From NCBI GenBank assembly GCA_965203805.1, contig OZ241917.1, positions 2,592,001 through 2,656,000 on the forward strand: a stretch of 64,000 bases of DNA, in the 5' to 3' direction. The position numbers were made by a program, and so were the translations under genes. A model generated the notes under the pieces. It was not told the origin of the DNA, did not search any database, and saw nothing but the letters and a program-made list of their open reading frames with translations. This document shows, one piece after another, positions 1 through 64,000 of this stretch. The stretch is from Candidatus Latescibacterota bacterium. Its GTDB lineage: Bacteria > Latescibacterota > UBA2968 > GCA-2709665. How positions within the stretch are numbered: the stretch's first letter is position 1; each line of letters begins with the position of its first letter.

Positions 1-118
1 GTGTGGATGGTACCAGCCGTTGATGTATCTGACAATGAATGCCGTGTCGTCACTGCAGCACAGGTCTAATCACGCCAGTCGAAGATCGTCCTGAACCGGC
101 CACCTGATTACAATTGAA

Positions 119-368
119 TCCCCCCACCACCGTCGCCGGCCGTTCCACATTTCGACCCTTCGGCGGGCTTGCTTCGACAAGCTCAGCACAAGCAGGGGCC
201 GGCTCGGCTTCTGCCTGCCTGCCGCCTGCCTGCGCCGCTGCGCTTCCCGCGGCAGGCAGGCGCTCCGCTTGGCGCAGGCAGGCGACTCCCCTCAAGGGGG
301 GAGTGATTGCGACGTGAATGCGCGACAGCCGGTGTCGAATGCGTCCACAGGGTGACGTGATTGCGAGA
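119..368. repeat. Composite palindromic (REP-cluster-like) repeat, copy A; direct repeat with 1577-1794
   Basis: Core 195-312 is nearly identical to 1620-1738. Contains nested CCTGCCTGC..GCAGGCAGG hairpins (214-282, inner 225-260), a CTCCCC-TCAA-GGGGGGAG hairpin and a 23-bp TTCGACAAGCTCAG element (171-193). Confidence 0.85.
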
Positions 369-470
369 GGTCGCTAACGGGCTGAACATCGATCTCTACG
401 CCAACGGAGACATCGCAGGCCTCGACGTCGACGCTTCCCGGCGTCTTGACCATTCGACACTTGAGTCCAC
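363..470 (+). pseudogene. 3' fragment of a DUF2283 gene
   Basis: DNA gcgagaggtcgctaacgggctgaacatcgatctc... aligns by eye with the 3' half of the intact gene at 7045-7260; 5' half missing. Confidence 0.7.
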
Positions 471-573
471 TCCGAAAAGCCGCGTTTACATGGCCGGGAA
501 AAAGCGCTAAATTCGAAGTGTGACGAGGTTGCAAAGCCGGATTGATGATTGATCGCAAAAAAGCGAGGGAGCT

Positions 574-1500
574 ATGTTCGGAAGGAGTGCCCCTTCAAGT
601 CAGCCGGATCTGTTTTCCAGCTTCGAGTTGCATTTCAGCAGACGGAAGCAGGATCAGTTGAATGATCCGAAGTCGTGGCACAATCTGTTTTACGAACACG
701 TCACGTCAAAGGTCGATGAGGATCTGTACTCGGTGCTGCGCGATGCCAACGAGGACCGACCCGGTGCGCCGATTCGACAACTGGTGTCGATGTTGATCCT
801 GAAGGAGGGATTTGGATGGAACGATGCGCAACTGTTCGAGCATTGTCGATTCAACATCCTGGTGATGCGCGCATTGGGGATGATGAATCTATGCGATGAG
901 GCGCCTGCTGAGTCCAGGTATTATCGTTTCAAGCATGCTTTGTATGAGGTTCAACTGAAGACCGGCCGCGAACTGATTGGCGAGACGCTCTCGAGCTTAA
1001 CCAGGACGCAGGCCAGCGCCTTTGGTGTGTTGGATCGGCACGTCCGCATGGACAGTAAGTTGATCGGCTCGAACATTGTGCTTTGCTGCCGGCTGCACCT
1101 GGTGGCGCGATGCATGCGAGCGTTCTGGGAGTCGCTGGACAAGGACCAAAAGGGACGTTTGTCTTCGAAAAGACAGGTTTTGGACGGATTGCTCAAGGGG
1201 AAGCCCTATCAGGTTGTCTATGGTCTCAACCGCGTTGAAATGGGTGAGAAGCTGCAGGAATTCGGGCAGTTATTGCGCAGGCTTCAAGCGACCTATACCG
1301 AGAGCCACAGCGATCTATACGGCCTGATCGTGCGGGCTATGGCGGATCAGTATAACGTCCTATCGTCCTCCAAACAGGTGTTTCCGAAGCCCCCTCAAGA
1401 GATCTCCCCTTTCTCCCTGCAGGTTGCCGATGTTGACGCGGAGGCCGCTGTTCGATCCCGTGTGGCAAAATTAGAAGGTCTTTGGAGCCCGGATGGGTAG
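574..1500 (+). pseudogene. Truncated DDE transposase (IS5/IS1182-like, DUF772-type N-terminus)
   Basis: Motifs RPGAPIRQLVSMLILKE..W.DAQLFE...FN and RMDSKLIGSN; ends after an EIS..SLQ-like motif, before the expected C-terminal catalytic region. Confidence 0.65.
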
Positions 1501-1576
1501 CGTGATTGATGACACAGGAGACGTTGATGAACGAAAAGAAGCTCTCTAACCTGGCCGCCATCCGATAAGGCTTGAG

Positions 1577-1794
1577 CCCCCCACCGCATCAGCCGTCGCC
1601 GGCCCTTCGACAAGCTCAGGGGGCCGGCTCGGCTTCTGCCTGCCTGCCGCCTGCCTGCGCCGCTGCGCTTCCCGCGGCAGGCAGGCGCTCCGCTTGGCGC
1701 AGGCAGGCGACTCCCCCTCAAGGGGGGAGTGATTGCGATGTGAATGCGCGACAGCCGGTGTCGAATGCCTCCAAAGGGTGGCGTGATCGCGAGG
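1577..1794. repeat. Composite palindromic repeat, copy B
   Basis: Direct repeat of 119-368 with the same nested hairpins (1639-1707, inner 1650-1685). Confidence 0.85.
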
Positions 1795-1831
1795 TTTCGT
1801 TGATGCGGTAGTCAGAAAGAGAGGGAAGCCC

Positions 1832-2974
1832 ATGGATATCGAGGGGATTCGCGGCCAGATGCCGGGCCTGAAACACGGCGTTTACCTGAACACCGCCGGA
1901 ATCGGTCAGTCGCCGGTCTGCGTGAACGAAGCGGTCGCCGAGGGCTATCAGCAGTTGCGCAGCGGCAGCGTCAGTACGAGCGACTGGTACGACGCAATGT
2001 CCGAGGCCCAGGACGAATTGCCGGCCAAAATTGCCGGCTTCTTCGGCGCCGATGCAGGGGAAATCGCGCTGACGATGAGCACCGGAGAAGGTTACGGTAT
2101 GGTGCTCGGCGGGCTGCGGTGGCAACCGGGAGACGAGGTCCTCATTACCAATGAGGAACACCCGGTACCCCTTGAAGCCGCCCAGGGTGTGGCGGACCGG
2201 GAAGGAGCGATCGTCAAGGTGGTCGAAATCGACCAGGATAAAGACCTTTTCCTGGACCGGCTGGCGAATTCGATCACCCCGCGTACCCGGCTGATCTGTT
2301 TCAGCCATGTCACGACGGATTGGGGGACCCGGCTGCCCGCCCGCGAGGTCTGCGAGCTGGCGCGGGCCCGCGGCATTCTCACGCTCTGGGATGGCTGCCA
2401 GGCCATCGGGCAGTTTCCGGTGGACCTGCATGAAATCGGCTGCGACTTCTACGCCACCAATTGCTACAAGTGGATGCTTTCGCCGATGGGTACCGGATTC
2501 CTCTATGTCAGGAAAGGCGCGCAGCAAGTTTTGAAGCCGCTGCGGCGACCGCACGCCCCCGACGGTACGGCCCGGCAGTACGAGACCGGATCGCCGGCGC
2601 GCGCGCTCTACCTGGGTCTCGGCGCGGGTCTCGATTTTTTGGCCGGCATCGGCGGGCCGCGGGCCATCGCCGCGGAGGCGGGACCAAAGGCGGAATCGCT
2701 GCGCGATCGCTTCGACGCCATTCCCGGCGTGCGGGTCATCGGCTCACGCCGCGCCGAAACCCAAACCGGCACTGTCGCGTTCGCTGTCGAGGGCATGGAA
2801 GGGAACGAAGTCTCCGACGCACTCCGGAACCGCTGGCAAATCGCCCAACGGGCGACCAACATCAACAAACCCTCCGGTGTGCGGATTTCGGTGGCGTTCT
2901 ACACCACCGATTCGGAGCTGGATACCCTGGTCGAAGCGGTCACCACCCTGGCGGGCGAGACCGGGAATCGGTAA
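1832..2974 (+). CDS. Aminotransferase class V (cysteine desulfurase/isopenicillin N epimerase-like PLP enzyme)
   Basis: YLNTAG, SHV, DGCQAIG, NCYKWMLSPMGTG (PLP Lys); SD-like gaggga upstream. Confidence 0.85.
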   Translation: MDIEGIRGQMPGLKHGVYLNTAGIGQSPVCVNEAVAEGYQQLRSGSVSTSDWYDAMSEAQDELPAKIAGFFGADAGEIALTMSTGEGYGMVLGGLRWQPGDEVLITNEEHPVPLEAAQGVADREGAIVKVVEIDQDKDLFLDRLANSITPRTRLICFSHVTTDWGTRLPAREVCELARARGILTLWDGCQAIGQFPVDLHEIGCDFYATNCYKWMLSPMGTGFLYVRKGAQQVLKPLRRPHAPDGTARQYETGSPARALYLGLGAGLDFLAGIGGPRAIAAEAGPKAESLRDRFDAIPGVRVIGSRRAETQTGTVAFAVEGMEGNEVSDALRNRWQIAQRATNINKPSGVRISVAFYTTDSELDTLVEAVTTLAGETGNR

Positions 2975-3058
2975 CGGGCAAGAGGCTGAATCCTTTCTCC
3001 TTTGTAGCTGGCGCAGCCCGCCTGCACCCGTGTTCGATCCGGCTGACAGAATCTTCAC

Positions 3059-3165
3059 TTGATTCCAGGGTCCCTTTCCTGTAGATTGTCACGTCGCGGT
3101 CATTCGACAAACGGACGCTCTCATAACCGGCAATTGGACGCCATTGAAACCGACAAATGGACGCT
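3059..3165 (+). promoter_or_regulatory. Sigma70-like promoter plus three 23-bp-period direct repeats overlapping the start codon
   Basis: TTGATT-N17-TAGATT (3059-3087); units CGACAAACGGACGC, CGGCAATTGGACGC, CGACAAATGGACGC. Confidence 0.6.
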
Positions 3166-4404
3166 AACCGTTCCCTCTTTCCCCGCTCGCTGGCGCCCGT
3201 TCTTGGGGAGGCCCTGGCCGACACGCCGGTGGTCTGTCTGCTCGGACCGAGGCAAAGCGGGAAAACGACGCTCGTCCAGCAACTCGCGCCCGACCGCGCG
3301 TACGTCAGCCTGGACGATCACAACTATTATCAGACCGCCCGGACCGATCCCTCCGGCTTCGTCGCCAGCCTGCCGGACGCGGTGACCCTGGACGAGGTGC
3401 AAAGGGCGCCGCAACTGCTCCCCGCCATCAAGCGCGCCGTGGATCAGGACCGTCGTCCCGGTCGTTTCGTGCTGACCGGCTCGGCCAATCTGCTGCTGGC
3501 GCCAACGGTAACCGAATCCCTGGCCGGGCGGATGGAAACCGCGCAATTGCACCCGCTGACGGAATCCGAAAAAGAGCGCGCGCCGGGGCGCTTCCTCAGC
3601 GACCTGCTGAACGGCGCGATCAAGCCGGGCATCCGGCCCGAGGCGGCGGCTGAAGCGCCGTCGCTGCAGGACCGACTGGTCGCCGGCGGCTATCCCGAAC
3701 CGCTGACCCGCGCGCCCGTCCGCTCCCGGCAATGGCACCGGCAGTACCTGCGCAGCATTATCGATCGGGACGTGCGGGACGTGGCGCGGGTGAGAGATTC
3801 ACACGAACTGGGTCGCCTGTTGGAGCTGTTGGCCCTTCGCAGCGCCGGATTGTTGAACACCTGTAATCTGGCCAATGCCCTGGGCCTGCACCGGTCGACG
3901 GTAGATCACTACATCGCCGTCCTCGAACGCCTCTTTCTTGTGCGACGCCTTCCGGCGTGGCGCCGCAACCCGGCCAAACGGCTCATCAGAGCACCCAAGG
4001 TCCATCTCCTCGATAGCGGGCTGACTGCAACCCTCGCCAACCTGACCGCGTACGACTGGCTGGGCAGGCGGGACCAGATGGGGCATCTGCTGGAGTCCTT
4101 TGTCGTACAGCAACTCATTGCCCAGGCCGCCTGGACGGAACCGGATCTGCGTTTCTGGCACTATCGAGACAAGGACCGGGTGGAGGTCGACGTGGTCATT
4201 ACCCGGGGTCAAAAGACATGGGGCGTTGAAGTCAAGGCCGCCCGTGGGATCAGCTCCGGAGACGGGAAAGGGCTGATTCGGCTCGCTGATCGTTGCGGCA
4301 AGGATTTCGAGTGCGGCGTGCTGCTCTACGCCGGCCGCGATCGACTCCCGTTGGCCGACGAGCGCATACTCGCCGTGCCGCTGAGCGAATTGTGGGAGCG
4401 GTAG
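3157..4404 (+). CDS. AAA_14 ATPase with wHTH and DUF4143 (PD-(D/E)XK-like) domain
   Basis: Walker A GPRQSGKT, LDEVQ, TGS, LAGR, C-terminal EVD..GVEVK. Confidence 0.9.
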   Translation: MDANRSLFPRSLAPVLGEALADTPVVCLLGPRQSGKTTLVQQLAPDRAYVSLDDHNYYQTARTDPSGFVASLPDAVTLDEVQRAPQLLPAIKRAVDQDRRPGRFVLTGSANLLLAPTVTESLAGRMETAQLHPLTESEKERAPGRFLSDLLNGAIKPGIRPEAAAEAPSLQDRLVAGGYPEPLTRAPVRSRQWHRQYLRSIIDRDVRDVARVRDSHELGRLLELLALRSAGLLNTCNLANALGLHRSTVDHYIAVLERLFLVRRLPAWRRNPAKRLIRAPKVHLLDSGLTATLANLTAYDWLGRRDQMGHLLESFVVQQLIAQAAWTEPDLRFWHYRDKDRVEVDVVITRGQKTWGVEVKAARGISSGDGKGLIRLADRCGKDFECGVLLYAGRDRLPLADERILAVPLSELWER

Positions 4405-4454
4405 GGCGCCTGCCCTTCGGCGGTGTTGATCGACCTGGCAAACGGACTCGCCTC

Positions 4455-4600
4455 TTGATTGCGGCAACCAAATCTTGTAGATTAATGTCGCACACATTCG
4501 ACACGTGAGGACGATTAAAACCTACAATCAGACGCTCCATTGACCGACAATTAGACGCACATATAACCGACGAATGGACGCTCACCGATTCGGTTCCCCC
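4455..4600 (+). promoter_or_regulatory. Orphan paralogous promoter/repeat cassette with the first codons of a lost AAA_14-type gene
   Basis: TTGATT-N17-TAGATT (4455-4483), 3-4 units of CGACAA..GACGC at about 23-bp period, then ATGGACGCT (MDA..) as at 3157. Confidence 0.55.
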
Positions 4601-4703
4601 GGCAGTGCGGGGAGAAGACCTCCAGCCGCGAATGGAGGCCGCATTGGATTGTTACGGAAAGCCACTGCTGTCCAGGAACGAAGCCGATTTCAGGCAGGTG
4701 GGA

Positions 4704-4799
4704 CCCTTTGTGTTTTTGTGCCTTTTGTGGCAGATGTTTTTTCGCGGCAAACCGGAAGAGCAGAACAATAGCCACAAAAAGCACAGAAGGCACACAAGG
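4704..4799. repeat. Inverted pair of GCCACAAAA(A/G)GCAC-type repeats (third copy at 24958-24984)
   Basis: ccctttgtgtttttgtgccttttgtggc ... gccacaaaaagcacagaaggcacacaagg. Confidence 0.6.
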
Positions 4800-4822
4800 A
4801 CTGGACGACAACAGGAAGGGCC

Positions 4823-5029
4823 ATGAAACTTCATTACTATCCCGAAACCGATAGCCTGTACGTCGAGTTCAAATCCGGTCCGGGCACTGAAACGCGAGAG
4901 GTCACTACCGGGCTAAACGTCGATCTCGACGCCAACGGAGACATCGTAGGCTTCGACATCGCAAAAACGCAGGACTGGCAACACACACCCATCACGATAC
5001 TTGAAGAGGAGCAACAAATGTCACCTTGA
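4823..5029 (+). pseudogene. DUF2283 protein, C-terminally rearranged copy
   Basis: First 46 aa nearly identical to 7045-7260, then diverges. Confidence 0.7.
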
Positions 5030-5082
5030 TCATACCTCATCCACTATCAATAGTGTCCAATTTTAAACCGGTGTTGACAAGA

Positions 5083-5268
5083 GACAGCGATCTATATGGT
5101 CTGATCGTGCGTGTTTTGGGGGATCAGTATACCGTTTTATCGTCACCCAAACAGGTGCCCCGTCACGAGATCTCCCCTTTCTCCTTGCAGTATGCCGATG
5201 TTGACGCAGCGGCCTCAGTTCGATCACGTGCGGCATATGTACAAGATCTTTGGAGCCCGGATGGGTAG
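5083..5268 (+). pseudogene. 3' remnant of the same transposase as 574-1500
   Basis: DSDLYGLIVR..DQY.VLSS.KQV...EISPFSLQ.ADVDA...LWSPDG* matches the end of 574-1500. Confidence 0.75.
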
Positions 5269-5295
5269 CGTGATTGATGAGCTCAGGAAACGTCG

Positions 5296-6756
5296 ATGAA
5301 CGAAAAGAACCTCTCAAACCTGGCCGCCCTTGGCGAAGGCTATACCATCGAGTTCAAGCGCTCGGGCACTTCCGGGCTTGGACGTGAGATATGCGCCTTT
5401 GCCAATGCCACCGGCGGCGTGATCTTGATTGGCGTGACCGACGATGGGGTGGGCTGCGGCGTTGCTGACCACAACCGCTTGAAGTCCAGGGTCCAGTCGA
5501 TCGCCCGCAGCGCGGAGCCGCCCATCGCGGTCGAGATCGAAAGCGTAGAAGGCGTGCTCTGTGTGACCGTGCCCGCGCAGCACAGCAAGCCCTACTCTTT
5601 CGGTGGAAAGTTCTACATCCGCGAAGGGGCGAGCAGTCAGCAAATGTCGCGCGAGGAGATTCGGGAATTCTTTTACAAGGAAGGGCTGATCCATTTCGAC
5701 GAAACCGCGTGCGACAGGTTTTCATTGGAGAAAGACCTTGATGAAGAGAAATGGTCCGTGTTTCAGCGCCGCGCGAAAATTCCCGAGGATATGGATCCGG
5801 AGATCGCGCTTCGCAACCTGCACCTGATGGATGAAGATGGCCGGATGACACACGCCGGGGCTTGGTTGCTGGCCAGAGACATCCGGAAGTTCAATATCAG
5901 CGCGGACGTCGCATGTGCGCTCTTCATGGGAACTGACAAGGTGCGCATTCTCGACAGGCGCGACTTCCACGGCGACGTCTATACGATGATTGAAGAGGTG
6001 ATGGCCTGGATTCTCTCCAAAATCAACATCGAGTACATCATTAAGCACGTAAAGCGGGAAGAACGGCCGGAACTGCCCGAAGAGGCCATTCGCGAGGCGG
6101 TCGTCAACGCATTGGCCCACCGAGACTACCGTTCGACGGCCAATGTACAGATTTACCTGTTCAATGACCGGCTCGAAATCGTCAGCCCTGGCGGGTTGCC
6201 CGCCGGCATGACGGAAGCGGATCTCGGTATCAAGAGCATACCGCGCAATCCGCTGTTGTTCGGCATCCTGCACCGCATGGAGGCGGTCGAGAGGATCGGT
6301 TCAGGCATTCGGAGAATCCGCGACCTGTGCCGTGAACACGGAGTGGCTGAACCGTTGATCGAAGTGGCCGATTCGTGGGTAACGACAATGTTCCAAAGGC
6401 CAACCTCAGAGGTGGAAACCCGCACCGGGCGAAAGCAAGAGTCAGGCAAGAGCCAGGCAAGAGTCGGGCAAGAGCCGGCACCAGGTCGGCACCAGGTCGG
6501 CACTAAGTCGGCACCAAGTCGGCACCAAGTCCAAATCCTGCGTAACTGCCTGTCAGAAAAGGCGATAGGGACGTTAATGGCGTCAGTCAGTAGAAAGGAC
6601 CGAACCAAGTTCAGGAACCAGGTCCTGAAACCCCTGTTGGAAGCCGGATGGCTGGAGATGACCATACCGGACAAGCCGACAAGCAGCAAGCAGAAATACC
6701 GGGTGACAAGCAAGGGGCGACAGCTTTTGGCGGAGTTGGGGGAGAACAATGTCTGA
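5296..6756 (+). CDS. Schlafen/AlbA_2 + HATPase_c_4 (RecG-C-like) + C-terminal wHTH protein
   Basis: EGYTIEFK, AFANATGG, GVTDDG; REAVVNALAHRDY; RNPLL; C-terminal TIPDKPTSSKQKY. Confidence 0.85.
   Translation: MNEKNLSNLAALGEGYTIEFKRSGTSGLGREICAFANATGGVILIGVTDDGVGCGVADHNRLKSRVQSIARSAEPPIAVEIESVEGVLCVTVPAQHSKPYSFGGKFYIREGASSQQMSREEIREFFYKEGLIHFDETACDRFSLEKDLDEEKWSVFQRRAKIPEDMDPEIALRNLHLMDEDGRMTHAGAWLLARDIRKFNISADVACALFMGTDKVRILDRRDFHGDVYTMIEEVMAWILSKINIEYIIKHVKREERPELPEEAIREAVVNALAHRDYRSTANVQIYLFNDRLEIVSPGGLPAGMTEADLGIKSIPRNPLLFGILHRMEAVERIGSGIRRIRDLCREHGVAEPLIEVADSWVTTMFQRPTSEVETRTGRKQESGKSQARVGQEPAPGRHQVGTKSAPSRHQVQILRNCLSEKAIGTLMASVSRKDRTKFRNQVLKPLLEAGWLEMTIPDKPTSSKQKYRVTSKGRQLLAELGENNV
6435..6531 (+). 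repeat. Intragenic tandem array of about 11-bp units (4x GCAAGAGYCRG, then 5x GCACYARGTCG)
   Basis: Read directly from sequence, in the linker before the wHTH. Confidence 0.9.
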
Positions 6757-6985
6757 AGACAGCGCATGGAATGAAACGCTGGTAGAAAAAACGGTGACCC
6801 ACCACATTGAATTAGACGGGCGGCTTTTTCTGATCGAAAACGTCCCGGCGCGAGTCAACGTCGAGACGGACGAGAAGCACTTCTCACCGGAGACCGTCGA
6901 ACGGTTACAGCAAGTGGTGTGGGAACAATGCCGACCCGTTCGCACTATCGAGACTCAGGTCTATGAATACGCTGCTCTCTCTTGA
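6749..6985 (+). CDS. YgiT/MqsA-type zinc-finger-like small protein (Cys-less variant)
   Basis: IENVPARVNVETDEKHFSPETVERLQ pattern. Confidence 0.65.
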   Translation: MSEDSAWNETLVEKTVTHHIELDGRLFLIENVPARVNVETDEKHFSPETVERLQQVVWEQCRPVRTIETQVYEYAALS

Positions 6986-7044
6986 AGGAACCGCCCGGTT
7001 GTCGGCAACGCATTCTTTGATCGCGGCTTTCGAAAGGAAGGGCC

Positions 7045-7260
7045 ATGAAACTCCATTACTATCCCGAAACCGATAGCCTGTACGTCGAGTTCAAATCCGG
7101 TCCGGGCACTGAAACGCGAGAGGTCGCCAACGGGCTGAACGTCGATCTCGACGCCAACGGAGACGTCGTAGGCTTCGATATCGACGCGGCTTCCAGGCGT
7201 CTTGACCTTTCCACGCTTGAAACGGAGGCGTTGCCGGTACGCGCGTACAAGATGGGCTGA
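7045..7260 (+). CDS. DUF2283 domain protein (putative antitoxin)
   Basis: MKLHYYPETDSLYVEF...DLDANGDVVGFDI; overlapped (ATGA) by a remnant partner-gene tail NAFFDRGF. Confidence 0.8.
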   Translation: MKLHYYPETDSLYVEFKSGPGTETREVANGLNVDLDANGDVVGFDIDAASRRLDLSTLETEALPVRAYKMG

Positions 7261-7303
7261 CGGTTGTACGACCACCGCTGATTGCTTACCCATGGAGTCC
7301 TCT

Positions 7304-8776
7304 ATGAAATCTGTTATTGACCTCCGTCCGTACGTCCTCATCTTGACGGGCGTTTTCCTGTGTCTGTCCGCCCTGCCCTGTGATGCGAACCCTGCAGGCC
7401 TGCCTGCGCCGAGTTCTCTGCCTCGCCTGCTTCAGCAGGCAGGTGCTCGGCAGGCAGGCGGACCCCGGTTGACCCTCGAGGCGTGTCTGAGGCAGGCGCT
7501 GGCCAACAACCGGCAACTGGCGGCGGCCGGATTCGCCGCCGAAAAGGCAAACTGGGACCGCCGGAACGCGTGGTCGCAGTTCGCGCCGAGGGTGAGCTTC
7601 AATACGGAGGTGACGCGGATTGACGAACAGACGCTGGCCGAGCGGGACTTTTCCAGGTACTTTCCACCCGAGATCCCCGTACCGCAAGTGGCGTTCCGGA
7701 CCTCGTACTATTCGTCGTTCCAGGCGCACGTCCCCATCTTCGACGCGGAACTGATCAACGGCGTTGCCGTGGCGACCACCGGACAGTCCGCGGCCGAACG
7801 GACTCGAGAGGCCATCCGCGATCAAATCCTCTATCAGGTCACCTTCGGGTACCTGGAAGTGCTGAAACGCCGCGCGACGCTCGAACTTCAGCGGGAATTC
7901 CTCGTCCTGACCGGCCTGAACGTCAAAAAAGCCGAGAGGATGCACCTTGCGGGGAGATATTCGAAGCTGGACCTGCTGCGGTGGCAGGTGGAACACCAGC
8001 AGCAGAAGAGCAGCGTGGCCGCGGGAGAGTCCGCCTTGCGCGATGCAACGGTTCGCTTGCGCCGGCTGCTCAACCTTCGCGCGCTGGAGACGGACGCGCT
8101 GGCGGACGCCGTCCCGGACGTTCTCAACGCGGAGGCCACGCGGCTGGCGAATTTGTCTGAAGGTGACATCCGGCGGCTGGCGGGCGTGGAGAACCGGACG
8201 CTGGTTGAAGGGAACGCAGTACTCGCAGCGGCGGAACGGGACCGGGAACGCAGCCGCCTGGTCTACCGGGGGCAGGTTTCGAGTTACCTGCCCGACGTCT
8301 CTCTCAGCTATTCGACGGCCTGGCGCAGAAACGATACGCCGGCGCTGGACGACTACAGACCCTCTACGGTCATGGTCAATCTGTCGGTTCCCCTGTTTAC
8401 GGGATTCCGAAACCTCTCGCGTCTGAAGTCGGCGCAATTCAGCTATCTGGCGCAGGATTCGCACTTCTCCGATCTGGTGGACGAGACCCGGCAGTCGCTT
8501 GGCGAGACGGTCAACCGGATCGTCAATCTGAAGAACCAGCGCGAACTGATCTCGACCAGCCTTGCGTTCAATGAAAACAACTATCGGATCGTCTCCCGGG
8601 AAAAGACGCTGGGGCGGGCATCGAATCTGGACGTCATCGATGCGAAGCTGAACCTGCAGAACGCCCGGCTGCTGGAGATCACAACGCGATTCGACCTCGC
8701 CTCAACGGCGGTCGAATTTCACTACCTGATGGGCAGCCTCGACGGTCTGGTCGAGGAAATGGCGGAGTCGGAATGA
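7304..8776 (+). CDS. TolC-family outer membrane efflux protein
   Basis: Signal-like N-terminus, LTLEACLRQALANN, VNLSVPLFTGF; GGAG SD before ATG 7304; first gene of an RND operon. Confidence 0.85.
   Translation: MKSVIDLRPYVLILTGVFLCLSALPCDANPAGLPAPSSLPRLLQQAGARQAGGPRLTLEACLRQALANNRQLAAAGFAAEKANWDRRNAWSQFAPRVSFNTEVTRIDEQTLAERDFSRYFPPEIPVPQVAFRTSYYSSFQAHVPIFDAELINGVAVATTGQSAAERTREAIRDQILYQVTFGYLEVLKRRATLELQREFLVLTGLNVKKAERMHLAGRYSKLDLLRWQVEHQQQKSSVAAGESALRDATVRLRRLLNLRALETDALADAVPDVLNAEATRLANLSEGDIRRLAGVENRTLVEGNAVLAAAERDRERSRLVYRGQVSSYLPDVSLSYSTAWRRNDTPALDDYRPSTVMVNLSVPLFTGFRNLSRLKSAQFSYLAQDSHFSDLVDETRQSLGETVNRIVNLKNQRELISTSLAFNENNYRIVSREKTLGRASNLDVIDAKLNLQNARLLEITTRFDLASTAVEFHYLMGSLDGLVEEMAESE
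7399..7458. mobile_element. Nested CCTGCCTGC micro-palindrome insertion (60 bp, in frame) in tolC
   Basis: CCTGCCTGCgccgag..[cctcgcctgc ttca gcaggcagg]..ctcgGCAGGCAGG; removal restores NPAGGPRLTLE. Confidence 0.75.
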
Positions 8777-9882
8777 AACACAGGAACGCAGCAGCGATTG
8801 CCGTGCTCGCGCTGGGCGCCTGCGTGCTGTCGTGCGGGCCGCGGGAGGACACCGAAACGGGCGGGTCGGCCGACCAGGGCGTGGATACGCTCCGGGCGGT
8901 CCCTGTCGAAGCCAGGGTCGTGCGCCGGGAAATCGTGGAGGAGGCGGTCGAAGTCGCGGGCGTCATTCTGCCGCACGGCGCGGTGGACGTGGTCGCCGAG
9001 ACCGGCGGGAGGCTGACGGACGTCAGGGCCGAGGTCGGCGCGCGCGTCACGGCCGGGGACACCCTGGCCGTGATCGACGACCGCGTGGCCCGGAGCCGCC
9101 TGGAACATGCCATCGCGCAGGTCCTTTCCTCGGAAAACAACCTGAATATCGCGCGACTGAATTTCGAGAGCGACCGGCAGCTTCTGGATTCCGGAGACAT
9201 TTCCAGGCTGGCGTTCGAGACGTCCCGGTTTGCCGTCAAGTCCGCGGAAGCCAGGTTGAAATCGAACCAGGCCGAACTGAGTCGCGCGCGCAAAGGGTTC
9301 GAAGACACCCGGCTGACGAGCCCGATCGACGGATGGGTATCCAGAAAGCGCGTGGAGCCCGGAGCGATGATATCCGCCGGCGCGCCGGCCTATCGGGTCG
9401 TCGATCTGACAACCATGAAGATCACGCTCGGAATCCCCCAGACGGCCATCGGCCGCATCCGGACAGGCGGCCCGGTACGCATTACCGTCGCGGCGCTGGG
9501 TCGCCGGGGGTTCGATGGTACCGTCCGCTATATCTCCCCGCAAGCCGAAGAGGAAACCGGAGCGTTTCCCGTCGAAGTCCACGTGGCCAACACGTCCGAT
9601 ACGTCGATCCGCGGGGGGATGTCGGCCCGCTGCCGTGTGATGCTGGGCGGATCGAGTCCTCAGTTCGTCGTTCCCGGCAACACGGTCCTCGCGCGAAACG
9701 GCAGGGAGCATGTCTATCGGATCCGGAAAGGCATTGCGCGCCTCACCGAGGTAACGACCCGCGAAACGTTCGGTTCGCGGGTTTCCGTGGAAACCGGGCT
9801 CGCGGAGGGAGACACGATCGTCGTCGGGGGCATGCTGCGTCTGGGCGTGGAAACCCCCGTGACGATTCGCGCCTTTCGATGA
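8773..9882 (+). CDS. Efflux RND transporter periplasmic adaptor (MFP), lipoprotein
   Basis: Lipobox VLSC, GARVTAGDTL, TRLTSPIDGWV, GLAEGDTIVV. Confidence 0.9.
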   Translation: MKHRNAAAIAVLALGACVLSCGPREDTETGGSADQGVDTLRAVPVEARVVRREIVEEAVEVAGVILPHGAVDVVAETGGRLTDVRAEVGARVTAGDTLAVIDDRVARSRLEHAIAQVLSSENNLNIARLNFESDRQLLDSGDISRLAFETSRFAVKSAEARLKSNQAELSRARKGFEDTRLTSPIDGWVSRKRVEPGAMISAGAPAYRVVDLTTMKITLGIPQTAIGRIRTGGPVRITVAALGRRGFDGTVRYISPQAEEETGAFPVEVHVANTSDTSIRGGMSARCRVMLGGSSPQFVVPGNTVLARNGREHVYRIRKGIARLTEVTTRETFGSRVSVETGLAEGDTIVVGGMLRLGVETPVTIRAFR

Positions 9883-9927
9883 GTCGAACGGACGTCGTAA
9901 GGACCCGGTTCATGAGGCATTCCTGAT

Positions 9928-12900
9928 ATGTCGATCGTGAAATTCTCGGTTCGAAACCCGGTATTGGTGAACCTGGTCATGGTGGGCCTGCTCTGCTTCG
10001 GCGGCATCAGTCTCTTCAGCATGCCGCAGGAGATGAACCCGCAGATCGACTTCAACTGGGTGACTGTCTCGATCCCGTACCCGGGCGCGAGCCCTGAAGA
10101 GGTGGAGAGCCTGATCGTCGTCCCCATCGAAGCGGAAATCCACGACCTGAACAAAATCGACGAGTTGCAGTCCACGGCAGACGCTGGCCTGGCCCTGTTC
10201 CTCGTCAAGTTCGAAGACATGTCGGAGTCCGAATTCAGGGAGGTCTACACGGACCTCAAGGGGCGCATCGACCGGGTAGAGCTCCCGGATGCGGCAGAGG
10301 ACCCTGAGGTGGACGACTTCGACAGCGGCGATTTCCTGCCCGTACTCACGGTCAACATGGCATTCACGATCCCGGAGGAAAATGCCCAGATCGTCGCCGA
10401 CGATCTCGAGGATGACCTGAAAGACATATCCGGCGTGGCCAGGGTGCAGGTTGCGGGCCTCCCCGAACGGGAAATCTGGGTCGAAGTCGATCCCTCCCGG
10501 CTGGCTGCACGCGGCCTGACGGTCCTGGACGTCGTCCGGGCGATGCAGGCGAGAAACCTGAACGTATCCGGAGGCACCCTCACCTACCGCGCGAAGGAGT
10601 ACGCCATCCGGTCCCTGGCGGAATTCCGGAGCGTGGAGGAGATTCGCGAGACAATCGTCCGGACGGCTCCCCGCGGGGAGACCGTCAGAGTCAGGGACGT
10701 CGCCAGGGTCCGGGACCGACGTGAAGAACCCCAGGTCCTCTCCAGGCTGAACGGCAAGCCGTCCATCACGTTCTCTCTATCGAAGAAAACCGACGCGAAT
10801 ACGAACGACATGATCCTGGCCGTCAAGGAGACGATCCGCAGGTACGAGGAACGCGTACCGGACGGTATCGGCTTTACCTTTACGGACGACAATTCCGTCT
10901 ACATCAACCGGGTGATCGCGGCGCTACGGAACAACGCGGTCACGGGCATGGTGCTCATTTCACTCGTGCTCTGGCTTTTCCTGGGCTCCTGGAACGCCTT
11001 TCTCGCGACGATCGGGATACCCATTTCATTCTTCATCACCTTCATTCTGCTGGGCATTTTCGGATATACCATAAACGGGAGCACGCTGTTCGCGATGGTG
11101 ATGGTACTGGGCATCATTGTGGATGACGCCATCATCGTGATCGAGAACTGCCACCGCTACCGGCTGCAGGGCCACGGCGCCGGCGAGGCCGCCGTCCTGG
11201 GCGCGGGCGAAGTGACAACGCCGATTATCAGTTCCGTAGGCACCAACATTGCCGCCTTCCTTCCCTTGATCCTTCTTCCGGGCGTGATGGGGAAGTTCAT
11301 GCGGATCATCCCGTTGACCTTCGCGCTGGCGCTGGCCGCCTCCGTGTTCGAGGCCTTCGTCCTCCTGCCTTCGCACTACGCCGAATGGACCCGGCGGTCC
11401 AACGCCCACAAAAGAGGCGAACAGCCGTTTTTCAGGAGACTCCGCAGAATCTACGGTCGAATGCTGGTCCGCACGCTGCGGCGGCGCTACTGGGTGATCG
11501 GCGCCCTGGTCGGCGTCCTCATCGGCGCCTTGATGATCCTCGGCCGGCTCCCCATCGACATCTATGCCGACGATGAACTGGACGCGTTCAAGGTGCTCAT
11601 CAAATTCCCCGAAGGAACCAGCCTGCACGAGTCGGATCGCGTCACCCGCGCCTACGAGGCCGAGGCCCTCCGGCTTTCCGAAGCGGACGTCGAAGGCGTC
11701 GTCGTGAACGTCGGTCTCCTGCAGAGCAACAACGAGTGGCTGACGCGGAAGAGCGTCTCACAGGTCCTCGTACAGCTCAAGCCCAAAGAGAAACGCGCAA
11801 GAATGTCGGACGAACTGATGGAAATGCTCCGGGAGCGCACGGAGCACATCGAGGGACCCGCTTCGGTCAGCTTCGAGCTGTTCGCCGGAGGGCCGCCCGA
11901 AGGCAAACCGATCTCCGTGAAGGTTCAGGGTCGCTATCTCGACCGGATGAAGGAAGCCGCGCTTGTGCTTCAGGACTCGCTGCGCCGGATCCCCGGCACG
12001 CTGGAAGTGACAGACGACTTCCCGCCCGGCAAGGAGACGATCCGGATCGAAGTGGATGAAGTCAGAGCGGCGCTGTACGGTTTCTCGGCGCAGGACGTGG
12101 CCCTGAACGTCCGGTACGCGTTCGACGGGGTCAGGGCCACGACGTTCAGGGATGGAGACGAAGAGGTGGGCGTCATCGTACAGTACGACAGAGCAAACCG
12201 GTCGACCGTGGAAGACGTGCTGAACGTACAGGTGACGAACGCAAGCGGGCTTACGGTCGCGCTGCGGGACATGGTCTCGTTCTCAATCGGCCCGGGACGC
12301 ACGAAGATCAAGCGCTTCGACCGGAATCGGACCATCATCGTCACCGGCGAGATCGACGAAGCCGTATTGACATTGGATCAGATCAACAACAGAATGCTCG
12401 AGATCTTTCCGTCGATCGAAGCGCAGTATTCCGACGTGAGCTTTCATATCGGCGGGGAGTTTACGGATTTCCTGGAAGCGTTCGACAACGTCGCGGCGCT
12501 GTTCGTCGTCAGCCTGATTCTGATGTTTCTGATCCTTGGAACCCAGTTCAATTCCTACGCTCAACCCCTGGTGATCCTGACTTCCGTACCCTTCGCGATC
12601 ATCGGCGCGCTGCTCGGTCTGTTGATTTCGGGCAACCCCTTCAGTCTGATTTCGATATTCGGCTTCGTCGCCCTGGCGGGAATCGTCGTCAACGACGCCA
12701 TTGTGATGGTGGCTTTCATGAACAGACGGCGACGTCCCGGCGGGTCCGTGACGAACGTCTGGCGGAGCATCGTGAACGCGGGGCGGTTGCGGCTGCGGCC
12801 GATCATCCTCACTTCGGTGACCACGATATCCGGCCTGATGCCGATGGCCATCGGCATCGGCGGAAAGTCGGCCCTCTGGTCGCCGCTGGCGAACGTCATC

Positions 12901-13017
12901 CTTTTCGGCATGCTCGTGTCCACCGTGCTGACGTTATTCGTGATACCCTGCTTCATGGCTGTCCTGGACGATATCAAACGCGTGCGAAAAAAGGCGCGGT
13001 TGCGACCTGCTGCATAA
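9928..13017 (+). CDS. AcrB/AcrD/AcrF-family RND permease
   Basis: YPGASPEEVE, GIIVDDAIIVIEN, GIVVNDAIV, RLRPIILTS; 1029 aa. Confidence 0.95.
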   Translation: MSIVKFSVRNPVLVNLVMVGLLCFGGISLFSMPQEMNPQIDFNWVTVSIPYPGASPEEVESLIVVPIEAEIHDLNKIDELQSTADAGLALFLVKFEDMSESEFREVYTDLKGRIDRVELPDAAEDPEVDDFDSGDFLPVLTVNMAFTIPEENAQIVADDLEDDLKDISGVARVQVAGLPEREIWVEVDPSRLAARGLTVLDVVRAMQARNLNVSGGTLTYRAKEYAIRSLAEFRSVEEIRETIVRTAPRGETVRVRDVARVRDRREEPQVLSRLNGKPSITFSLSKKTDANTNDMILAVKETIRRYEERVPDGIGFTFTDDNSVYINRVIAALRNNAVTGMVLISLVLWLFLGSWNAFLATIGIPISFFITFILLGIFGYTINGSTLFAMVMVLGIIVDDAIIVIENCHRYRLQGHGAGEAAVLGAGEVTTPIISSVGTNIAAFLPLILLPGVMGKFMRIIPLTFALALAASVFEAFVLLPSHYAEWTRRSNAHKRGEQPFFRRLRRIYGRMLVRTLRRRYWVIGALVGVLIGALMILGRLPIDIYADDELDAFKVLIKFPEGTSLHESDRVTRAYEAEALRLSEADVEGVVVNVGLLQSNNEWLTRKSVSQVLVQLKPKEKRARMSDELMEMLRERTEHIEGPASVSFELFAGGPPEGKPISVKVQGRYLDRMKEAALVLQDSLRRIPGTLEVTDDFPPGKETIRIEVDEVRAALYGFSAQDVALNVRYAFDGVRATTFRDGDEEVGVIVQYDRANRSTVEDVLNVQVTNASGLTVALRDMVSFSIGPGRTKIKRFDRNRTIIVTGEIDEAVLTLDQINNRMLEIFPSIEAQYSDVSFHIGGEFTDFLEAFDNVAALFVVSLILMFLILGTQFNSYAQPLVILTSVPFAIIGALLGLLISGNPFSLISIFGFVALAGIVVNDAIVMVAFMNRRRRPGGSVTNVWRSIVNAGRLRLRPIILTSVTTISGLMPMAIGIGGKSALWSPLANVILFGMLVSTVLTLFVIPCFMAVLDDIKRVRKKARLRPAA

Positions 13018-13319
13018 TCGACCGGGGCAATCGCTCACGGTTGAACATTGGCTCGCGCTCTCGCCTTACTGTAAGGTATCGACGAAAATCGGAGGGATCG
13101 GTACAATCGAGCGCTCCACCCGGAGAAACACGGAACTATTCCAAAGCTTGTGATTCGTAGAACAACACATCCAATTGAGCTTGATTTGAAATAGCAATGT
13201 GCATTGTTGTGGAATTGTTTCTGTCCTGCTGAAACGTAGCTCGAAATAACGCCAATAGCGGAAAATTACATTGATGTAGAATCAAAAATGCGCGGCAACG
13301 ACGAAGGCGGGAGGTTCCA

Positions 13320-14315
13320 ATGAACAAACACGAATCCATACTATCAGTTCGATTCGATGGCACTGGAGTTGGCGCAGGTAGAATTCCTGTCTCTCATTTG
13401 CTACGATTTCTTTCCAATTTCAACAAGGTGCTTCATCGGACAGGCAGAGTGCTGCAGGGCGACACGGAAAGCTTGCGACGTGGCCAACCGCCTCAGCGCA
13501 TTGCATCTGAGGTTGAGCTTGAGTTGGTATCACTAACGCACGGAAGCCCAGCGGCGGTGTTGTCCTTCGATCGCGTACAGCAGCACCTCAACTTTCCAGA
13601 GATGGATTTTGGACTGCAAATCCTGGAAAGCGCCATCGGCGGACTCGAAACAGTCCAGCGGAAAAACGCCAATTACACGTTCCCGGAGGGATACGATACC
13701 GGTGTATTGATGGCTTGGCGTGACCTCGGAAAACTCTTCGGTCACGGTATCGAAAAGATCGAATTTACGTTGTCCCATTCACAGAAGCCAGTCCAGGCCT
13801 CCCTAACACCTGAAGGCGTTGCACACATCAAAGATAGGATTAAGGGACCTCAGGTAAACATCCGCGTAATCGAAGGGCGACTGTTGATGGCAGACTTCAA
13901 GGAGGACGGTACGCGATTCCGTGTGCATCCGTCAACTGGAGATCCGGTTCTTTGTCTGTTCGATGAAGAGCAAAAGGACGAAGTCTTGGAGAACATTCTG
14001 CAATACGTCCGCGTAGTTGGAGAGGCACGAGAAGATCCCGTGTCTCGAAAGATAGCGGAAATCAACATTCACGATATTGAGAGGCTGGATGAACTGCAAA
14101 ACGAAGCAACCGACCTACTGCCTCGCGGGACGCCAATTTCGCAGTCGTTTTGGAATTCGCCAACATTTCAGGAACTGGCGCGGACGCAGAACGTGCAGCC
14201 AATGGCAGACGTCAGGGTGCTGTTTGGTACCTGGCCGGACGACGAAGACGACGGCTTCGAGGCTTCAATTGACGAACTGCGACATCGTCGCGCCGAGACA
14301 GGTCCTTGGTCATGA
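13320..14315 (+). CDS. Hypothetical protein with C-terminal antitoxin-like acidic tail
   Basis: 331-aa lower-GC ORF with GGAGG SD; ATGA-coupled to the PIN gene. Confidence 0.7.
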   Translation: MNKHESILSVRFDGTGVGAGRIPVSHLLRFLSNFNKVLHRTGRVLQGDTESLRRGQPPQRIASEVELELVSLTHGSPAAVLSFDRVQQHLNFPEMDFGLQILESAIGGLETVQRKNANYTFPEGYDTGVLMAWRDLGKLFGHGIEKIEFTLSHSQKPVQASLTPEGVAHIKDRIKGPQVNIRVIEGRLLMADFKEDGTRFRVHPSTGDPVLCLFDEEQKDEVLENILQYVRVVGEAREDPVSRKIAEINIHDIERLDELQNEATDLLPRGTPISQSFWNSPTFQELARTQNVQPMADVRVLFGTWPDDEDDGFEASIDELRHRRAETGPWS

Positions 14316-14719
14316 GCGGATCCAGGGTCATTCTCGACACGAATATAGTTTCCTATCTGATGAAAGGTGGCCAGCTTGCTGCAGCATATGTGCCACATCT
14401 CCAAGGTCGGTTACTTGCAATCACTTTTGTTACTGTTGGAGAACTCTATTTCGGCGCGGAGAAACAAGGTTGGGGCGAAAAAAGACTAAGAACGCTTGAG
14501 ACCAACCTCCGTAACTTTGTGGTCATACCGTACGACTACGAGATTGCCCGGTGCTATGGCAAGGTGGTCGCGGAACGTCATCGCAAAGGACGACCGATTT
14601 CAGATAACGACGCATGGATAGCTGCCTGTACCGTAAGACATGGTATTCCATTGATTACACACAATGTAAAGGATTTTGAAAGCATTACTGCGCTTCAGTT
14701 AATCTCCGAGAATCGATAG
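14312..14719 (+). CDS. vapC: VapC-family PIN domain toxin
   Basis: ILDTNIVS, GELYFG, NDAWIAA, LITHNVKDF. Confidence 0.9.
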   Translation: MSGSRVILDTNIVSYLMKGGQLAAAYVPHLQGRLLAITFVTVGELYFGAEKQGWGEKRLRTLETNLRNFVVIPYDYEIARCYGKVVAERHRKGRPISDNDAWIAACTVRHGIPLITHNVKDFESITALQLISENR

Positions 14720-14823
14720 GCGCACTTGCGTCCTGTGTAACTTGTCGAGGGCGAACCGAGAGGCTACCGGGAGATTAACTCGCCGTTGTACGCCGACTGG
14801 CGCCTTACACAAAGGAGACTGGA

Positions 14824-15708
14824 ATGGCACTGACCGACGCGGAATTGAAACAGTACGAGGAACTTGGCGCCGTCACGATCGACAGCCCGTTCACGTCCGC
14901 GGAGCTCGACCGGGCGGAAGCCGCGTGGGACCGGCTGACGGCGAGCGGCCGGCCGCCGTACGAAGATCCCGACTATCTGGACGTCTTCCAGCATCCGTAC
15001 TTTGAAGACGTGGCAAGGAAACTGTTGCGGGCGGATGCCGTGCATCTCTGGTGGGGCGTGTCGCCCCACGGCCGTCACCCGGCCAAAGCGCCCTTTGGGA
15101 GCATCCGCGACCAGTGGGCAAGCGGATGCCACACCGACATCCAGGCCACGTGGGACGACTTCCAGGCGACGCCCCGCAGGATGCGCGCGGAGCTGTGGTT
15201 CTGGCTCAACGACGTGCCGGAGCATCGGGGGGCGATGCGCATATTGCCCGGAAGCCACCGACCCATTATGGAATACTGGAGCCGCGTCCTCACGCCGGAG
15301 CACAAGGCGATGCTGCCTCGCGTTCACGGGGTGCGTCCGAGTCCGGCCGAAGGCACGGGGTCCTATCCGGAGCATGTGCCCGACCTGACCGGTACGCCCT
15401 GGCTGGATCAGGAGCCGGCGCCTATGGTGGCCCGTCGAGGACAGATGCTGATTCTATGCAGTTCCGGCCTGCACTCGGCCTGGCAGAACGAGGATACCGC
15501 GCCCCGAAAGGCGATGCTTTCGGCATGGGCCGCCACGGGCGTTTCCTGCGGACTGCCCAAGGGCCAGCGCGACTCGCTGATGGCGTTCTTCCCCCGGCTG
15601 CGGGAGAAACTGCGCCCGGAACGGGCTCACATCGTTCCGGAAGACTTCGAATGGCTCTTCGAGAGCAACTACGAGCCGAAGTGGCCCGAGACGTTTATCG
15701 GGACATAG
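14824..15708 (+). CDS. PhyH-family 2OG/Fe(II) dioxygenase
   Basis: HTD, PGSH and distal LHSA motifs. Confidence 0.8.
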   Translation: MALTDAELKQYEELGAVTIDSPFTSAELDRAEAAWDRLTASGRPPYEDPDYLDVFQHPYFEDVARKLLRADAVHLWWGVSPHGRHPAKAPFGSIRDQWASGCHTDIQATWDDFQATPRRMRAELWFWLNDVPEHRGAMRILPGSHRPIMEYWSRVLTPEHKAMLPRVHGVRPSPAEGTGSYPEHVPDLTGTPWLDQEPAPMVARRGQMLILCSSGLHSAWQNEDTAPRKAMLSAWAATGVSCGLPKGQRDSLMAFFPRLREKLRPERAHIVPEDFEWLFESNYEPKWPETFIGT

Positions 15709-16526
15709 TTCAGACTCAAAAGTGCCTCGCCATTCGGCCGACGACTTATCCCGTCGCTGGGTGTTGCTTGCGCTGCTTGCACTGAGCTTGCCGAAGCGGC
15801 TTGTCGAAGTGCCATCGCTGGACGACGTTGCTCAGGTCGCTTGTTGTCGGTCACAACCCCCTTTGGAACTAACCTCTTGGGGGACAAAGGCTTTATCTCT
15901 TCCACCAACTCTCATTTTCTCTTCGTCCTTTTTCTTGTACGCCCAAGAAAAAGGACCAAAAAGAACGGCGCCTGCCTGCCGAGCAGGCTTCGGCCTGTCT
16001 GCCGTTCCAACGGGACAGGCAGGCGCAGGCAGGCCGCTCGGCGCGGGGCCGGTTTTTCCGTGAACCACCTCAGTGGCGCAATTGGAATTTGGTTGCCCTT
16101 TCACCGAAACCGCCCATCCCGAACGATGTTGCTGGACGGAATAGCACGGAAAAACCCCTCCCTTCACCACCGTGCGGAGCGTAGGTCGTCCGGGGAGTTC
16201 ATCCTGGTGGATTCGCGTGGATCCGCCGATTGTATTTTGCTGTATGTTTTTCGGTCAAGCTGACAACTGTGGGCTGATTGCTGGTTCTGCTCCCCCTCTC
16301 CCCCCGGGAGAGGGGGCCGGGGGGAGAGGTTTGCGGGGCTGAGGGTGGTTCGCTCTCGGCTGAACGCCGACCGCTGATAGCTGTTTTTCGATGGCAGGGA
16401 ATTTGGGGAAAAGGGGATTTTGAACTTGATCTTGGATTTTGGTTCAAGCTGACTGCTGATGGCTGAACGCTGATCGCTGCTTTTCTCCAGCCGAATTCAA
16501 GCGAACTATCTCCGGGACAGAACACT
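15707..16526. mobile_element. Non-coding ~820-bp MITE-like element, copy 1 (left end degenerate)
   Basis: Colinear with 56391-57231 over ~550 bp and again at the right end (GGGACAGAACACT); carries nested palindromes, a CCCCTCTCCC..GGGAGAGGGG hairpin and GCTGANN heptamers (16448-16479). Confidence 0.7.
15971..16033. mobile_element. Nested micro-palindrome insertion (33 + 30 bp)
   Basis: Absent at the homologous site 56632/56633 (aagaacggcg|ccgctcggcg); no duplication of flanks. Confidence 0.85.
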
Positions 16527-16549
16527 GTGACACACTTGGAGGGAACGCC

Positions 16550-17773
16550 ATGCAACCGGTCGACCGCGATCGATTCCTGGAAGAGGGCTACCTTGTGGTC
16601 AGGGAAGCCATTCCCCGCGAGAAGCTGCAGGAAGTTCGCCGGGTCTACGAAACGCTGGTGAACCGCCAGCGGGAAAACTGGACGGCCATGCGAAAGGAAG
16701 GCGACCCGCCGGGAGGCGAGTGGGAGACGAGCCCGCAACCCCGCCTCATGCTCCAGCGGCCGCCGCTGATCCGCGGGATCGATGAAGAGACGGCGCCCGC
16801 GGTCGAGGTGTGGCTGGAGCCGAACATCCAGGGCGTCAGCTCCCGGCTTCTGGGCGTTGCGGACGCGGCGGTAACCGAAATGATGATGATGTGCAACCCG
16901 GTCCGAGACCACGGCCCGGCGAAATGGCATCGCGACCACCACCCGATCGACACCGCTCCCCTCCAGGGATATATCGACGACATCCTCGAAGGGGGACCTC
17001 GTTACGTCCAATGGAACATACCCCTTTACGACGACAGCGTCCTGGTGGTGATTCCGGGCAGCCACGTGAGGTTCAACACGACCCGGGAAAACGAGTGCCT
17101 GCTGGCCGATCCTTGCCGGCCCTTGCCGAACGGCGTCCGGACCCGCCTCGAAGCGGGCGACGGCGTTGTGTACATCCTCCCGCTTCTCCACTGGGGCAGC
17201 AATTACAGCCCCAGGTTGAGACGGACCATACACGGCGGGTTTTCCACCCACACGTCGATTGACGATCTCTCGTTCGCGGAACACCTATCGACGGGAACGG
17301 CAGCCGCGTTCGAGCGCTGGAATCAACGGAGCCTGGAGATGAAGGGTCACACGGAGGAAGCGCTCAGAGCGGTTGTCGAATGCGACGGGGAGGGGTATAA
17401 CGCGGCGTTGAACCGGCTTCATCCGGGCCGGAGCGAAAAGGGAAAGATGCTCACCACGGTCTTCCTGTGCAAGGCCGCATTGGCGATCCGACTTGCCAAA
17501 AACGCGCCGTATCCCGATGTACCCGATGAGCTCTCGCGCCGGCTTCGGGGCGCGCATCCGATCACGCTCAACTGGGGTCCGGCGTTCGCGAAACGGTTCG
17601 ACGAATCAGAGGCGGAGACGTTGTGGAAACGGTTCGAACCGCTGGACCGGTTGCTCCGATCGGATGCGGAGCATTTCGTGCCGGGATTTCAGTCCGGACC
17701 GATGCAATATCACTTCAACGAGATGCCGGAGGGTTACACGACCTCGGATTTCATCGCGGGATGGGGTTCGTGA
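16550..17773 (+). CDS. PhyH-family dioxygenase with C-terminal extension
   Basis: WHRD, VIPGSH, LLHWGS; GGAGG SD. Confidence 0.8.
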   Translation: MQPVDRDRFLEEGYLVVREAIPREKLQEVRRVYETLVNRQRENWTAMRKEGDPPGGEWETSPQPRLMLQRPPLIRGIDEETAPAVEVWLEPNIQGVSSRLLGVADAAVTEMMMMCNPVRDHGPAKWHRDHHPIDTAPLQGYIDDILEGGPRYVQWNIPLYDDSVLVVIPGSHVRFNTTRENECLLADPCRPLPNGVRTRLEAGDGVVYILPLLHWGSNYSPRLRRTIHGGFSTHTSIDDLSFAEHLSTGTAAAFERWNQRSLEMKGHTEEALRAVVECDGEGYNAALNRLHPGRSEKGKMLTTVFLCKAALAIRLAKNAPYPDVPDELSRRLRGAHPITLNWGPAFAKRFDESEAETLWKRFEPLDRLLRSDAEHFVPGFQSGPMQYHFNEMPEGYTTSDFIAGWGS

Positions 17774-17897
17774 AGGCGGGCGGGGATGGACTCCTCGCGC
17801 CGCGTCGGACCTGTCTCGTCCGGACCAGCATTCTGTCCGGAATACAGGTCGCCTGAATTCGACCGCCAATTTGTGCGACTGGCATGGCGCCTGAGAC

Positions 17898-18013
17898 CTG
17901 AGCCGCTCCCTGAGCTTGTCGAAGGGTCGGCGAAGGTGGTTAAAGAACGCCATATGGGTTACGAAACACGGGCATTTCGACAAGCCGTTTCGACAAGCTC
18001 AACGCACGCAATG
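17898..18013. repeat. Cluster of TGAGCTTGTCGAA-type REP-like palindromes
   Basis: ctgagccgctccctgagcttgtcgaagggtcggcgaagg (also at 36463-36524) and nested catttcgacaagc[cgtttcgacaagctcaacgcacg]caatg. Confidence 0.75.
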
Positions 18014-18134
18014 ACCACGTTTCGAAGCGTTCGCTTCGACAGGCCGTTATGACCGGCTCAGGGCCAGACGCTCACACATCGTCCGGCATAACAGGGGATA
18101 CTTCGTCAGAGGGAGCGGCAGGCGTTGGAGGGGT

Positions 18135-18350
18135 TTACTCAGAGGCGTCTAAGCGTGCATCGTTTTTGGCAATACGTTCGCCGAAGGAATCCAGGCGTGT
18201 GTCGATCCGATCCAGGCGGGATTCGATCTTGTCAAAGCGAGCGTCCATTTTGTCTTCGAGTCTGTTTGCAAGCGTCCACATGGCGCCTGTCAGGGTGAAC
18301 AGAAAGACGGCCCTGCGGATGTTATCGGCAATGAAGATTTTCCCAATCAT
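18135..18350 (-). CDS. Small membrane-anchored coiled-coil protein
   Basis: GGAG SD, one hydrophobic segment, then heptad repeats RFDKIESRLDRIDTRLD. Confidence 0.55.
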   Translation of the reverse strand: MIGKIFIADNIRRAVFLFTLTGAMWTLANRLEDKMDARFDKIESRLDRIDTRLDSFGERIAKNDARLDASE

Positions 18351-18570
18351 GGCATACTCCGCCGGTGTTGTTTACTGGAAAAATGTCCAGGTTTTCAATT
18401 CTTGTCAAGGACAGATATATTACTTGCAAGAGGTGCGTTCAGGCATCGTCCGGCGTGACAGGTCAACGTTGGGGTATCCTTAAGCAAGCCACTTAACAGT
18501 AGGGATTATCACAACTTTTGGTTGACCTTGACGGGCTCGAACGGGACCGTTTGACCACGCACATAATTAT

Positions 18571-19485
18571 CTAATCAGAATATGATTCTGTTGCCAAGAA
18601 AAAATCAAGTTCTCGCTTGGCCTTGCGCCAACGACGTTGCATTTGTTGGATAGTGTCTTCGGGTGATTCTCGCAGTTTCATGTTCTCTATTTGCAATCTT
18701 AGAATTTTCTCATTGCTCACTAAACCATACCCTTCTAAACTGAGTGGGAAATTATGAAAGCCGATATTCTGAATGGACCAACCTAGCGTAGTGAATTTGC
18801 TAAAGCTATTGGCCGGTACCTTAATGATTAAGGTATCATTGAGCGTTGGTTCACCAAGCAGTCTCCATTGACGTACATTCTCTGCATTGGAATGCCTTGC
18901 AAGTAGCTCGGTCAACTCCCGAAACTCCCGTAGTATTTCCCTAATACGTTTGACGTCAAATTCAAACTCTTCAGCATTGAAGTCCTTCGGATCAATGCGA
19001 AATCCCGGAGCTGTAGTCGGAGAGAAGGTAGACAACGGTTGGCTATATCGCCTATAATAATCGTATGCTTTTTTGGCGCTGTCTTTTAATGCCTCATCAT
19101 TTATGTGAAGTTGCCATAATAAGTCACTTATCTTTGGATCAGAGAAATATTGCAAGGCTTGCACAACATTGTGACGTATCCACCAATCTTCTGCAGTTGT
19201 TGCTTTGATTAAGGCTTCTCTAGCAATTATCCGTTTTTCCAAATTCGTGTGAAGAAATCCATCTTCCTGTTGTATCCAACGTTTAATCACCCAGGCCGCT
19301 GTAACCGGCGCTGTGTCAAGACCACTTCGACCCAATTCCTCAACAACCACTTCAAATACGGGCTCACCGATTTCCGCTACAGCACTGTCACCATGACTCA
19401 GAATCCATCTAGGGTATTTATCAGTCGCTGAAACCGGGGACATATACAATAGAAATAATATCAAAACACCTGCTGTGGTCTTCAT
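18571..19485 (-). CDS. Secreted hypothetical protein with a HEAT-like repeat, low GC
   Basis: Signal peptide MKTTAGVLILFLLYMSPVSA; EDWWIRHNVVQALQY; AT-rich DNA. Confidence 0.65.
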   Translation of the reverse strand: MKTTAGVLILFLLYMSPVSATDKYPRWILSHGDSAVAEIGEPVFEVVVEELGRSGLDTAPVTAAWVIKRWIQQEDGFLHTNLEKRIIAREALIKATTAEDWWIRHNVVQALQYFSDPKISDLLWQLHINDEALKDSAKKAYDYYRRYSQPLSTFSPTTAPGFRIDPKDFNAEEFEFDVKRIREILREFRELTELLARHSNAENVRQWRLLGEPTLNDTLIIKVPANSFSKFTTLGWSIQNIGFHNFPLSLEGYGLVSNEKILRLQIENMKLRESPEDTIQQMQRRWRKAKRELDFFLATESYSD

Positions 19486-19530
19486 CCAAATATCCCTTCC
19501 TTTAATTCCCCTTTCGCCACAATTAGCTAA

Positions 19531-19822
19531 TGTCACGGTTCGCCCTAATGAGGCCATTCATGATCGGCATAATGGAGCCACCTGGAAGTGGCGATTTTAG
19601 TGTTTCGGAATGGGCACGTAATTAGTGTTTTTCAGCCTCCGTTCCAAGGTGTTTTTTGGGTGATTGTGGTAGGGTTTTGGAGATCGATAGCTGTCGCCGT
19701 CGAGAATGACACGATATGCGCCCTGTCTGAGGCGGTCGAGGGTGGCGGCGCGTTCATAACGTTCAGAGATGAGGTCGTGGAAGTCCTCGTCGTGCGGCGG
19801 CGCCATGGGATTGAGGCCGAAT
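19531..19822 (-). mobile_element. istB: IS21-family right-end remnant with deleted istB fragment
   Basis: FGLNP..PPHDEDFHDLISERYE...ATLDRLRQGAYRVILDGDSYR; end begins TGTCA with two repeated taatg..gcca boxes. Confidence 0.65.
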
Positions 19823-20087
19823 AGGGGCAGTCGAAAGGGGTGGACCAGAGTTAGGGTGGCGGAGGTGATTCCCCCTCAAGGGGGAGCGATGTCGATGTTC
19901 TGCCGGTCAGGTCGAGCACGGTTCCAGACGTTCAGGCACTATCCGGGGCGACAGGAGATACTTCCTCAGCCTGGAGGCTTCCTTAATCGGTCTCCAGGCC
20001 GGCAGAACGAAATCGAGGCAGGCAGGCCCCACCTTCACAACGGCTTCCTCAGCGTCTCCTTCTTACCGTGATTCCCCCTGCCCTTTG

Positions 20088-20111
20088 TAGGGGCGTCCCT
20101 TGTGGGCGCCC
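20088..20111. repeat. GTAG-type REP palindrome
   Basis: gtaggggcgtcccttgtgggcgccc: GTAG followed by a GC hairpin. Confidence 0.55.
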
Positions 20112-20210
20112 TGCCGATGGTTCTCTGGCAGGCCGCACCGTTTCCTCAGGATGACAGTTTGAGCGAGGGCGTAACGGATGCCTTTCGCGAATGAGGATCA
20201 GCCGCACCGG

Positions 20211-23126
20211 CTAAAACACAAAGATATCCTCGAGCCCGACCTCGCTGACCGTTCCGAATTTCTCCAGCGCCGCGATGTCGATTTTGTTTTTGTCCCCAAC
20301 GATGGAAATCAGCTTGACGCGGTTCTTCAGGTGCTTCCCGTAGAACCCCAGCATGTCGTCCATTTCCGCGGCCTGGATTCTCTCGAATCGCGACTTTCGG
20401 GGATCCACGGGAACGCCCAGACGTTCCCAGGAACGAACGGATCCCAGGACCCGTCGAAAGCTGATTTTGCTGGTGCGGTATCTGTTCAGTATGGAGGTGC
20501 GGGCTTCTTCAAATCGCTCGGGTGTGACCGGCATGTTGTCGATCAGGTCGATAAACGCCGCCACGGCCTCGATCGTCTTGTCGGGCTGGCAGGCGATGGA
20601 TCCCGCCAGGAGGTTCTGGTCTCCCTTACGGTTGCCGTTGAAGTACCGCGCCCATGCCGAGTAGGCCAGCGCGCGGGCTTCCCGCAATTCCTGGAAGACG
20701 ATACCGCTCATTCCGCCGCCGAAATAGCTGTTGTAGAGTTCCGTAGCGGGAACCGACGCCTCGTTGTAATCCACGTCGCCGAACTCGATGTAGACGAGCG
20801 CCTGGGCGAGCGATTTGTCAAAAAAGCGGATTTCGGTCTTCTCGGGCGTCCTCGCCTTATAGAACCGGTACGGCGGGGGGTCTGCAAGATCACCTGAGAC
20901 CCTATGGTATTTCTTCAGCGCCGCCGTCACCCGTTCAAGGGGAAGAGAACCGGTATACGCGATCGTGTGCTTGTACTCCAACAGGCCCCGCACCAACCCA
21001 TGCAGTTCCTCAACCGAAAGTTCCAGCAACGCGTCGTTGGGCAGCATGCGCAGGTAGCGTGACGCTTTGCCGTATCTGTTGTTCAGGACAACGCCGCCCT
21101 GAATGGTGCGGTGATTTTTTTTCGTGTCCTCGCGCTCTCCGAGGATGATGCCGACAAGCTGTTCGAGTGTCGCCTTGTCGGCCGACGGGTTGCTCACAAG
21201 CTCAGCCATCAACGCCAGCGAGGCATCGAAGTTCTCGTCGAGGCCGGAAATGGTCACGGTGGTTTCATTGTTGCCCGCCGACAGAGAGAATTCCGTGCCG
21301 AGTTTGTACCACTCCTTCTTGAGGGCTTCGGAGGTGTGGCGTCCGGTACCCGACTTGTCGAGCAAGCGGGCGGCAACACCCATCCTGTTGTTCTGGTTGT
21401 TCCCGAGGTCCACCGTAAAGCTGAGCGTAAAGAGATCGTTGATCGGGTTGCGGGAATAGTAGAGCCGGACGCCATCGTGGTATTCCGCGATCCGGTAGTC
21501 CTTGTCCGGATCGACAAACGTCGGCTCGATTTCTTCCGCGGGCATGGACAGTACGTTGCCCGCGAAAGCGGACTGCCGGGTGGCGTCGATTTCGATCTTG
21601 TCGATCTGCGGTTTCGGAATTTTGGGAATTTCGTGCTGTTCATCCAGCCGGTACCCGGCAACGTAGTTGTCCGCGAAGTATTTCCGTGCGACGCGTACGA
21701 CGTCCGCTTTGGTGACCTTTTCAAGGCGGGCGATCTCACCGGCGGTATGGCTCCAGTCCTGGTGTGCAAGAAATGAATTCCGCATCCGGCGCACCCGTGC
21801 ATTGTCCGACTCCATTTCTCGCTTCTCGTACTTCTTGAAGTCGGTGACGATGGCGGGCAGAATCCAGTCTTCGAAACCCCCGCTCTTGACGATTTCAATC
21901 TGATCCAGGAGCAGTTGTTCGAGTTCCTCCAGTGCCTGGCCTTTTTTGGGAATGCCCCACAGATACTGGGCGCCGTGGTCGTTGTACAGGGTGGGGTACG
22001 ATCCGGCCCTGCGTACCCGTTGTTTCTGGTTCAGGTTGAGGTTGATCAGTCCGGCCGTGGCGTTGTCCAGGATCATATCCAGGAGTTTGAGCGCGTCCGC
22101 GTCTTCGTGATTCCTTGACGCGGTCCGGAATGCCAGAAGGGCGAACTCTTCTCCCTGGTATTTGACCTTCGCCCGTTCGACGCCGTTGAGGGGCGCTTCC
22201 TCCCAATCGGGCAACTGAGGCAGGGTACCCTTGCGCCACCCGGAGAAATGCCCGTCGATGAGTTTGATCGTTTCGTCGATCCGGATGTCTCCCGAGATCG
22301 CGATCGCCATATTGTTGGGCACGTAATAGGTATTGTAAAACCGGTACATGTTTTTCAGCGACGGATTCTTCAGGTGTTCCACCTTTCCGATCGTGGTCTG
22401 CTGGCCGTAGGGGTGTTTCTTGTAAAGCAGATCGGCGACCGCGTAGCTGATGATCCGGTCCTTGTTGTCCATCGACCGGTTTTTTTCTTCGTAGACGGTC
22501 TCGAGTTCGGACTGGAACAGCCGGAAGACGGCGTTCCGGAAGCGTTCGGATTCGATGACGGCCCAGTGGCGCAACCGGTTGGCGGGCAGATTGATCCTGT
22601 AGACCGTCTCTTCGTGCCAGGTATGCGCGTTCAATCCGGTGCCGCCCATGGCTTTGTAGAGCTTGTCTATCTCGTTTGGTATGGCATACGCGGCCGCCAG
22701 CTGGGACTCCTTGTTGATCTCGGCGTAGATGGCTTTTCGCTTTTCCGGGTCTGCTTCGCTGAAATGCTCCTCATAGAGACCGGTGATACGGTCGAGATGC
22801 GCTTTTTCCTTTTCGTAGTCGAGTGAACCGATGTTTTGAGTGCCCTTGAACAACATATGCTCCAGGTAATGCGCCAGTCCGGTGGATTCGGCCGGATCGT
22901 GTTTGCTGCCCGCCCGTACGATGATTTCCGCGTAAAAGCGAGGCGTCTGATGGTTTTCGGTGAGATAGACCGTAAGTCCGTTATCCAGACGAAAGATATG
23001 TGCCGCCATCGGATCGTCGGAACCGGGTTCGTGAATACGAGTGTACGCGGCATCGAGGCTGGATACCGGACCGCAGAGAACGGCGACAAGAAGAATGGCG
23101 GACGACGCGAAACGCGACTGATGCAT
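20211..23126 (-). CDS. M16 (insulinase/PqqL-like) zinc metallopeptidase, exported
   Basis: GLAHYLEHMLFKGT (HxxEH), RLDNGL, signal peptide, ELREARALAYS. Confidence 0.92.
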   Translation of the reverse strand: MHQSRFASSAILLVAVLCGPVSSLDAAYTRIHEPGSDDPMAAHIFRLDNGLTVYLTENHQTPRFYAEIIVRAGSKHDPAESTGLAHYLEHMLFKGTQNIGSLDYEKEKAHLDRITGLYEEHFSEADPEKRKAIYAEINKESQLAAAYAIPNEIDKLYKAMGGTGLNAHTWHEETVYRINLPANRLRHWAVIESERFRNAVFRLFQSELETVYEEKNRSMDNKDRIISYAVADLLYKKHPYGQQTTIGKVEHLKNPSLKNMYRFYNTYYVPNNMAIAISGDIRIDETIKLIDGHFSGWRKGTLPQLPDWEEAPLNGVERAKVKYQGEEFALLAFRTASRNHEDADALKLLDMILDNATAGLINLNLNQKQRVRRAGSYPTLYNDHGAQYLWGIPKKGQALEELEQLLLDQIEIVKSGGFEDWILPAIVTDFKKYEKREMESDNARVRRMRNSFLAHQDWSHTAGEIARLEKVTKADVVRVARKYFADNYVAGYRLDEQHEIPKIPKPQIDKIEIDATRQSAFAGNVLSMPAEEIEPTFVDPDKDYRIAEYHDGVRLYYSRNPINDLFTLSFTVDLGNNQNNRMGVAARLLDKSGTGRHTSEALKKEWYKLGTEFSLSAGNNETTVTISGLDENFDASLALMAELVSNPSADKATLEQLVGIILGEREDTKKNHRTIQGGVVLNNRYGKASRYLRMLPNDALLELSVEELHGLVRGLLEYKHTIAYTGSLPLERVTAALKKYHRVSGDLADPPPYRFYKARTPEKTEIRFFDKSLAQALVYIEFGDVDYNEASVPATELYNSYFGGGMSGIVFQELREARALAYSAWARYFNGNRKGDQNLLAGSIACQPDKTIEAVAAFIDLIDNMPVTPERFEEARTSILNRYRTSKISFRRVLGSVRSWERLGVPVDPRKSRFERIQAAEMDDMLGFYGKHLKNRVKLISIVGDKNKIDIAALEKFGTVSEVGLEDIFVF

Positions 23127-23212
23127 GGATGAGTCTCCCTGTTGTGAATCCGATCGAACCAATGAACGTTACCGGGCATTGACCGCGAAATCCTCGCGGC
23201 CGCCGACTTAGC

Positions 23213-23241
23213 AATATAACAAGAGTGGCGGTTGAATTCAA
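23213..23241 (-). promoter_or_regulatory. Sigma70-like promoter of the M16 peptidase gene
   Basis: TTGAAT-N17-TATATT with TG extension on the minus strand. Confidence 0.45.
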
Positions 23242-23395
23242 TCCCCCGCGGTGTTTCGGGCAGGTCCCGTGTCCGGTTGCCCCCGGCGCGCGGCGGACCG
23301 TTCCGCAAACCAATAGAGCGGCCGACATGACGTCGGCCGCTCAATGGAGTTTCCGTACCCGGTCGGGCGCGTGAAACCCTGCCCGCAAACCGCCG

Positions 23396-24658
23396 CTACT
23401 GAAGCTCCCCGGCTTGCGTCACCACCTTTCGGAATGCCTCCGCGTGTTCCCTGATGACTTCGGGGCGATAGTGCTTGAACCACGGGATGGAAAACAGGCG
23501 TTCCGACATCCGCTCCGTCTGCGGCAGGCTCCCCTCGCCGTGGCGAACGTCGGCGTCCGAATGCGCGACCCGCGTGGGTTCGCCGTGGCCGTAGACGTCA
23601 GCCTCGTTCAAAACCGGATGCAGGTGCATCAGCAGGTTGGCCCCTGCGCCGCAGGAGGTCCCTTCAGCCCGCACCGCCTCGCAGAACTTCCGCAGGGGCA
23701 GCCCGCCGAGTTCCTCCGGCACGTAGATGCCATGCGCGGCATACCAGCCGCCCATCGTGCTGCCGGAGCCCTTCGGCGGCCTGTGGGGGCGCAGCCCCGG
23801 CGCGCCTTCGAGCAGGTCCCAGAACGTGTTCATCGACCTGTCGATTTCCTCCATCCGTTCCCGGTAATGCCTGAGCTGGACGCGCCCTACGGCCGACGAC
23901 AACTGGTGCATCCTGTATTTGAATCCGCCCAGAGGCACGCCGGCAAACTTCTTCAACTCGGGATTCTCGATCTGCCCCGTCCGTTCGTAGTGGCCGAACG
24001 CAACCGCGCGTTCGTAGATCTCCTGGTCGTCGGTGACCAGCATCCCCGCCTCGCCGATCGCCAACGACTTTCCTGCCATGCAGGACATTGCGCCCACGTG
24101 GCCGATGCCGCCCGTCAGGCGCCCCTTGTACATCGCGCCGTGGGCGTGGGAGACGTCTTCGATCACCTTGATTCCGCGGGCGTTTGCGATTTCCATGATT
24201 GCATCCATATCCGTCGGATGGCCGAAATAGTGGACGGCCACGATCGCCTTGGTTCTGTCCGTAATCTTCCGTTCCACGTCGGCCGGGTCCAGTGTGATCG
24301 TCTCAGGGTCGATATCCGCGTAGACGATGGTCGCGCCGAGATTCATCGCCTGCAGCACCGATGCCCAGAACGTCATGCTCTGGCAGATGATTTCATCTCC
24401 CACACCCACGCCGCATCCGAACATCGCCGAATGGATCGAAGATGTACCCGTATTGTGCCCAAGCGCGTACTTCGTTCCGAACCAGTCGGCGTATTCCTTT
24501 TCAAACTTCACCGTGACGTCCGTACCGGACATGGCCCCGCGACGCAGTACCTCCAGCGCGGCCTCTTCGTCTTCCCCGGTAATGATCGGCCAGGTGAACA
24601 TGTCTCCCGGATCGGTCTTCACCGCCCTCGATCCACCCAGAATGGCCAGCTTGTCCAT
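23396..24658 (-). CDS. DegT/DnrJ/EryC1/StrS aminotransferase
   Basis: GVGVGDEII, VIEDVSHAHG, GKSLAIGEAG (PLP Lys). Confidence 0.9.
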   Translation of the reverse strand: MDKLAILGGSRAVKTDPGDMFTWPIITGEDEEAALEVLRRGAMSGTDVTVKFEKEYADWFGTKYALGHNTGTSSIHSAMFGCGVGVGDEIICQSMTFWASVLQAMNLGATIVYADIDPETITLDPADVERKITDRTKAIVAVHYFGHPTDMDAIMEIANARGIKVIEDVSHAHGAMYKGRLTGGIGHVGAMSCMAGKSLAIGEAGMLVTDDQEIYERAVAFGHYERTGQIENPELKKFAGVPLGGFKYRMHQLSSAVGRVQLRHYRERMEEIDRSMNTFWDLLEGAPGLRPHRPPKGSGSTMGGWYAAHGIYVPEELGGLPLRKFCEAVRAEGTSCGAGANLLMHLHPVLNEADVYGHGEPTRVAHSDADVRHGEGSLPQTERMSERLFSIPWFKHYRPEVIREHAEAFRKVVTQAGELQ

Positions 24659-25045
24659 CGTCGAACCTCCTCAGGAACGTTCCACCCCTGCGTTCAGAAG
24701 CTACCTGGAAAATAACGTCAGAAACTACGAAACACGCGAAAAAAACGAAAGATCCGTGGCTGAGACCAATTACCGCAGGAGGCGCAACACCGCAATGTTG
24801 CACGCGGATGAATTCGCCTCAGCAATCGGTTTAATACCAAAATAAAACCGATTCCGCAAGCGAAATATGCCGCAATCGACCTTTCGCGTTTCCCCTTGAT
24901 TTTCAGCCATGAATTCGGTAATTAGCCTCAATTCGAAAAAAGAAAACCGAAGAATTGGCCACAAAAAGCACAAAAGGCACAAAGAGCATCCGTTCAAAGT
25001 AGCGTGTGTCGTAACGCCGCCAATTGTTCAGCACATCCGGTTTCC

Positions 25046-26023
25046 ATGTCCATCCTCATCACCGGAATCACGGGCAGGATCGGCGCCAACCTGGCCGGAG
25101 CGCTTGCAGGCCGGGGGCACGCCGTACGCGGCCTGGTCTGGCCGCGGGATCCCCGCGTCGACAAACTGAACGGCCTCGGTGTGGAGCTCGTCTCCGGCAG
25201 TCTCACGAATGCAGGCGACGTACTGGCGGCCATGCAGGGCATAGAGACGGTTTTCCACCTGGGCGCGGCCTTTCAGGGCGGCGGTCCGTTTTCCGAAACG
25301 GACTATTTCGAAATCAACGTGCGCGGCACGTTCAACATGCTCGAAGCCGCCAGAGCGCAGGACACGCCGCCGCGGTTCATTTTCGCGGGCACGGACGCCG
25401 TTTACGAAAAGTACGTCCCGGGGGGACTGGCCGAACCGATCCGGGAAGACCGGACACCCCGGCACTGCCGCGGATGGTACGCGCTGTCCAAATCGCTCGG
25501 CGAAGAACTCTGTACCGGATACTGGCTCACCTGCGAGCTGCCCGTGGTCGTGCTTCGGTTCTGCATGGTCTTCGGCGCGGGCGAGATTCTGGACTTTCCC
25601 CAGTTCCGATTGAGCGGATTGAAAGGCCGTCCCGAATTCAAGGGCTCGTGGCGGGGAACGGAGCGCCTGGTGGTACTCAGCGACCCGGAGGGCAGACCCT
25701 TCAAGAAACACGTCACTGACGTGCGTGACGTCGTCCACGGCTGCCAACGGGCGATGTGCGCGGAGGGCGTATCGGGTGAAATCATCCAGCTGGCCGGGCC
25801 TGCGCCCTTCACCTGGGATGAAGCCGTCCCGTATCTTTCGGAACGTCTGGACGTCCCCTATATCGAAGCCGTCCCGCGGGGAGACCCCACGTTCTATGAA
25901 TTCGACCTGTCCAAAGCCCGTAATCTGTTGGGGTTCAATCCCCGGTACGATATACGAAAGATGATCGACGATGCCCTGGCCTACCGGCGCGGGGATGACA
26001 TCGGCGTCCTGCCGACGGACTAA
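25046..26023 (+). CDS. NAD-dependent epimerase/dehydratase
   Basis: ITGITGRIG, YALSK (YxxxK). Confidence 0.88.
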   Translation: MSILITGITGRIGANLAGALAGRGHAVRGLVWPRDPRVDKLNGLGVELVSGSLTNAGDVLAAMQGIETVFHLGAAFQGGGPFSETDYFEINVRGTFNMLEAARAQDTPPRFIFAGTDAVYEKYVPGGLAEPIREDRTPRHCRGWYALSKSLGEELCTGYWLTCELPVVVLRFCMVFGAGEILDFPQFRLSGLKGRPEFKGSWRGTERLVVLSDPEGRPFKKHVTDVRDVVHGCQRAMCAEGVSGEIIQLAGPAPFTWDEAVPYLSERLDVPYIEAVPRGDPTFYEFDLSKARNLLGFNPRYDIRKMIDDALAYRRGDDIGVLPTD

Positions 26024-26033
26024 GGAGGAGTTC

Positions 26034-26795
26034 ATGTCGCCGGAAGGCACCTTCTGGCCCGATGGCGCCCGGGGCGCCGTAAGCCTCACCTTCGACGACG
26101 GCCTCGAAACGCAACTGGACCATGCGATTCCCTGCCTGGACGAAGTCAACCTGAAGGGGACGTTCTACGTCAACCCCGGCCGGTCGGAAGTCTGGGAATC
26201 GCAGGTCCCCCGGTGGCAGCAGGCCGGCAAAAACGGTCACGAACTCGGCAATCACACCTCGATGCATCCGTGTTCCTGCAACTTCGGATTCCGAAACGAC
26301 GGCTATTGTCTCGAAAACCTGGGGCTGGATGACATCGCGCGCACCATCGACGAAGCCACCGAAGTCATGGACCGCCTGTTTCCCGAACAACAGGGCGACC
26401 GGACGTTCTGCTATCCCTGTTACCAGACCTACGTGGGGGCCGGCGAAAACCGGCAATCCTATGTCCCGCTCGTCGCCCGCCGGTTCAAGGCCGCCCGGGG
26501 CTGGGGCGAACGCGCCAACCATCCGGAACGGATCGACCTGGCATGCACGTGGTCCCTGCCCGTAGACGGACACACCGGAACAGAGATGGTCGCGTTCATC
26601 GACAACGCCGTGCGGGACGGTCTTTGGGCCGTCATCTGCATGCACGGCATCGGCGGCCAGCATCTCTCCATTTCAACGGCGTCGTTGAGGGAAGTCGTTC
26701 GGTATCTGGACGCCAACCGGGACAATATCTGGACCGCCACGATGATCGACGTCGCCGATCGTATCCTTCGGCATCGTCGCTCCCGGGACGGATAA
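26034..26795 (+). CDS. Polysaccharide deacetylase (NodB family)
   Basis: SLTFDDG, GHELGNHTSMH, FCYPC; AGGAGG SD. Confidence 0.9.
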   Translation: MSPEGTFWPDGARGAVSLTFDDGLETQLDHAIPCLDEVNLKGTFYVNPGRSEVWESQVPRWQQAGKNGHELGNHTSMHPCSCNFGFRNDGYCLENLGLDDIARTIDEATEVMDRLFPEQQGDRTFCYPCYQTYVGAGENRQSYVPLVARRFKAARGWGERANHPERIDLACTWSLPVDGHTGTEMVAFIDNAVRDGLWAVICMHGIGGQHLSISTASLREVVRYLDANRDNIWTATMIDVADRILRHRRSRDG

Positions 26796-26854
26796 CGGGA
26801 ACATCCGCTTCGCGGACCCCCTTTACTCAAGAGCGGAAACACAGAGGATTTCGC

Positions 26855-27961
26855 ATGATCGTACAGACACATCTCATCGGATGCCGTAAAGCCGACCTGG
26901 ACACGCCGGCGCTCCTGGTGGACCTGCCCACACTGGAACGAAACACCAGGAAGATGGCGGACACCATCATCCACAAAGCGGGCGTCCAGTGGCGGCCTCA
27001 CACGAAGGGCATGAAGACGCCGGCGCTCGCCCACCGGCTGCTGGAAGCGGGCGCCATCGGCATTACCTGCGCCAAACTGGGCGAGGCCGAGGTGATGGCC
27101 GCGGGCGGCGTCAACGATATCCTTATCGCCAACCAGATTGTCGGCCCCCGGAAAATCGCGCGCCTCGTCAACCTTCGAAAACAGGCCGACGTCATGGTCT
27201 GCGTGGACAATGAGAGCAACGTTCGCCAACTCAGCCTCGCCGCCGCGGAAAAAGGCGTGCGCGTCCGGGTGCTGATCGAGGTCGACGTGGGCATGAACCG
27301 CGCGGGCGTTGCGCCGGGCGGACCCGTTTTATCCCTTGCGCGGACGATCTCCGCCTGCCCGGGTCTGGAACTCTCGGGCCTGATGACGTGGGAAGCGCAC
27401 ACGCTGGCCATAAAGGACCCCTGCGAAAAACGGCGGATCATCACGGAATCCCTTTCGAAACTCACCGACAGCGCGGACCTGTGCCGCCGCAGCGGAATCC
27501 GCGTGGACATTCTCAGTTGCGGCGGCACAGGCACGTACTGGATCAGCGCTTTCCATCCCGGCGTCACCGAGATCGAAGCCGGCGGCGGCATCTTCGGCGA
27601 TATCCGGTACCGAACCGTCTTCGGTGTGCAGCACGAATACGCCCTCACGGTGCTTTCCACCGTCACCAGCCGACCCGCGCCCAACCGCATCATCTGCGAC
27701 GCGGGAAAGAAGACGATGAGCAGCGACTCATCCGTTCCGGCGCCGATCGGCATCCCCAACGTCACCCTGGTAAGCCTTTCCGCCGAACACGGTAAGATTG
27801 AACTGGGGGCCCCCGCGGAGACCCCGGGAGTTGGCGAAACCATCGAATTCGTGGCGGGTTACTCCGATACGACGGTGGTCCTGCACGACGAACTCTACGG
27901 AATCCGCGACGGCGTGGTCGAAGCCGTCTGGCCGCTTCCGGCCCGCGGCCGCCTGCAGTGA
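26855..27961 (+). CDS. D-threonine aldolase/DSD1-family PLP enzyme
   Basis: LDTPALLVD, WRPHTK, GGTGTY, DAGKK, LSAEHG. Confidence 0.88.
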   Translation: MIVQTHLIGCRKADLDTPALLVDLPTLERNTRKMADTIIHKAGVQWRPHTKGMKTPALAHRLLEAGAIGITCAKLGEAEVMAAGGVNDILIANQIVGPRKIARLVNLRKQADVMVCVDNESNVRQLSLAAAEKGVRVRVLIEVDVGMNRAGVAPGGPVLSLARTISACPGLELSGLMTWEAHTLAIKDPCEKRRIITESLSKLTDSADLCRRSGIRVDILSCGGTGTYWISAFHPGVTEIEAGGGIFGDIRYRTVFGVQHEYALTVLSTVTSRPAPNRIICDAGKKTMSSDSSVPAPIGIPNVTLVSLSAEHGKIELGAPAETPGVGETIEFVAGYSDTTVVLHDELYGIRDGVVEAVWPLPARGRLQ

Positions 27962-28082
27962 CATGACCCGGCGGGTCCGGAATTCACCCATTGCAGAAAG
28001 CGGTCGCGAAATGACCGGAAACAGCCGCTCGAAACCGCACGTTCCGCCGCTCGAGCGACCTCCGGTTTCGGCCAGTTTTGTA

Positions 28083-28111
28083 TTGACGAATTTCGCATAA
28101 ATCGTTATCAT
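28083..28111 (+). promoter_or_regulatory. Sigma70-like promoter of the frd operon
   Basis: TTGACG-N17-TATCAT. Confidence 0.55.
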
Positions 28112-28160
28112 AAGTGCTCTTTACGAAGGAACCGAACGCGATCCATCCCCGGGGACTTAA

Positions 28161-29870
28161 ATGGATACACCGATTCACGACGTGCTTCTCGTAGGCGGTG
28201 GCGCGGCGGGCTTGCGCGCCGCCATCGCCGCGGCGGAAACCGATGCCGGTCTGAACGTCGCCGTCGTCTCCAAAGTCTATCCCATGCGCAGCCACACCGT
28301 CTCGGCCGAGGGCGGCGCGGCAGCCGTCATGCGCGAGTACGACAATCTCGATCTCCACTCCTTCGACACGATCAGAGGCAGCGACTACCTGGCCGACCAG
28401 GACGTGGTCGAAGCCTTTGTAAAGGAAGCGCAGGACGAATCCATTCAGCTCGAACACTGGGGCTGCCCCTGGAGCCGGGATGAAGACGGGCGGGTCAGCG
28501 TACGGGCTTTCGGCGGGATGAGCGTCAAGCGCACCCTCTATGCGGCCGACAAAACCGGCTTCCATATGTTGCACGCCCTGTTTCAGACCTCCCTGAAGTA
28601 CAACGCGGTGACCCGGTACGACGAGTGGTTTGTCACGTCTCTTCTTGTAGACGACGGAAGGGTCTGCGGCGTGGCCGCGCTGAACATGCGCACGGGCGCC
28701 ATCCACGCGATCGGCGCGAAAACGGTGATCATCTGCACCGGGGGCGGCGGGAAGATCTTCCCGTTTACCACGAATGCCGCCATCAAGAACGGCGACGGCA
28801 TGGCCCTTGCCTACCGCATCGGGTGTCCGTTGAAAGACATGGAGTTCGTCCAGTACCATCCCACCGGTCTTCCCGGTACGGGCATCCTGATGACCGAGGC
28901 TTCGCGAGGGGAAGGCGGCTATCTGGTCAACAACAAGGGTGACCGCTATCTGAGCGAATACATCCCCGGCAAAATGGAACTGGGCCCGCGCGATATCCTT
29001 TCCCGCGCGTTCATGTATGAAATGCGGGAGGGCCGCGTTTTCGAAGGGCCCTATGGCAACTACGTCCATCTGGACCTGAGACACCTGGGCGAGAAAGTCA
29101 TCGACGAAAAGCTGCCCTTTGTCAGGGAACTGTCCAGGAACTACGTGGGGATCGATCCGGTCCAGGACGCCATCCCCGTCCGCCCGGTGGTCCACTACAT
29201 GATGGGCGGCGTCCATACCGATATCGACGGCGTCACGCCTATTCCGGGCCTCTACGCTGCCGGCGAAGCCGCATGCGTGAGCCTGAACGGCGCCAACCGG
29301 CTGGGCTCCAATTCCCTCACGGAGTGCCTCGTTTTCGGCGCCCGTGCCGGCAAAGTCGCCGCGCAGTACGCCAGCGGACAGGCGGCGCCCGGCCAGGGCA
29401 CGCTCGAGAACCTCGCCAGCGACGAGCGGATGCGCATCGAACGGACGTACCTGCAGCCGCGCAACGGCAAGGAACGCGTGGCGGACATTCGTACTGAAAT
29501 GCAGGCGGCGATGGAACGCGGCGCGGGCATCTTCCGTAATGAAGAGACGTTGAAAGAAACCTGCGAAGTCCTGAGGAACCTTCAGGAACGCTTTCGAAAC
29601 GTCGGCCTGGACGACACCTCGAGCGTATTCAACACCGAACTCACGGCGGCGCTGGAACTGGGATTCATGCTGGATGCGGCTGAAGCGCTTGCGCACGCCG
29701 CCCTGGACCGCAAGGAATCCAGGGGCTCTCACTCCCGCTCGGATTTCGAGGACCGGGACGATGAGACCTATCTCCAACACTCGTTGACCTATAAGACGGA
29801 AGCCGGCCCGCGCACCGACTACCTTCCCGTAACGATCACGCGCTGGCAACCCGAAGAGCGCAAATACTGA
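28161..29870 (+). CDS. frdA: Fumarate reductase/succinate dehydrogenase flavoprotein subunit
   Basis: [16 protein letters not shown] (covalent FAD His), [21 protein letters not shown]. Confidence 0.93.
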
Positions 29871-29924
29871 CGACAGGACGTGAGGCGCGAAATCCGGATT
29901 CCGGAACGTCCGCAAGGGGATTTC

Positions 29925-30674
29925 ATGAGCAACGGCAAGAACATCACCATCACCGTAACCCGCTATCGCCCCGAACAGGAAGACGAACCCGTCGAACAAT
30001 CCTACGATATCGAGTTTCAGGAAGACTGGGTGGTACTGGACGGGCTGAATCACATCAAGGACCACATAGACGGATCGCTCTCCTTCCGCTGGTCGTGCCG
30101 GATGGGCGTCTGCGGCAGTTGCGGGATGATGGTCAACGGCGAGCCCAAGCTCTCCTGCGCCGCTTTCCTGCGCGACTATTACCCGGGCGAAGTCCGCGTG
30201 GAGCCCCTGAACAACTTCCCCATCGTCCGGGACCTGATCATCGACATGACCGATTTTATGGACAAACTCAAGGCGGTGCAGCCCTGGATCATCCGGGAGG
30301 AAGAAAAACCCGTTTCGGAAGGGGAGTACCTGCAGACGCCCGAGGAGCTGAAGGAATACAAGCAGTTCAGCATGTGCATCAATTGCATGCTCTGCTACGC
30401 CGCCTGCCCGGTATACGGACTCGAGACCGAGTTCGTCGGCCCCGCGGCCATTGCCCTGGGGCACCGGTACAACCTGGACTCCCGGGACGAGGGACAGGAA
30501 CGGCGTCAACACGTCATTGCAAGCACCGAGGGCATCTGGGAATGCACCTATATTGGCGAGTGCTCCGTGGTCTGCCCCAAAGACGTGGATCCCGCGGCCG
30601 CCATCCAGCGAAGCAAGGTGGCCACGACAGGCGGCTGGTTCAAATCCGTACTCCTGCCCTGGGGGAAGAAGTAA
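29925..30674 (+). CDS. frdB: Fumarate reductase Fe-S subunit
   Basis: [33 protein letters not shown]. Confidence 0.92.
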
Positions 30675-30675
30675 G

Positions 30676-31086
30676 ATGATGAGCGAACAAGAGACCGAAC
30701 ACAAGGCCTACGTGCGTCGCGTACCGATCACCTGGTGGCTGCATAACCGCAGGTACTTTCTGTTTATGGTCCGGGAATCGACCAGCGTGTTCATCGCCCT
30801 GTTTATCCTGGGTTACCTGTACCAGCTCTTTCTGATCTCCAGAGGCGCGGAAGTTCACGACTTGTTTCAGGAGTCGCTCCGGTCCGTTCCCTTCGTCGTG
30901 GGCTATGTCATCGTGCTTCTGTTCGCGCTCTACCACAGCGTCACCTGGCTGGGTCTGGTATCGAAGATCCAGATCGTTCGCATCGGCCGCCTGACGGTAC
31001 CGCCCGTTCTCGTGGGGCTGGGCGCTTACCTTTCGTGGGTCGTCGCGTCGGCCGTCGTCGCCTGGATGTTTCTGAACTTGAAGTAG
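30676..31086 (+). CDS. frdC: Fumarate reductase membrane anchor C
   Basis: YVRRVPITWW...FMVRESTS, 3 TM helices. Confidence 0.85.
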   Translation: MMSEQETEHKAYVRRVPITWWLHNRRYFLFMVRESTSVFIALFILGYLYQLFLISRGAEVHDLFQESLRSVPFVVGYVIVLLFALYHSVTWLGLVSKIQIVRIGRLTVPPVLVGLGAYLSWVVASAVVAWMFLNLK

Positions 31087-31099
31087 CTTGGGGGAGACC

Positions 31100-31456
31100 G
31101 TGTACAAGGAAGACAGATCCGAACCCTTCTGGTGGGGCATGTTCTCGCTGGGCGGCGTGGTCGCCGCGCTGCTGATACCCGTCCACGTTTTCTTCATCGG
31201 GCTGGCCGTTCCGCTCGGCCTGATCGACGAGAGCCTGCTCGAATACAGCCGGATGAAATCCCTGCTTGCAAATCCCCTGGTGAAAGTCTACCTCTTTGCC
31301 CTCGTTGTCCTTCCGCTTTTTCACGCCGCGCACCGCATTCGCTTTTCGCTGCACGAAATGGGCATCCGGAGATTGCTGCTTTCGCTGGACGTCCTCTGCT
31401 ATGGCGGCGCCCTCGTGGGTACGGCCGTCACGCTGTACGTTCTGTTGGTCATTTAG
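31100..31456 (+). CDS. frdD: Fumarate reductase membrane anchor D
   Basis: RSEPFWWGMFSLGG, LPLFHAAHRIR; GTG start after GGGGAG. Confidence 0.85.
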   Translation: MYKEDRSEPFWWGMFSLGGVVAALLIPVHVFFIGLAVPLGLIDESLLEYSRMKSLLANPLVKVYLFALVVLPLFHAAHRIRFSLHEMGIRRLLLSLDVLCYGGALVGTAVTLYVLLVI

Positions 31457-31525
31457 AGCCGGGTCCGAAAAGAACCTATATCCTCGGGCCGGCGAAGCCG
31501 GACGTATCGAAGTTCGAGACCGCCT

Positions 31526-32848
31526 ATGAAACCGGCATCCGTCAACCCGTCGTCGGCAGCCGCACGCAAGGTGCTTTGCTGGTGCGGCGCGTTTTCGGTT
31601 CTCTGGGCGGCCACCCACGCGGCGGGAAACCCTCCGGACACCGTCCTCGGAAAAGTGCGCGCTTCGGTTGTCGTTCTGGACGTGGAAAGAAGCGACGGTT
31701 CCCGGAACCTTGGACTGGGTTTTCTGGCCATAGACAGCCGAATTGCGGTTACGACGTGGGATCTGGTCGCCGACGCGGTCCGGGTTGTCGCGAGATTCGA
31801 ATCCGGCGAGGAATTCGGGGTTTCTGGCGTTGTCGACAAGGACGAGAAACGAAACGTCGCACTGGTTCGAATCAAGGTCTTCGGCAGACCGCTGCTCGAA
31901 TTGGCGGCACGCGATCCGGGTGACGCCGAAAGAACCTACATCGTCGACGCGGTCGAGGGGGGAACTTTCAGCCTCATTGAAGGCCGGTTGAATCCATCCG
32001 AGATCGTCGACGGCGTGCGAATCTATCCTCTGGACGCCGCCGTATCCGCGGCCGCAAACGGAGGGCCGCTGGTCGACGAATCCGGCCGCGCGATCGGCGT
32101 GGTTTCGATTTCATCGCACGAAGATGGCGTATCCGGACGGGCGATTCCATCCGCCTATGCGCTGGGCCTGGATGACACCTTGCCGACCCGACCCTGGGAG
32201 AGGATCGCCACACCCGCAACGCCTCCATCGCCGGCGCACGCTCCCGAGGATGTGCCTGCGCCGCCGGACCCCAACAGCATCCGCTTTCGCTTCTACCGGG
32301 CTGAGAAACAGAGATTCAGCGACGTCAACCGGAACCTGTGGACGGATTCGATTCAGTGGTGGGTGGGGAATATCCAGGAAAAGTGCGGCGGAAACCCGCG
32401 CGTCGACAACGTGGAAGACCGGGGTGTGGATGCAGTAACGATTCCATCCGCAAAGGCGCGGTTCACAACCCGGACAACCGGATGGGACTCCTGGGTGCTG
32501 GGTACAGCCGCGCTGCAGGAATTGATCGCCGTCACCGAACGGACCCGTGACTTTCACATCGGCGTTTTTCAGGAAGTCAGGTACAAGCCTTCGCCCCAGG
32601 AGAAGTCCCGGGCTGTCGCGGGGATCCACGTCCCGTCCAACGTCCTGGCGCTTTACTTCAAGGCCACCCGGATCGAGGAAGACGAACGCGCTCACTTTAT
32701 CGGCTACCTCTTCGGTCTTGACAGCGGCGACGGCGGCGTGATGTCCTCCAGGTATCCCCGCGGGCCCGGCTCGCCCCCCGCCTACGGCAACATGTCCGCG
32801 TGGCCGGCGCACTGGTGCGGGAAAATCGCCGGATATCTCGATCGATAG
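31526..32848 (+). CDS. Exported trypsin-like domain protein with degenerate active site and metzincin-like C-terminus
   Basis: GLGFL..TTWDLV..NVALVRI..AAANGGPL; C-terminal AHFIGYLFGL..GVMS. Confidence 0.65.
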   Translation: MKPASVNPSSAAARKVLCWCGAFSVLWAATHAAGNPPDTVLGKVRASVVVLDVERSDGSRNLGLGFLAIDSRIAVTTWDLVADAVRVVARFESGEEFGVSGVVDKDEKRNVALVRIKVFGRPLLELAARDPGDAERTYIVDAVEGGTFSLIEGRLNPSEIVDGVRIYPLDAAVSAAANGGPLVDESGRAIGVVSISSHEDGVSGRAIPSAYALGLDDTLPTRPWERIATPATPPSPAHAPEDVPAPPDPNSIRFRFYRAEKQRFSDVNRNLWTDSIQWWVGNIQEKCGGNPRVDNVEDRGVDAVTIPSAKARFTTRTTGWDSWVLGTAALQELIAVTERTRDFHIGVFQEVRYKPSPQEKSRAVAGIHVPSNVLALYFKATRIEEDERAHFIGYLFGLDSGDGGVMSSRYPRGPGSPPAYGNMSAWPAHWCGKIAGYLDR

Positions 32849-32861
32849 AATGCCGGAGGTC

Positions 32862-32902
32862 ACAGGAAAGGCCCGGCAGAATTCCTGCCGGGCCTTTCCT
32901 GT
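32862..32902. terminator. Bidirectional hairpin terminator between convergent genes
   Basis: Perfect 18-bp stem ACAGGAAAGGCCCGGCAG/CTGCCGGGCCTTTCCTGT. Confidence 0.7.
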
Positions 32903-32957
32903 ATTCGACCGCCACAGTCTGCCGGGCGACGCGACGCGACGCGCGCCGCCGCCAGCA

Positions 32958-34352
32958 TCAGACGCCGGGCCCCGTCATTTTCTCCGGGCGCACCGCGGCG
33001 TCGAACGCTTCACCGTCCATCAGGTCGAGCGCCACCGCGGATTCCCGAAGCGTCAGATTCTCGTCGAATGCCTTCTTCGCCACCTTTGCCGCATTGTCGT
33101 ATCCAATCTGAGGATTCAGTGCCGTGACGAGCATCAGCGACCGCTCCAGATGGTTTCGGATATTCTCCCGGTTCGGTTCAATGCCCACCGCGCAGTGATC
33201 GTTGAACGCCGCACAGGCATCCGCCAGCAGCCGGACCGATTGCAGCAGATTGTAGACGATCAGCGGTTTGAACACGTTCAGTTCGAAATTCCCCGATGAT
33301 CCGCCCACCGCAATCGCCGTATCGTTTCCGATCACCTGCCCGGCCACCATCGTCATCGCTTCGCACTGCGTGGGGTTCACCTTCCCCGGCATGATCGAAC
33401 TGCCCGGTTCATTGGCCGGGAGCGTCAACTCGCCGACGCCGCACCGCGGCCCCGAAGCCAGCCACCGGGTGTCGTTGGCTATTTTCATCAGCGAGCAAGC
33501 CAGTGTTTTCAGTGCGCCGCTCGTTTCCACCATCGCGTCGTGGGCCGCCAGCGCCTCGAACTTGTTGCCTGCCGATACAAACGGATGCCCTGCCAATTCG
33601 GAAATCCGCGCGGCGGCCCGGTCGGCAAACTCCGGATGCGTATTCAGCCCGGTACCGACTGCCGTGCCGCCCAGCGCGAGCTCATACAGATTCGGCAGGC
33701 ACCGCTCAACGCGCTCCAGGCCTTTCGTCAACTGCGTTACGTATCCGGAGAATTCCTGGCTGAGCGTGAGTGGAACGGCGTCCATCAGATGCGTGCGACC
33801 AATCTTTATAATGTCCTCAAATTCGTCCGCTTTGCCTGCCAGTGTATCGCGCAGTTGTCCGACCATCGGAATCAACCGCCCGTGAATCTCGCAAACGGCC
33901 GCAATATGCATTGCCGCGGGAAACGTGTCGTTTGAGGACTGCGCCATGTTGACGTCGTCGTTCGGATGAATCGGGTCCTTGCCGCCCATCCGCCCGCCGG
34001 CAATCTGAATGGCCCGGTTGGAAATGACTTCATTGGCGTTCATATTCGTCTGGGTGCCGCTTCCCGTCTGCCAGACCCGCAGCGGAAAGTGGTCGTTCAG
34101 GGTACCCTCGATGACTTCGTTTGCCGCCCGCACAATGAGGTCCGCCTTTTCCGGCGGGAGCTTTCCCAGGTCCCGATTCACCAGCGCCGCCGCTTTCTTC
34201 AGAATGCCGAACGCCCTGATCAACTCCCTGGGCATGCGCTCTTCGCCAATATCGAAATGAACAAGCGCCCTGGCCGTCTGGGCGCCGTAATACCGGTCGT
34301 CCGGAACCTGAATCTCTCCCATGCTGTCCGTTTCGATTCTGTATCCCGCCAT
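32958..34352 (-). CDS. fumC: Class II fumarate hydratase
   Basis: [15 protein letters not shown] signature, [17 protein letters not shown]. Confidence 0.97.
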
Positions 34353-34708
34353 CTTTCCTTCTCCTCAAGGATTGCGTGTTGATGCCAGAACTGTGTCCCG
34401 TCTCGGAACGATGTCACCGCTTGTCCGCCCATTCATCCCGCCTGCCTGCGGCGCCGCGCACTTCAAGATACAAAAACAGTACATTCCCGGCAACCCCATC
34501 CAGTGCGTCAGGCGCCATCATTAAGAAATATAACAGGATGTATTATTTTCTTGCTTTTAAAATTACTCTTGCTTATTTTTAAAGCTTGCTTTACCGACTC
34601 ATTCCGCGAGGTGTTCCGCGCACGGAGACCCCTCGGCCGTTTTCCGTTTCCGCCAGGGGTTCAACGGGAAGAAACGGTTGATACGAACTTCAATAGGGAG
34701 ACGTTTGC

Positions 34709-35626
34709 GTGCTGATCCAGAGTCTGAAGATCTTTTGCGACCTCATCGATACCCAGAGTTTTTCGAAGACGGCCGTTCTCAATGGCGTTACGCAATCCGC
34801 GGTCAGCCAACAGATCAAAAGCATCGAAAATCGCCAGGGCAAACCGTTGTTGGAACGGCATAAACGCAAGATCGGTCTCACAAAAGAGGGCGAGGTGTTT
34901 TACAAGGGCGCCGGCGACATTGTCAGGCGTTACGATGAGATGTTACAACGCGTGGAGGCTCTGGACGGCGTGGTTTCGGGCACGGTTCGCCTCTCGGCGA
35001 TTTACAGTGTGGGCATGCGTGAACTCGGACCCTACCTCAAGACCTACCTCAAAGCCTACCCGAAGGTCAACTTCCGCCTGGCCTACAACCACACCCCGCG
35101 GATCTACGACGACGTTGCCAGCGGCGAGATCGACTTCGGCGTGGTCGCCTTCCCCAGGCCCCACCGCAATATCAAGATCATCCCATTCTCCGAAGACAAC
35201 ATGGTGGTGGCATGCCCGCCCTCGAATCCACTTGCAGCGCGAGACCACATGGCCGTCAACGACATCAGCGATCATCCGCTGATTCTCTTCTCCCAGGAGA
35301 CCCACACCCGGCATGCGCTCGACCAGTTCTTCCGCAAACACCGGATTCAACCCAACATTGTCATGGAATTCGATCATATCGATACCATAAAGGACGCCGT
35401 CGAAGTCGACCTCGGCATCTCGATTCTGCCTGAACACTCGGTTGACCTGGAACACAAGGAAGGCAGCCTGAAAGCGCTCACCATCAAGGGCGACGTGCTA
35501 ACCAGACCCCTGGGCATCCTGCACAAACGTGGCCGCAGCCTTTCGGTGGCCGCCCGAAAACTCCTCGACGTGCTCAAGAACGGGAAAGCCCCGGCCGGCG
35601 AGTCGCAGGCGTCTGCCGCCGGATAG
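34709..35626 (+). CDS. LysR-family transcriptional regulator, divergent from fumC
   Basis: SFSKTA..VTQSAVSQQIKSIE HTH; AT-rich intergenic segment 34520-34590. Confidence 0.93.
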   Translation: MLIQSLKIFCDLIDTQSFSKTAVLNGVTQSAVSQQIKSIENRQGKPLLERHKRKIGLTKEGEVFYKGAGDIVRRYDEMLQRVEALDGVVSGTVRLSAIYSVGMRELGPYLKTYLKAYPKVNFRLAYNHTPRIYDDVASGEIDFGVVAFPRPHRNIKIIPFSEDNMVVACPPSNPLAARDHMAVNDISDHPLILFSQETHTRHALDQFFRKHRIQPNIVMEFDHIDTIKDAVEVDLGISILPEHSVDLEHKEGSLKALTIKGDVLTRPLGILHKRGRSLSVAARKLLDVLKNGKAPAGESQASAAG

Positions 35627-35742
35627 GCTCCGATCGGGCGTCTGCCGGACCGGTTTGCGCCATCGGGCCGATTCCGGCTTCTCCTTCCCGCAATCAACGA
35701 ACATTCGCGTCAGGACTCACCGGCGGAAGCCGCTTCGAAACG

Positions 35743-36447
35743 TCACGCTGCACGGCCGTCGCCCGCGACCATCTCCTGAATCAGGAATCGAAGGAACCGG
35801 ACGCCCGTCCGGAAAGAAGGCGCTTTCGATTCTCCGCCGACCCGGTTTCCCTCCCACGTAGGAATCTCCTCGATCCGCATTCGTTGTTTCATCGCACGGA
35901 TCGTCATTTCGTATTCGATCGTATACCCCGTCGATGCGGGATTGAGCCTCAGGAATGCTTCCCGCGTAACCCCTCGAAACCCGTTGATGGTGTCCGTCAC
36001 GTACGATCCCCGATTCCAGAGTTGGTTGGCAATCCGCGTAAACATCTGGTTCGTCCACTTTCGCAGCGGCAGCGCGTCGTCGTCCTCCTCGTTCCGGGAG
36101 CCCGGCAGGAACCTGGACGCAATCACCATATCGGCGCCGTTTTCGATCGCGGTGAATAGCCCGGGGATGTCCTCCGGGTCTTCATTGCCGTCGGGACTGA
36201 AGAAAACCAGGCTCTCGCCTTTCGACGCCCGGACCGCCGCGCGAAACGCCTCGCCCCTCCCCGGGCGTTGCTGGTCCACCAGCCGGATCTGACGGGACGC
36301 CAGAACCTCCCGGGTACCATCCGTGGACCCGCCGTCCACGGCGAACACTTCGTCGGCCATCCGGGACAGATCCGGGCCGGCTGAGAACAGCCAGCGTACG
36401 CCGTCGACCTCATCGAGGGTAAGTAGAACAAGCGTCCGTCTTGCCAT
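35743..36447 (-). CDS. Glycosyltransferase family 2
   Basis: VDGGSTDGT, GRGEAFR, SPDGNEDP, TDTINGFR. Confidence 0.88.
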   Translation of the reverse strand: MARRTLVLLTLDEVDGVRWLFSAGPDLSRMADEVFAVDGGSTDGTREVLASRQIRLVDQQRPGRGEAFRAAVRASKGESLVFFSPDGNEDPEDIPGLFTAIENGADMVIASRFLPGSRNEEDDDALPLRKWTNQMFTRIANQLWNRGSYVTDTINGFRGVTREAFLRLNPASTGYTIEYEMTIRAMKQRMRIEEIPTWEGNRVGGESKAPSFRTGVRFLRFLIQEMVAGDGRAA

Positions 36448-36462
36448 CGTCCACCCCGGACT

Positions 36463-36524
36463 CTGAGCCGCTCCCTGACCCTGCCTGCAATGAGCTTGTC
36501 GAAATGTCGAAGGGTCGGCGAAGG
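36463..36524. repeat. REP-like palindrome carrying an extra 23-bp insertion (36483-36505)
   Basis: Near-identical to 17898-17936 plus gcctgcaatgagcttgtcgaaat. Confidence 0.75.
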
Positions 36525-36584
36525 AATGTCGTCGATTGACACGGAACGAAAAGCGAAACGCGAGGAACGCGGCGAGCCGGGACA

Positions 36585-37793
36585 CTAGGCCCGTCCGCCC
36601 TTGAAGAAACGATCGAACAGTTCCACGATACGATCCAGGTCGGCCAATGTGAGGTCCTGGTGGCAACCGATGTAGAATCCGCTCCGGTTGATCCACCCGG
36701 CAACGGGGTAATCCGCCTCGCCGATGCCCAGCAGACGCTGGTAGAGCGGCTGATTGGTCAGCGGGAGCATCTCCCGCGTCTCAACCCCGTTCTGTTCCAG
36801 GAAATCCACCAATGCGTCCTTTTTCCGGTCCCTCAGGACAATCGGATACATCATGAATGAATGTTCGCACCCCGGTCGAATCCGGGGAAGCTGCACAGAC
36901 GCTTCGTGTCCGGACAGACACCGGGTCAGATAGGCGGCATGCTTCCGCCGGCTGGAGATCATCTCTGTCGCGACCTCAAGCTGCGCCAGCCCGAGAGCGG
37001 CCTCCATCTCGGTCAATCGGAAACTGTAGCCGAGACTGACGAAAGAGAATCGCCGGGCGACGATCTCACGCAGTTCCTCCGGCGGTTTCCTGTCGTCGTC
37101 ATCTATATTCAGGTACGTCGAATCCCGCCCGTGGTTGATCAGCGATCTCAGCTTTTGCGCATAGCCGGGATCGTCGGTCGTATTCAATCCGCCCACGCCC
37201 GTTGTGAGCAGGTGCGCCGCATACGTGGAAAAACACCCGATTTCGCCGAGACTTCCGACGCTGCGGCCCTTGTATCCCGCGAACATGGTCTCGGCCGAAT
37301 CTTCGATGACCCGAAGGCCGTGCCCCCGCGCAAGTTCGAGGACTGGATCCATGTCGCACGGTTGTCCGAAGACGTGGACGGGAATGATCGCCCTGGTGCG
37401 AGGCGTGACCGCGGCCTCGATCCTTTCCGGGTCCAACTCGTAGTGGCGTGGGTCGACGTCCACCAGCACCGGACGCATCCGTCCGTGGAAGACGATATTT
37501 GCCGTACCCGCGAACGTCACCGCGGGCAGGATCACTTCGTCCCCGTCATCCCAGCCATGCAGTTCCTTCAGCGCGGCCAGAGCGACCAGCAGGGCGCTCG
37601 TCCCGCTGTTGCTCATCACGCCGAACCGACACCCGTGGGCGCGTGCGAATCCGGCCTCGAACGCCTGTGTCATCGGGCCGTAAGACAGCCGGTTGCTGTC
37701 CAGGACCTGGTTTACCAGCGCCCGGGCCCGTGGACTGACGTTCATCGTACCGACGCCGATTACGGGCGGCCGGTGATCACGATCTTCCGACAC
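36585..37793 (-). CDS. DegT-family enzyme with His in place of the PLP Lys (ColD-like 3-dehydratase candidate)
   Basis: IEDSAE, CFSTYAAHLLTTGVGG. Confidence 0.75.
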   Translation of the reverse strand: MSEDRDHRPPVIGVGTMNVSPRARALVNQVLDSNRLSYGPMTQAFEAGFARAHGCRFGVMSNSGTSALLVALAALKELHGWDDGDEVILPAVTFAGTANIVFHGRMRPVLVDVDPRHYELDPERIEAAVTPRTRAIIPVHVFGQPCDMDPVLELARGHGLRVIEDSAETMFAGYKGRSVGSLGEIGCFSTYAAHLLTTGVGGLNTTDDPGYAQKLRSLINHGRDSTYLNIDDDDRKPPEELREIVARRFSFVSLGYSFRLTEMEAALGLAQLEVATEMISSRRKHAAYLTRCLSGHEASVQLPRIRPGCEHSFMMYPIVLRDRKKDALVDFLEQNGVETREMLPLTNQPLYQRLLGIGEADYPVAGWINRSGFYIGCHQDLTLADLDRIVELFDRFFKGGRA

Positions 37794-37806
37794 TTCGAAC
37801 CCGCTT

Positions 37807-38763
37807 TCAAGCCTTCGAAGATTCGCAGGAAGGCTGCTTCTCAACCCACGAAATCATGCGGCGAAGCCCTTCCTCCAGAGTCGTTGCGGCCTCAAATCCG
37901 AAATGCCGCTTCGCCCGCGTCACGTCCACGCACCGCCGCGGCTGCCCGTTCGGCCGGGTCGTATCCCAACGAACCCGCCCGGCGAATCCCGTCAGGCCGC
38001 GGATCTTCCCTGCGAGGTCGCGGATTGAGATCTCCACTCCCGATCCCAGGTTGACCGGTTCGGGCAGATCGTAACGTTGAGACGCGAGCAATACGCCCTC
38101 TGCGGCGTCCTCGACGTACAGAAACTCGCGCGTGGGCGACCCGTCTCCCCACAGGGTGACGTGACCGCGTCCGAGATTCCGGGCATCCACGAACTTTCGC
38201 ACCATGGACGCGAGTCCGTGGGACGTCTCCGGATCCAGGTTTTCTCCCGGTCCATAGAGGTTGGAAAGAAGCAGATGAATCGCGTTGTAGCCGTATTCCG
38301 CCCGGTAGGCCTGGCTCTGCACCAGCATCATTTTCTTGGCCAGGCCATAGGCCGCGTTCGTCTCTTCCGGATACCCGTCCCACAGGTTCTCCTCCCTGAA
38401 GGGGACCGGCGTGGACTTCGGATAGGCGCATACCGATCCGATCCCCACGAACTTGGGCACCTCGAACCTGCGGGCGCCTTCCATCAGGTGCGCGCCCATG
38501 GCCAGATTGTCGTAGAAAAAACGGCCCGGATACCGCTGATTGGCGCCAATGCCGCCAACGGAACCCGCCAGGTGAATCACCAGGTCGGGCCGCGTCGTCT
38601 CATACAGGCGGCGTACGTCTTCCTGTTCCCGCAGGTCGTAGTCCCGGCTGCGCGGCGCGAATACCCGACGGCAGCCCCGATCGCGCAGTTTCCGCACGAC
38701 GTGCCTGCCCAGAAAACCCGCGCCGCCGGTCACCGCAACCCTTTTGTCGGTCCAGAAACCCAT
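37807..38763 (-). CDS. GDP-L-fucose synthase family (Fcl/ColC-like)
   Basis: TGGAGFLG, VGGIGAN, SVCAYPK, YGLAK, WGDGSPTREFLY. Confidence 0.9.
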   Translation of the reverse strand: MGFWTDKRVAVTGGAGFLGRHVVRKLRDRGCRRVFAPRSRDYDLREQEDVRRLYETTRPDLVIHLAGSVGGIGANQRYPGRFFYDNLAMGAHLMEGARRFEVPKFVGIGSVCAYPKSTPVPFREENLWDGYPEETNAAYGLAKKMMLVQSQAYRAEYGYNAIHLLLSNLYGPGENLDPETSHGLASMVRKFVDARNLGRGHVTLWGDGSPTREFLYVEDAAEGVLLASQRYDLPEPVNLGSGVEISIRDLAGKIRGLTGFAGRVRWDTTRPNGQPRRCVDVTRAKRHFGFEAATTLEEGLRRMISWVEKQPSCESSKA

Positions 38764-38961
38764 GCCGCGGTCCTCGCCGTCTTCCGATGGTTCCGTCGGG
38801 GAAAGGTCCTCTACCAAGTACCGGAACACCACGCACAGAATGGCCGAATAATTGGCGAGACTAAGGCCTTGGGAGCCATTGCGATGGTCCATTCAATCGA
38901 AAGCTGCACCCATCACCTTTTGCGGTTGGCGACTAAAGCCTCTGCGGGGTCATTTCGTCAA

Positions 38962-40271
38962 GGAACCTCTGATCAACCAGAGGGAATGAGCAAGTTGTAA
39001 CTTATGGGTCGTTTCGGAGGCTGTTTATGTTGAGAGGGTCGTCATCTTTCGGGTTTGCACGGGTGATTCCGGCCCCGGATGCGCTCGGTGCCGGCCATTT
39101 TGGCCGCCAGCGTCCGAATTGGAGGCACGGGTGCCTATGTAGTAGCCAGTTCCTGACGTGCCATATGGAAGTTAGCCAAGGCAAACAAGGTGAACAGATG
39201 CGCCGTATTCTTCGCCAGACCGCGATACCTGACCTTTCGGTAGCCCCACAGGTGTTTGATGATCCCAAAGGGATGTTCCCTGTCTGCGTGCGTGAGACAG
39301 CACGCACAGGCAGGGACCCGTGCGCGCGTGCGATTGCTCTTCTTGTTGAACGAAACATCCGCGCAGTTGAGCCGCTTGCCCCGGCGGGCCTTGCGAAGCA
39401 CTCGCCATTCCACGTCGTTGGCTTCGGCCCGTTCTTTTCGCGTCTGATCCGCATAGGCCTTGTCGCCGTAGATGGTCTTTTCTTTTCCGTGCAGACAGGC
39501 ATCCATCGCCTGCGAATCATGCACCGAAGCGGGGGTGGTCACCACACTGTGCACCCGTCCCTTCACATCCGCGCCCACGTGCGCCTTCATGCCGAAATGC
39601 CACGTGTTGCCCTTCTTCGTGCTGGCCATTTCAGGATCCCGTTTCCGATCCTTGTTCTTCGTCGAAGAAGGCGCGTGAATGATCGTGGCATCCACGATCG
39701 TGCCTTCGTTCACGATCAATCCCCGCCTGGACAAGTAGCGCTTCGTTTGCCGAAACAACGCTTCCGTCAACCCATGGTGCTCCAGAAAGTGACGGAATTT
39801 GCAGATCGTCGTCTCATCAGGTACGCCGTTGATGTTCACACCCGCAAAGCCCTGCCTGCAGCAGGCAGGGACGCATCGACTCCACGTCGTAGAGACTGTC
39901 TTCCATTCCCGGATCGCTCAATCCATACCATTGTTGCATAAAGTAGATACGCAGCATCACCTCCGCACCGATCGGACGACCTGCCTGCGCCGACTCGGCA
40001 GGCAGGCGACCGTTGCCAGGTTTCGGATACTTCCTCTCAATCGATTTAAGCAGTATCTCCCACGGCAACACCGCATCCATCTCTTTCAGAAAACGTTCCC
40101 TGCGCGTCTGCTTCTTCTTCGTCCTGTACGCCAGATCCGAAAAACTCATTTGTTTCATCCCTGGGCCCCTCGTTCTATGTCGATCCATCAGAAATCACAA
40201 CACGACGGCTCACGCTCCAATTCTACGACTTTCTGCATGGCGTGCCAATAGGTAACTTAATCAGAGCTTCC
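38962..40271 (-). mobile_element. IS5-family element, complete with TIRs and 4-bp TSD
   Basis: TIR GGAA(C/G)CTCTGAT(C/T)AA at both ends; TCAA duplicated at 38958-38961 and 40272-40275. Confidence 0.9.
39135..40158 (-). pseudogene. IS5 transposase interrupted by three micro-palindromes (39279-39314, 39851-39869, 39980-40006)
   Basis: TRRERFL, PDETT, IVDATII, WHFGMKAH, GDKAY; the 19-bp insert causes the frameshift. Confidence 0.9.
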
Positions 40272-41845
40272 TCAAATAGATCAGCTTGCTTTGCCCGGCG
40301 CCGTGTAGCCCACTCGGGAAACAACTCGGCAACAGAATTCGCGGGGACATTTGCCAACTCCTTTGGCTCTAGCTTATGCAGTCCGCCTCCGTAGACGCGA
40401 CCCTCCCCGAGCATCACCCCCGGAGAGATTTCGTTCAGGAACTCCCACACCTGTCGCTTTAGTATGGGCATTTCCTGGATGGCGCGATTTAAGGGTTCTT
40501 TCGGGTACAACATCAAATACACGTTTGCGGCCGTTGCCTTGGAATTGTTCAATATGAAACGAAACGGCCTTCCGCTCTTCCTGTCGCTTCGGCCCAGATA
40601 GGTACAGACGTACGGAGCCGGCGGCCGGTATTCCTGTCTGTACCAAAGCGCACGATGCCGACAGATATAGCGATCACTTACGCCCTCCGCCTTGCCTTCC
40701 TCCAGATACGTCCAAAGACTTGGATAACGTTTCTTGATTTCGCTTTCCATCCACGGTGGATCGAGCAGGAACAATCGCAGTTTGAGAAGCGGATTGCCCA
40801 TTCGATCGCCCTCGACTTCGTCCTCGGGCACATATCTCGGGCTAGGAAGGATTGGCTTGAATGCATCCATAGGCAGCTGGCGCTGATGGATCTGCTCGGC
40901 TGACAGGATGAAATAGCTGTTGTTACCCGTAGCCAAACCCCGTTTTATCTCGAAAAAGTCACCCAGCACCGGTCCATCGGCTGCTTCATGGTTCTGACTC
41001 TTAGGATAACGTGTCCATTTTGGCTCACGGCGCAAAGTCTCGAGAGGAACCAATCGATCCAACACCGGTTGTTCTAGTGTTCCGCCATAGGTGAACCGAA
41101 CTTGATGCTGTGGTCGAGGAGGTTCGTTCCGGAACCACACCACAGCCGACGACACAAGCGCATCGCAGAATTGCACGTCATTCGGATCGAAGCGGTGAAT
41201 GTGATGAAGCGTCACCTTGTCGAGCAGGTAGCGCTTCACCGCTACCCCGTACTTCACGTCCATGAATTCGCTGGGGATCAACCAGCCAGCCAGCCCGCCG
41301 GCGGTCATCCACATATGACTTATGCAGAGGAAATAGCAATAAAGCCCGGCCAGACCGTTAATTTTCACGCCGGAAGCGGCTTGCGCGCGCGACCTTAACA
41401 GCTTTTTCTCCCCACTGTCAATATGGTGGTGCCGCACATAGGGCGGATTACAGATCAGCAGGTTGAACCGATCGGAAGCCTCTGGCGCATCGGCCCGCGT
41501 GAAGTCTTCCAATATAATTTCCAGACCCGTCTTGCCCCACAGCGTCGTTGCCGGCCTGCCGTAATGCGGATCTATCTCATATCCAATGGCAGCGTCGATA
41601 CGGGCTTGGGAAAACGCGTGCAGCAGCGCCGAATAGAAAGCGCCAGTCCCGATAGCCGGGTCGATGAAACGCAATCTCTCGTTCTTGCCGAGACGCGCCT
41701 TCGCGTATCGCTGAATATCGACAGCAAGGCTGGTTGGTGTAGCGAACTGCCCCATTCTGTTTCGTACGGCTGCGTCTCTTCTCGCATCCAGTTCTTCCTG
41801 AAGTGCCAGCCGCCGAGTCTCTAATCCTGCAACCGCCATATTCAT
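40223..41845 (-). CDS. N6-adenine DNA methyltransferase (Eco57I/TaqI-like) of a type II RM pair
   Basis: GQFATP, DPAIGTG, NPPY; C-terminus runs into the IS5 end. Confidence 0.9.
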   Translation of the reverse strand: MNMAVAGLETRRLALQEELDARRDAAVRNRMGQFATPTSLAVDIQRYAKARLGKNERLRFIDPAIGTGAFYSALLHAFSQARIDAAIGYEIDPHYGRPATTLWGKTGLEIILEDFTRADAPEASDRFNLLICNPPYVRHHHIDSGEKKLLRSRAQAASGVKINGLAGLYCYFLCISHMWMTAGGLAGWLIPSEFMDVKYGVAVKRYLLDKVTLHHIHRFDPNDVQFCDALVSSAVVWFRNEPPRPQHQVRFTYGGTLEQPVLDRLVPLETLRREPKWTRYPKSQNHEAADGPVLGDFFEIKRGLATGNNSYFILSAEQIHQRQLPMDAFKPILPSPRYVPEDEVEGDRMGNPLLKLRLFLLDPPWMESEIKKRYPSLWTYLEEGKAEGVSDRYICRHRALWYRQEYRPPAPYVCTYLGRSDRKSGRPFRFILNNSKATAANVYLMLYPKEPLNRAIQEMPILKRQVWEFLNEISPGVMLGEGRVYGGGLHKLEPKELANVPANSVAELFPEWATRRRAKQADLFEEALIKLPIGTPCRKS

Positions 41846-41848
41846 AAT

Positions 41849-42814
41849 CTACAATCCAAGCTCGCCGAGGTCGTTGATACGATGCTCCCAGACCCAGTCA
41901 ATGCCTTTCGCCGCCTCATAGCCGAGATAGCCGCTATCAAAATACCCGCACAGAAACAGAATGTAGCGCACGTTGTTCCCATAGGTCTGGCGAAGTTGGT
42001 TCATCTTGGTCGCTTCTTCTTTACGTCGCTTGTTGACATTCGTGAAATCACCCGCCGATTTTGCTTCAATCAGTATTGGTAAGTCCGCTGTCTTCGCCCC
42101 TTTGGGCTTCACAACCGCGTCCACAGGAATATTGATCGTCTCTCCGATCCCCTCCTGCTCAACCGGCACATTTAGCCGGAACGAGCAGGTTCCAGGACGC
42201 ATGGCGTCATACTTCGTACCACTACCCGTCGGCAGGTTTTCATACCTGAGTGCCTTTAACCATTTGTCAATCGCGGCAAGCTGACGTTTTTCCTGCGCAT
42301 TTCGGATGATTGGATTGGCAACGGCTCCGCACAAGCGATCAGCAACGATCGTCGCCGCCCGGTAGAATTCCTGTTCGGACGGATTGTCCCTACGTTCCAA
42401 CCAGACAAAGACATCCGGATCAGCCATCTTCTCGATGACCCTTGCAATCTTCTCAAGCTCGCCGTTCAGCTTCCGACCCGGCATTCGTGGCGGGAGTCTC
42501 TTATCTTTTTTCATCGATCTGACCAGGTTCTTAGAGACGCCGGAAAGGCCGATCAGCCGGTCCACGGCCAAAGGCGGGCACGTCGACATGCGTAATGACG
42601 GCAACACCGACGGTTTCGATCTCAGCAGTTCCACTCCGACATACGTTAAGTTCTTCGTCGCTTCAAGGGTCGCCTCGACGTCCTTAGCGGTTTGCGTCCG
42701 TGTAGCACGGTAAGCCTCCGGTGCAAAGCGCATAAACCAGTCGTTGAACATGTCCACCGACTGCGCAATGTCCTCTTTCCACCGGTCCGGTTTATCTCTG
42801 TTGATGGCCATCAA
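41849..42814 (-). CDS. XamI-family restriction endonuclease
   Basis: NPIIRNAQEKRQL, PVD..IEAKSAGDFTNVNKRRKEE (PD-(D/E)XK); 3 bp upstream of the MTase. Confidence 0.8.
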   Translation of the reverse strand: MMAINRDKPDRWKEDIAQSVDMFNDWFMRFAPEAYRATRTQTAKDVEATLEATKNLTYVGVELLRSKPSVLPSLRMSTCPPLAVDRLIGLSGVSKNLVRSMKKDKRLPPRMPGRKLNGELEKIARVIEKMADPDVFVWLERRDNPSEQEFYRAATIVADRLCGAVANPIIRNAQEKRQLAAIDKWLKALRYENLPTGSGTKYDAMRPGTCSFRLNVPVEQEGIGETINIPVDAVVKPKGAKTADLPILIEAKSAGDFTNVNKRRKEEATKMNQLRQTYGNNVRYILFLCGYFDSGYLGYEAAKGIDWVWEHRINDLGELGL

Positions 42815-43021
42815 TCCTTCTACCTTTTCTGAACTCCCAGCTTTGCGTGCCGGTAATGTCCCATCGTCTCATCACAAAGTTCCATCTGGTACGCACTTCG
42901 GATTGCGAATCACTTCTGATCTCGACCGCTGCTGCTCCGGCAGCCTTATTCTTACTTCCTCCGTGGACATCCGACCCGACAGGTCGGCCGGGCGCGTCTG
43001 GCGATTCCGTCCGTCAGGCAA

Positions 43022-43954
43022 TCACAGTTCGCGCAACAGACGATCGGCAACGGTGTAAGGATCGTCCTCTTCGGCCCGGATGTCTGCCGCCGCCCTGTCA
43101 AGAGACTCCGGCGACAGCGCTGCACTGAATCGGAGACGGAGCAGCGCCTCGACGCGCTCCTTTACTTCACGCCGGATCTGCCGCTCCCGAAGAACCGCCA
43201 GCCTGTCTTCCGCTTTCAGGTGACACGAGTACGCCCGGAGCGCTTCGTACAGCTCCCCGACGCCGTTGCCGCGCGTGCCCACCGTGCGCACGAGCCGCGT
43301 TTCCCAGCCATCGACCTTGCCGCGGGCGTGAAGGGATTCCGCGAGTTCTCCCGCCAATCCGGCAGCGCCGGGACGGTCGGACTTGTTCAGGGCAATCACG
43401 TCCGCAATTTCCATCACGCCCGCTTTCAGCACCTGGATTTCGTCGCCGGACTCCGGCACGAGGGTCAGCACGACGGCATCGACGCACCAGGTCACATCCA
43501 CGTCGGTCTGCCCGACCCCTGCGGTCTCGACGAGCACCACGTCCTTCCCCATCGCCTCCATCACCCGGATCGCGTCGCGCGCCGCGCGGCACAGCCCGCC
43601 CGGCAGACCCTCGTTCCCCATGCTTCGAATAAACACCGACGGATCGCCCGACAGTTCCTGCATCCGAATCCGGTCGCCCAGCAGGGCGCCGCCGGAAAAC
43701 GGGCTGGCGATATCCACGGCCAGAACGCCCACCGCCCTTCCGGCTTCCCGAAAGCGCGTTGCGAGACAGGCCGCGAGCGTACTCTTGCCCGCCCCGGGCG
43801 GGCCGGTGATGCCGATCCGGTAAGCGTCGCCCGTTGAAGGGTACAGGGCCGCAAGCAGGGGCGCCGCGTCGTTCTCGCGTCGCTCGATGAGCGAAATGGC
43901 GCGCGCCGCGGCGCGGACGTCACCCTTCAGCACCCGTCCGGCCAGGTCTCTCAT
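43022..43954 (-). CDS. meaB: MeaB/ArgK GTPase chaperone of B12-dependent mutase
   Basis: GITGPPGAGKST, GGALLGDRIRM, ETAGVGQ, NKSD. Confidence 0.92.
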   Translation of the reverse strand: MRDLAGRVLKGDVRAAARAISLIERRENDAAPLLAALYPSTGDAYRIGITGPPGAGKSTLAACLATRFREAGRAVGVLAVDIASPFSGGALLGDRIRMQELSGDPSVFIRSMGNEGLPGGLCRAARDAIRVMEAMGKDVVLVETAGVGQTDVDVTWCVDAVVLTLVPESGDEIQVLKAGVMEIADVIALNKSDRPGAAGLAGELAESLHARGKVDGWETRLVRTVGTRGNGVGELYEALRAYSCHLKAEDRLAVLRERQIRREVKERVEALLRLRFSAALSPESLDRAAADIRAEEDDPYTVADRLLREL

Positions 43955-44346
43955 TTCACGGCTTCCCGGAGACACGCGATGATATCGCCGGTATGGGTCC
44001 CGGGCCCCCAGAAGAATGCCAGCCCTCTCGCCTTCAGCGCCTCCCGGTCCGCCGGCGAGATGATGCCGCCGCCCACCACCAGGATGTCGTCCGCGCCCCG
44101 CTCCCGGAGGCGGTCCATCACTTTCGGGAAGATCGTGAGATGGGCCCCCGAGAGAGAGCTGATCCCCAGCACGTCCACGTCTTCCTGGATCGCGGTGTTC
44201 ACCACCTCGTCCGCGGTGCGGTGCAGACCCGTATAGATAACCTCAATTCCCGCGTCCCGCAGCGCGCGCGCCACCACCTTCGCGCCGCGGTCGTGCCCGT
44301 CCAGGCCCACTTTCGCAATCAGAACCCGTATTTTGCGACCGGACAT
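43951..44346 (-). CDS. Cobalamin-binding subunit of methylmalonyl-CoA mutase family
   Basis: GLDGHDRG (DxHxxG), SSLSGAH, GGGII. Confidence 0.92.
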   Translation of the reverse strand: MSGRKIRVLIAKVGLDGHDRGAKVVARALRDAGIEVIYTGLHRTADEVVNTAIQEDVDVLGISSLSGAHLTIFPKVMDRLRERGADDILVVGGGIISPADREALKARGLAFFWGPGTHTGDIIACLREAVK

Positions 44347-45095
44347 TTCGACTCCCGGACCTGAGCTTGTTCCTTAGTATTACTCGTGGCTAACCCACCG
44401 AGTACAAGCATCTATTCTTCAGCAATTCAAGCCGCCCAACCTGCTCGCCCAAGACGGAAGCGCGATTGAGTCGGGTTTCTTTTCCTATTTTTGGCTTGTT
44501 CAACGCGAAAGCGTTGTCCAATGCACGGCCGCAATTCCGGTCACCCGAAATATCAGTCCGACAGGAGTGCCAGAGTATCCGGATCGTATCGGTGAACCCC
44601 CTTCACCCTGATGCTGACGCCGTGTGGCAGGAAGTCACCGGCAAGCGGTTCGCTTGCTAGCTCAACGTCGAACCGGTCCGAATCGATGATCGAAAACTGC
44701 AGGCGGTGGTTGTCCGCAGGCCGATGTTTTCGTCGGCGGGGACGAGATTTTTCACGCTGACGGGGATTAAAGAGATGAATCGTGTAATAGACGAATTCAC
44801 AGGGAGATCACGGGCGGTTGCCTAGAACGACGCTATGTATAATCCGGAATCCTGACATTACGAAGAAGCGGCTCAGACTCCGCCGACAACCCGGAAACCA
44901 TCGTCAAGAAAATACCATCGGTTGCGTCCGTAGTACTTTCGGGGATCGGGCACATTGGAGGGGCAAATGGCGGCAGAGACACCGCTAGAGAATCTGACGC
45001 GCGGCAGAGCGGCAGATGGCTGGCATCGGCATGATGGATGTTCTTGTGGCACACACTTTCGGCGGAATTCTCCTGTATCGACACCGCCACGTCGA

Positions 45096-46373
45096 CTAGC
45101 CTACTGCGGACGCTGACGTTTGCTCCCTCTCCAACTCTACCTCTCCGTGCTCCTTCCAAAGCCGAACAACGAAGCGATCGTCCTGCTCTTCGAGGTCCGG
45201 TTCCGTGCCGTTATGCAGCCGCATCGATTCGATGATCCGGTTGCGAACCCCCATTCCCTGGTGTTCGACGTAGCGGTAGTCGCGGAGAATCTCCTTGAGC
45301 AACTCGTTGCGGGCCACCCGAACGACCCCCTCCCTCATCTTCTCCACGGTGACACCGTTCGGAAGCCGACCCGGAGAGATGACTTCGAGCCGATCGCTAT
45401 ACAACGAGACCTCGATGTCGGTGCCTTCGCGCGCGTAGTCACGATGCGCCACCGCGTTCACCACCGCTTCCCGTACCGCTTCGAGCGGGAAAGCCTCCTT
45501 GCGGCGGCGGCGGGCGTCTTCGAGCCACGCTTTGCTACCCATGTTGCGTTTCACGAAATCCACCGTGCGGTCGATCACACCTTTTTCGACCGCCGCACTA
45601 CATTTGGAGATGATTGAGACAAGCGGTCCGCGGATCCGCTCTTCGTCATTCATGTTGTAGTCCTTCTCTACGCCCGGGAACGCCGCTGCCGTCACGCCAG
45701 CCTGCGGCAGACGGCGGTTCGGGTTCTCGCCGAACAACAGAAGACCGGCCGCCGATGCGAGCAATTGATCTCCCACGGCTACCAGAAAGTCCGAATTGAG
45801 CAAAAGTCGCCGCCAGCTCTCAACGTCGGCGCGACCCGGGGCGGATCGGTTCAAGATCTCAACAAAGTAATTCTCAATCCTATCAAAGTCGAGGCACTCC
45901 AGTCCCATATCCGGTACCGCCTTTATCTCGTATCGAACCAGACGGGCGGCCTGATAGAGTCTGGCTTCCTCCTCTCGTGTGGCCCTGTTTGATTCACTGC
46001 CGACACGCGTGAACGAGACCCACGCCCCCCCTCGCCTTGCCTTGTGAGGTTTGCCGGGACTGTCGGCGGGAAGCTCGACTACGCCCACAATGCTGCCGTC
46101 TTCCATCGTTATGGAAGTCCATACCGGCGTCGTTGGCGGTTGAAGGTTGTTTCGAGCAATATTCATCACCCACTCCTCCGCCGTCTCGCGGTTCCGGGTC
46201 AGTCCGGTTATTCGCTGGTCCTTCTCCACGCCAAGCAGAATGATGCCTCCCTCAAGGTTCAGCAACGCCGACATCTCCTTCGCAAGAGAATCGGGATGAC
46301 AGTCGTCGCGTTTGAATTCAACCCTCGAGTTCTCGTCATTGGCGATGAGTTCGAGTAGTTCCGTTTTGTTCAT
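45096..46373 (-). CDS. Schlafen/AlbA_2 + HATPase_c_4 protein (no wHTH)
   Basis: ENSRVEFK, NLEGG, GVEKD, REAVVNAVAHRDY. Confidence 0.85.
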   Translation of the reverse strand: MNKTELLELIANDENSRVEFKRDDCHPDSLAKEMSALLNLEGGIILLGVEKDQRITGLTRNRETAEEWVMNIARNNLQPPTTPVWTSITMEDGSIVGVVELPADSPGKPHKARRGGAWVSFTRVGSESNRATREEEARLYQAARLVRYEIKAVPDMGLECLDFDRIENYFVEILNRSAPGRADVESWRRLLLNSDFLVAVGDQLLASAAGLLLFGENPNRRLPQAGVTAAAFPGVEKDYNMNDEERIRGPLVSIISKCSAAVEKGVIDRTVDFVKRNMGSKAWLEDARRRRKEAFPLEAVREAVVNAVAHRDYAREGTDIEVSLYSDRLEVISPGRLPNGVTVEKMREGVVRVARNELLKEILRDYRYVEHQGMGVRNRIIESMRLHNGTEPDLEEQDDRFVVRLWKEHGEVELEREQTSASAVG

Positions 46374-46376
46374 CGT

Positions 46377-49079
46377 TCAGAACCCGTACTTCCTGCGTCG
46401 CGTCTCAAAAGCCTCACGACCACCTTCGAGGATTTCCTCTACGAGCTCCCGAACCAATCGGGAGTCGATCGATCCAGCATGACCAGGCGCTACACGTGCC
46501 CGTCCGCCGTCTGCTTCACCGGCGGCCGAAAGTCCGAGAATGAGCTCGGCGTCGCCAAGGACGGGGATGTTCGCATTATGCGATGCGAAGATGAACTGTC
46601 GTCGTTGCTTTTCCTCCCGCATACGTGGGACGACGCCTTCGGTGATGAAACGGTTGTCAAGATCGTCCTCCGGCTGATCCACGATCAGTGGGGCGCCTGA
46701 TTCGAGTAGCAGAAGAAGCAGAACGGCAGTTGCCTTCTGGCCGGTCGACAGGTCATCAAGAGACTGCCATGCGGGCGGAGCGCCCGCTGGGGCGGTGTTG
46801 AGACGAATCGACATGGTGGGCAGGAGCTCCAGTTCCTCGATTCTCATAAACACTTCGTCCTCGCCGCTTGCGAGACGTTCCGCCTGACCGGGCGTGATGT
46901 CGTAGGTCTTGCGTAACGCGTTGGCGCCGGATCGGCATGCGCCGACGAATTGCGTAAGCGATAGATCGGGTGAGTGCCGCAGGCTCTCGATGGCTTCCGA
47001 CATGCGCCCGCCGATCTCGTCGCGCAGCATCTGAAAGAGCGGTTCACGGTTTCCCGCGCCCGTCACCTGTACCTGTACGCGGTTGCGAAGTTTGTTGCTG
47101 ACCTTTCTTGCGGCCTCGTCCAAGGCGCGGAACTCTGAGGCTTTGATATCTTCCCATTCCGCAAGCAGAGTTCGACGTTGCTCGGCATGTTCATTCTCCA
47201 ATCTCCGTAGAACTACCACGCGCTCTTGAAGTGGCCTCAATTCTTCGATCTGGCGGCGAAGGCCGATGAATTCCTCACCGTCCACGCGAGATTTCTGAAG
47301 TTCCCGCAGGATCCGTTCGTACTCGGCCTGAACTTGCTGCCTGCGCACGTCCCAGGTGGTCCGCACCTGGTCAATGCCGTGATCAACACGCATCAACGCC
47401 TGCTCCAAGCCGTCTGCAATGCGGCCAACTTCCTCACCCAGATCGGTGAGCGCCTTGTTCGCCTGGGAAAGAATGTCCCTGCCAGGCAGTTCCTCTAGCG
47501 CTTTCTCAGACAAAAATGCCAAATCAATAGGCAGCTCTCTACGCAAGATATCCAGTGCCTCACGGAAGGGCGCCAGACGTTGAGGAACGGAACCAATCAC
47601 GCGTTCCTCTCGCAAAAGCAGGCTTTGCTCCTGCAGACGTTCCTCAAGGCCCACTTCCTGGAATCGTTCAAGCGTTTCCTTCAGCCTGGGAAGCGCGGCA
47701 AGTCGCTCTTCAATGGAAGCAATCTCCGCGCGGGCGTCGCACAAGGCGCTTCGATTCCTGCCGAGGTCGCGCCTTACCGACGCCTTGCTACGTGAGAGCG
47801 ACTCATCCCGCTCGACGAAGCGATCAAGCAAGCGGGTGAGCTTATCAGGGCTTCTTGCAAGTTCGGAAATCTCGTGCTGACCATAGGCTTCGACTCGAGG
47901 TAGAATGTCCGCTGGCGCACGGTGTAGCACCTCGCCGCTCGCGTCCCGGACCAATGGCGGATTTGGTATGGTCCGCTCGATGCGATATTCACGAACCCCG
48001 GGGCGCTGGACGCGTACTCGAAGTGAAATCTTCGTCCCGTTGCGTAGCACCTGACGCATGATTCCGTCATGGGCCTTACGCGCTTCGTCGCCGATAGGAT
48101 CAAGTCCAAGCGCGCTGCGGATACTTTCGATCACGGTCGATTTTCCCGTACCGCGCCCGCCAATGAGCACATTCAAATTTGGATTGAGACGCATGGTCAC
48201 GCCATCCAGAAACCCGCCTTCCCAAGCGACAGTGATTATCTCAATGTGCTCGTCGGGCTTAAACTCGCCTTCCTTGGGGTTTAGTCGAATGCGCGATCCC
48301 GGATCCAGGAAGGCTTGGCGCAATCCGTCGATGGTGACTTCCTGCATCTTGATCCAGCAAGTAGCCGACCGACCATCTAGTTGTTCCGGTTTCACGATGT
48401 CCCTCGCATTGACTGCGGCGATTGCGACTCGGTGCTCAGGCGCGTGAATGCGACGGTAATGTGTATTGCTGTTCCTTACGATCTGACGGATATCCGGCGG
48501 CAGATCGTCAATAGCACCCGGGATTTGTACGGCAAGTAGATTTTCGTCCTTCCATGCGCGAATCCTGGCTTTCCCCTTCAATACTTCCAATAGACCGCCA
48601 TTCCCTGTTACGTGCGCTGCGATCAAAATCCCACCCTGATTGTGAACGGCTTCCAAGACTCCTGTAAACGGCTTATTGGCAAGATCGGAAGAGGGGTCGG
48701 TATCGTGTATGCCAAATTCACCGAGATACCGTTCGAGCCTATCGAGTTCCGTATCCGGGGAGTAAAGGCATAAGACGTGTACACCCTCGCTCGATGAGAG
48801 TTCAAAACCGGGGAAGATACGGACTTCGCGATTGCGCGCGGCGGACCGAAAAGCCGCGACCGCGCTGACACTATTGTGATCTGTGATAGCGAGCACCTCG
48901 ATACCGAGGTCAATAGCTTTGTCCACAATCTCCTGTGCGTGGCTAATCGCATTCCCATCTGACGGCTGCCCCCGGAAGGTACCGCCATAGTGGTGCGGGT
49001 TCACTTGAAGCGCACACTTGTAGAAACGTGCTCCCGAAGGTGCCCGAGCGTTTGAGTTGGTATCCGTCATCTCTTTCAC
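46377..49079 (-). CDS. PHP-domain + SMC/ABC-type ATPase (TrlF/Ppl-like)
   Basis: ITDHN, GFEL; Walker A GGRGTGKS; long coiled coil; LSTGQ, IVDQPEDDLD, SHNAN. Confidence 0.85.
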   Translation of the reverse strand: MKEMTDTNSNARAPSGARFYKCALQVNPHHYGGTFRGQPSDGNAISHAQEIVDKAIDLGIEVLAITDHNSVSAVAAFRSAARNREVRIFPGFELSSSEGVHVLCLYSPDTELDRLERYLGEFGIHDTDPSSDLANKPFTGVLEAVHNQGGILIAAHVTGNGGLLEVLKGKARIRAWKDENLLAVQIPGAIDDLPPDIRQIVRNSNTHYRRIHAPEHRVAIAAVNARDIVKPEQLDGRSATCWIKMQEVTIDGLRQAFLDPGSRIRLNPKEGEFKPDEHIEIITVAWEGGFLDGVTMRLNPNLNVLIGGRGTGKSTVIESIRSALGLDPIGDEARKAHDGIMRQVLRNGTKISLRVRVQRPGVREYRIERTIPNPPLVRDASGEVLHRAPADILPRVEAYGQHEISELARSPDKLTRLLDRFVERDESLSRSKASVRRDLGRNRSALCDARAEIASIEERLAALPRLKETLERFQEVGLEERLQEQSLLLREERVIGSVPQRLAPFREALDILRRELPIDLAFLSEKALEELPGRDILSQANKALTDLGEEVGRIADGLEQALMRVDHGIDQVRTTWDVRRQQVQAEYERILRELQKSRVDGEEFIGLRRQIEELRPLQERVVVLRRLENEHAEQRRTLLAEWEDIKASEFRALDEAARKVSNKLRNRVQVQVTGAGNREPLFQMLRDEIGGRMSEAIESLRHSPDLSLTQFVGACRSGANALRKTYDITPGQAERLASGEDEVFMRIEELELLPTMSIRLNTAPAGAPPAWQSLDDLSTGQKATAVLLLLLLESGAPLIVDQPEDDLDNRFITEGVVPRMREEKQRRQFIFASHNANIPVLGDAELILGLSAAGEADGGRARVAPGHAGSIDSRLVRELVEEILEGGREAFETRRRKYGF

Positions 49080-49259
49080 TTGTGTTCTACTCCGGCGTGC
49101 GTTGTTATGGAAATACGATTCAAACGAATATTACTGCGGGAGTGAGACTTTTGGCCGAGTCTGATCGACCGAAGTTCGACCCGTCGTAACAACCAAAAAT
49201 AGGTTAAGATATACATAGGTGTCAATTAGATTCTCCATGTCACAGCGGAAATCGCCAAA

Positions 49260-49288
49260 CAGAAAAGACCCCGACGGGGTCTTTTCTG
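49260..49288. repeat. Perfect 29-bp palindrome in a divergent intergenic region
   Basis: CAGAAAAGACCCCG-A-CGGGGTCTTTTCTG. Confidence 0.8.
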
Positions 49289-49488
49289 CAAACGGCGCGT
49301 ATTCTTTGAATTGTTCCGCTTCTCTGGAATTCATCGATCCGCACGCAGATCCGAATATCGCCGTTTGCGAATCCTCGGCGCAGTTCCTATATTCAACATG
49401 AAATCACTTCGCACGCCGACGCGAAGCCTCAATCTACGAGATTCAGACCCGTCTGAAAAATCCCACGTTTGGGCAGAAAGGGCAAAAA

Positions 49489-50262
49489 ATGGAGGTACCG
49501 GAAACCCTGAATCCCGGCGGAGTCGCCGGTTTTCGCAGGAACGGATACGTCCTGTTGGATAATCTCTTCAGTGAAGCCGAAGTCCGCATTCTGCTCGACG
49601 CGGTCGAAACGGGCGCGCGGGTGGCCGAGAACACCCGCGCCACCTCGGATGCATCGGGAAAGTCGGCCAGGCTGGCGATCTGGCACGAACTTGGCAACGA
49701 CATCTGGACCGCGGTCTCCACGTGTCCCCGCATCGTCAACAATATCCGCATCCTTCTGGGCGAAGAGGTCGCCTTTTTTCACGGCAAGGTGATGTTCAAG
49801 GACGCCCATGAAGGCGGCGCGTGGGAGTGGCACCAGGACTATGGATACTGGTACAGCCAGGGGTTCGTCTTTCCCAGGATGATCAGCGCGTTTATCGCCC
49901 TGGACGCATGCACGCGGGAAAACGGCTGCCTGAGGGTCCTTCGCGGGTCCCATCGTCTCGGGCGGCTGGACCACGTCAGAGTCGGTACCCAGACCGGCAC
50001 CGACCCCGCAAGAATCGAGGGTATCGAACCCCTGTTCGATTGCATCAATTGCGAGATGTCACCGGGTTCGGTCCTCTTCTTCCACTGCAACCTTCTCCAT
50101 TCCTCCGCGCCCAATACATCCAGCCGGCACCGGCGGTCGTTCATCATCTGTTACAACGCACTGGGCAATCCCCAACTGGGCGGCAGGGAAACCGCCGACC
50201 AATACCCCTGTCCGGTGGCGCCGGACGACGCCATTCTGGAGTACGGCCGGGCGCCCGGATAG
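49489..50262 (+). CDS. PhyH-family dioxygenase
   Basis: WEWHQDYGYW, ENGCL..GSH, LLHSS. Confidence 0.9.
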   Translation: MEVPETLNPGGVAGFRRNGYVLLDNLFSEAEVRILLDAVETGARVAENTRATSDASGKSARLAIWHELGNDIWTAVSTCPRIVNNIRILLGEEVAFFHGKVMFKDAHEGGAWEWHQDYGYWYSQGFVFPRMISAFIALDACTRENGCLRVLRGSHRLGRLDHVRVGTQTGTDPARIEGIEPLFDCINCEMSPGSVLFFHCNLLHSSAPNTSSRHRRSFIICYNALGNPQLGGRETADQYPCPVAPDDAILEYGRAPG

Positions 50263-50275
50263 CCGGCTTTTCTCC

Positions 50276-51319
50276 CTATCCGCTCAATACCTCGAGTTCA
50301 CGGTCCGGACCCGTGAGCGGCAACTCGACCCACGCGGCGTTTCCGGCATGGGAAACGTGAAAGCCCACAATGGCTTCCAGCGTCCGCGCAGCTTCCGTTG
50401 CGGCATAGGGAAAGGGCGCTTTGCCGTCCAGCCAATCCACAATCTCGCCCACCGCCACGTCCATCGAACTTGGGGAACCGTGAGGATCCGGCCAGTGCTC
50501 CCGCCGCCCGTCGCGGAACTCCAGGACCACGTCCCTGCCGTCGAGCGCGGCGCAGCCTTCCGTACCGTGGACCGCGATCCTCGGCGGCAGCGTCGCATAG
50601 TCCGCAGCGTCGACCGTACAGATCAGTCCGCGCTCGAGACGCAGCATGCCCCATCCGCCAGGGTCGCGGAACTGTGCGCCGCGGCAATCCGGCTTCCCGG
50701 CCGGATCCAGCGTGCCCGAGACCGCCTCGACGGCCCGTCCCGTCAACATCTGGATCGTATCGATGAAATGCGTTCCGACGTTGCCAAGCCGCCCCGAGCC
50801 CCATTGCACGATTGCCGACGTCAGCTCTCCCAATGCGCCTTCGACCACGAGGTCGCGCAGACGCCGGGCGTTGGCCTGGAAACGGCGGTTGTGGTTCACG
50901 ACGAGAAGGGCGCCGGCGTCATCGCAGGCGCTGCGCATCCGCTCCGCGTCCGATGCGCGGGTCGCGACGGGTTTTTCGCAATAGACGGCTCGCACCCCTT
51001 GCCGTGCGCAGGCGACCGTGACGTCGACATGAAATGGCGCATAGGTCGCGACGCTTACGACGTCGAGTGACTCCTCTGCCAGCATGTCCCGCCAGTCGGC
51101 GTAGGTCGGTACGCCCGTTCGGGCGTGAAACCGCTCCCTCCGTCCGCTGTCCCGGCTGGACCCGGACGCGATTACGACCCGCGGATGTCCGCTCAACGCA
51201 TCGACGTGGGTACCGTCCAGGTCGCTTACGAATTGGCCTATTGCGTCGCCCGATACCTGGTCCGCGGCGCCAATAAAGCCCAGGCCCACGATCCCGGCAC
51301 GATAGGTCTTTTCAGCCAT
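50276..51319 (-). CDS. Gfo/Idh/MocA oxidoreductase
   Basis: GIVGLGFIG, YCEKP, GTHFID. Confidence 0.9.
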   Translation of the reverse strand: MAEKTYRAGIVGLGFIGAADQVSGDAIGQFVSDLDGTHVDALSGHPRVVIASGSSRDSGRRERFHARTGVPTYADWRDMLAEESLDVVSVATYAPFHVDVTVACARQGVRAVYCEKPVATRASDAERMRSACDDAGALLVVNHNRRFQANARRLRDLVVEGALGELTSAIVQWGSGRLGNVGTHFIDTIQMLTGRAVEAVSGTLDPAGKPDCRGAQFRDPGGWGMLRLERGLICTVDAADYATLPPRIAVHGTEGCAALDGRDVVLEFRDGRREHWPDPHGSPSSMDVAVGEIVDWLDGKAPFPYAATEAARTLEAIVGFHVSHAGNAAWVELPLTGPDRELEVLSG

Positions 51320-51433
51320 GTATTCTCCCCTATCGGTTCGACTTACAGCGATTCGGCGCCACGTGCGCTTCACGATCCCGAATACGATGCCGGACGTCAT
51401 TCGTTCGGTTGGGCTCCGTCCGGTCCGGCTTCC

Positions 51434-52093
51434 TTACCCATACAGTTCAACGGCCCGCCAGAGGTACCAGCTCGCTACGGACCGGTACGGACGCCAGATT
51501 TCACCGTGTTCCAGCAGATCCGCGGGCTCGGGCAGCCCGCTCGACCCATAGGTGAGCATAAACCCCTTCCTCACGCCCAGGTCCTTGACCGGCAGCACGT
51601 CCGCCCGGCCCAGATCGAATATCAGCATCATCTGCACGGTCCACTCGCCCACCCCCCGGACACGCGTGAAGCGCTTGATGATCTCGTTGTCGGGCATCCC
51701 GTCCAGCCGCCGCCCGGGCGGGACATCGCCCTCGAGCGTCTTTTCGGCAAGGTCTTTTATGGCCGCCACCTTGGCCCGGGACATGCCTGCGCCGCGAAAC
51801 GCTTCGTCGGGCAACGCCAGCACCTGTTCCGGCTCGGGATGCGTGCATTCCGGAAACAGATCCAGAACCCGGCCGTAGATCGTACCGGCGGCCTTTCCGG
51901 AAAGCTGCTGGTACACAATCGAGCGCATCAGCGCCCGAAACGGAGAGTAGGGCGCTCGCGCTTCCAGCAGGCAGGGGCCGGCGCGCTCCATCAATTGTCC
52001 CAGGGCCGCGTCCACCTTCGACAGCGCCGCAACCGCTTCTCCGGGATCGTATGTCAATCCGCTCGCGATATCCGGTACCACATTGCGATTCAT
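51434..52093 (-). CDS. alkA: DNA-3-methyladenine glycosylase II (HhH-GPD)
   Basis: IVYQQLS, VRGVGEWT, LPVKDLG, WRPYRS. Confidence 0.88.
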   Translation of the reverse strand: MNRNVVPDIASGLTYDPGEAVAALSKVDAALGQLMERAGPCLLEARAPYSPFRALMRSIVYQQLSGKAAGTIYGRVLDLFPECTHPEPEQVLALPDEAFRGAGMSRAKVAAIKDLAEKTLEGDVPPGRRLDGMPDNEIIKRFTRVRGVGEWTVQMMLIFDLGRADVLPVKDLGVRKGFMLTYGSSGLPEPADLLEHGEIWRPYRSVASWYLWRAVELYG

Positions 52094-53055
52094 GAGTTCG
52101 TCGTCGAGTGACCGCGTTTCAATGCCGCGGTGAGGGCCACCGCGCCCAGCAGGCCCGAATCGCCCTTAAGCCCGGCGGGAAGAATTCTCAGATGGGGGCG
52201 GTGCACGGGCATCAGAAACCGGTCCGTCTGTTCGCGCACCGGTTCCAGGAGCACGCTGCCCGCTTTGGCCACGCTGCCGCCGATCACGATGGCTTCGGGC
52301 GCGAGCGCATTCATCGCGGCCGCCACGCCCATGCCCAGGTAACGGCAGGTCTCATTCACAAGTTCCATGGCCAGCCCGTCGCCCGTTCGCGCGGCGTCGA
52401 AGACGGCTTTGGCCGTAATCGGACCTTCCGACGCCTGCCGGATCCCGCGGCCTCTCCGAGGCTGCCTGCGTACGGCCTCTTCACCGCGGCGCCCGATGGC
52501 CGTGCCGGAACACAGCGCTTCGAGGCACCCGCGATTGCCGCAATCGCAGAGCGGCCCGTCGGGAAGGACCGGCACGTGGCCGAGTTCACCCGCGTTGCCG
52601 TTGGCGCCCCTGTAGATCTGCCGGTCGATGATGATCCCGGCGCCGATGCCCGTCCCTATATTGTAGTAGACCAGGTGACGGCAGCCTTTGCCCGCTCCAT
52701 ACCTGAGTTCGCCCAGCGCGGCCGCGTTGGCGTCGTTGTCCACAATGGCCGGTATTCCGAGACGCCCCTGAATCGTCTCCGGAATGGCCAGGTTGTCCCA
52801 ACCCGACACGTGGGTTGAATTGACGATCCGCTGCGCTTCGAAATCCACCGGGCCGCCGAAACTGATTCCGCACGCGGTCACGGTTTCCGGGGATGACGCA
52901 AGCAGCCGGCGCCCCTCTTCGAGGATGCGATCAATCATCCATCGGGCCCCGCCGGAGCGATCCGTGGCGCCGGTCTTCCGTTTCAGAATTCGCCCGTCGG
53001 AAGTCCCCAACGCCAGACGAAAACGGGTGCCGCCGATGTCGACCGCAAGAATCAT
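52090..53055 (-). CDS. ROK-family sugar kinase
   Basis: VDIGGT, DNDANAAALGE, GELGH, CDCGNRGCLE. Confidence 0.92.
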   Translation of the reverse strand: MILAVDIGGTRFRLALGTSDGRILKRKTGATDRSGGARWMIDRILEEGRRLLASSPETVTACGISFGGPVDFEAQRIVNSTHVSGWDNLAIPETIQGRLGIPAIVDNDANAAALGELRYGAGKGCRHLVYYNIGTGIGAGIIIDRQIYRGANGNAGELGHVPVLPDGPLCDCGNRGCLEALCSGTAIGRRGEEAVRRQPRRGRGIRQASEGPITAKAVFDAARTGDGLAMELVNETCRYLGMGVAAAMNALAPEAIVIGGSVAKAGSVLLEPVREQTDRFLMPVHRPHLRILPAGLKGDSGLLGAVALTAALKRGHSTTNS

Positions 53056-53819
53056 CAGTCCGCCAGCCCGTGGTCGCGAAGGTAGTCCAGCGACTGCTCG
53101 ATCCTTCGTTCCACGTCCCGCCGCGTCAGCGACTCGCCGCTGATCCCCTCCACTTCGAGCGTGTAGGGGCCGTTGCGGCCGTGACCCGCGAATATCTCGA
53201 AAATAGAGGGGAAATCCACGATCCCCTCTCCGAGCGCGGGAAAATGCCACGTCTGATATCCGCCGTTCGTATCCTTCAGATGCACGGCCGCCGCCGCGTG
53301 GGCGATCTTTCGAAACTGATCGACCGAATCCACGCCTTCATTGTAATAGTGCACGTTCGCCGTATCGAAATTGACCCGGATATTCGGATGGTCCACGCAC
53401 CTCATCGTCTCCAGCGCGACGTCGGCATTCGTGACCAGGTCCGGATGCGTTTCCATGGCCACGACGATCCCCCGTTCAGCCGCGGCATCGCCGATGTCCT
53501 GTAGTCTCCCGTACACGAAATCCCGGTCTATGCCTCCGGACTTTATGCTCGTGAACACCAGGCCGACCCCCATCTCAGCGACAGTAGTCAGGCTGTGCGC
53601 GAACCGCCGGACCGCGTCGTCGGCGTGCATCTCGCAGCGGACGACGAGGCTCGATGGCTGCAGTCCGAACCGGTCGAGCTCACGTTGCACGACGCCCCTC
53701 TCCTCGGGCTCGGGGCATGGAATCTCCACGTTGGTCAGGCCGATCCGGGCAAGATGTTCGAACGCGCCGTCGCGATATTGTCGATAGCTGTTCAGGTTGC
53801 ACGCAATCAGGTTTCCCAT
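53055..53819 (-). CDS. Sugar phosphate isomerase/epimerase (xylose isomerase-like TIM barrel)
   Basis: METH, NFDTAN, VHLKD, LEVE. Confidence 0.85.
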   Translation of the reverse strand: MGNLIACNLNSYRQYRDGAFEHLARIGLTNVEIPCPEPEERGVVQRELDRFGLQPSSLVVRCEMHADDAVRRFAHSLTTVAEMGVGLVFTSIKSGGIDRDFVYGRLQDIGDAAAERGIVVAMETHPDLVTNADVALETMRCVDHPNIRVNFDTANVHYYNEGVDSVDQFRKIAHAAAAVHLKDTNGGYQTWHFPALGEGIVDFPSIFEIFAGHGRNGPYTLEVEGISGESLTRRDVERRIEQSLDYLRDHGLAD

Positions 53820-53865
53820 GGTTCCTCCCTTTGGTCGTGGCCGGGGACCGGTCCTCCGTGCGGCT

Positions 53866-55122
53866 CTATCCGTGTCGAACCCACCGGACCATCTCCGACA
53901 GCGTGGCCCGCTTGCCCCGCATCAGGATCCCCACCCGGTAGATCCGTGCGGCCGCCCACATCACGCCTGCAATCGTCCCGATCAGAATCAGTACCGACGC
54001 CGCGATTTCGATCATCGGAGGGGTGAGGACGTTCACCCGCACAATCATGATCATGGGCGCAAAGAACGGAATCAGCGACATCACCACGGAAGGGGCGGCA
54101 TTGGGCTGCCGGGTGATGAAGGTCATGGCGAGCAGCGAGAGGATCATGGGCACGATGACGAGGATCTGCAGGTGCTGCGCATCCTGCTCCGTGTCGCAGA
54201 TGGCGCCGATGATCGCGTAGAGTGTGGCGTACAGAAAATAACCCAGGATGAAGTAGATCCCGAAGTAGACCACCATGTCCGTTTCAATCGCAAACGGCAG
54301 GTTGGGGCCGAACGCCATCCTGCCGTACGCGGTGGCCAGAAAGCCCACACCGATCCAGACCGTGACCTGGACCAGGCTGGCGGCGCCGATGCCCAGGATC
54401 TTGCCCGCCATCATCTGCAACGGATCGACCGAGGAAAGCATCACCTCCACCATTCGGGTGGACTTCTCTTCAAGGACGCCGCGCATGACCATAATTCCGT
54501 ACAGGATGGTAACCATATAAAGCAACATCGCGAATGCAAATGAGGTGAAATATTCACGGGCAAACCCGCTCTTCTTCTCCTTCCCCTTGACGATTTTCAG
54601 CGTTTGAAGCTGCACCCTGCGGGTCCATTTGCTCACCTCATCGGGATCCAGCCCCCGCTGCGCCAGTCTGTGGGCAACCACAATGTGAGTCAACGCACTC
54701 CGCAATCGCCCGACCTGCCGGATGTCGCTCACGTTCTGCCCGTAAAACCCGGCTTCGCTCTTCTCGAAAACATCGGGCGGCACCACAAGGTAGGCGTCCA
54801 GTTTTCCGGCGTTGATCTCGGACGTAAGCTGTCGCCGCGTGGTTTCCAGGTCTGGGCCGGGCCGTACCTCCTGCAGGAGGTATTCCGGCCGGCCGTCCTC
54901 GAGTCGTTCGTCCAGGCGGCTTACGAGCGGCCCGTACAGGATCCCTGTCCGGTCGACCACGGCAATGCGTTTCTGTTTGCCGACGTCGACACGCGCCAGA
55001 AGGACGGGGACGAGGATACTGGCCACGACGAAAACCGGCACAAGAAACAGGCCGATCAGGAAACTCTTCCTGCGGACGATTTCGACGAATTCCCGACGGA
55101 CAATCTTCAATATCTTATTCAT
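53866..55122 (-). CDS. ABC-2 exporter permease (NatB/YhaP-like)
   Basis: EEKSTRMVEVMLSS, GKILG, multiple TM helices. Confidence 0.9.
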   Translation of the reverse strand: MNKILKIVRREFVEIVRRKSFLIGLFLVPVFVVASILVPVLLARVDVGKQKRIAVVDRTGILYGPLVSRLDERLEDGRPEYLLQEVRPGPDLETTRRQLTSEINAGKLDAYLVVPPDVFEKSEAGFYGQNVSDIRQVGRLRSALTHIVVAHRLAQRGLDPDEVSKWTRRVQLQTLKIVKGKEKKSGFAREYFTSFAFAMLLYMVTILYGIMVMRGVLEEKSTRMVEVMLSSVDPLQMMAGKILGIGAASLVQVTVWIGVGFLATAYGRMAFGPNLPFAIETDMVVYFGIYFILGYFLYATLYAIIGAICDTEQDAQHLQILVIVPMILSLLAMTFITRQPNAAPSVVMSLIPFFAPMIMIVRVNVLTPPMIEIAASVLILIGTIAGVMWAAARIYRVGILMRGKRATLSEMVRWVRHG

Positions 55123-56032
55123 TCCGGTTCTCCCCGGTATCTTCGCCGCCGACGGCCATCAGGAAGACATCCCTCAGGGACGGCTCCGAGACTTCGAACC
55201 GGTGGATCCGGGCCCCGGACAGCGCCCGTCTCAGCAGCTCGCCGGGGTCCGCGCCAACCTGGAGTTCGACCTCCACGTGATTCCCGCGATGTTCAGCCTG
55301 CCGGACCAGCTTTGTATCCTTGAGAAAATCGTCGCTCCCGTCAAAGGCAATCCGTAACCGGTCCCTTTGATACATGGACTTCACCTCGGGTACGGTGCCT
55401 TCCAGCACCTTGCGACCGCGGTTGATCAGACAGATCCGGTCGCAAAGCGCCTCTGCATCCTCCATCTGATGGGTGGAAAAAATGAGAATCTTGCCTTCGT
55501 TCGTCAAGGTCTGCATAATCTCCTTCAGGACCGCCACGTTGATCGGGTCGAGCCCGCTGAACGGCTCGTCCAGAATCAGGAGATCGGGGTCGTGGATGAT
55601 GGTCGCGATGAATTGCAGCTTCTGCTGCATACCCTTGGAAAGCTGATCCACGCGCCGGTTCGACCATTCCGACAGGCCCATGCGTTCCAGCCATTCTCCC
55701 GCGCGGCCCGCTGCTTCCGGGCGCGAGAGCGACTTGATCTCCCCCAGGAATATCAGCAGGTCCATTACCCGCATCTTGGGATACAGTCCTCGTTCTTCGG
55801 GCAGATAGCCTACCCGGTCCTTGGACAGTCCCGTTCCACCGTTGTCATAATCGATCTTCCCTGAATCCGGTGCGTAAATCCCCAGGACCGTGCGAATCGT
55901 CGTTGTCTTGCCGGCGCCGTTGGGACCGAGCAGCCCGTAGACCTCGCCCGCCTCGACGTCGAGATCCAATCCATCCACGGCCCGGACGCCGTCGAACGTT
56001 TTCGTGACCTGCCGGAGCACAATCCTGCGCAT
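55115..56032 (-). CDS. ABC exporter ATP-binding protein (DUF4162 type)
   Basis: GPNGAGKTT, LSKGMQQ, ILDEPFSGLD. Confidence 0.92.
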   Translation of the reverse strand: MRRIVLRQVTKTFDGVRAVDGLDLDVEAGEVYGLLGPNGAGKTTTIRTVLGIYAPDSGKIDYDNGGTGLSKDRVGYLPEERGLYPKMRVMDLLIFLGEIKSLSRPEAAGRAGEWLERMGLSEWSNRRVDQLSKGMQQKLQFIATIIHDPDLLILDEPFSGLDPINVAVLKEIMQTLTNEGKILIFSTHQMEDAEALCDRICLINRGRKVLEGTVPEVKSMYQRDRLRIAFDGSDDFLKDTKLVRQAEHRGNHVEVELQVGADPGELLRRALSGARIHRFEVSEPSLRDVFLMAVGGEDTGENRNE

Positions 56033-56390
56033 GAAGTTCTCCCCGACTGATTCCACTGGTAAAGCGCGGTCCATCCGTTGCCGAAGGCCGGGAACCCTCA
56101 CTTCGAACAGGCATAAAATACGAGCGCCGGCAAGGGCGCGCAACAGGACTTTCCCCGCGTTTGAATGCCGTCGAAGCCGGCCATCCCGATGATTCAACAG
56201 ACGGACAGCTCGTCGTTGCACAAAAAAAGGCGCCAGCCGTACTGGGTACGATCGGCGCCTTTCGGGAGGGGTGTAGCATGGTTGCATTCGCTTAGACGCA
56301 CTCCGGGCGGAGAGGTTTCAATTTTCCAATATTGCCATTAGATTCAAGCGCTCGTTCCGGGTAAGACGACGGTGAGGCAGATCCGGAACA

Positions 56391-57231
56391 AGTGTCCTGT
56401 CCCAAAAATACCTCACCATTCTTCCGCCGATTCATCCCGTCTTTTGACGTTGCTTGCGCTGAGCTTGTCGAAGTGCCTTCGCTCGCCGACCTGCCCAAGT
56501 CGCCTGTTGGCGGACAAACACCCTTTGGAACTAACCTCTTGGGGGCCAAAGACTTTATCTCTTCCACCAACTCTCATTTTCTCTTCGTCCTTTTTCTTGT
56601 ACGCCCAAGAAAAAGGACCAAAAAGAACGGCGCCGCTCGGCGCGGGGCCGGTTTTTCCGTGAACCACCTCAGTGGTAACAACGGAACTATGCCGCCCTCT
56701 GACCGGAACAGCCGGTAACGAACGATGTTGCTGGACGGAATAGCACGGAAAAACCCCCCAATCCACAACCGGGCGGACTAAAGATCGTCCGGGGAGTTCA
56801 TCTTGGTGGATTCGCGATGGTCCGCCGTTTGTCTTTTGCTGTTTGCCTTTGCTTCGAGCTGACGGCTGTCCTCATCATTCAAGTGCCAATCGATCTACAA
56901 GGGTATTCGCTGACCGGAGGACTTTCAGAGCAGAGCGCGCGGTTCCGTCCAGCTACGCCGAACGATTGGTTTCCGCGGGTTTGAGGGCAGAGGATCCCGT
57001 GCGTCCTGTGAGTGGATTCGCGCTGTGCATATGGCAGGCCCCGCGCCCAGCGGCGACTTTTGGTTCCTTTTGGTCGCTTCAAAAGGAACCCGCCGGAGGC
57101 AGGGAATTTGGGGAGATGTGGACGTTGAATTTGAAGTTGGCTTTTGATTCAAGCCGACGGCTGGCGGCTGACAACTGATCGCTGCTTTTCTCCGGCCGAA
57201 TTCAGGCAACTAATTTCCGGGACAGAACACT
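56391..57231. mobile_element. Non-coding ~840-bp MITE-like element, copy 2
   Basis: TIR AGTGT(C/T)CTGTCCC (12/13 match); colinear with 15707-16526 except for a different middle segment. Confidence 0.72.
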
Positions 57232-57235
57232 AGAT

Positions 57236-57310
57236 TTGACGGCGTCTTGAAAAATGACTATATTATCGTCAAATTACTGCGAAAAATGACGACAACATAG
57301 TCAAATGACA
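57236..57310 (+). promoter_or_regulatory. Promoter plus duplicated TGAC-N9-GTCA operator-like boxes overlapping the start codon
   Basis: TTGACG-N17-TATATT; GAAAAATGAC-N9-GTCAAATKAC twice at 32-bp period. Confidence 0.6.
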
Positions 57311-58456
57311 ATTCCGCGTATATTTGACGCCCCCCGGAAGAGCTTCTTTCTCCTGGGACCTCGTGGCGTTGGAAAAAGCACCTATCTGCGACTGGCGTTT
57401 CCGGATGCGCACGTCATCAATCTGCTCGCCGAGGATACGTACCAGCGCCTGCTTGCGAATCCGGGTCTCCTTGCCGCGGAACTGCGCGCCGTGCCCGATG
57501 ACCGGTGGGTGGTTCTGGACGAGATGCAGAGATTGCCGGCGTTGCTCAACGAAGTTCACCGGTTTATCGAAGAAAAGCGAATGCGCTTCGTATTGTGCGG
57601 GTCCAGTGCAAGAAAACTCAAACGGGAAGGTGTCAACCTGCTCGCGGGCCGCGCCCTGAATCGCGCGATGCATCCCTTTACTCCCGAGGAGTTGGGCGAA
57701 CGGTTCGCGCTCGACGACGCCTTGCAACACGGACTGCTGCCCATTGTATGGGATTCGGAGGACAGGGCGGAGACACTGGTTGCCTATACGCAGATGTATC
57801 TCAAAGAGGAGATACAAGCCGAGGCACTCGTGCGGAATCTGCCCGGATTCGCACGCTTTCTCCCGGTTGCGGCGCTCTTTCACGGCCAGACCTTCAACGT
57901 GACCAACATCGCAAGAGAAGCTCAGGTTGCGCGCACGACAGTGACGGGATACCTGCAGATCCTGGAGGAAACACTTCTCTGCTTTCAACTTCCTGCATAC
58001 GAGACCCGATTGCGCGTGCGCGAACGCAAAATGCCAAAATGGTACTGGTGCGACCCCGGTCTCGTACGGGCGATGAAACGGGTCACGACGCCTCCCGCCC
58101 CGGAGGAGCGCGGCGCTCTCTTCGAAGGCCTGATTGCCCAGTTGATCCGTGCGTATACAGACTACCGTCATCTCTGCGACGTGTGCTTCTATTGGTCGAC
58201 CGCGGCGCAGACCGGTACTGAGGTGGACTTCCTGCTCAAGCGCGGCGGGGAATTCGTGGCAATCGAAGTCAAATCCGCCGGCGCGTTCGCGGAATCCTGG
58301 TGCAAGGGGCTGAGGGCGCTTACCGAGCTGCCGGGACTTTGCCGCAGGCTTGTCGTTTATCCCGACGGGCCTGAATTACGGACCGCTGACGGTATCGAAG
58401 TCCTCCCGTTTTCGCAATTCTCCAACCTGTTGGCCACCGATACGCTGTGGCCGTGA
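57305..58456 (+). CDS. AAA_14 ATPase + DUF4143 protein
   Basis: GPRGVGKS, LDEMQ, CGSS, LAGR, EVDF..AIEVK. Confidence 0.9.
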   Translation: MTIPRIFDAPRKSFFLLGPRGVGKSTYLRLAFPDAHVINLLAEDTYQRLLANPGLLAAELRAVPDDRWVVLDEMQRLPALLNEVHRFIEEKRMRFVLCGSSARKLKREGVNLLAGRALNRAMHPFTPEELGERFALDDALQHGLLPIVWDSEDRAETLVAYTQMYLKEEIQAEALVRNLPGFARFLPVAALFHGQTFNVTNIAREAQVARTTVTGYLQILEETLLCFQLPAYETRLRVRERKMPKWYWCDPGLVRAMKRVTTPPAPEERGALFEGLIAQLIRAYTDYRHLCDVCFYWSTAAQTGTEVDFLLKRGGEFVAIEVKSAGAFAESWCKGLRALTELPGLCRRLVVYPDGPELRTADGIEVLPFSQFSNLLATDTLWP

Positions 58457-58468
58457 GGGTATGCTAAG

Positions 58469-58729
58469 ATGAGTGCGTATAGAAGCTTCAGGGACTATCA
58501 CATTGAGCAGTTGCGCGATCCGGAGGACGCGAAGGTATATCTAACCGTTGCGCTTGACGATTATGAAAAAAATGGGGACAGCGAAGCGTTCTTGCTGGCG
58601 GTCAGAGACGTTGCGGAGGCGCAGGGCGGTATGTCCAGGTTAGCTGAGCGGGTCGGCCTGACTCGTGAGGGACTTTACAAGGGCTTTTTCAAAAATGGGA
58701 ATCCGCATCTCAAATCGATGGGCGAATAG
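58469..58729 (+). CDS. Addiction-module antidote HTH protein (HI1420-like), probably truncated; no toxin partner
   Basis: YL..AL....D..AFLLAVRDVAEAQGGMSRLAERVGLTREGLYK...GNP. Confidence 0.7.
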   Translation: MSAYRSFRDYHIEQLRDPEDAKVYLTVALDDYEKNGDSEAFLLAVRDVAEAQGGMSRLAERVGLTREGLYKGFFKNGNPHLKSMGE

Positions 58730-58779
58730 GCGGAACTGATAGGACCGCGCTCAATTTGTAACTTACCCAACTCACTCGG

Positions 58780-59943
58780 TCACCAATCCCGAAGCATGCC
58801 TTTGACTTTGTCAAGAACCTCTTGTGGCATCTCCTGTTCATTCGGAGAGTTCTGAATCGGTATGTAGTTTAGTGCCCATCCTATCGCTCTCATCTTAGCC
58901 TTAGCTTGGGCAAGTCTAAGTATAACAGAAGGCTCATTGGTTTCATTGTCCTCAGAAGGTTCGAGTTCGCGCCAACTTTCCTCAATTTCACCTTCGCTGA
59001 GATCGGGTAGCTGTTCGAAATGTTCCACGAGATCTTCGACTCGCGGAAACGTCTTCAACTGCTCTTGAAGATTCGATAGGTTCTCCTCGCCCAAAAAAGA
59101 TCGAAGATGTGCAAAATTGACAGGATCAAAAAAGATGCCTACCGGTCCTCCATATCCCCATTTCTTGTAGCCTTCGACAGGAAATATGCTCATCGGATAA
59201 ACTAAAACGTAAAGATAAACAAGCTGACGCAAGAGTATGTTCGCCCGAGATAGAAAGTAGAAAAAGGTATAAAATGATAATCTATCGTGACCCCCACTTA
59301 GTGTAACTACCGACTCCTCAATTTTAGGGCTATGATTGTAGGCACAGCTCACTTGGTAAAATTCAAGAAGAACCTTACGCAGACGAGAAACTCTTTCACT
59401 ATCCACATAGTCTCGAGTAGGTAAATTCTCGAACACATACTCAAGCATATTTCGGAATGGTGGTTTGGCCTTTTTTCCTTTTAACCATTGATAATATGGC
59501 TGATATTTACTCTTATCGGAACGTAAAGACCAATATAAATGTAGAATTGCCAATTCCATAAATGGCCGTAACAGAGTAAACGCAGCAAGAAGGTTTTTGT
59601 TCAAGAGACTCGCTCCGATTTCTCTGAGATATACCAAACTCTCACAATAACAATAATGTCGATTTGTTACCTGATCAGTTTCTCGGAATGTAATCTCAAG
59701 GATATCTTGAAATTGGGTGTATGCACTAAAACCCCGACTAAACTCGTTCAGATCTTTATCAATAGTCTCATGTTCTCTTGCTCCGTTGATAAGTTCAATC
59801 GCGAAGGGGTTGAGTTGGGATTCTGGGATATTTAAGACTTCGAATATTGCTTTCTCTCGTGGTTCGCCTTGGAAATAATCACCGATCCCTGTAAATACTA
59901 CGTCATTGTCGATGGCGAAATGGTTCAAGAGTTCCTCATTCAT
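58780..59943 (-). CDS. Low-GC hypothetical protein, DUF5677/HEPN-like
   Basis: LLRPFME and FYQVSCAYNH motifs; AT-rich. Confidence 0.6.
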   Translation of the reverse strand: MNEELLNHFAIDNDVVFTGIGDYFQGEPREKAIFEVLNIPESQLNPFAIELINGAREHETIDKDLNEFSRGFSAYTQFQDILEITFRETDQVTNRHYCYCESLVYLREIGASLLNKNLLAAFTLLRPFMELAILHLYWSLRSDKSKYQPYYQWLKGKKAKPPFRNMLEYVFENLPTRDYVDSERVSRLRKVLLEFYQVSCAYNHSPKIEESVVTLSGGHDRLSFYTFFYFLSRANILLRQLVYLYVLVYPMSIFPVEGYKKWGYGGPVGIFFDPVNFAHLRSFLGEENLSNLQEQLKTFPRVEDLVEHFEQLPDLSEGEIEESWRELEPSEDNETNEPSVILRLAQAKAKMRAIGWALNYIPIQNSPNEQEMPQEVLDKVKGMLRDW

Positions 59944-60035
59944 TCTTCTATTCCTCGAGATATATCCATTTAGGATATGGTGACGTTGAGATCCCGTCCG
60001 TCTGTTTCATTCCAAGATAACTACGGAAAAAGACA

Positions 60036-61391
60036 ATGACGAATCAAGAACACGTCAAATGGCTTAGGGAAGGCGTTGAAGCATGGAACAAGAGACGCGA
60101 GACAAGGAGGTTTATACCTCTCCTCTCCGGTGCTAATCTAAGAAGGGTTAACCTGAGCGGCGGCGATCTCTCCGGTGCCTACATGGGCGGTGCTGATCTG
60201 CTTGGCGCCGATTTGAGCGACGCGCACCTCACATTTGTCGATCTAAGCGACACTATCCTCGTGTCCGCCAATCTAAGTGGTGCCAACCTCGCATCTGCCG
60301 ACCTGAGCGGTGCAAACCTCATTAATGCGAATCTGAGTCGTGCTAACTTGCGTGGTGCCGATCTGAGCGGCGCTTTGCTAACACAAACGGAGCCGTGGAA
60401 AGCTAAACTATATATCACCGCCAAAGATAGCGGGACAATTCAAGGTACAACGGACGCAGCCGGCGACGACGAAAGGAAGAAAATCAAGAGCATTGAGAGT
60501 TTGTTACTCGAATGCCGCGATCTGCGAGACAGATACAGAGACGATATCCTATTCTATTTTCGAGGAGATAGTCGCACCTCAAGGGAATTGAGGCCCTCCG
60601 TAATGCGGCCTTCTCCAGCGGGTGAATTTCCCTTTCGTGCGTGCGAGGGAGAGATGCTGCTAGATCTCATGTCGCGTCAGCCAGAGGCATTTGGTGGTTT
60701 GACGCTGGCAATTGACCAATGGGTGCTTGCACAGCATCACGGACTCAAGACACGACTTCTAGACATCACGCGAAACCCACTCGTTGCACTGTTCAATGTC
60801 TGCAAAAAACACGACATACAACGCGGCTCTGACATGGAGGATGGGTGCTTGCATGTATTCGCGGTACCACGAGACATGGTTAAACCGTTTAATAGTGATA
60901 CGATTAGCATTGTCGCCAATTATTCTAAACTTCGGCGAAGCGAGCAGACTCATCTATTGGGTAAAGACTCTCTTGACCCGCAGGATAAATCCGTGTTTAC
61001 GAGATATGACCGAGTCTTGAGTCGCCTTTACAATTTTATACGGCATGAGAAACCGTCCTTCCAGGAGAAAATCGATCCGAGAGACCTGTTCCGTGTCTTT
61101 GTAGTTGAGCCTCAATGGTCATTCCAACGACTCCGGGCACAGTCTGGGGCTTTTCTCCTATCGGCCTTTCACGAAAGATTCGAGCGCGATGAAATCCTGA
61201 AGTGGAACACCGAAATACCAGTTTACGACCATTACACGTTGACGGTTTCGGGAGAGAGGAAGGGATATATCATGGATGAACTGCGTTTGTTGAATATCAC
61301 TCATGAGAGTCTCTTTCCCGGCCTTGATGAGGCTGCGAAGGCGGTCATACAACGCTATTCCAACGAGAGATCAACGAACAGTGAAGACTGA
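60036..61391 (+). CDS. Pentapeptide-repeat + FRG domain fusion protein
   Basis: A(D/N)LSG repeats; [30 protein letters not shown]. Confidence 0.88.
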
Positions 61392-61852
61392 TACTTCGCA
61401 CGAGTTCAATCAGGAAATTACCGGTTGGTTCATTCATCGCAAATGGCTGGAGGCAATACGACATGCACGGCAGCGTGTTGAAAGGGTTCAAGATCGCCGG
61501 TATTAGGATTACCGGGTCAGAACTGACGTCGGCTTTTAAGTCGGAGTCTAAGGACTGCGATTATTGCATGAAGCGTGGTGGTTCGGGGCTCAGCTTAGCG
61601 TGAAACCTTAGTTCTGCGCATCGTGAAAGGAAAATGTCCTCTTATCGAATTACCCAACGGAATTTCGAGGCTTCCCTTGCCAGAGCAGTTCGATCGGATT
61701 TCGAGTTGTTCGATCATTTTAGTTCCGCGCTAATCTACCTCTGTGGTAGTGTCGGCAAAGCGCTTTATAACTACGGCAATTTCGGTGAAGGTGATGTTGA
61801 CCACGCCCAACTGACATCGGCTTCGTGTGAGAACCGGCGACCGTCCCCATAG

Positions 61853-61884
61853 AAGAAGGCACCCGCTTTCGCAGGTGCCTTCTT
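61853..61884 (-). terminator. Rho-independent terminator after tRNA-Leu
   Basis: AAGAAGGCACC..GGTGCCTTCTT hairpin. Confidence 0.7.
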
Positions 61885-61890
61885 TCGTTC

Positions 61891-61977
<87 letters not shown>

Positions 61978-62129
61978 GTCGTTGGACCCGGGACCGACAA
62001 ATATCCCCATCGACGCTCAAGCTGTCAAGAGGAAACCGGCAACTTTACGCGCAGCAGGAGAACCTTCGTCAGACTGACGGCCTCCTCTGCATGACAGTTC
62101 AGGAGCACCCGTGACGGCAGCGCCGAACG

Positions 62130-62768
62130 CTACGGCCTTCGATCCGCCACGGGAGGCCCGAGAATCTCATGGTAGATGATCGCCTTGCGGACCGTTTGCG
62201 GCTTGAAATCGAGCCGGATCCTGCGACGGCGGGCTCGGCGGCGAGGCGCCAGAGCCGGCGGCAGGTCCTCCAGCAAGTCGTCCGCCCCGTTTTCCGCCGC
62301 GGCTTCAGACCCGTCGCGAGGCCGTTCAGCCGGCGGACCTCCGCTTTCGGCTCCGCGGGGGCGCCCATCGTCGGGGCGGTCGAAATCCACCTCCCTGAAT
62401 TCGACCCCTTCGTACTCCTCACTCACCGGCCGCGTGCCCCGGACTTCCCGAAACTCGATTCCGCCACGGGGCTCGTCCACGGGGCGAGCGCCCCGAATCT
62501 CCCGGAACTCCTCTCCCGTCGGCGCTTCGCTCACCGGCCGCGTGCCCCTGACCTCTCTGAACTCCCGCCCCGCGGGCGGCTGCCCAAAGGGTTGCTGTTC
62601 CGGAAAGACGTCATCCTCGGAAGGGTCGACGTCCGGCCCGCCCAACGGGGGCAGATCCAGGTCCTCATCCTCCAGTTCCCGGCGCCGCCGGGATTCCAGG
62701 ACCTTGTTGATCAGAGAGGAAATCAAGCCCGTTACGATCAGCAGGAGTATGGTGAATTCGAAACTCAT
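62130..62768 (-). CDS. Membrane-anchored acidic protein with 18-aa repeats (third gene of nfeD-floA operon)
   Basis: N-terminal TM; EFRE(V/I)RG.RPV x3-4; C-terminal RKAIIYHEILGPP. Confidence 0.75.
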   Translation of the reverse strand: MSFEFTILLLIVTGLISSLINKVLESRRRRELEDEDLDLPPLGGPDVDPSEDDVFPEQQPFGQPPAGREFREVRGTRPVSEAPTGEEFREIRGARPVDEPRGGIEFREVRGTRPVSEEYEGVEFREVDFDRPDDGRPRGAESGGPPAERPRDGSEAAAENGADDLLEDLPPALAPRRRARRRRIRLDFKPQTVRKAIIYHEILGPPVADRRP

Positions 62769-62771
62769 GCC

Positions 62772-63770
62772 TTACGACTCACTCCTGTCCGTATCATTCT
62801 CCGCACCCTCCTGGGTGTCGGCGATCCCCTCACGCATCGAGGTATCGGCCTGGATATTCTGCATGCGGTAATAGTCCATCACGCCCAGATTGCCGCTGCG
62901 GAACGCCTCGGCCATCGCGCGCGGCACCTCGGCCTCGGCCTCCACGACGCGCGCCCGCATCTCCACGACCCTCGCGCTCATCTCCTGCTCGTGCGCGACC
63001 GCCATCGCCCGCCGTTCTTCCGCTTTGGCCCGCGCAATCTTAAGGTCGGCCTCGGCCTGGTCCGTCTGAAGTTTCGCCCCGATATTGTCGCCCACGTCCA
63101 CGTCCGCGATATCGATCGACAGGATCTCGTACGCCGTGCCCGAATCCAGCCCCTTCCCCAACACGGTTTTCGAGATCAGGTCCGGATTCTCCAAAACGGC
63201 CTTGTGCGTTTCCGAAGATCCGATCGTCGTCACGATCCCTTCGCCGACGCGCGCGACGATCGTTTCTTCACCGGCCCCGCCCACGAGCCGGTCGATGTTG
63301 GCGCGCACCGTCACCCGGGACGTGGCCTTGACCTGGATGCCGTCCTTCGCCACGGCCGTGACCATGGGCGTGGAAATCACTTTGGGATTGACGCTGACCT
63401 GGACGGCCTCCAGCACGTTTCGGCCTGCCAGGTCGATGGCCGCCGCCCGCTCCGTGGTGAGATTGATCCCGGCTTTGTCAGCCGCAATAAGGGCCGTTAC
63501 CACGTTCTCCACGTGTCCTCCGGCCAGGTAATGCGCTTCCAGGAAGGAGGTCGGAATCGCCAGGCCCGCCTTGGTGGCGCTGATCTGCGACCCCAGGATG
63601 ATTCGCGGGGGAACGCGCCGCAGGCGCATCCCCACCAGTTCCCCGATGCCGATTCGGACGCGGGCCGCAAGGGCCGAGATCCAGAGCCCGACCGGGATGA
63701 AATAGAAGAATAGGAACAGCGCAACGACGACGGCGACAACAATGACCAGAAGTAAAGCTGCATCGACCAT
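62772..63770 (-). CDS. floA: Flotillin-like protein FloA (YqfA family)
   Basis: [37 protein letters not shown]. Confidence 0.93.
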
Positions 63771-63819
63771 GATACGACTCCTTGTATCTGCGAACGATCG
63801 GACTCAACTGGCGACGTCT

Positions 63820-64000
63820 CTACCGGGCATCCTCGGTTTTTCGAACCACAACCCGGTTGCCTTCGACCTCGACGACCTTGATCCGGCAATCCCTTTCGAT
63901 GAACTCCCCGTCGGCAGCCACGTTGACGCGACGCCCGTCGATCAGACCCATACCGGATGGTCGCAGGGGCGTGGCGGCCACACCCTCCTTGCCAAGAAGC
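63820..64000 (-). CDS. nfeD: NfeD C-terminal OB domain (partial, runs off window)
   Basis: Manual translation LLGKEGVAATPLRPSG...DGEFIE...VVEVEGNRVVV. Confidence 0.85.
   Translation of the reverse strand, partial: LLGKEGVAATPLRPSGMGLIDGRRVNVAADGEFIERDCRIKVVEVEGNRVVVRKTEDAR

Follow-up and report, generated by a model that had tools for sequence, protein, structure and literature searches.

Short hairpins inserted without target duplication in a Latescibacterota genome share their ends with hairpins in other phyla and viral contigs

The window, the whole 64-kb stretch of a Latescibacterota genome (G000) that was analysed here, carries 27 matches to the motif CCTGYCTGY. The mean expectation from 100 shuffled sequences was 1.29, with a maximum of 5, and none of the shuffles reached 27. 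All hairpin copies listed in a first-pass annotation of this DNA were found at their coordinates (Table 1) and, as it had also claimed, elements lie inside other copies, with three composite types present in the window. In the composite that begins at 214, the nested 36-mer follows base 11 of the outer 33-mer, at a G|C step. The pair beginning at 7399, initially parsed as 23 + 37 bp, was reparsed as 33 + 27 bp. The IS5 transposase gene, which has five identical copies in the genome, is split into ORFs at 39817-40188 and 39135-39839 that overlap at the 19-mer. An Rfam search of the window returned a tRNA at 61894-61977 as its sole match, and the hairpins matched no Rfam family at the gathering score. 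We agree with the earlier remark that the window encodes no mobiliser.

Table 1 Hairpin copies and host features in the window.
Feature	Position	Strand	Description
Composite hairpin	214..282		Outer 33-mer (214-224 + 261-282) with nested 36-mer (225-260)
Composite hairpin, second copy	1639..1707		Same 69-bp 33 + 36 composite as 214-282, within a duplicated host repeat
Composite hairpin	7399..7458		33-mer with nested 27-mer, 60 bp, 20 codons; in frame, near the N-terminus of the OEP gene
OEP host gene (TolC-like outer-membrane efflux protein)	7202..8776	+	PF02321, E = 2.3e-47
Composite hairpin	15971..16033		33-mer (15971-15993 + 16024-16033) with nested 30-mer (15994-16023); in a multi-copy intergenic repeat
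Empty-site paralogue of the 15971 host repeat	56403..56869	+	Empty near 56632
36-mer, CCTGTCTGC...ACAGGCAGG variant	39279..39314		In frame within the IS5 transposase gene
Minimal 19-mer	39851..39869		Within the IS5 gene; reading frame shifted
27-mer	39980..40006		In frame within the IS5 gene
IS5-family transposase host gene	39135..40188	-	DUF772 + DDE_Tnp_1; split into two ORFs

Each element is a single imperfect hairpin of 16-41 bp, whose conserved ends, CCTGYCTGY and RCAGRCAGG, pair to form an outer stem of 7-9 bp. The variable core is usually built from a 2-nt bulge, a 4-7-bp inner stem and a 3-6-nt loop; the shortest forms consist of the two ends alone, and the end-to-end spacing ranges from 0 to about 23 nt. 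In the predicted folds, the outer stem, 2-nt bulge and inner stem recur over unrelated cores.

Searching the whole genome with a regular expression yielded 240 hairpin matches in 185 loci. The preferred lengths are 33, 30, 27 and 36 bp, and a length divisible by three was found for 147 of the 240 matches and for 143 of the 188 un-nested copies, which bears out the initial observation that most units are 3n even in intergenic DNA. Only 36 of the 185 loci fall in predicted coding DNA and 149 (~80%) lie outside it, compared with 69% of random positions called coding by the same classifier, a crude codon log-odds score. Loci inside genes (26 of 36) and outside them (90 of 149) show an equally strong 3n excess, which in this genome therefore reflects preferred size classes and not selection for frame. 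The first-pass statement that insertions mostly preserve the frame is right in that most lengths are 3n, but the 19-bp copy breaks the IS5 frame and few of the loci are coding at all. Among the 23 of 26 distinct spanning ORFs that were searched against Pfam, the three lowest-scoring having been omitted, host genes with an assigned family were nearly all transposases. The accompanying proposal that the elements add peptides to proteins is clear for one ordinary gene, OEP (+20 codons), and is weaker for IMS and GH20b.

Paralogous repeats within the genome allowed filled and empty sites to be compared directly. We collected 39 unique filled/empty events, after prior exclusion of 23 of the 84 gap events as other repeats, alternative alignments or elements with one shortened end. 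All 39 are exact and lack a target duplication; their lengths are 33 bp (18 events), 30 (8), 27 (4), 21 (3), 19 (2), 36 (2), 20 (1) and 41 (1). G precedes the insert in 35 of the 39 and C follows it in 34, and these flanking bases account for the boundary ambiguity of 0-4 bases. The 15971-16033 composite likewise has empty paralogues, one of them near 56632 in the window, where genomic blocks 2648403-2648634 and 2648632-2648869 join across the site. Contigs that skip from 15969 to 16033 were present in all four sequencing runs, although this is a repeat and paralogues may be their source. In an independent lineage, the first 400 kb of the gammaproteobacterial chromosome G042 contains over a dozen exact 19-bp events with zero ambiguity.

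Related genomes gave the same picture at orthologous sites, and the elements have moved recently. In G012, a relative with 95% identity, three of the four G000 loci for which both flanks are present are empty; these correspond to the sites at 214-282, 1639-1707 and 7399-7458, none with a target duplication, and the orthologue of the first reads CTTCTG|CGACTCC. The IS5 copies in G002 and G013 lack all three inserts, with exact junctions, and the copy in G007 contains the 36-mer at 39279-39314 and lacks the 19-mer at 39851-39869 and the 27-mer at 39980-40006. The OEP site is empty in nine of ten aligned relatives, the ten being drawn from 14 after L149, L150, L151 and L156 were excluded for want of a BLAST hit to the left flank. 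Since these nine are empty at 82-95% identity, the filled state is derived. At the 7399-7458 site G007 has a different 30-bp element, and the site is also empty in contigs from two other runs, X8 and X3, which connect 7393 to 7454. Insertion without target-site duplication, as first proposed, was thus upheld at the three IS5 sites, at 15971 compared with 56632, and in further paralogous and orthologous alleles; empty alleles in relatives, which the first-pass annotation had suggested looking for, were found in G012, in G002 and G013 for IS5, and at the OEP site. A sequencing or assembly artefact was ruled out by the presence of the elements in the independent run X1 assembly, by their occurrence in short-read MAGs and in isolates (as labelled in database records), and by polymorphism between related genomes that is consistent with the tree.

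The insertion point is a purine|pyrimidine step, which in this genome is G|C. When elements were oriented, G occupied position -1 in 27 of 29 cases and C position +1 in 25 of 29; in other genomes R|Y alone is seen. We also considered the folding of target sites and the orientation of the elements. Restored sites in G000 had a mean fold energy of -18.7 kcal/mol versus -15.7 at random sites (p = 0.046), restored and random sites in G042 did not differ (p = 0.38), and predicted loops held no excess of insertion points. The impression, gained from individual cases, that hairpins are favoured as targets was dropped, the effect being weak in G000 and absent in G042. Orientation by replichore (24/27 versus 50/33, p = 0.15, with noisy GC-skew borders and many copies riding in duplicated repeats) showed no significant bias and gives no support to lagging-strand single-strand targeting.

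Copy numbers range from 0 to 170 over 41 relatives; G000 and G001 have 120 and 170 copies, G012 and G003 have 14 and 7. In a collinear 0.5 Mb G012 has one copy compared with 27 loci in G000. The hairpins record recent genomic change between 95%-identical strains. What is new is that common termini occur across unrelated phyla and viral contigs. Among the matches listed in GTDB-wide and viral scans, a 20-bp perfect palindrome is dispersed in CPR, Bacteroidota and viral contigs, and the same ends were found in Flavobacteriia, Chitinophagaceae, one WWE3 genome and viral contigs. A control pattern with reversed termini gave zero matches in every genome searched. The element thus extends beyond this lineage, a scope that the first-pass annotation had understated. 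The G042 chromosome has 662 copies compared with 0-7 in 40 of its relatives, and the identical ends in unrelated phyla and viral contigs raise a testable question, namely what gene varies in step with copy number. An exchange of DNA between G042 and G000 in recent times was rejected, as only housekeeping-level similarity (65-74%) was detected over the first 400 kb of G042. A 43-base query around a 33-mer retrieved only chance-level matches (E >= 0.6) from GenBank phages and PLSDB plasmids. In the viral contigs, among the matches listed, 3n forms lie within ORFs at about the random rate.

We propose, with a probability of roughly 0.6, that these are non-autonomous, ultra-small mobile hairpins of 16-41 bp that are mobilised in trans and resemble REPs and SDRs but are distinct from both. 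The data above show insertion itself, with its exact ends, missing target duplication, nesting, recency and reach across phyla; a folded-DNA mechanism and a trans-acting enzyme are what we infer. Conservation is limited to the paired ends, which lie anywhere from 0 to about 23 nt apart; the element would accordingly be recognised while folded, be it as a cruciform or as single-stranded DNA, at the outer stem's foot. Excision or copying-out would occur at this foot, and the product would be joined, without target duplication, into a new purine|pyrimidine site (G|C in this genome). Any DNA may be open as a target, whether a different repeat, an IS gene, an ordinary gene or another copy, and the last of these would lead to nesting. 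Composites could then move or be exchanged as units. A dedicated enzyme, if one moves the hairpins, would recognise a 9-bp stem and insert it precisely without duplicating the target, and would be of interest both to mobile-DNA biology and to tool building.

The search for such a mobiliser centred on RAYT-like genes, which exist in this genome and its family. GGGGCRGACATTCCTGTCTGCC repeats, a different REP, border the type A gene, and in both G000 and G001 the type B gene stands between GGCAGGGATGCC palindromes, a further REP; at type D loci the terminus motif was not found. Hence no RAYT-like gene at type A, B or D loci is flanked by these hairpins in the manner of a cognate REP, the arrangement that the first-pass annotation had suggested searching for. 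In G000 the stop codon of type B is followed 6 bp further on by a hairpin, and another hairpin sits at the type C domain's left edge. The former is absent from G001 and G013 and is a recent insertion. Within the family, the ten genomes with a type B, C or D gene have 7-170 copies and the other 12 have 0-10, in a grouping that was made after seeing the data and among mutually related genomes. G015 has 116 copies without types B and C; G042, with its 662 copies, has neither a PF01797 match nor a type B protein match, and neither was matched in G044. For the mobiliser in this family of genomes, our foremost candidate is a RAYT-like HUH tyrosine transposase, a doubtful one that is contradicted by one genome. 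The 249 terminus pairs spaced 0.4-4 kb apart included no larger autonomous element with the same ends, and only IS-internal segments recurred among them. RusA cuts 5' of CC; a RusA-type junction resolvase (PF05866) was rejected, being present in 9 of 41 relatives, mostly in an element-free family, and not in G000.

These observations also bear on whether the hairpins are ordinary, lineage-bound REPs whose cognate enzyme is the type B, C or D RAYT-like tyrosine transposase. REPs (Bertels and Rainey 2011, PMC3116915) are multicopy, mostly extragenic imperfect palindromes 20-40 bp long, whose movement is attributed to a single-copy HUH tyrosine transposase acting in trans. The hairpins share the short imperfect palindrome, the repetition and the mostly extragenic location (149 of 185 loci), and they fit in size; RAYT-like genes are at hand in the genome, types B, C and D roughly track copy number within the family, and hairpins adjoin two of these genes in G000. 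However, the REP/REPIN mobile unit is a doublet, whereas the filled/empty events here are single hairpins of 19-41 bp with no REPIN doublets. A RAYT is normally flanked by its own inverted REPs, but those of this lineage are flanked by others, and the copy adjacent to type B is missing from G001 and G013. REPs are inherited vertically and bound to a lineage together with their RAYT, in contrast to hairpins that cross phyla, with identical ends in other phyla and viral contigs among the matches listed, and that also enter genes and their own copies. No RAYT was detected in the 662-copy G042. We regard this explanation as unlikely.

Alternatively, there might be no dedicated transposase, and general host processes might spread a self-folding oligonucleotide or palindrome, whether by blunt ligation of hairpins at nicks or gaps, by switching of templates where forks stall, or by recombination and gene conversion via the 9-bp ends. 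Occurrence across phyla with no common gene found so far would suit such a process, as would the minimal target specificity (purine|pyrimidine only) and the differing cores at one site in paralogues and orthologues, which resemble exchange via common ends. Against it, one exact 9-bp end is kept across phyla while the reversed control is zero, which argues for a sequence-specific protein, and copy numbers are burst-like and lineage-specific. We know of no described host pathway of this kind, and consider the explanation very unlikely. That the hairpins are immobile functional stem-loops (terminators or binding sites), with the empty sites as precise palindrome deletions, is close to refuted: palindromes are prone to precise deletion and many copies lie just 3' of genes or in hairpin-rich intergenic DNA, but others lie within transposase genes, the OEP gene and one another, identical units recur in many unrelated contexts, and the filled OEP state is derived, nine of ten aligned relatives being empty.

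The mobile hairpins we propose can be set against other small elements. The SDRs of heterocyst-forming cyanobacteria, said to have been described by Elhai et al. in 2008, are reportedly 21-27 nt long, partly hairpin-forming and mutually nested, with no known mobiliser. Like the hairpins, they are very short and precisely inserted; the sequences appear to differ. The passages on SDR5 in Elhai (PMC4390886) place its insertion precisely after HIP1's third nucleotide and before its fourth. This target is 8 bp long, whereas the hairpins prefer only purine|pyrimidine, and SDRs were reported from one cyanobacterial group, in contrast to hairpin ends found in several phyla and viral contigs. No match to the terminus strings was found in the main texts of the literature searched.

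IS200/IS605 elements make no target duplication and require hairpin DNA at their ends. Their miniature derivatives (HUH Y1) share with the hairpins the lack of a target-site duplication, but they have distinct left and right ends, whereas here the two ends pair together; their insertions fall 3' of a set four- or five-nucleotide sequence, whereas here only R|Y flanks are seen; and they show a strand bias, whereas no significant replichore bias was found here (p = 0.15, with noisy borders). Rickettsia palindromic elements, which measure about 100-150 bp and are restricted to a single genus, survive as in-frame additions to ORFs. Some of the hairpins are likewise palindromic and persist in ORFs in frame, but at 16-41 bp they are smaller, and in this genome they are mostly non-coding. 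Terminal inverted repeats, non-autonomy and high copy number are common to the hairpins and classical (DDE) MITEs. In contrast to the hairpins, which are far shorter and lack a duplication even in events with zero ambiguity, MITEs have a TSD of fixed length, and they derive from a parent IS, whereas no IS with such ends was present among the 249 terminus pairs.

A broader version of the proposal is that one family with universal ends (CCTGCCTGC...GCAGGCAGG) circulates in many phyla and viruses as the smallest cross-phylum mobile DNA. Its mover would be an undescribed, widespread strand-transferase, or else a universal host activity, able to recognise the 9-bp stem that the element's own ends form, and its 3n classes (27, 30, 33 and 36 bp) would have been shaped by survival in coding sequence, especially in gene-dense phage genomes. 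We hold this to be possible, at somewhat less than even odds. The insertions also affect annotation, since they add 9-20 codons, break frames and create spurious peptide motifs. Short-read assemblies are fragmented by the hairpins, and contigs were seen to break at the elements.

The first-pass annotation had described short hairpins in the window as candidate micro-mobile elements that insert without target-site duplication, nest and mostly preserve the reading frame. Direct reading of the sequence confirmed every window copy it listed, each being a hairpin with the left end CCTGYCTGY and the right end RCAGRCAGG, and identified nested composites at four window loci. Counting both strands, the window contains 27 matches to the left-end motif, against a mean of 1.29 in dinucleotide-preserving shuffles, none of which reached 27. 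The window covers bases 2,592,001-2,656,000 of a single contig of 5,865,457 bp (59% G+C). Across this genome (G000), a regular-expression search for two ends at most 40 bp apart returned 240 matches, and both ends were present at 185 loci. The cores are numerous and different, while the ends are common to all. The predicted folds follow one design: the paired ends form a 7-9-bp outer stem, and a 2-nt bulge usually separates this from a 4-7-bp inner stem, which a small loop closes. The shortest hairpins (19-21 bp) comprise scarcely more than the two ends. No hairpin matched an Rfam family.

Locations of hairpin composites, host repeats and RAYT-like genes (G000, genome of the window; L-numbers, extracted loci)
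Feature	Location	Detail	Basis
Composite	window 214-282	36-mer within 33-mer	sequence reading
Composite, duplicate of 214-282	window 1639-1707	36-mer within 33-mer	sequence reading
Composite	window 7399-7458	27-mer within 33-mer	sequence reading
Composite	window 15971-16033	30-mer within 33-mer	sequence reading
Three single hairpins	within IS5 transposase gene of window	36, 19 and 27 bp	sequence reading
REP GTGAGGGTGGGGCRGACATTCCTGTCTGCC, examples	window 20010-20050; L188 500-2800		
CGCAGACCTCTCCCCCC / GGGGGGAGAGGTCTGCG repeat, examples	G000 3269328, 3336023, 3655589		
Type B RAYT gene region	L001 450-2420 = G000 4532760-4534730	between ~530-bp direct repeats, 81% identical; arrangement also in relative G001	
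Type C ORF, 1235 aa	G000 4546977-4550684 (L163 1978-5685)	DUF1156, D12-class adenine methyltransferase signature and RAYT-like Y1 domain (residues ~240-420)	

The hairpins are insertions with exact ends that nest and leave no target duplication. Aligning each G000 locus with its 250-bp flanks to the rest of the genome yielded 84 gap events, 61 of which could be placed as exactly CCTG...CAGG and represent 39 unique insertions; the other 23 were excluded because they were different repeats, alternative alignments or copies shortened at one end. G precedes the insert in 35 of the 39 unique events and C follows it in 34, and because of these flanking bases gap placement is ambiguous by 1-4 bases. 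One event has zero ambiguity and others lack one of these two bases, which excludes a fixed target duplication.

Comparison with relatives bore this out and revealed recent bursts of insertion. In relative G012, 400 kb of sequence runs collinearly with 0.5 Mb of G000 (aligned blocks ~88-96% identical, mostly 90-95%) and contains one hairpin, against 27 loci in G000; both flanks could be found in G012 for only four of these loci, three being cleanly empty and one holding a decayed single copy opposite a G000 composite. All three window inserts are missing, with exact junctions, from the IS5 copies of relatives G002 and G013, and the IS5 of G007 shares the 36-mer and carries its own extra 27-bp palindromic insert, with divergent ends, at a different site. 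A TolC-like efflux gene (PF02321) carries the 60-bp composite of 7399-7458 in frame. This site is empty in nine of ten aligned relatives, four more having been left out for want of an alignable left flank, and G007 has another 30-bp element at the same position. Contigs from two other public sequencing runs connect 7393 directly to 7454, and the run containing 98% of the words sampled from the stretch covers the element. At several sites, paralogues or orthologues carry different cores, reflecting either repeated hits or the swapping of a resident element via the shared ends.

Two further features of the window were recorded. The two identical composites of 69 bp, at 214-282 and 1639-1707, bracket an ORF of 308 aa (574-1500) that has a DUF772 transposase domain, and the matching empty sites in G012 are ~10 kb apart. 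At 13005-14806, contigs of three public runs (X3, X5 and X8) link 13004 to 14807 with 27 other letters replacing 1802 bp; this segment varies between strains and has no connection with the hairpins.

The claim of frame preservation stood only in part. Lengths divisible by three characterize 143 of 188 un-nested G000 copies; counted by distinct sequence the figure is 50 of 70, and by subfamily 17 of 29. Only 36 of the 185 loci were called coding, however, by a crude codon-bias classifier that marks 69% of random positions as coding, and the share of such lengths is alike within genes (26/36) and outside them (90/149). G000 hairpins therefore behave mainly as extragenic repeats, and the excess reflects preferred size classes. 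The 19-mer in the IS5 gene likewise speaks against preservation, dividing it into two overlapping ORFs. Some support came from viral contigs, which, at least among the matches listed, also carry hairpins, with lengths peaking again at 27, 30, 33 and 36 bp. Among the matches listed, once the element was removed, 46 of 61 copies with lengths divisible by three lay in a frame open for ≥150 nt on both sides; this held for 21 of 41 19/20-mers, for 13 of 24 copies of other lengths and for 79% of positions chosen at random. In G000, Pfam families were assigned to 12 of 23 submitted hairpin-spanning ORFs: ten transposases, one IMS polymerase and one weak GH20b match. In one viral contig, 20-mers are placed immediately after stop codons.

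Several repeated sequences in G000 serve as hosts. The IS5-family element at window 39000-40272 and at four other sites is present in five 100%-identical copies, all carrying all three inserts, the frame-breaking 19-mer included. The classical REP family GTGAGGGTGGGGCRGACATTCCTGTCTGCC, given as GGGGCRGACATTCCTGTCTGCC where it flanks type A genes (see below), has ~50 copies, often with hairpins inserted at GGGG|CAGACA, and its stem resembles the hairpin ends. Each arm of a second palindromic repeat, CGCAGACCTCTCCCCCC / GGGGGGAGAGGTCTGCG, occurs ~36-38 times, often with a hairpin at the centre; some of these are short of one CAGG unit at the right end.

The observation of a hairpin mobile element thus proved real, and its reach is wider than first reported. 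Among 41 relatives, counts of hairpins with strict ends range from 0 to 170; high counts occur in three genera, all from one family, and hairpins are almost absent from the sister family. Hairpins also occur across phyla. Scanning one genome per species with the strict pattern identified at least 120 stretches. For uniform base composition, rough arithmetic puts the chance matches expected across the whole collection below 10 for each spacer length. Among the matches listed, 66 are a perfect 20-bp palindrome, formed by the two ends with an added CG, and another 24 are 19-mers; record titles place them in CPR groups, Bacteroidota (including isolates), Omnitrophota, Gammaproteobacteria, Planctomycetota and others. 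Whole-genome counts reached 662, mostly 19-mers, in a gammaproteobacterial chromosome (G042), seven in a Flagellimonas MAG, six in a Chitinophagaceae MAG, three in a 0.9-Mb WWE3 genome and two in a Winogradskyella isolate; a reversed control pattern gave zero matches in every genome counted. Copy numbers in 40 relatives of G042 range from 0 to 7, and some of these genomes share an identical 27-mer with G000. Comparing paralogues across the first 400 kb of G042 identified more than 12 exact 19-bp insertions with zero ambiguity, and hairpins avoid ORFs (5/62 versus 52% of random positions). A purine before and a pyrimidine after the element are favoured at the flanks of G042 copies and of 20-mers. 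In two Patescibacteria records (L028 4019-4075 and L053 3616-3680), the 20-bp palindrome lies within partial tRNA copies adjoining intact tRNA genes.

We infer a mechanism from the sole conserved part, two 9-bp arms that pair together across a spacing of 0 to ~23 nt. A dimeric protein that reads duplex sites a fixed distance apart does not fit such variable spacing, whereas recognition of a folded stem does. The element would be recognized by this stem and, in the scenario we favour, would move as a single strand folded on itself or as a cruciform, with a trans-acting enzyme cutting and joining at the stem foot. The leading candidate, as yet unproven, is an HUH tyrosine enzyme; it is also possible that the spread originates in a host process.

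Four classes of RAYT-like genes (Y1_Tnp, PF01797) were considered as mobilisers. Y1_Tnp has two matches in G000. The 201-aa type B gene is flanked, in G000 and G001 alike, by arrays of a different palindrome, GGCAGGGATGCC; a hairpin lies 6 bp past its stop codon in G000 and is missing from G001 and G013. In the type C ORF, a 27-mer hairpin marks the left edge of the RAYT-like domain, and a domain 81-82% identical to it lies in comparable long open frames of G008, G011 (two copies) and G016; a transposase-like domain fixed within a methylase is unusual. The type A gene, absent from G000, is flanked by inverted GGGGCRGACATTCCTGTCTGCC / GTGAGGGTGGGGCRGACATTCCTGTCTGCC REP copies in G002, G005, G006 and G019, which share its genus, and type D genes (G015, G007 and others) have no terminus motif nearby. 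Within the family, copy numbers are 7-170 in the ten genomes where a gene of type B, C or D was recognized and 0-10 in the remaining 12, a grouping made after the fact among genomes related to one another. G042 matched neither the Pfam model nor the type B protein despite its 662 copies, which counts against a RAYT-like mobiliser. RusA was rejected, as it does not co-occur with the hairpins. No larger element bounded by hairpin ends was found among 249 terminus pairs 0.4-4 kb apart, and hairpin orientation showed no significant replichore bias relative to noisy borders drawn from GC skew.

The hairpins belong to a known kind, the ultra-small palindromic mobile repeats, among which their cross-phylum reach is unusual. 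Closest in behaviour are cyanobacterial small dispersed repeats, one of which inserts precisely within HIP1 (PMC4390886). REP/REPIN-RAYT systems (PMC3116915) are alike in size, structure and presumed trans-mobilisation, but three of their defining features did not hold for the hairpins when tested: a RAYT flanked by its own REPs, a doublet as the mobile unit and lineage-bound inheritance. The terminus strings and the 19/20-mers had no match in searchable article texts, a search that ~1.7 million articles and supplements fall outside; nothing closer was found in the literature searched, and an earlier description is possible.

A further G000 repeat, GTTTCAATCCTTGTTCTGATGGAAGATTCTCTCTGAG, joined by eye from overlapping top 14-mers into 37 bases, occurs ~64-68 times and is probably a CRISPR repeat.

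Follow-up and report, generated by a model that had tools for sequence, protein, structure and literature searches.

Positions 15971-16033 of the window (the whole stretch of DNA analysed here, 64,000 nucleotides long) probably hold a 'Russian doll' with two levels, both drawn from a single family of tiny mobile hairpins, whose members would move as folded single strands with the help of a trans-acting enzyme. A pairwise comparison of two copies of a mosaic intergenic repeat bore out two claims of the earlier note: copy 1 has 63 bp that are missing from copy 2 at 56632/56633, and these represent a 33-bp element holding a 30-bp element. The insert reads CCTGCCTGCCGAGCAGGCTTCGG, followed by the bracketed inner element CCTGTCTGCCGTTCCAACGGGACAGGCAGG and by CGCAGGCAGG, while copy 2 runs across the empty site from AAGAACGGCG directly into CCGCTCGGCGCGGGG. 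The two copies are 97-100% identical over about 118 bp to the left of the insert, and about 238 bp can be aligned to its right. The features concerned are the following:

15707-16526, plus strand: host, copy 1 of the mosaic intergenic repeat (about 820 bp), from the alignment with copy 2
56391-57231, plus strand: host, copy 2 of the mosaic intergenic repeat, from the alignment with copy 1
15971-16033, plus strand: 63-bp composite insert (outer 33-nt element and inner 30-nt hairpin), with the plus strand as the bulge strand of both
15971-15993, plus strand: 5' part of the outer 33-nt element (CCTGCCTGCCGAGCAGGCTTCGG), found as an uninterrupted 33-mer at the same site in 11 other host-repeat copies
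15994-16023, plus strand: inner 30-nt element, whose fold comprises stems of 8 bp and 4 bp, with a 2-nt bulge (GA) on the 3' side and a loop of 4 nt
16024-16033, plus strand: 3' part of the outer element (CGCAGGCAGG), from the copy comparison
56630-56635, plus strand: empty site in copy 2 (GCG^CCG; point 56632/56633, slidable by 3 bp), from the alignment

The folding energy of the 63-nt strand is -21.3 kcal/mol (z = -3.9), and none of 200 shuffled sequences folded equally well. A search of positions 15000-17500 against Rfam, with E-values up to 1, gave no matching family.

The trinucleotide GCC is present at both junctions of the insert (15970-15972 and 16033-16035), and the outer boundary can therefore slide by 3 bp; the boundary of the inner element also slides by 3 bp (GGC). 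Because of the GCC slide, the claim that the insertion is free of a target-site duplication is not provable from this site, where a duplication of at most 3 bp cannot be excluded. Nor can the polarity of the event be fixed here, as precise loss or gene conversion between repeat copies gives an identical picture. We also examined four public runs in the form of Logan contigs, which break at repeats (the pieces of run X1 stop at 15920 and restart at 16312). A joint that skips the 63 bp, from 15969 to 16033, was present in all four runs at a multi-copy depth of 14-108 and with short sides of 18-27, and is thus derived from paralogous empty copies and uninformative about polymorphism at 15971-16033.

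A family of bulged hairpins that insert into one another

Members of the family have the ends CCTG[C/T]CTG...CAG[G/A]CAGG and a length of 19-37 nt, mostly 27-37 nt; the stem of 8-9 bp bears a 2-nt bulge on its 3' arm and encloses a short stem-loop of variable sequence. We counted 266 elements in the genome, 35 of which host nested guests; successive peeling separated them into 231 innermost, 30 second-level and 5 third-level elements. The motif CCTGCCTGC occurs 279 times, as compared to about 48 occurrences expected from base composition, and the pattern CCTGCCTGCN{9,19}GCAGGCAGG was found 100 times per strand, as compared to 0 for the reversed control. Since many copies ride in larger repeats, the number of independent events is far smaller than 266. 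Identical 33-mers were nevertheless recovered from at least seven unrelated flank contexts, and identical family members occur in unrelated contexts, within one another and within genes.

The 36 nested events fall into 29 unique combinations of host, offset and guest, nearly all at ..CG^C.. steps, and removal of the guests restored canonical hosts of 27-34 nt in 35 cases, in agreement with the nested insertion that had been proposed for the 63 bp. The inner 30-nt element is found at 14 places in the genome (with at most 3 mismatches), of which 12 are in complete outer elements at YGG^CGCAGGCAGG, one is in an outer element that lacks the 3' arm and one is standalone. The hosts of the 12 nested copies are outer elements with at least five different interiors. 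Two further composites are present in the window:

214-282, plus strand: nested composite of a 33-nt host (214-224 and 261-282) and a 36-nt guest (225-260), with a second copy at 1639-1707
7399-7458, plus strand: composite in which an irregular guest of about 27 nt, truncated at the 5' end, interrupts a 33-nt host

Target preference is loose: G^C or C^G steps in DNA that is rich in GC and often able to form hairpins. Flanks of the type G...C surround 119 of the 231 innermost and 25 of the 35 outer elements, and the flanks that are not G^C tend to be complementary (C^G, 47 cases) rather than direct repeats. In seven elements oriented by their bulge, the left flanks are GGCG, TCGG, GGCG, GGGA, GTTC, GTCG and AGGA, and the right flanks start with CC, CG, CG, CG, GA, TC and GT. 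Insertions at the stem/loop junctions of REP-like hairpins were also seen. With the origin and terminus guessed from GC skew, and with many copies being passengers of larger repeats, no orientation bias between replichores was observed among the family elements, neither for the T type (right 17+/12-, left 19+/19-) nor for the B type (right 6+/9-, left 21+/19-).

Empty, singly and doubly filled sites in two host repeats

At the site of the 63-bp insert, 10 of the 27 host-repeat copies in the genome are empty, 11 carry the 33-nt element, 4 a relative of 37 or 41 nt and only 2 the 63 bp. This tally combines 25 regex matches (two false ones removed) with two rearranged copies judged by eye, and it speaks against the scenario, considered in the earlier note, that most copies contain the 63 bp and that copy 2 arose by deletion. 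A second host hairpin repeat, of which an empty copy is located in the window, shows the same three states:

16290-16330, plus strand: second host hairpin repeat, empty copy (CTCCCCCTCTCCCC..GGGAGAGGGGG^CCGGGGGGAGAGG; site 16316/16317), from genome-wide copies

Among the 42 classified copies of this repeat, 31 are empty, 7 contain the 33-nt element and 4 the 63-nt composite, and a separate search identified one further 63-nt composite. The genome thereby offers an unusually clean natural experiment, in which one and the same site can be compared without an element, with one and with two.

That the family is mobile does not imply that the 63 bp in copy 1 are a fresh insertion. They may instead have reached copy 1 through exchange among copies of the large repeat (gene conversion or recombination), or have been precisely excised from copy 2, and we regard such an origin as rather unlikely. 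An identical 63-mer is present at the same site in another repeat copy of the genome studied here (G000, 2517678-2517740), and all 13 copies of the outer element with the 'GCT' variant are located at a single site of the host repeat, so they could have spread with the repeat or by conversion rather than by 13 insertions. Filled and empty states are found in both subfamilies of the host repeat, and at the orthologous locus in the related genome G001 the site is occupied by an outer element of a different variant, 'AAC', which indicates turnover. Simple duplication is excluded, however, since the left flanks of the two copies that carry the 63 bp belong to different host-repeat subfamilies. Moreover, the inner element is equally strict in its position in at least five outer variants, which makes independent insertion also plausible.

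We also considered whether the host repeat acts as a leader RNA: in 11 of 23 copies, no open reading frame of at least 200 amino acids follows on the same strand within 1.4 kb, and the genes downstream of the other copies are heterogeneous.

Blunt junctions between filled and empty sites

The insertion of family members is blunt and occurs without target-site duplication. This follows from five comparisons of filled sites with related or paralogous empty copies, in which the ambiguity of the junction was 0, 0, 1, 1 and 1 bp, and from the 4-bp duplication of an IS5-family element in the same window, which served as control. Three of the five comparisons concern members inside the transposase gene of this element:

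38962-40271, minus strand: IS5-family insertion sequence (DDE_Tnp_1 and DUF772), flanked by a 4-bp duplication, TCAA, at 38958-38961 and 40272-40275
39279-39314, plus strand: 36-nt member in the IS5-family transposase gene, in frame; empty in G002 and G013, present in G007; ambiguity 0 bp
39851-39869, strand not assigned: 19-nt member in the same gene, frame-shifting; empty in G007, G002 and G013; ambiguity 0 bp
39980-40006, minus strand: 27-nt member in the same gene, in frame; empty in G007, G002 and G013; ambiguity 1 bp

The orthologous site of the insertion sequence in G001 is empty with a single TCAA, a positive control for the detection of duplications. The three members are absent from two of three, three of three and three of three related IS copies, respectively. 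A 27-nt member in an open reading frame for a DUF1156 methylase is absent from all four homologues, one of them in another genus, and in a second IS family six of eight copies lack a 33-nt member, the ambiguity being 1 bp in both cases. The G000/G001 pair at window positions 34441-34450, where the junction is not clean, was left out of the tally. The absence of a duplication claimed in the earlier note is thus upheld by the five pairs elsewhere, although not by the site for which it was made. These in-gene pairs with related empty copies, and a DDE element in the window as duplication control, are further assets of this genome.

The blunt junctions argue against DDE transposases and core-dependent recombinases, and fit a hairpin-specific, single-strand (HUH-like) mechanism. 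One candidate of the former kind, a MITE-like origin in which a DDE transposase mobilises the elements and duplicates 2 bp (GC) of the target, would account for the terminal inverted repeats of 8-9 bp and for the G...C flanks, and all three junctions in the host repeat can be read as GC duplications. This reading fails, however, for four of the five junctions compared (TTC^GAC, AGC^GGC, GCG^TCC and ATC^CAC), the C^G flanks are complementary and not direct repeats, and the 26 intervals listed between family hairpins yielded no autonomous copy, those looked at holding transposase genes that are interrupted by hairpins and not bounded by them. We consider this account extremely improbable, the junctions with 0 bp ambiguity having largely refuted it, and the earlier judgement that a DDE mechanism fits less well agrees with the contrast between the five junctions of 0-1 bp and the 4-bp duplication of the DDE element.

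The same note had put a recombinase-type mechanism on a par with an HUH-type one, which the data do not favour. IS110/IS1111-type elements are known to insert into palindromic or REP-like sequences, long duplications are absent from the family, and the G^C preference could reflect a palindromic 2-bp core. REPs are mentioned as IS targets in PMC3733652. Crossing over in a short shared core by a serine (IS607-like), tyrosine or IS110/bridge-RNA recombinase predicts an ambiguity of at least the core length in each event, however, which is hard to reconcile with the observed minimum of 0 bp, and the target sequences are heterogeneous. Site-specific recombination of this type is therefore very improbable.

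We also judge it improbable that the empty sites are derived, with ancestral hairpins having been lost by replication slippage across palindromes at 1-3 bp of microhomology. The 3-bp repeats GCC and GGC at the junctions of 15971-16033 could mediate such a loss, and deletions from hairpin to hairpin do happen, as the G001 orthologue, an IS copy near 1.369 Mb and one contig from run X5 show. Yet the related or paralogous copies are empty in all five comparisons, with 0 bp of microhomology at two junctions, and the second host repeat is mostly empty. Furthermore, identical elements reside in unrelated contexts, and slippage could not have created the same 27-36-nt sequence within methylase and transposase genes. 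As a general explanation slippage is contradicted, and it survives only as an occasional route of loss.

According to the model that we favour, a 33-nt member would have entered a hot spot (GGCG^CC) of the multi-copy intergenic repeat, and a 30-nt member would then have entered the 33-nt one at the ...GG^CGCAGGCAGG step preferred by the family. The element would move as a folded single strand, and a trans-acting, structure-specific enzyme would recognise the bulged hairpin and cut at the very foot of the stem on either side. Such movement would resemble the HUH/Y1 'peel-and-paste' of IS200/IS605, as has been proposed for REPs. Gain and precise loss would both be scarless, and this would account for the finding of each outer variant in two forms, one with the inner element and one without it.

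The IS5-family element is present in five identical copies despite the frame-shifting 19-nt hairpin in its transposase gene; its expression may therefore involve frameshifting, bypass or transient excision that neutralises the hairpin. The elements cause in-frame and frame-shifting insertions in genes as well as hairpin-to-hairpin deletions, all of which matter for the annotation and comparison of genomes from uncultured bacteria.

Relationship to RAYT and other Y1 transposase genes

The only Y1/HUH genes in the genome are two RAYT-like genes, with scores of 104 and 91.6 bits against NF047646 (cut-off 80). In G000, each of them has one family hairpin beside or within the open reading frame, and the size and palindromic form of the family match the REPs described in PMC3733652. 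Could the hairpins then be canonical REPs moved by one of these RAYT (Y1 HUH) transposases? We think this unlikely. Both adjacencies are insertions specific to G000 that are missing in the orthologues; the RAYT1 orthologues of G001, G008 and G011 lack the hairpin of G000 RAYT1 and are flanked by GAGGGCA-GGGA-TGCCCTC hairpins. The two RAYTs of the genome have flanking hairpin families of their own and appear to serve other REP families.

Of 30 RAYT/Y1 loci in the genome and its relatives, a single one, RAYT1 of G000, lies within 1.5 kb of a family hairpin, and none of 12 loci in genomes of other phyla has one nearby, corresponding to one of the 42 Y1-transposase loci examined. Copy number does not track the presence of RAYTs: G015, with its 107 copies, shows no more than weak Y1 matches, whereas G017, G018 and G020 have strong RAYTs and no family copies. 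None of 231 elements has a GTAG tag within 6 nt, and CGTC was found within this distance in 9 of 231 (3.9%) as compared to a background of 4.4%, that is, without enrichment. Close pairs are few, with 11 of 233 gaps between successive elements of at most 100 bp, and the elements are mostly singletons or nested rather than inverted doublets. The two IS families inspected among the 26 hairpin-bounded intervals are interrupted, not bounded, by hairpins. An HUH-type enzyme, as suggested previously, remains a plausible candidate, whereas the genome's own Y1/HUH genes are flanked by other REP families.

Distribution across genomes

The number of copies in genomes of the same genus was 0, 0, 1, 1, 2, 2, 6, 8, 10, 13, 17, 30, 63, 100 and 102, an approximately 100-fold difference between species of one genus, and representatives of two other genera of the same family have 84 and 107 copies. 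A control with the reversed motif gave 0 in every genome counted. The bulge architecture was also identified in metagenome-assembled genomes labelled as other phyla and in viral contigs. Among the matches listed for contigs of the genome collection, 23 of 81 pattern matches have the bulge and only these were used, because many hits are ordinary hairpins in which the 9-bp stem is a chance match; in viral contigs, the bulge is present in 32 of 71 pattern matches.

A full-text literature search with both end motifs returned, among the matches listed, only primer and construct papers, none of which was relevant. Searches of the literature on small dispersed repeats and similar topics led to the REPIN, HIP1 and tagged-REP papers but yielded no description of the family in the texts consulted, PMC3733652 and PMC3116915 among them.

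Three observations suggest a mobilising activity beyond those already recognised: the lack of a link to RAYTs, copy numbers that differ approximately 100-fold within a genus, and the presence of the hairpins in viral contigs and under several phylum labels. With such a candidate activity a concrete hunt for the enzyme becomes possible. More tentatively, the family could be a cosmopolitan, partly phage-borne and RAYT-independent mobile DNA of about 20-37 nt that is bluntly pasted into many phyla, coding sequences included, by a candidate novel class of enzymes. If the bulged hairpins of 19-37 nt are autonomous substrates of a trans-acting enzyme, they would be among the smallest mobile DNAs known.

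Comparison with known small repeats and insertion sequences

In kind, we rate the family as akin to REPs and other "very small mobile repeats". Elements of the IS200/IS605 type, moved by the Y1 HUH transposase TnpA, insert without target duplication and are precisely excised, with imperfect hairpins in single-stranded DNA being recognised by the enzyme. They are 600-2000 bp long, with distinct left and right subterminal hairpins and a fixed target of 4-5 nt, and typically show an orientation bias related to the lagging strand. The family shares the insertion without target-site duplication (0-1 bp in five comparisons) but consists of a single hairpin with a loose target, no fixed 4-5-nt flank and no encoded enzyme, and no replichore bias was seen with the origin and terminus guessed from GC skew.

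The small dispersed repeats SDR1-8 of the Nostocaceae are reportedly mobile units of 21-27 nt. Their reported targets are each other and short palindromes (HIP1 in the case of SDR5), and their mobilising enzyme is reportedly not known. What the two groups have in common is the insertion of very small units at such targets, a resemblance in kind only, with no sequence relationship. The family differs from what is reported of the SDRs in sequence and phylum, in its longer, bulged hairpins with defined inverted ends, and in that blunt insertion is documented here by related or paralogous empty copies. The work on SDRs of the Nostocaceae is cited in PMC5861425.

REPs and REPINs, which are associated with RAYT (Y1 HUH) transposases (Bertels and Rainey, 2011, PMC3116915; Di Nocera et al., 2013, PMC3733652), resemble the family in several respects. 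Like the family, they are imperfect palindromes of 20-40 nt with copy numbers from tens to hundreds, occur in part in frame within genes, include families that lie within other small palindromes, and are presumed to move as a single-strand hairpin without duplication. The criterion for the REP/RAYT system given by Di Nocera et al. (2013, PMC3733652) is an unpaired GTAG or CGTC tag at one end. The family has neither of these tags and does not flank a RAYT gene, and its ends are conserved while its interiors vary. The REPIN unit is an inverted doublet with a short spacer, whereas singletons and self-nested stacks are found here, and the occurrence of the same architecture under many phylum labels and in viral contigs is a further difference from REPs.

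Bacterial MITEs are non-coding elements with terminal inverted repeats, are moved by an enzyme supplied in trans, expand in lineage-specific bursts and generate target duplications. Terminal inverted repeats, the lack of coding capacity, an enzyme that would be supplied in trans and lineage-specific bursts are also features of the family. The size of MITEs is given as 70-300 bp in PMC3733652. The family, in contrast, measures 19-37 nt and makes no duplication, and no parent insertion sequence with the same ends was found in the two IS families inspected.

Small palindromes that are tolerated inside coding sequences include the Rickettsia palindromic elements, the GC clusters of mitochondria and the 'byp' elements. 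The first of these (RPEs) are mentioned in PMC3733652. All three are tolerated in genes as the hairpins described here are, but differ from them in size, sequence and host.

A composite insert at a variable site of an intergenic repeat

An earlier note, made from the sequence alone, had described a nested insertion at 15971-16033. It lies in a mosaic intergenic repeat (the host repeat), of which the window has two copies, and only one of these is filled. The genome of the window (G000) is a single contig of 5.87 Mb with 59% G+C.

15707-16526, host repeat copy 1, holding the extra segment 15971-16033
56391-57231, host repeat copy 2, empty, ...GAACGGCG|CCGCTCGG... at 56632/56633
16290-16330, empty copy of a second host hairpin repeat

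The alignment of copies 1 and 2 contained one clean 63-bp gap, in agreement with the filled and empty states described, and the 63 bp proved to be a nested composite: a 33-nt hairpin, CCTGCCTGCCGAGCAGGCTTCGG^CGCAGGCAGG, split at ^ by a 30-nt hairpin, CCTGTCTGCCGTTCCAACGGGACAGGCAGG. The note had also held that the flanks are not duplicated, which is unprovable at this particular site because the outer boundary of the insert slides by 3 bp (GCC) and the inner boundary by 3 bp (GGC); the three junctions in the host repeat can each be parsed alternatively as a 2-bp GC duplication.

The host repeat is present in 27 copies in G000 (27 regular-expression matches, minus two false matches, plus two rearranged empty copies). 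At the site GGCG^CCGCTC, 10 copies were empty, 11 held the 33-nt element, four a 37- or 41-nt relative, and only two the 63 bp, namely the window copy and the one at 2517678-2517740. A further 36-nt member of the same family was found in three copies at a second site, GCTCGGCG^CGGGG. For the second host hairpin repeat, the genome-wide counts were 31 empty, seven with a 33-nt element and four with the 63-nt composite.

The core of the host repeat (15922-16176 and 56584-56785; found about 27 times in G000) is predicted to form a 13-bp hairpin, after which a long-range helix of 14 bp closes the structure. Between the two subfamilies of the core, three base pairs differ on both sides (CG/TA at one, TA/CG at two). 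The core was found in all 14 other genomes searched within the genus, the genes downstream of it are heterogeneous, and an Rfam search gave no match. The host repeat may represent a structured RNA or, alternatively, a larger unit of the MITE-like kind.

A family of bulged, nested hairpins

Both hairpins belong to a family of 19-37-nt bulged hairpins with the ends CCTG[C/T]CTG...CAG[G/A]CAGG, with lengths clustering at 27, 30, 31, 33, 36 and 37 nt. The word CCTGCCTGC occurs 279 times in G000, as compared to about 48 expected. Recursive removal of the innermost units with these ends yielded 231 innermost, 30 second-level and five third-level elements, in total 8454 bp. In the predicted fold of the 30-nt inner element, a stem of 8 bp is followed by a 2-nt bulge on the 3' arm and then by a second stem of 4 bp, closed by a tetraloop. 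By reading of the sequences, this plan is common to the 33-nt outer element and the "T-type" members; the bulge gives the near-palindrome a defined strand.

The 36 nested events represent 29 unique combinations of host, offset and guest, nearly all at ..CG^C.. steps, and 18 of the 30 second-level hosts measure 33 nt without their guest, the commonest length in the family. The inner 30-mer was identified at 14 genomic places. In 12 of these it interrupts complete outer elements at an identical position, the interiors of these hosts being of at least five kinds; of the other two, one is in an outer element without its 3' arm and one stands alone. Every outer variant that hosts the 30-mer also exists guest-free, so that either site-specific gain or precise loss has taken place repeatedly. 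Copies of one variant often have common flanks, being carried along as parts of larger repeats; one 33-mer with 19 copies occurs in at least seven unrelated contexts.

Filled and empty copies indicate blunt insertion

Members of the family were also identified within protein-coding genes, including the transposase gene of an IS5-family element.

38962-40271, IS5-family element (DDE_Tnp_1 and DUF772)
39279-39314, 36-nt member in the transposase gene, absent from related copies in the genomes G002 and G013, present in G007; slide 0 bp
39851-39869, 19-nt member in the transposase gene, absent from the G002, G007 and G013 copies; slide 0 bp
39980-40006, 27-nt member in the transposase gene, absent from the G002, G007 and G013 copies; slide 1 bp
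4547652-4547678 of G000, 27-nt member, in frame in a DUF1156/methyltransferase ORF

The last of these is absent from all four homologs (one in G008, two in G011 and one in G016, which is of another genus). It sits where the stem of a 7-bp hairpin meets the loop (target GCGGGCG^TCCCGCCCGC), and the insertion junction slides by only 1 bp, so that a GC duplication is impossible there. In a second multi-copy IS-like unit, a 33-nt member is present in two of eight copies and absent from six (slide 1 bp). If insertion duplicated a fixed number of bases, L, each event would show an ambiguity of L or more, and the observed minimum is 0. As a control, the IS5-family element itself, absent at the orthologous site in the relative G001, is bordered by a 4-bp duplication, TCAA. 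As judged from these alignments, nested blunt insertion, the earlier reading, is right for the family.

Five copies of the IS5-family element, 100% identical, are present (38962-40271 in the window; 1308656, 1512710, 3680001 and 5651643 in G000), and in them the 19-nt hairpin splits the transposase gene into two ORFs on the minus strand (39817-40188 and 39135-39839). In the related copies of G002, G007 and G013, the gene is a single ORF, 325-338 aa long. Given the identical copies and the split gene, the element seems to have multiplied after gaining the frame-shifting hairpin.

Insertion targets and mechanism

The innermost elements are flanked by G^C in 119 and by C^G in 47 of 231 cases, and the targets of the five compared events were GCG^TCC, TTC^GAC, AGC^GGC, CGA^CGA and ATC^CAC. 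No fixed target word was found on either side when the elements were oriented by the bulge. Hairpins used as targets include the loop junctions of two REP-like families flanking RAYT genes, the small hairpin at the site of the 63-bp insert and other members of the family.

Two Y1/HUH matches were identified in G000. RAYT1 (4533506-4534117) scored 104 bits against NF047646 (cut-off 80 bits), and a family hairpin starts at 4534124, 6 bp past its stop codon (TGA, 4534115-4534117); this hairpin is absent from the orthologs in G001, G008 and G011. Hairpins of the form GAGGGCA-GG(G)A-TGCCCTC, of which G000 has only 16-18 copies, flank RAYT1 and all three orthologs and occur there in both orientations. 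At the RAYT1 locus (4532300-4535600, L016; orthologous loci L017, L018 and L020), the gene sits within an array of ~330-bp repeats carrying such hairpins (GGGA form), some preceded by GTAG, and they are apparently a small classical REP family distinct from the one studied here. RAYT2, a RAYT-like Y1 domain, lies within and in frame with an ORF of 1252 aa that is DUF1156/D12-methyltransferase-like (4546926-4550684, L002), and is bounded, by reading of the sequence, by REP-like hairpins with 7-bp stems of the GCGGGCG-TCC-CGCCCGC type. This arrangement is conserved in G008, G011 (two copies) and G016 (L049, L050, L051), where the single open frame measures 1171-1441 aa and, in G016, includes two Y1 domains.

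Of the RAYT/Y1 loci surveyed, only one of 30 from G000 and its relatives has a family hairpin within 1.5 kb, and none of 12 from five genomes of other phyla. Family copy number showed no correspondence with RAYT presence across genomes, and no replichore orientation bias was detected in T-type or bulge-defined B-type elements, with origin and terminus guessed from GC skew.

The earlier note had favored an HUH- or recombinase-type mechanism over a DDE-type one. We infer from the blunt junctions, the strand-specific bulged hairpin, the hairpin-prone targets and the apparently scar-free gain and loss, rather than from an enzyme, that the element may move by an HUH-like single-strand mechanism, a best guess from anatomy to which we give about an even chance. 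The DDE type is disfavored, as the note had it, by the minimum slide of 0 bp; a core-dependent recombinase is disfavored too, and that half of the proposal was not upheld.

REPs, as described in PMC3733652, resemble the family in size, form and intragenic tolerance, and PMC3116915 proposes a single-strand mechanism for them as well, but the family differs on three defining tests, having no tag, no RAYT flanking and no doublets. In behavior, the family is closest to the Nostocaceae elements termed "very small mobile repeated elements".

Distribution

Exact matches to CCTGCCTGCN{9,19}GCAGGCAGG were counted per strand, and the reversed pattern, used as a control, gave 0 in every genome counted.

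Copies of the exact pattern per strand
G000: 100
G001: 102
G011: 63
G007: 30
G008: 17
G012: 13
G013: 10
Other eight species of the genus: 0-8
Two other genera of the same family: 107 and 84
Sister family: 0 in 17 of 19 genomes

The dominant interiors vary from genome to genome. A scan of one genome per species gave at least 81 matches; among the matches listed, 23 have the bulged architecture and the labels include Latescibacterota, Verrucomicrobiota, Planctomycetota, PVC group, Kiritimatiellota, Desulfarculaceae, Methylomirabilia, Bacteroidota, Patescibacteria and others, all being metagenome bins in which mis-binning is possible. Five of the matched genomes have 3, 3, 12, 19 and 12 copies. 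The bulged architecture was also seen in 32 of the 71 matches from viral contigs. Of words sampled from 15300-17300, 39-61% were found in public runs of five studies besides the best-matching one (P1), four of which (P2-P5) are labeled sponge, coral or marine metagenome, the fifth being P6; in three RNA runs, the share was only 7-13%.

Local turnover and strain variation

At the orthologous locus in G001 (L004), where the flanks are ~92% identical, the same site holds a guest-free 33-nt outer element, an "AAC" variant, followed directly by the sequence that follows 16316/16317, the insertion site in the second host hairpin, in the window. From this hairpin up to the site GGGGG^CCGGGG, ~320 bp (15994-16316) are missing in G001. 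A similar joint, from 16036 to 16365, is found in a contig from run X5, and in an IS copy at ~1.369 Mb the DNA between two hairpins is gone. Judging from these joints, hairpin-to-hairpin deletions seem to be recurrent. Together with the "AAC" state, they mark the site of the 63-bp insert as a place of turnover, and the 63 bp of the window may have arisen in place or by conversion from the 2.518-Mb copy.

A 1.8-kb segment at 13005-14806, with an ORF at 13320-14315, is a strain-variable insertion; it is absent from G001, and contigs of runs X4 and X5 pass over it, with 27 different letters instead. Modules of ~200-400 bp studded with family hairpins are present in G001 (C15:59430-59640, L045, and 83300-83710, L047) at sites for which the window counterparts are empty (50276-50278 and 24697-24969), so that gain and loss between the two species extends to larger hairpin-decorated units.

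Follow-up and report, generated by a model that had tools for sequence, protein, structure and literature searches.

The three short inserts that interrupt an otherwise intact IS5-family transposase gene in the window (the whole 64,000-nucleotide stretch of DNA that was analysed) were found to belong to one family of hairpin repeats. Alleles with and without a hairpin were recovered at three kinds of locus, namely the insertion sequence (IS) itself, a core gene and a non-coding repeat, and no target duplication was seen at the filled and empty sites compared at the DNA level (gaps of 27, 19, 36 and 63 nt). On the evidence of these alleles, the hairpins are insertions, and recent ones. The best explanation, held with moderate confidence, is that they form a REP-like family of seamless mini-hairpins, which a single-strand DNA transposase probably mobilises in trans and whose members persist in a dead IS where selection is relaxed.

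The insertion sequence and its hairpin family

Assignment of the host element to the IS5 family was based on DDE transposase domains, short terminal inverted repeats (TIRs) and a 4-bp target-site duplication. Pfam searches gave DDE_Tnp_1 (PF01609) at 1.7e-23 and DUF772 (PF05598) at 1.2e-6 on two ORF fragments, and the translated element at 38962-40271 was 97-99% identical at the amino acid level to the intact 313-aa protein P0002, its closest intact relative, which was used as the tblastn query and as the reference for residue numbering. Relatives of 313 aa carry the source name IS5-family transposase, and many are intact in the database. The nearest DNA copies of the element, L008 and L013 (91% amino acid identity, from MAGs labelled Latescibacterota), have the same ends, GGAACCTCTGATCAACC (from 38962) and ...GAGCTTCC (to 40271). 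The features of the element were as follows, with the strand given where one applies:

38962..40271, minus strand: insertion sequence of the IS5 family, 1310 bp long, 82 bp of which are hairpin inserts
39871..40158, minus strand: N-terminal part of the transposase, P0002 residues 1-87 plus 9 inserted aa (tblastn)
39135..39848, minus strand: C-terminal part of the transposase, P0002 residues 89-313 plus 12 inserted aa, in a different frame (tblastn)
39980..40006: hairpin insert 1, 27 bp, in frame (LPAESAQAG), following P0002 residue 51
39851..39869: hairpin insert 2, a 19-bp perfect palindrome, with a frame shift past residue 87
39279..39314: hairpin insert 3, 36 bp, in frame, 12 aa PACACCLTHADR, immediately ahead of the EHPF motif
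38958..38961: left copy of the target-site duplication TCAA (read from the sequence)
40272..40275: right copy of the target-site duplication TCAA (read from the sequence)
38962..38977: left terminal inverted repeat, 16-nt pair, 88% complementary
40256..40271: right terminal inverted repeat, partner of 38962..38977, with the ends aligned to L008 and L013

The initial annotation had described an otherwise intact IS5 transposase with intact TIRs and target-site duplication, into which three extra segments had been introduced. Both the sizes and the coordinates of the segments proved exact when P0002 was compared with the window by tblastn and the element was aligned with L008 and L013, the change of frame was located by tblastn at 39851-39869 (19 bp) as claimed, and zero further stops or shifts were detected in the transposase beyond the three inserts. 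The statement that the core genes hold a single such element also stood, as the sole family member inside a supported gene was a 60-bp composite at 7399-7458. Each insert corresponded to a clean gap in the DNA alignment with L008 and L013 (27, 19 and 36 nt), and the flanks were unaltered, indicating that all three are without target duplication. DNA folding predicted hairpins of -10.4, -8.0 and -11.1 kcal/mol for the three inserts, with z-scores of -3.75, -2.16 and -2.58, respectively.

All three inserts share the stem CCTG[C/T]CTGC/GCAGGCAGG and belong to one family, that of the CCTGCCTGC hairpins. Single units measure 19-36 bp, and more if clustered, and are GC-rich, near-perfect palindromes without coding capacity, the tops of which vary between members yet remain self-complementary. 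The window contains the 8-mer CCTGCCTG 25 times, with 1.72 occurrences expected and no such count in any of 100 shuffles, and the hairpin pattern occurs seven times against 0.01 expected; in unit size and in repetition the family thus corresponds to REP elements and REPINs. Outside the IS, the following sites were recognised:

214..282: 69-bp cluster of four half-sites, nested or interleaved (motif, pattern and folding)
1639..1707: second copy of the 214-282 cluster, carried along in a direct repeat (about 190 bp, 96% identity)
15971..16033: cluster of hairpins spanning 63 bp in non-coding repeat A, in which a 33-bp element encloses one of 30 bp
56632..56634: empty site in the paralogous repeat B, junction ambiguous over GCC (alignment and k-mer diagonals)
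7399..7458: 60-bp composite hairpin, in frame (20 aa), in an OEP/TolC-like gene

As the cluster at 1639-1707 is carried within the direct repeat, it was not counted as an independent insertion. Hairpins were seen to cluster within one another, in the hairpin tops, and self-comparison of the window by a k-mer diagonal scan revealed an inner motif, CGCCGA...TCGG, common to several units. A T-variant, which has a T.G wobble on one strand, is represented by insert 3 (CCTGTCTG...CAGGCAGG) and by positions 15994-16023, and probably also by inserts in other genomes, going by the encoded LSA...QAG. The presence of this wobble subfamily at unrelated loci argues for copying from masters. The hairpin pattern was found at none of 76 loci (1.43 Mb) from other genomes that had been retrieved with P0002 as the query, and the family was therefore taken to be lineage-specific.

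Allowing up to three mismatches in the two arms, no convincing decayed members were found in the 64-kb window beyond those already known. A weak hit at 4020-4072 lay inside the range of the shuffles and was rejected. An Rfam scan of the window returned tRNA only. GC skew tracked gene orientation in the window and was uninformative on the replication strand.

Filled and empty sites in three kinds of locus

Outside coding DNA, the clearest case was provided by repeat A (15750-16540) and its paralogue B (56436-57245), which are 81% identical and differ by exactly 63 extra bases in A. Repeat B is empty at the position matching the 63-bp cluster, and the flank is not duplicated. For the IS, P0130 (222 aa) matched the C-terminal ORF of the window copy at 222 of 222 residues, from the same internal start, and lacked the 12-aa insert. 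Similarly, P0265, an orthologue 95.7% identical to the efflux protein encoded in the window, lacked the 20-aa (60-bp) insert of the latter. The inserts carried by each IS copy were as follows:

window copy: insert 1 yes, insert 2 yes, insert 3 yes; no private inserts
P0145 (N-terminal fragment only): insert 1 yes, insert 2 yes; no private insert in the fragment
P0146 (N-terminal fragment only): insert 1 no, insert 2 yes, with an identical frameshifted tail; no private insert in the fragment
P0130 (C-terminal ORF only): insert 3 no; no private inserts
P0001 / P0121: insert 1 no, insert 2 no, insert 3 yes; private insert of 9 aa at reference position 238
P0015 (from reference residue 133): insert 3 yes; two private inserts, one of 17 aa (position 185) and one of 9 aa (position 250)

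Insert 1 is also missing from P0002. P0146 and P0130 are probably one copy, the sole basis for this being that both are listed on a 2,520-bp contig. P0121 comes from NCBI, where its record names a Candidatus Latescibacteria MAG. The copies therefore do not share the same three inserts, so that the refuting case put forward in the initial annotation did not arise: the 19-bp insert occurs by itself in the P0146 and P0130 pair, the 27-bp and 19-bp inserts occur together in P0145, and the 36-bp insert accompanies private inserts in P0001/P0121 and P0015, a distribution that leaves no room for common inheritance of the set. Copies with other combinations of inserts point instead to separate and partly very recent events. 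Those 92-95% identical to the window copy carry insert 3 plus others of their own; the private inserts at reference positions 185, 238 and 250 represent independent events, and six distinct positions have been hit in this IS across the copies. Inserts of at least 4 aa were present in 2 of 119 relatives from the first search, hairpin-type inserts in 1 of 23 cluster members and the insert-2 tail in 2 of 120 N-terminal fragments. Copies with inserts were favoured in the database search, the query of which carried the 12-aa insert.

The distribution of insert 3 did not follow the tree. The window copy is nearest to P0002 (98.9%, no insert) and P0001 is nearest to P0003 (95.0%, no insert), and the same 12 residues are nevertheless found in both the window copy and P0001. 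Judged from protein alignments, this pattern needs precise loss, re-insertion of an identical unit at that position, or short-tract recombination between IS copies, three routes that look alike in protein data alone. The sharing of the 36-bp insert by diverged copies, in a pattern that is not tree-like, had been missed in the initial annotation.

In the outer-membrane efflux (OEP/TolC-like) gene at 7292-8776 on the plus strand, the 60-bp composite keeps the reading frame and immediately follows the signal peptide. When the window protein was aligned with 22 close orthologues, the site was found to be empty in 15 of the 23 sequences. Among the filled ones, P0266 has an insert of 7 aa and an empty sister, P0273, to which it is 97.2% identical; LSAALPAQAG was present in three sequences and LSAAHPAQAG in three others, whose sister P0284 is empty, and the window protein has 20 aa. 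In a FastTree phylogeny of the 23 sequences built with the insert region masked, the filled sequences fell into four separate clades. The named relatives of the efflux protein bear the label Gemmatimonadota, and those of the IS the label Latescibacterota.

Mobility and the alternatives considered

All eight window elements have a CpG no more than 1 nt from the junction (P about 9e-5), and in seven of them the palindrome gains one further G:C pair from the two flanking bases (P about 6e-4). In four of the eight, the three IS inserts among them, one strand of the junction reads GTC^G (P about 3e-5). The uninterrupted relatives L008 and L013 already have the GTC found at inserts 1 and 3, which was therefore taken to be target sequence and not part of the element. 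At the private sites of P0001 and P0015, for which window DNA served as a proxy, GTC^G was found at none of three, and no target motif beyond CpG and GTC^G unified the eight window elements.

Scarless insertion by a short motif, hairpin substrates, clustering and filled and empty alleles fit the transposition of folded single-stranded DNA by Y1/HUH enzymes. The hairpins would accordingly depend on an unlinked enzyme acting in trans on folded single strands, with Y1/HUH transposases, either RAYT or of the IS200/IS605 "peel and paste" type, as the candidates; such an enzyme would insert them scarlessly next to a short motif and could excise them precisely. A Pfam search of the 115 ORFs of the 64-kb window found no match to Y1_Tnp/HUH or to another candidate mobilising gene. 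Accumulation in the window IS would follow if this copy is free of selection, the frame being broken by the 19-bp insert on its own, and exchange of segments between IS copies by recombination may gather inserts that arose elsewhere. In real genes, an insert would survive only where it keeps the frame and falls in a tolerant linker, as the one in the efflux gene does.

An unlikely alternative is that each hairpin entered the IS family once and that gene conversion between IS copies, or allele exchange between strains, then gave rise to the present patchwork and to the many inserts per copy. Inserts 2 and 3 do occur in all four combinations among the copies, and the identical 12-aa insert is found in copies that are 92-95% identical. 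Furthermore, the window copy and P0146 differ at four positions, all within residues 34-42, with no differences in the C-terminal 222 residues, a mosaic-like arrangement that gives a hint of short-tract recombination between IS copies. Any converted tract would have to be very short, however, as P0001 shows the V and Y typical of its subgroup (as in P0003) five residues past the 36-bp insert. The 30 residues to the left of the efflux insert are likewise typical of the lineage in each filled clade, and a mechanism of mobility would still be needed for the initial arrivals, both at unrelated loci and at no fewer than six positions of the IS.

A bolder form of the mobile hairpin explanation, which is regarded as rather unlikely, would make these hairpins the smallest known class (down to 19 bp) of site-selective, scarlessly reversible DNA transposons, served by a dedicated single-strand enzyme that reads a specific target and excises precisely. 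If this were true, the same codon would have been filled independently in separate lineages through target reading, insertion into a transposase gene would amount to a reversible off-switch for the IS, and host proteins would gain in-frame peptide variation.

The initial annotation had offered two explanations for the density of hairpins in the IS, a high insertion rate visible where selection is relaxed and preferential targeting that silences transposons. The former is supported, in that the other insert combinations among the copies mark separate and partly very recent events. The latter, according to which a host or element function inserts hairpins preferentially in transposase genes and so inactivates insertion sequences, is judged improbable. 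After correction of the gene map, the non-coding DNA of the window amounted to about 10.1 kb and the IS to 1.23 kb, with three loci in the IS and two clear loci plus up to two half-site remnants in the other non-coding DNA. Of the five to seven independent loci that lie outside supported genes, the IS therefore accounts for three while making up about 10% of the DNA concerned, and the excess over other non-coding DNA gave a binomial P of 0.016-0.085, according to how clusters and remnants are tallied, a nominal value from a post hoc comparison, confined to the window, of a region chosen for its cluster with non-coding DNA that is not itself neutral. Targeting would also be in keeping with the two to three inserts held by each of the other IS copies, at six distinct positions overall, although the search favoured copies of this kind, and with a window copy that has scarcely decayed otherwise. 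Against this, a second transposase-like remnant (574-1500) has no internal hairpin, and hairpins are also found in the non-coding repeats and at the efflux site, which has been filled repeatedly. GTCG is not enriched in the IS either, at 12.2 per kb as compared with 14.4 in non-coding and 13.6 in coding DNA. The hairpin load of the IS can be explained without targeting, by relaxed selection, recombination between IS copies and high turnover, although the IS may be preferred to some extent.

It is very improbable that the palindromes were made in place, as by-products of replication or repair (template switching or processing of hairpin ends), and are not copies of a repeat family. Such an origin would account for variable tops that keep their self-complementarity, for the 7-mer GCGTGCG of the 36-bp insert that recurs in its flank and for the CCTGCAGG that precedes the efflux insert site. 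The 9-bp stem, the CGCCGA...TCGG motif and the T.G-wobble variant are, however, shared by unrelated loci and other genomes, and the pre-insertion sequence of L008 and L013 holds no stem seed; for the same reasons, copying of the hairpin interior from the flank was dropped as an explanation. A single old inheritance of all three inserts, or an origin in assembly or sequencing error, is refuted by the insert combinations among the IS copies and the results at the efflux site: inserts 1 and 2 are indeed common to P0145 and insert 3 to P0001 and P0015, but other combinations exist, P0130 is identical save for insert 3, inserts occur in independent assemblies (including the NCBI record P0121) and in frame in a conserved gene, and the family motif matches no sequencing adaptor known to us.

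Relation to known repeats and significance

The closest known system is that of REP elements and REPINs (Di Nocera et al. 2013, PMC3733652; Bertels and Rainey 2011, PMC3116915; Nunvar et al. 2010, PMC2817692). Like REPs, the window hairpins are repeated GC-rich palindromes of 20-40 bp, with subfamilies defined by the stem top and loop, and they form clusters; they lie now and then in frame in genes, sometimes at about one site in related species, and GTC abuts them at four of eight sites. REPs number over 100 per genome, and the hairpin pattern was counted seven times in the 64 kb of the window. Section 15 of PMC3733652 describes REPs within genes, some of them at roughly matching positions in related species, and the same paper covers REP families without a dedicated transposase ("CGTC-tagged"). 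Unlike REPs, the window elements have no unpaired GTAG or CGTC tag of their own; GTAG is absent, and GTC is pre-existing target where this can be checked. The stem, (CCTG)2C, also differs from the AT-starting stems reported for CGTC-family REPs (PMC3733652), and neither strand of its 6-mer CCTGCC / GGCAGG appears in the main text of that paper. Furthermore, single hairpins as small as 19 bp appear to be mobile, and no RAYT gene was found among the 115 window ORFs. Transposition of folded single strands by Y1/HUH enzymes has been proposed for REPs and RAYTs (PMC3733652; PMC3116915), and the conclusions of PMC3733652 leave open whether individual REP-like hairpins remain mobile and what mobilises those families that lack a transposase of their own.

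For IS200/IS605 elements, "peel and paste" transposition is established, with precise excision and integration in a specific single-stranded target, as set out by Lavatine et al. 2016 (PMC5027513). The window family resembles them in its hairpin substrates and in scarless insertion by a short motif without target duplication, and precise excision of this kind would account for empty alleles in otherwise identical sequence. IS200/IS605 elements, however, comprise hundreds of bp with two different subterminal hairpins and encode TnpA, whereas the window units are single near-perfect palindromes with no enzyme in view. IS200/IS605-type insertion takes place 3' of one specific tetra- or pentanucleotide. 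The window sites have GTC^G at four of eight and CpG at eight of eight, and no single motif fits them all.

The small dispersed repeats of cyanobacteria, "very small mobile repeated elements" (Elhai et al. 2008, Genome Res 18:1484), reportedly consist of hairpin-forming units of 21-27 nt that occur nested, and their mobility is said to have been inferred from copies of repeated sequences with and without the unit. They belong to another phylum and have another sequence, and we know of no recurrent same-codon filling or in-frame transposase inserts from that work. Rickettsia palindromic elements (RPEs) occur in the reduced genomes of obligate intracellular bacteria and, in the case of RPE-1, are longer (about 100-150 bp); to our knowledge, no RPE shows filled and empty turnover like that of the window family. 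The likeness to RPEs, as these are described in section 15 of PMC3733652, is that of palindromic repeats that lie in frame in genes and add peptide segments. MITEs are also small and non-autonomous and have inverted symmetry, but they generate target duplications and carry the ends of a parent IS; the window hairpins leave no duplication, and their ends are unrelated to the IS5 ends.

Intragenic REPs are thus already known, and by analogy the hairpins appear to act like REPs or small dispersed repeats minus the tag and the two-hairpin architecture. Going by titles and the opening lines of abstracts, no report of such repeats in Latescibacterota was found, and the searched literature contained neither this stem, this host lineage nor a 19-bp unit, nor any case of one codon being filled repeatedly or of turnover shown directly. 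The alleles with and without a hairpin that occur naturally here, together with a recurrent site without duplication, make the mechanism and its rate directly testable. For annotation, the finding means that inserts of 19 bp can knock out transposase genes in a way that a gene caller sees as a frameshift, and for the host it means that proteins acquire repeat-encoded segments of 7-20 residues.

Half-site pairing within a hairpin cluster

The cluster of GC-rich mini-hairpins at 214-282 contains four half-sites (single stem arms), and their best pairing was found to be interleaved, with 214-225 pairing with 249-260 and 225-236 with 271-282, both perfectly over 12 bp. As these half-sites are interleaved and not simply nested, the cluster is not explained by a complete unit merely having inserted into a second one.

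Repeats carrying or neighbouring the hairpins

The same cluster of hairpins is present in each of two direct repeats (172-367 and 1605-1793; ~190 bp, 94-96% identical), which lie on either side of a 308-aa ORF (574-1500) with a DUF772 transposase domain only; a second copy of the 3' end of this ORF was seen at 5084-5309. Two longer repeats, at 15750-16540 and 56436-57245 (~790 bp, 81% identical), are largely non-coding, are each located upstream of a gene (two genes in all) and are the source of the filled/empty hairpin pair, in which one copy carries a 63-bp cluster and its paralogue an empty site. A further segment, containing a small DUF2283 gene, is duplicated at 4813-4956 and 7035-7178, and both a Schlafen/AlbA_2 gene and the efflux operon have it upstream. 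Another short repeat is TTCGACAAGCTCA, with six occurrences that match exactly over 13-16 nt; it is frequently close to hairpin clusters and forms an inverted pair at 17911-18001, and a lone half-site, CCTGCCTGC, stands next to the repeat at 36480.

15925-15956 and 56587-56618: conserved 32-nt hairpin GTCCTTTTTCTTGTACGCCCAAGAAAAAGGAC, within both ~790-bp repeats
7045-7260: small DUF2283 gene, plus its paralogue in the other copy of the duplicated segment
172, 1605, 17910, 17989, 36491 and 56459, both strands: TTCGACAAGCTCA repeat

Gene content and the IS insertion point

Numerous defence-type genes were observed (3157-6756, 14306-14719, 40223-49079 and 57305-58729), comprising two DUF4143 ATPases, two Schlafen/AlbA_2-HATPase_c_4 proteins, one PIN protein, a restriction-modification pair, a 900-aa PHP + AAA_21/AAA_23 protein and an antitoxin-like gene, and the window looks like a region rich in defence genes and repeats. 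Within 40223-42814, the IS5-family element lies ~8 codons ahead of the natural stop of an Eco57I-type methyltransferase gene, the present C-terminal end of this ORF being 16 residues encoded by the IS. Elsewhere, a 906-aa ORF abuts fumarate reductase C and D genes (30451-31456, plus strand), and may be an artefact antisense to frd genes lying upstream.

41849-42814: XamI-family restriction endonuclease gene, adjoining the Eco57I-type methyltransferase gene
27984-30704, minus strand: 906-aa ORF, longest in its region, no Pfam match

Hairpin length and reading frame

Across the loci 214-282, 7399-7458, 15971-16033 and 39279-40006, the sole hairpin unit with a length not divisible by three was that of 19 bp, the others measuring 27, 30, 33, 33, 36 and 36 bp and the composites 60, 63 and 69 bp. 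Five of six totals were divisible by three (P ~0.02 by simple arithmetic). Multiple-of-three lengths were also found in non-coding DNA, and their occurrence there as well as in genes hints that the hairpin family has been filtered for in-frame survival within a gene-dense genome.
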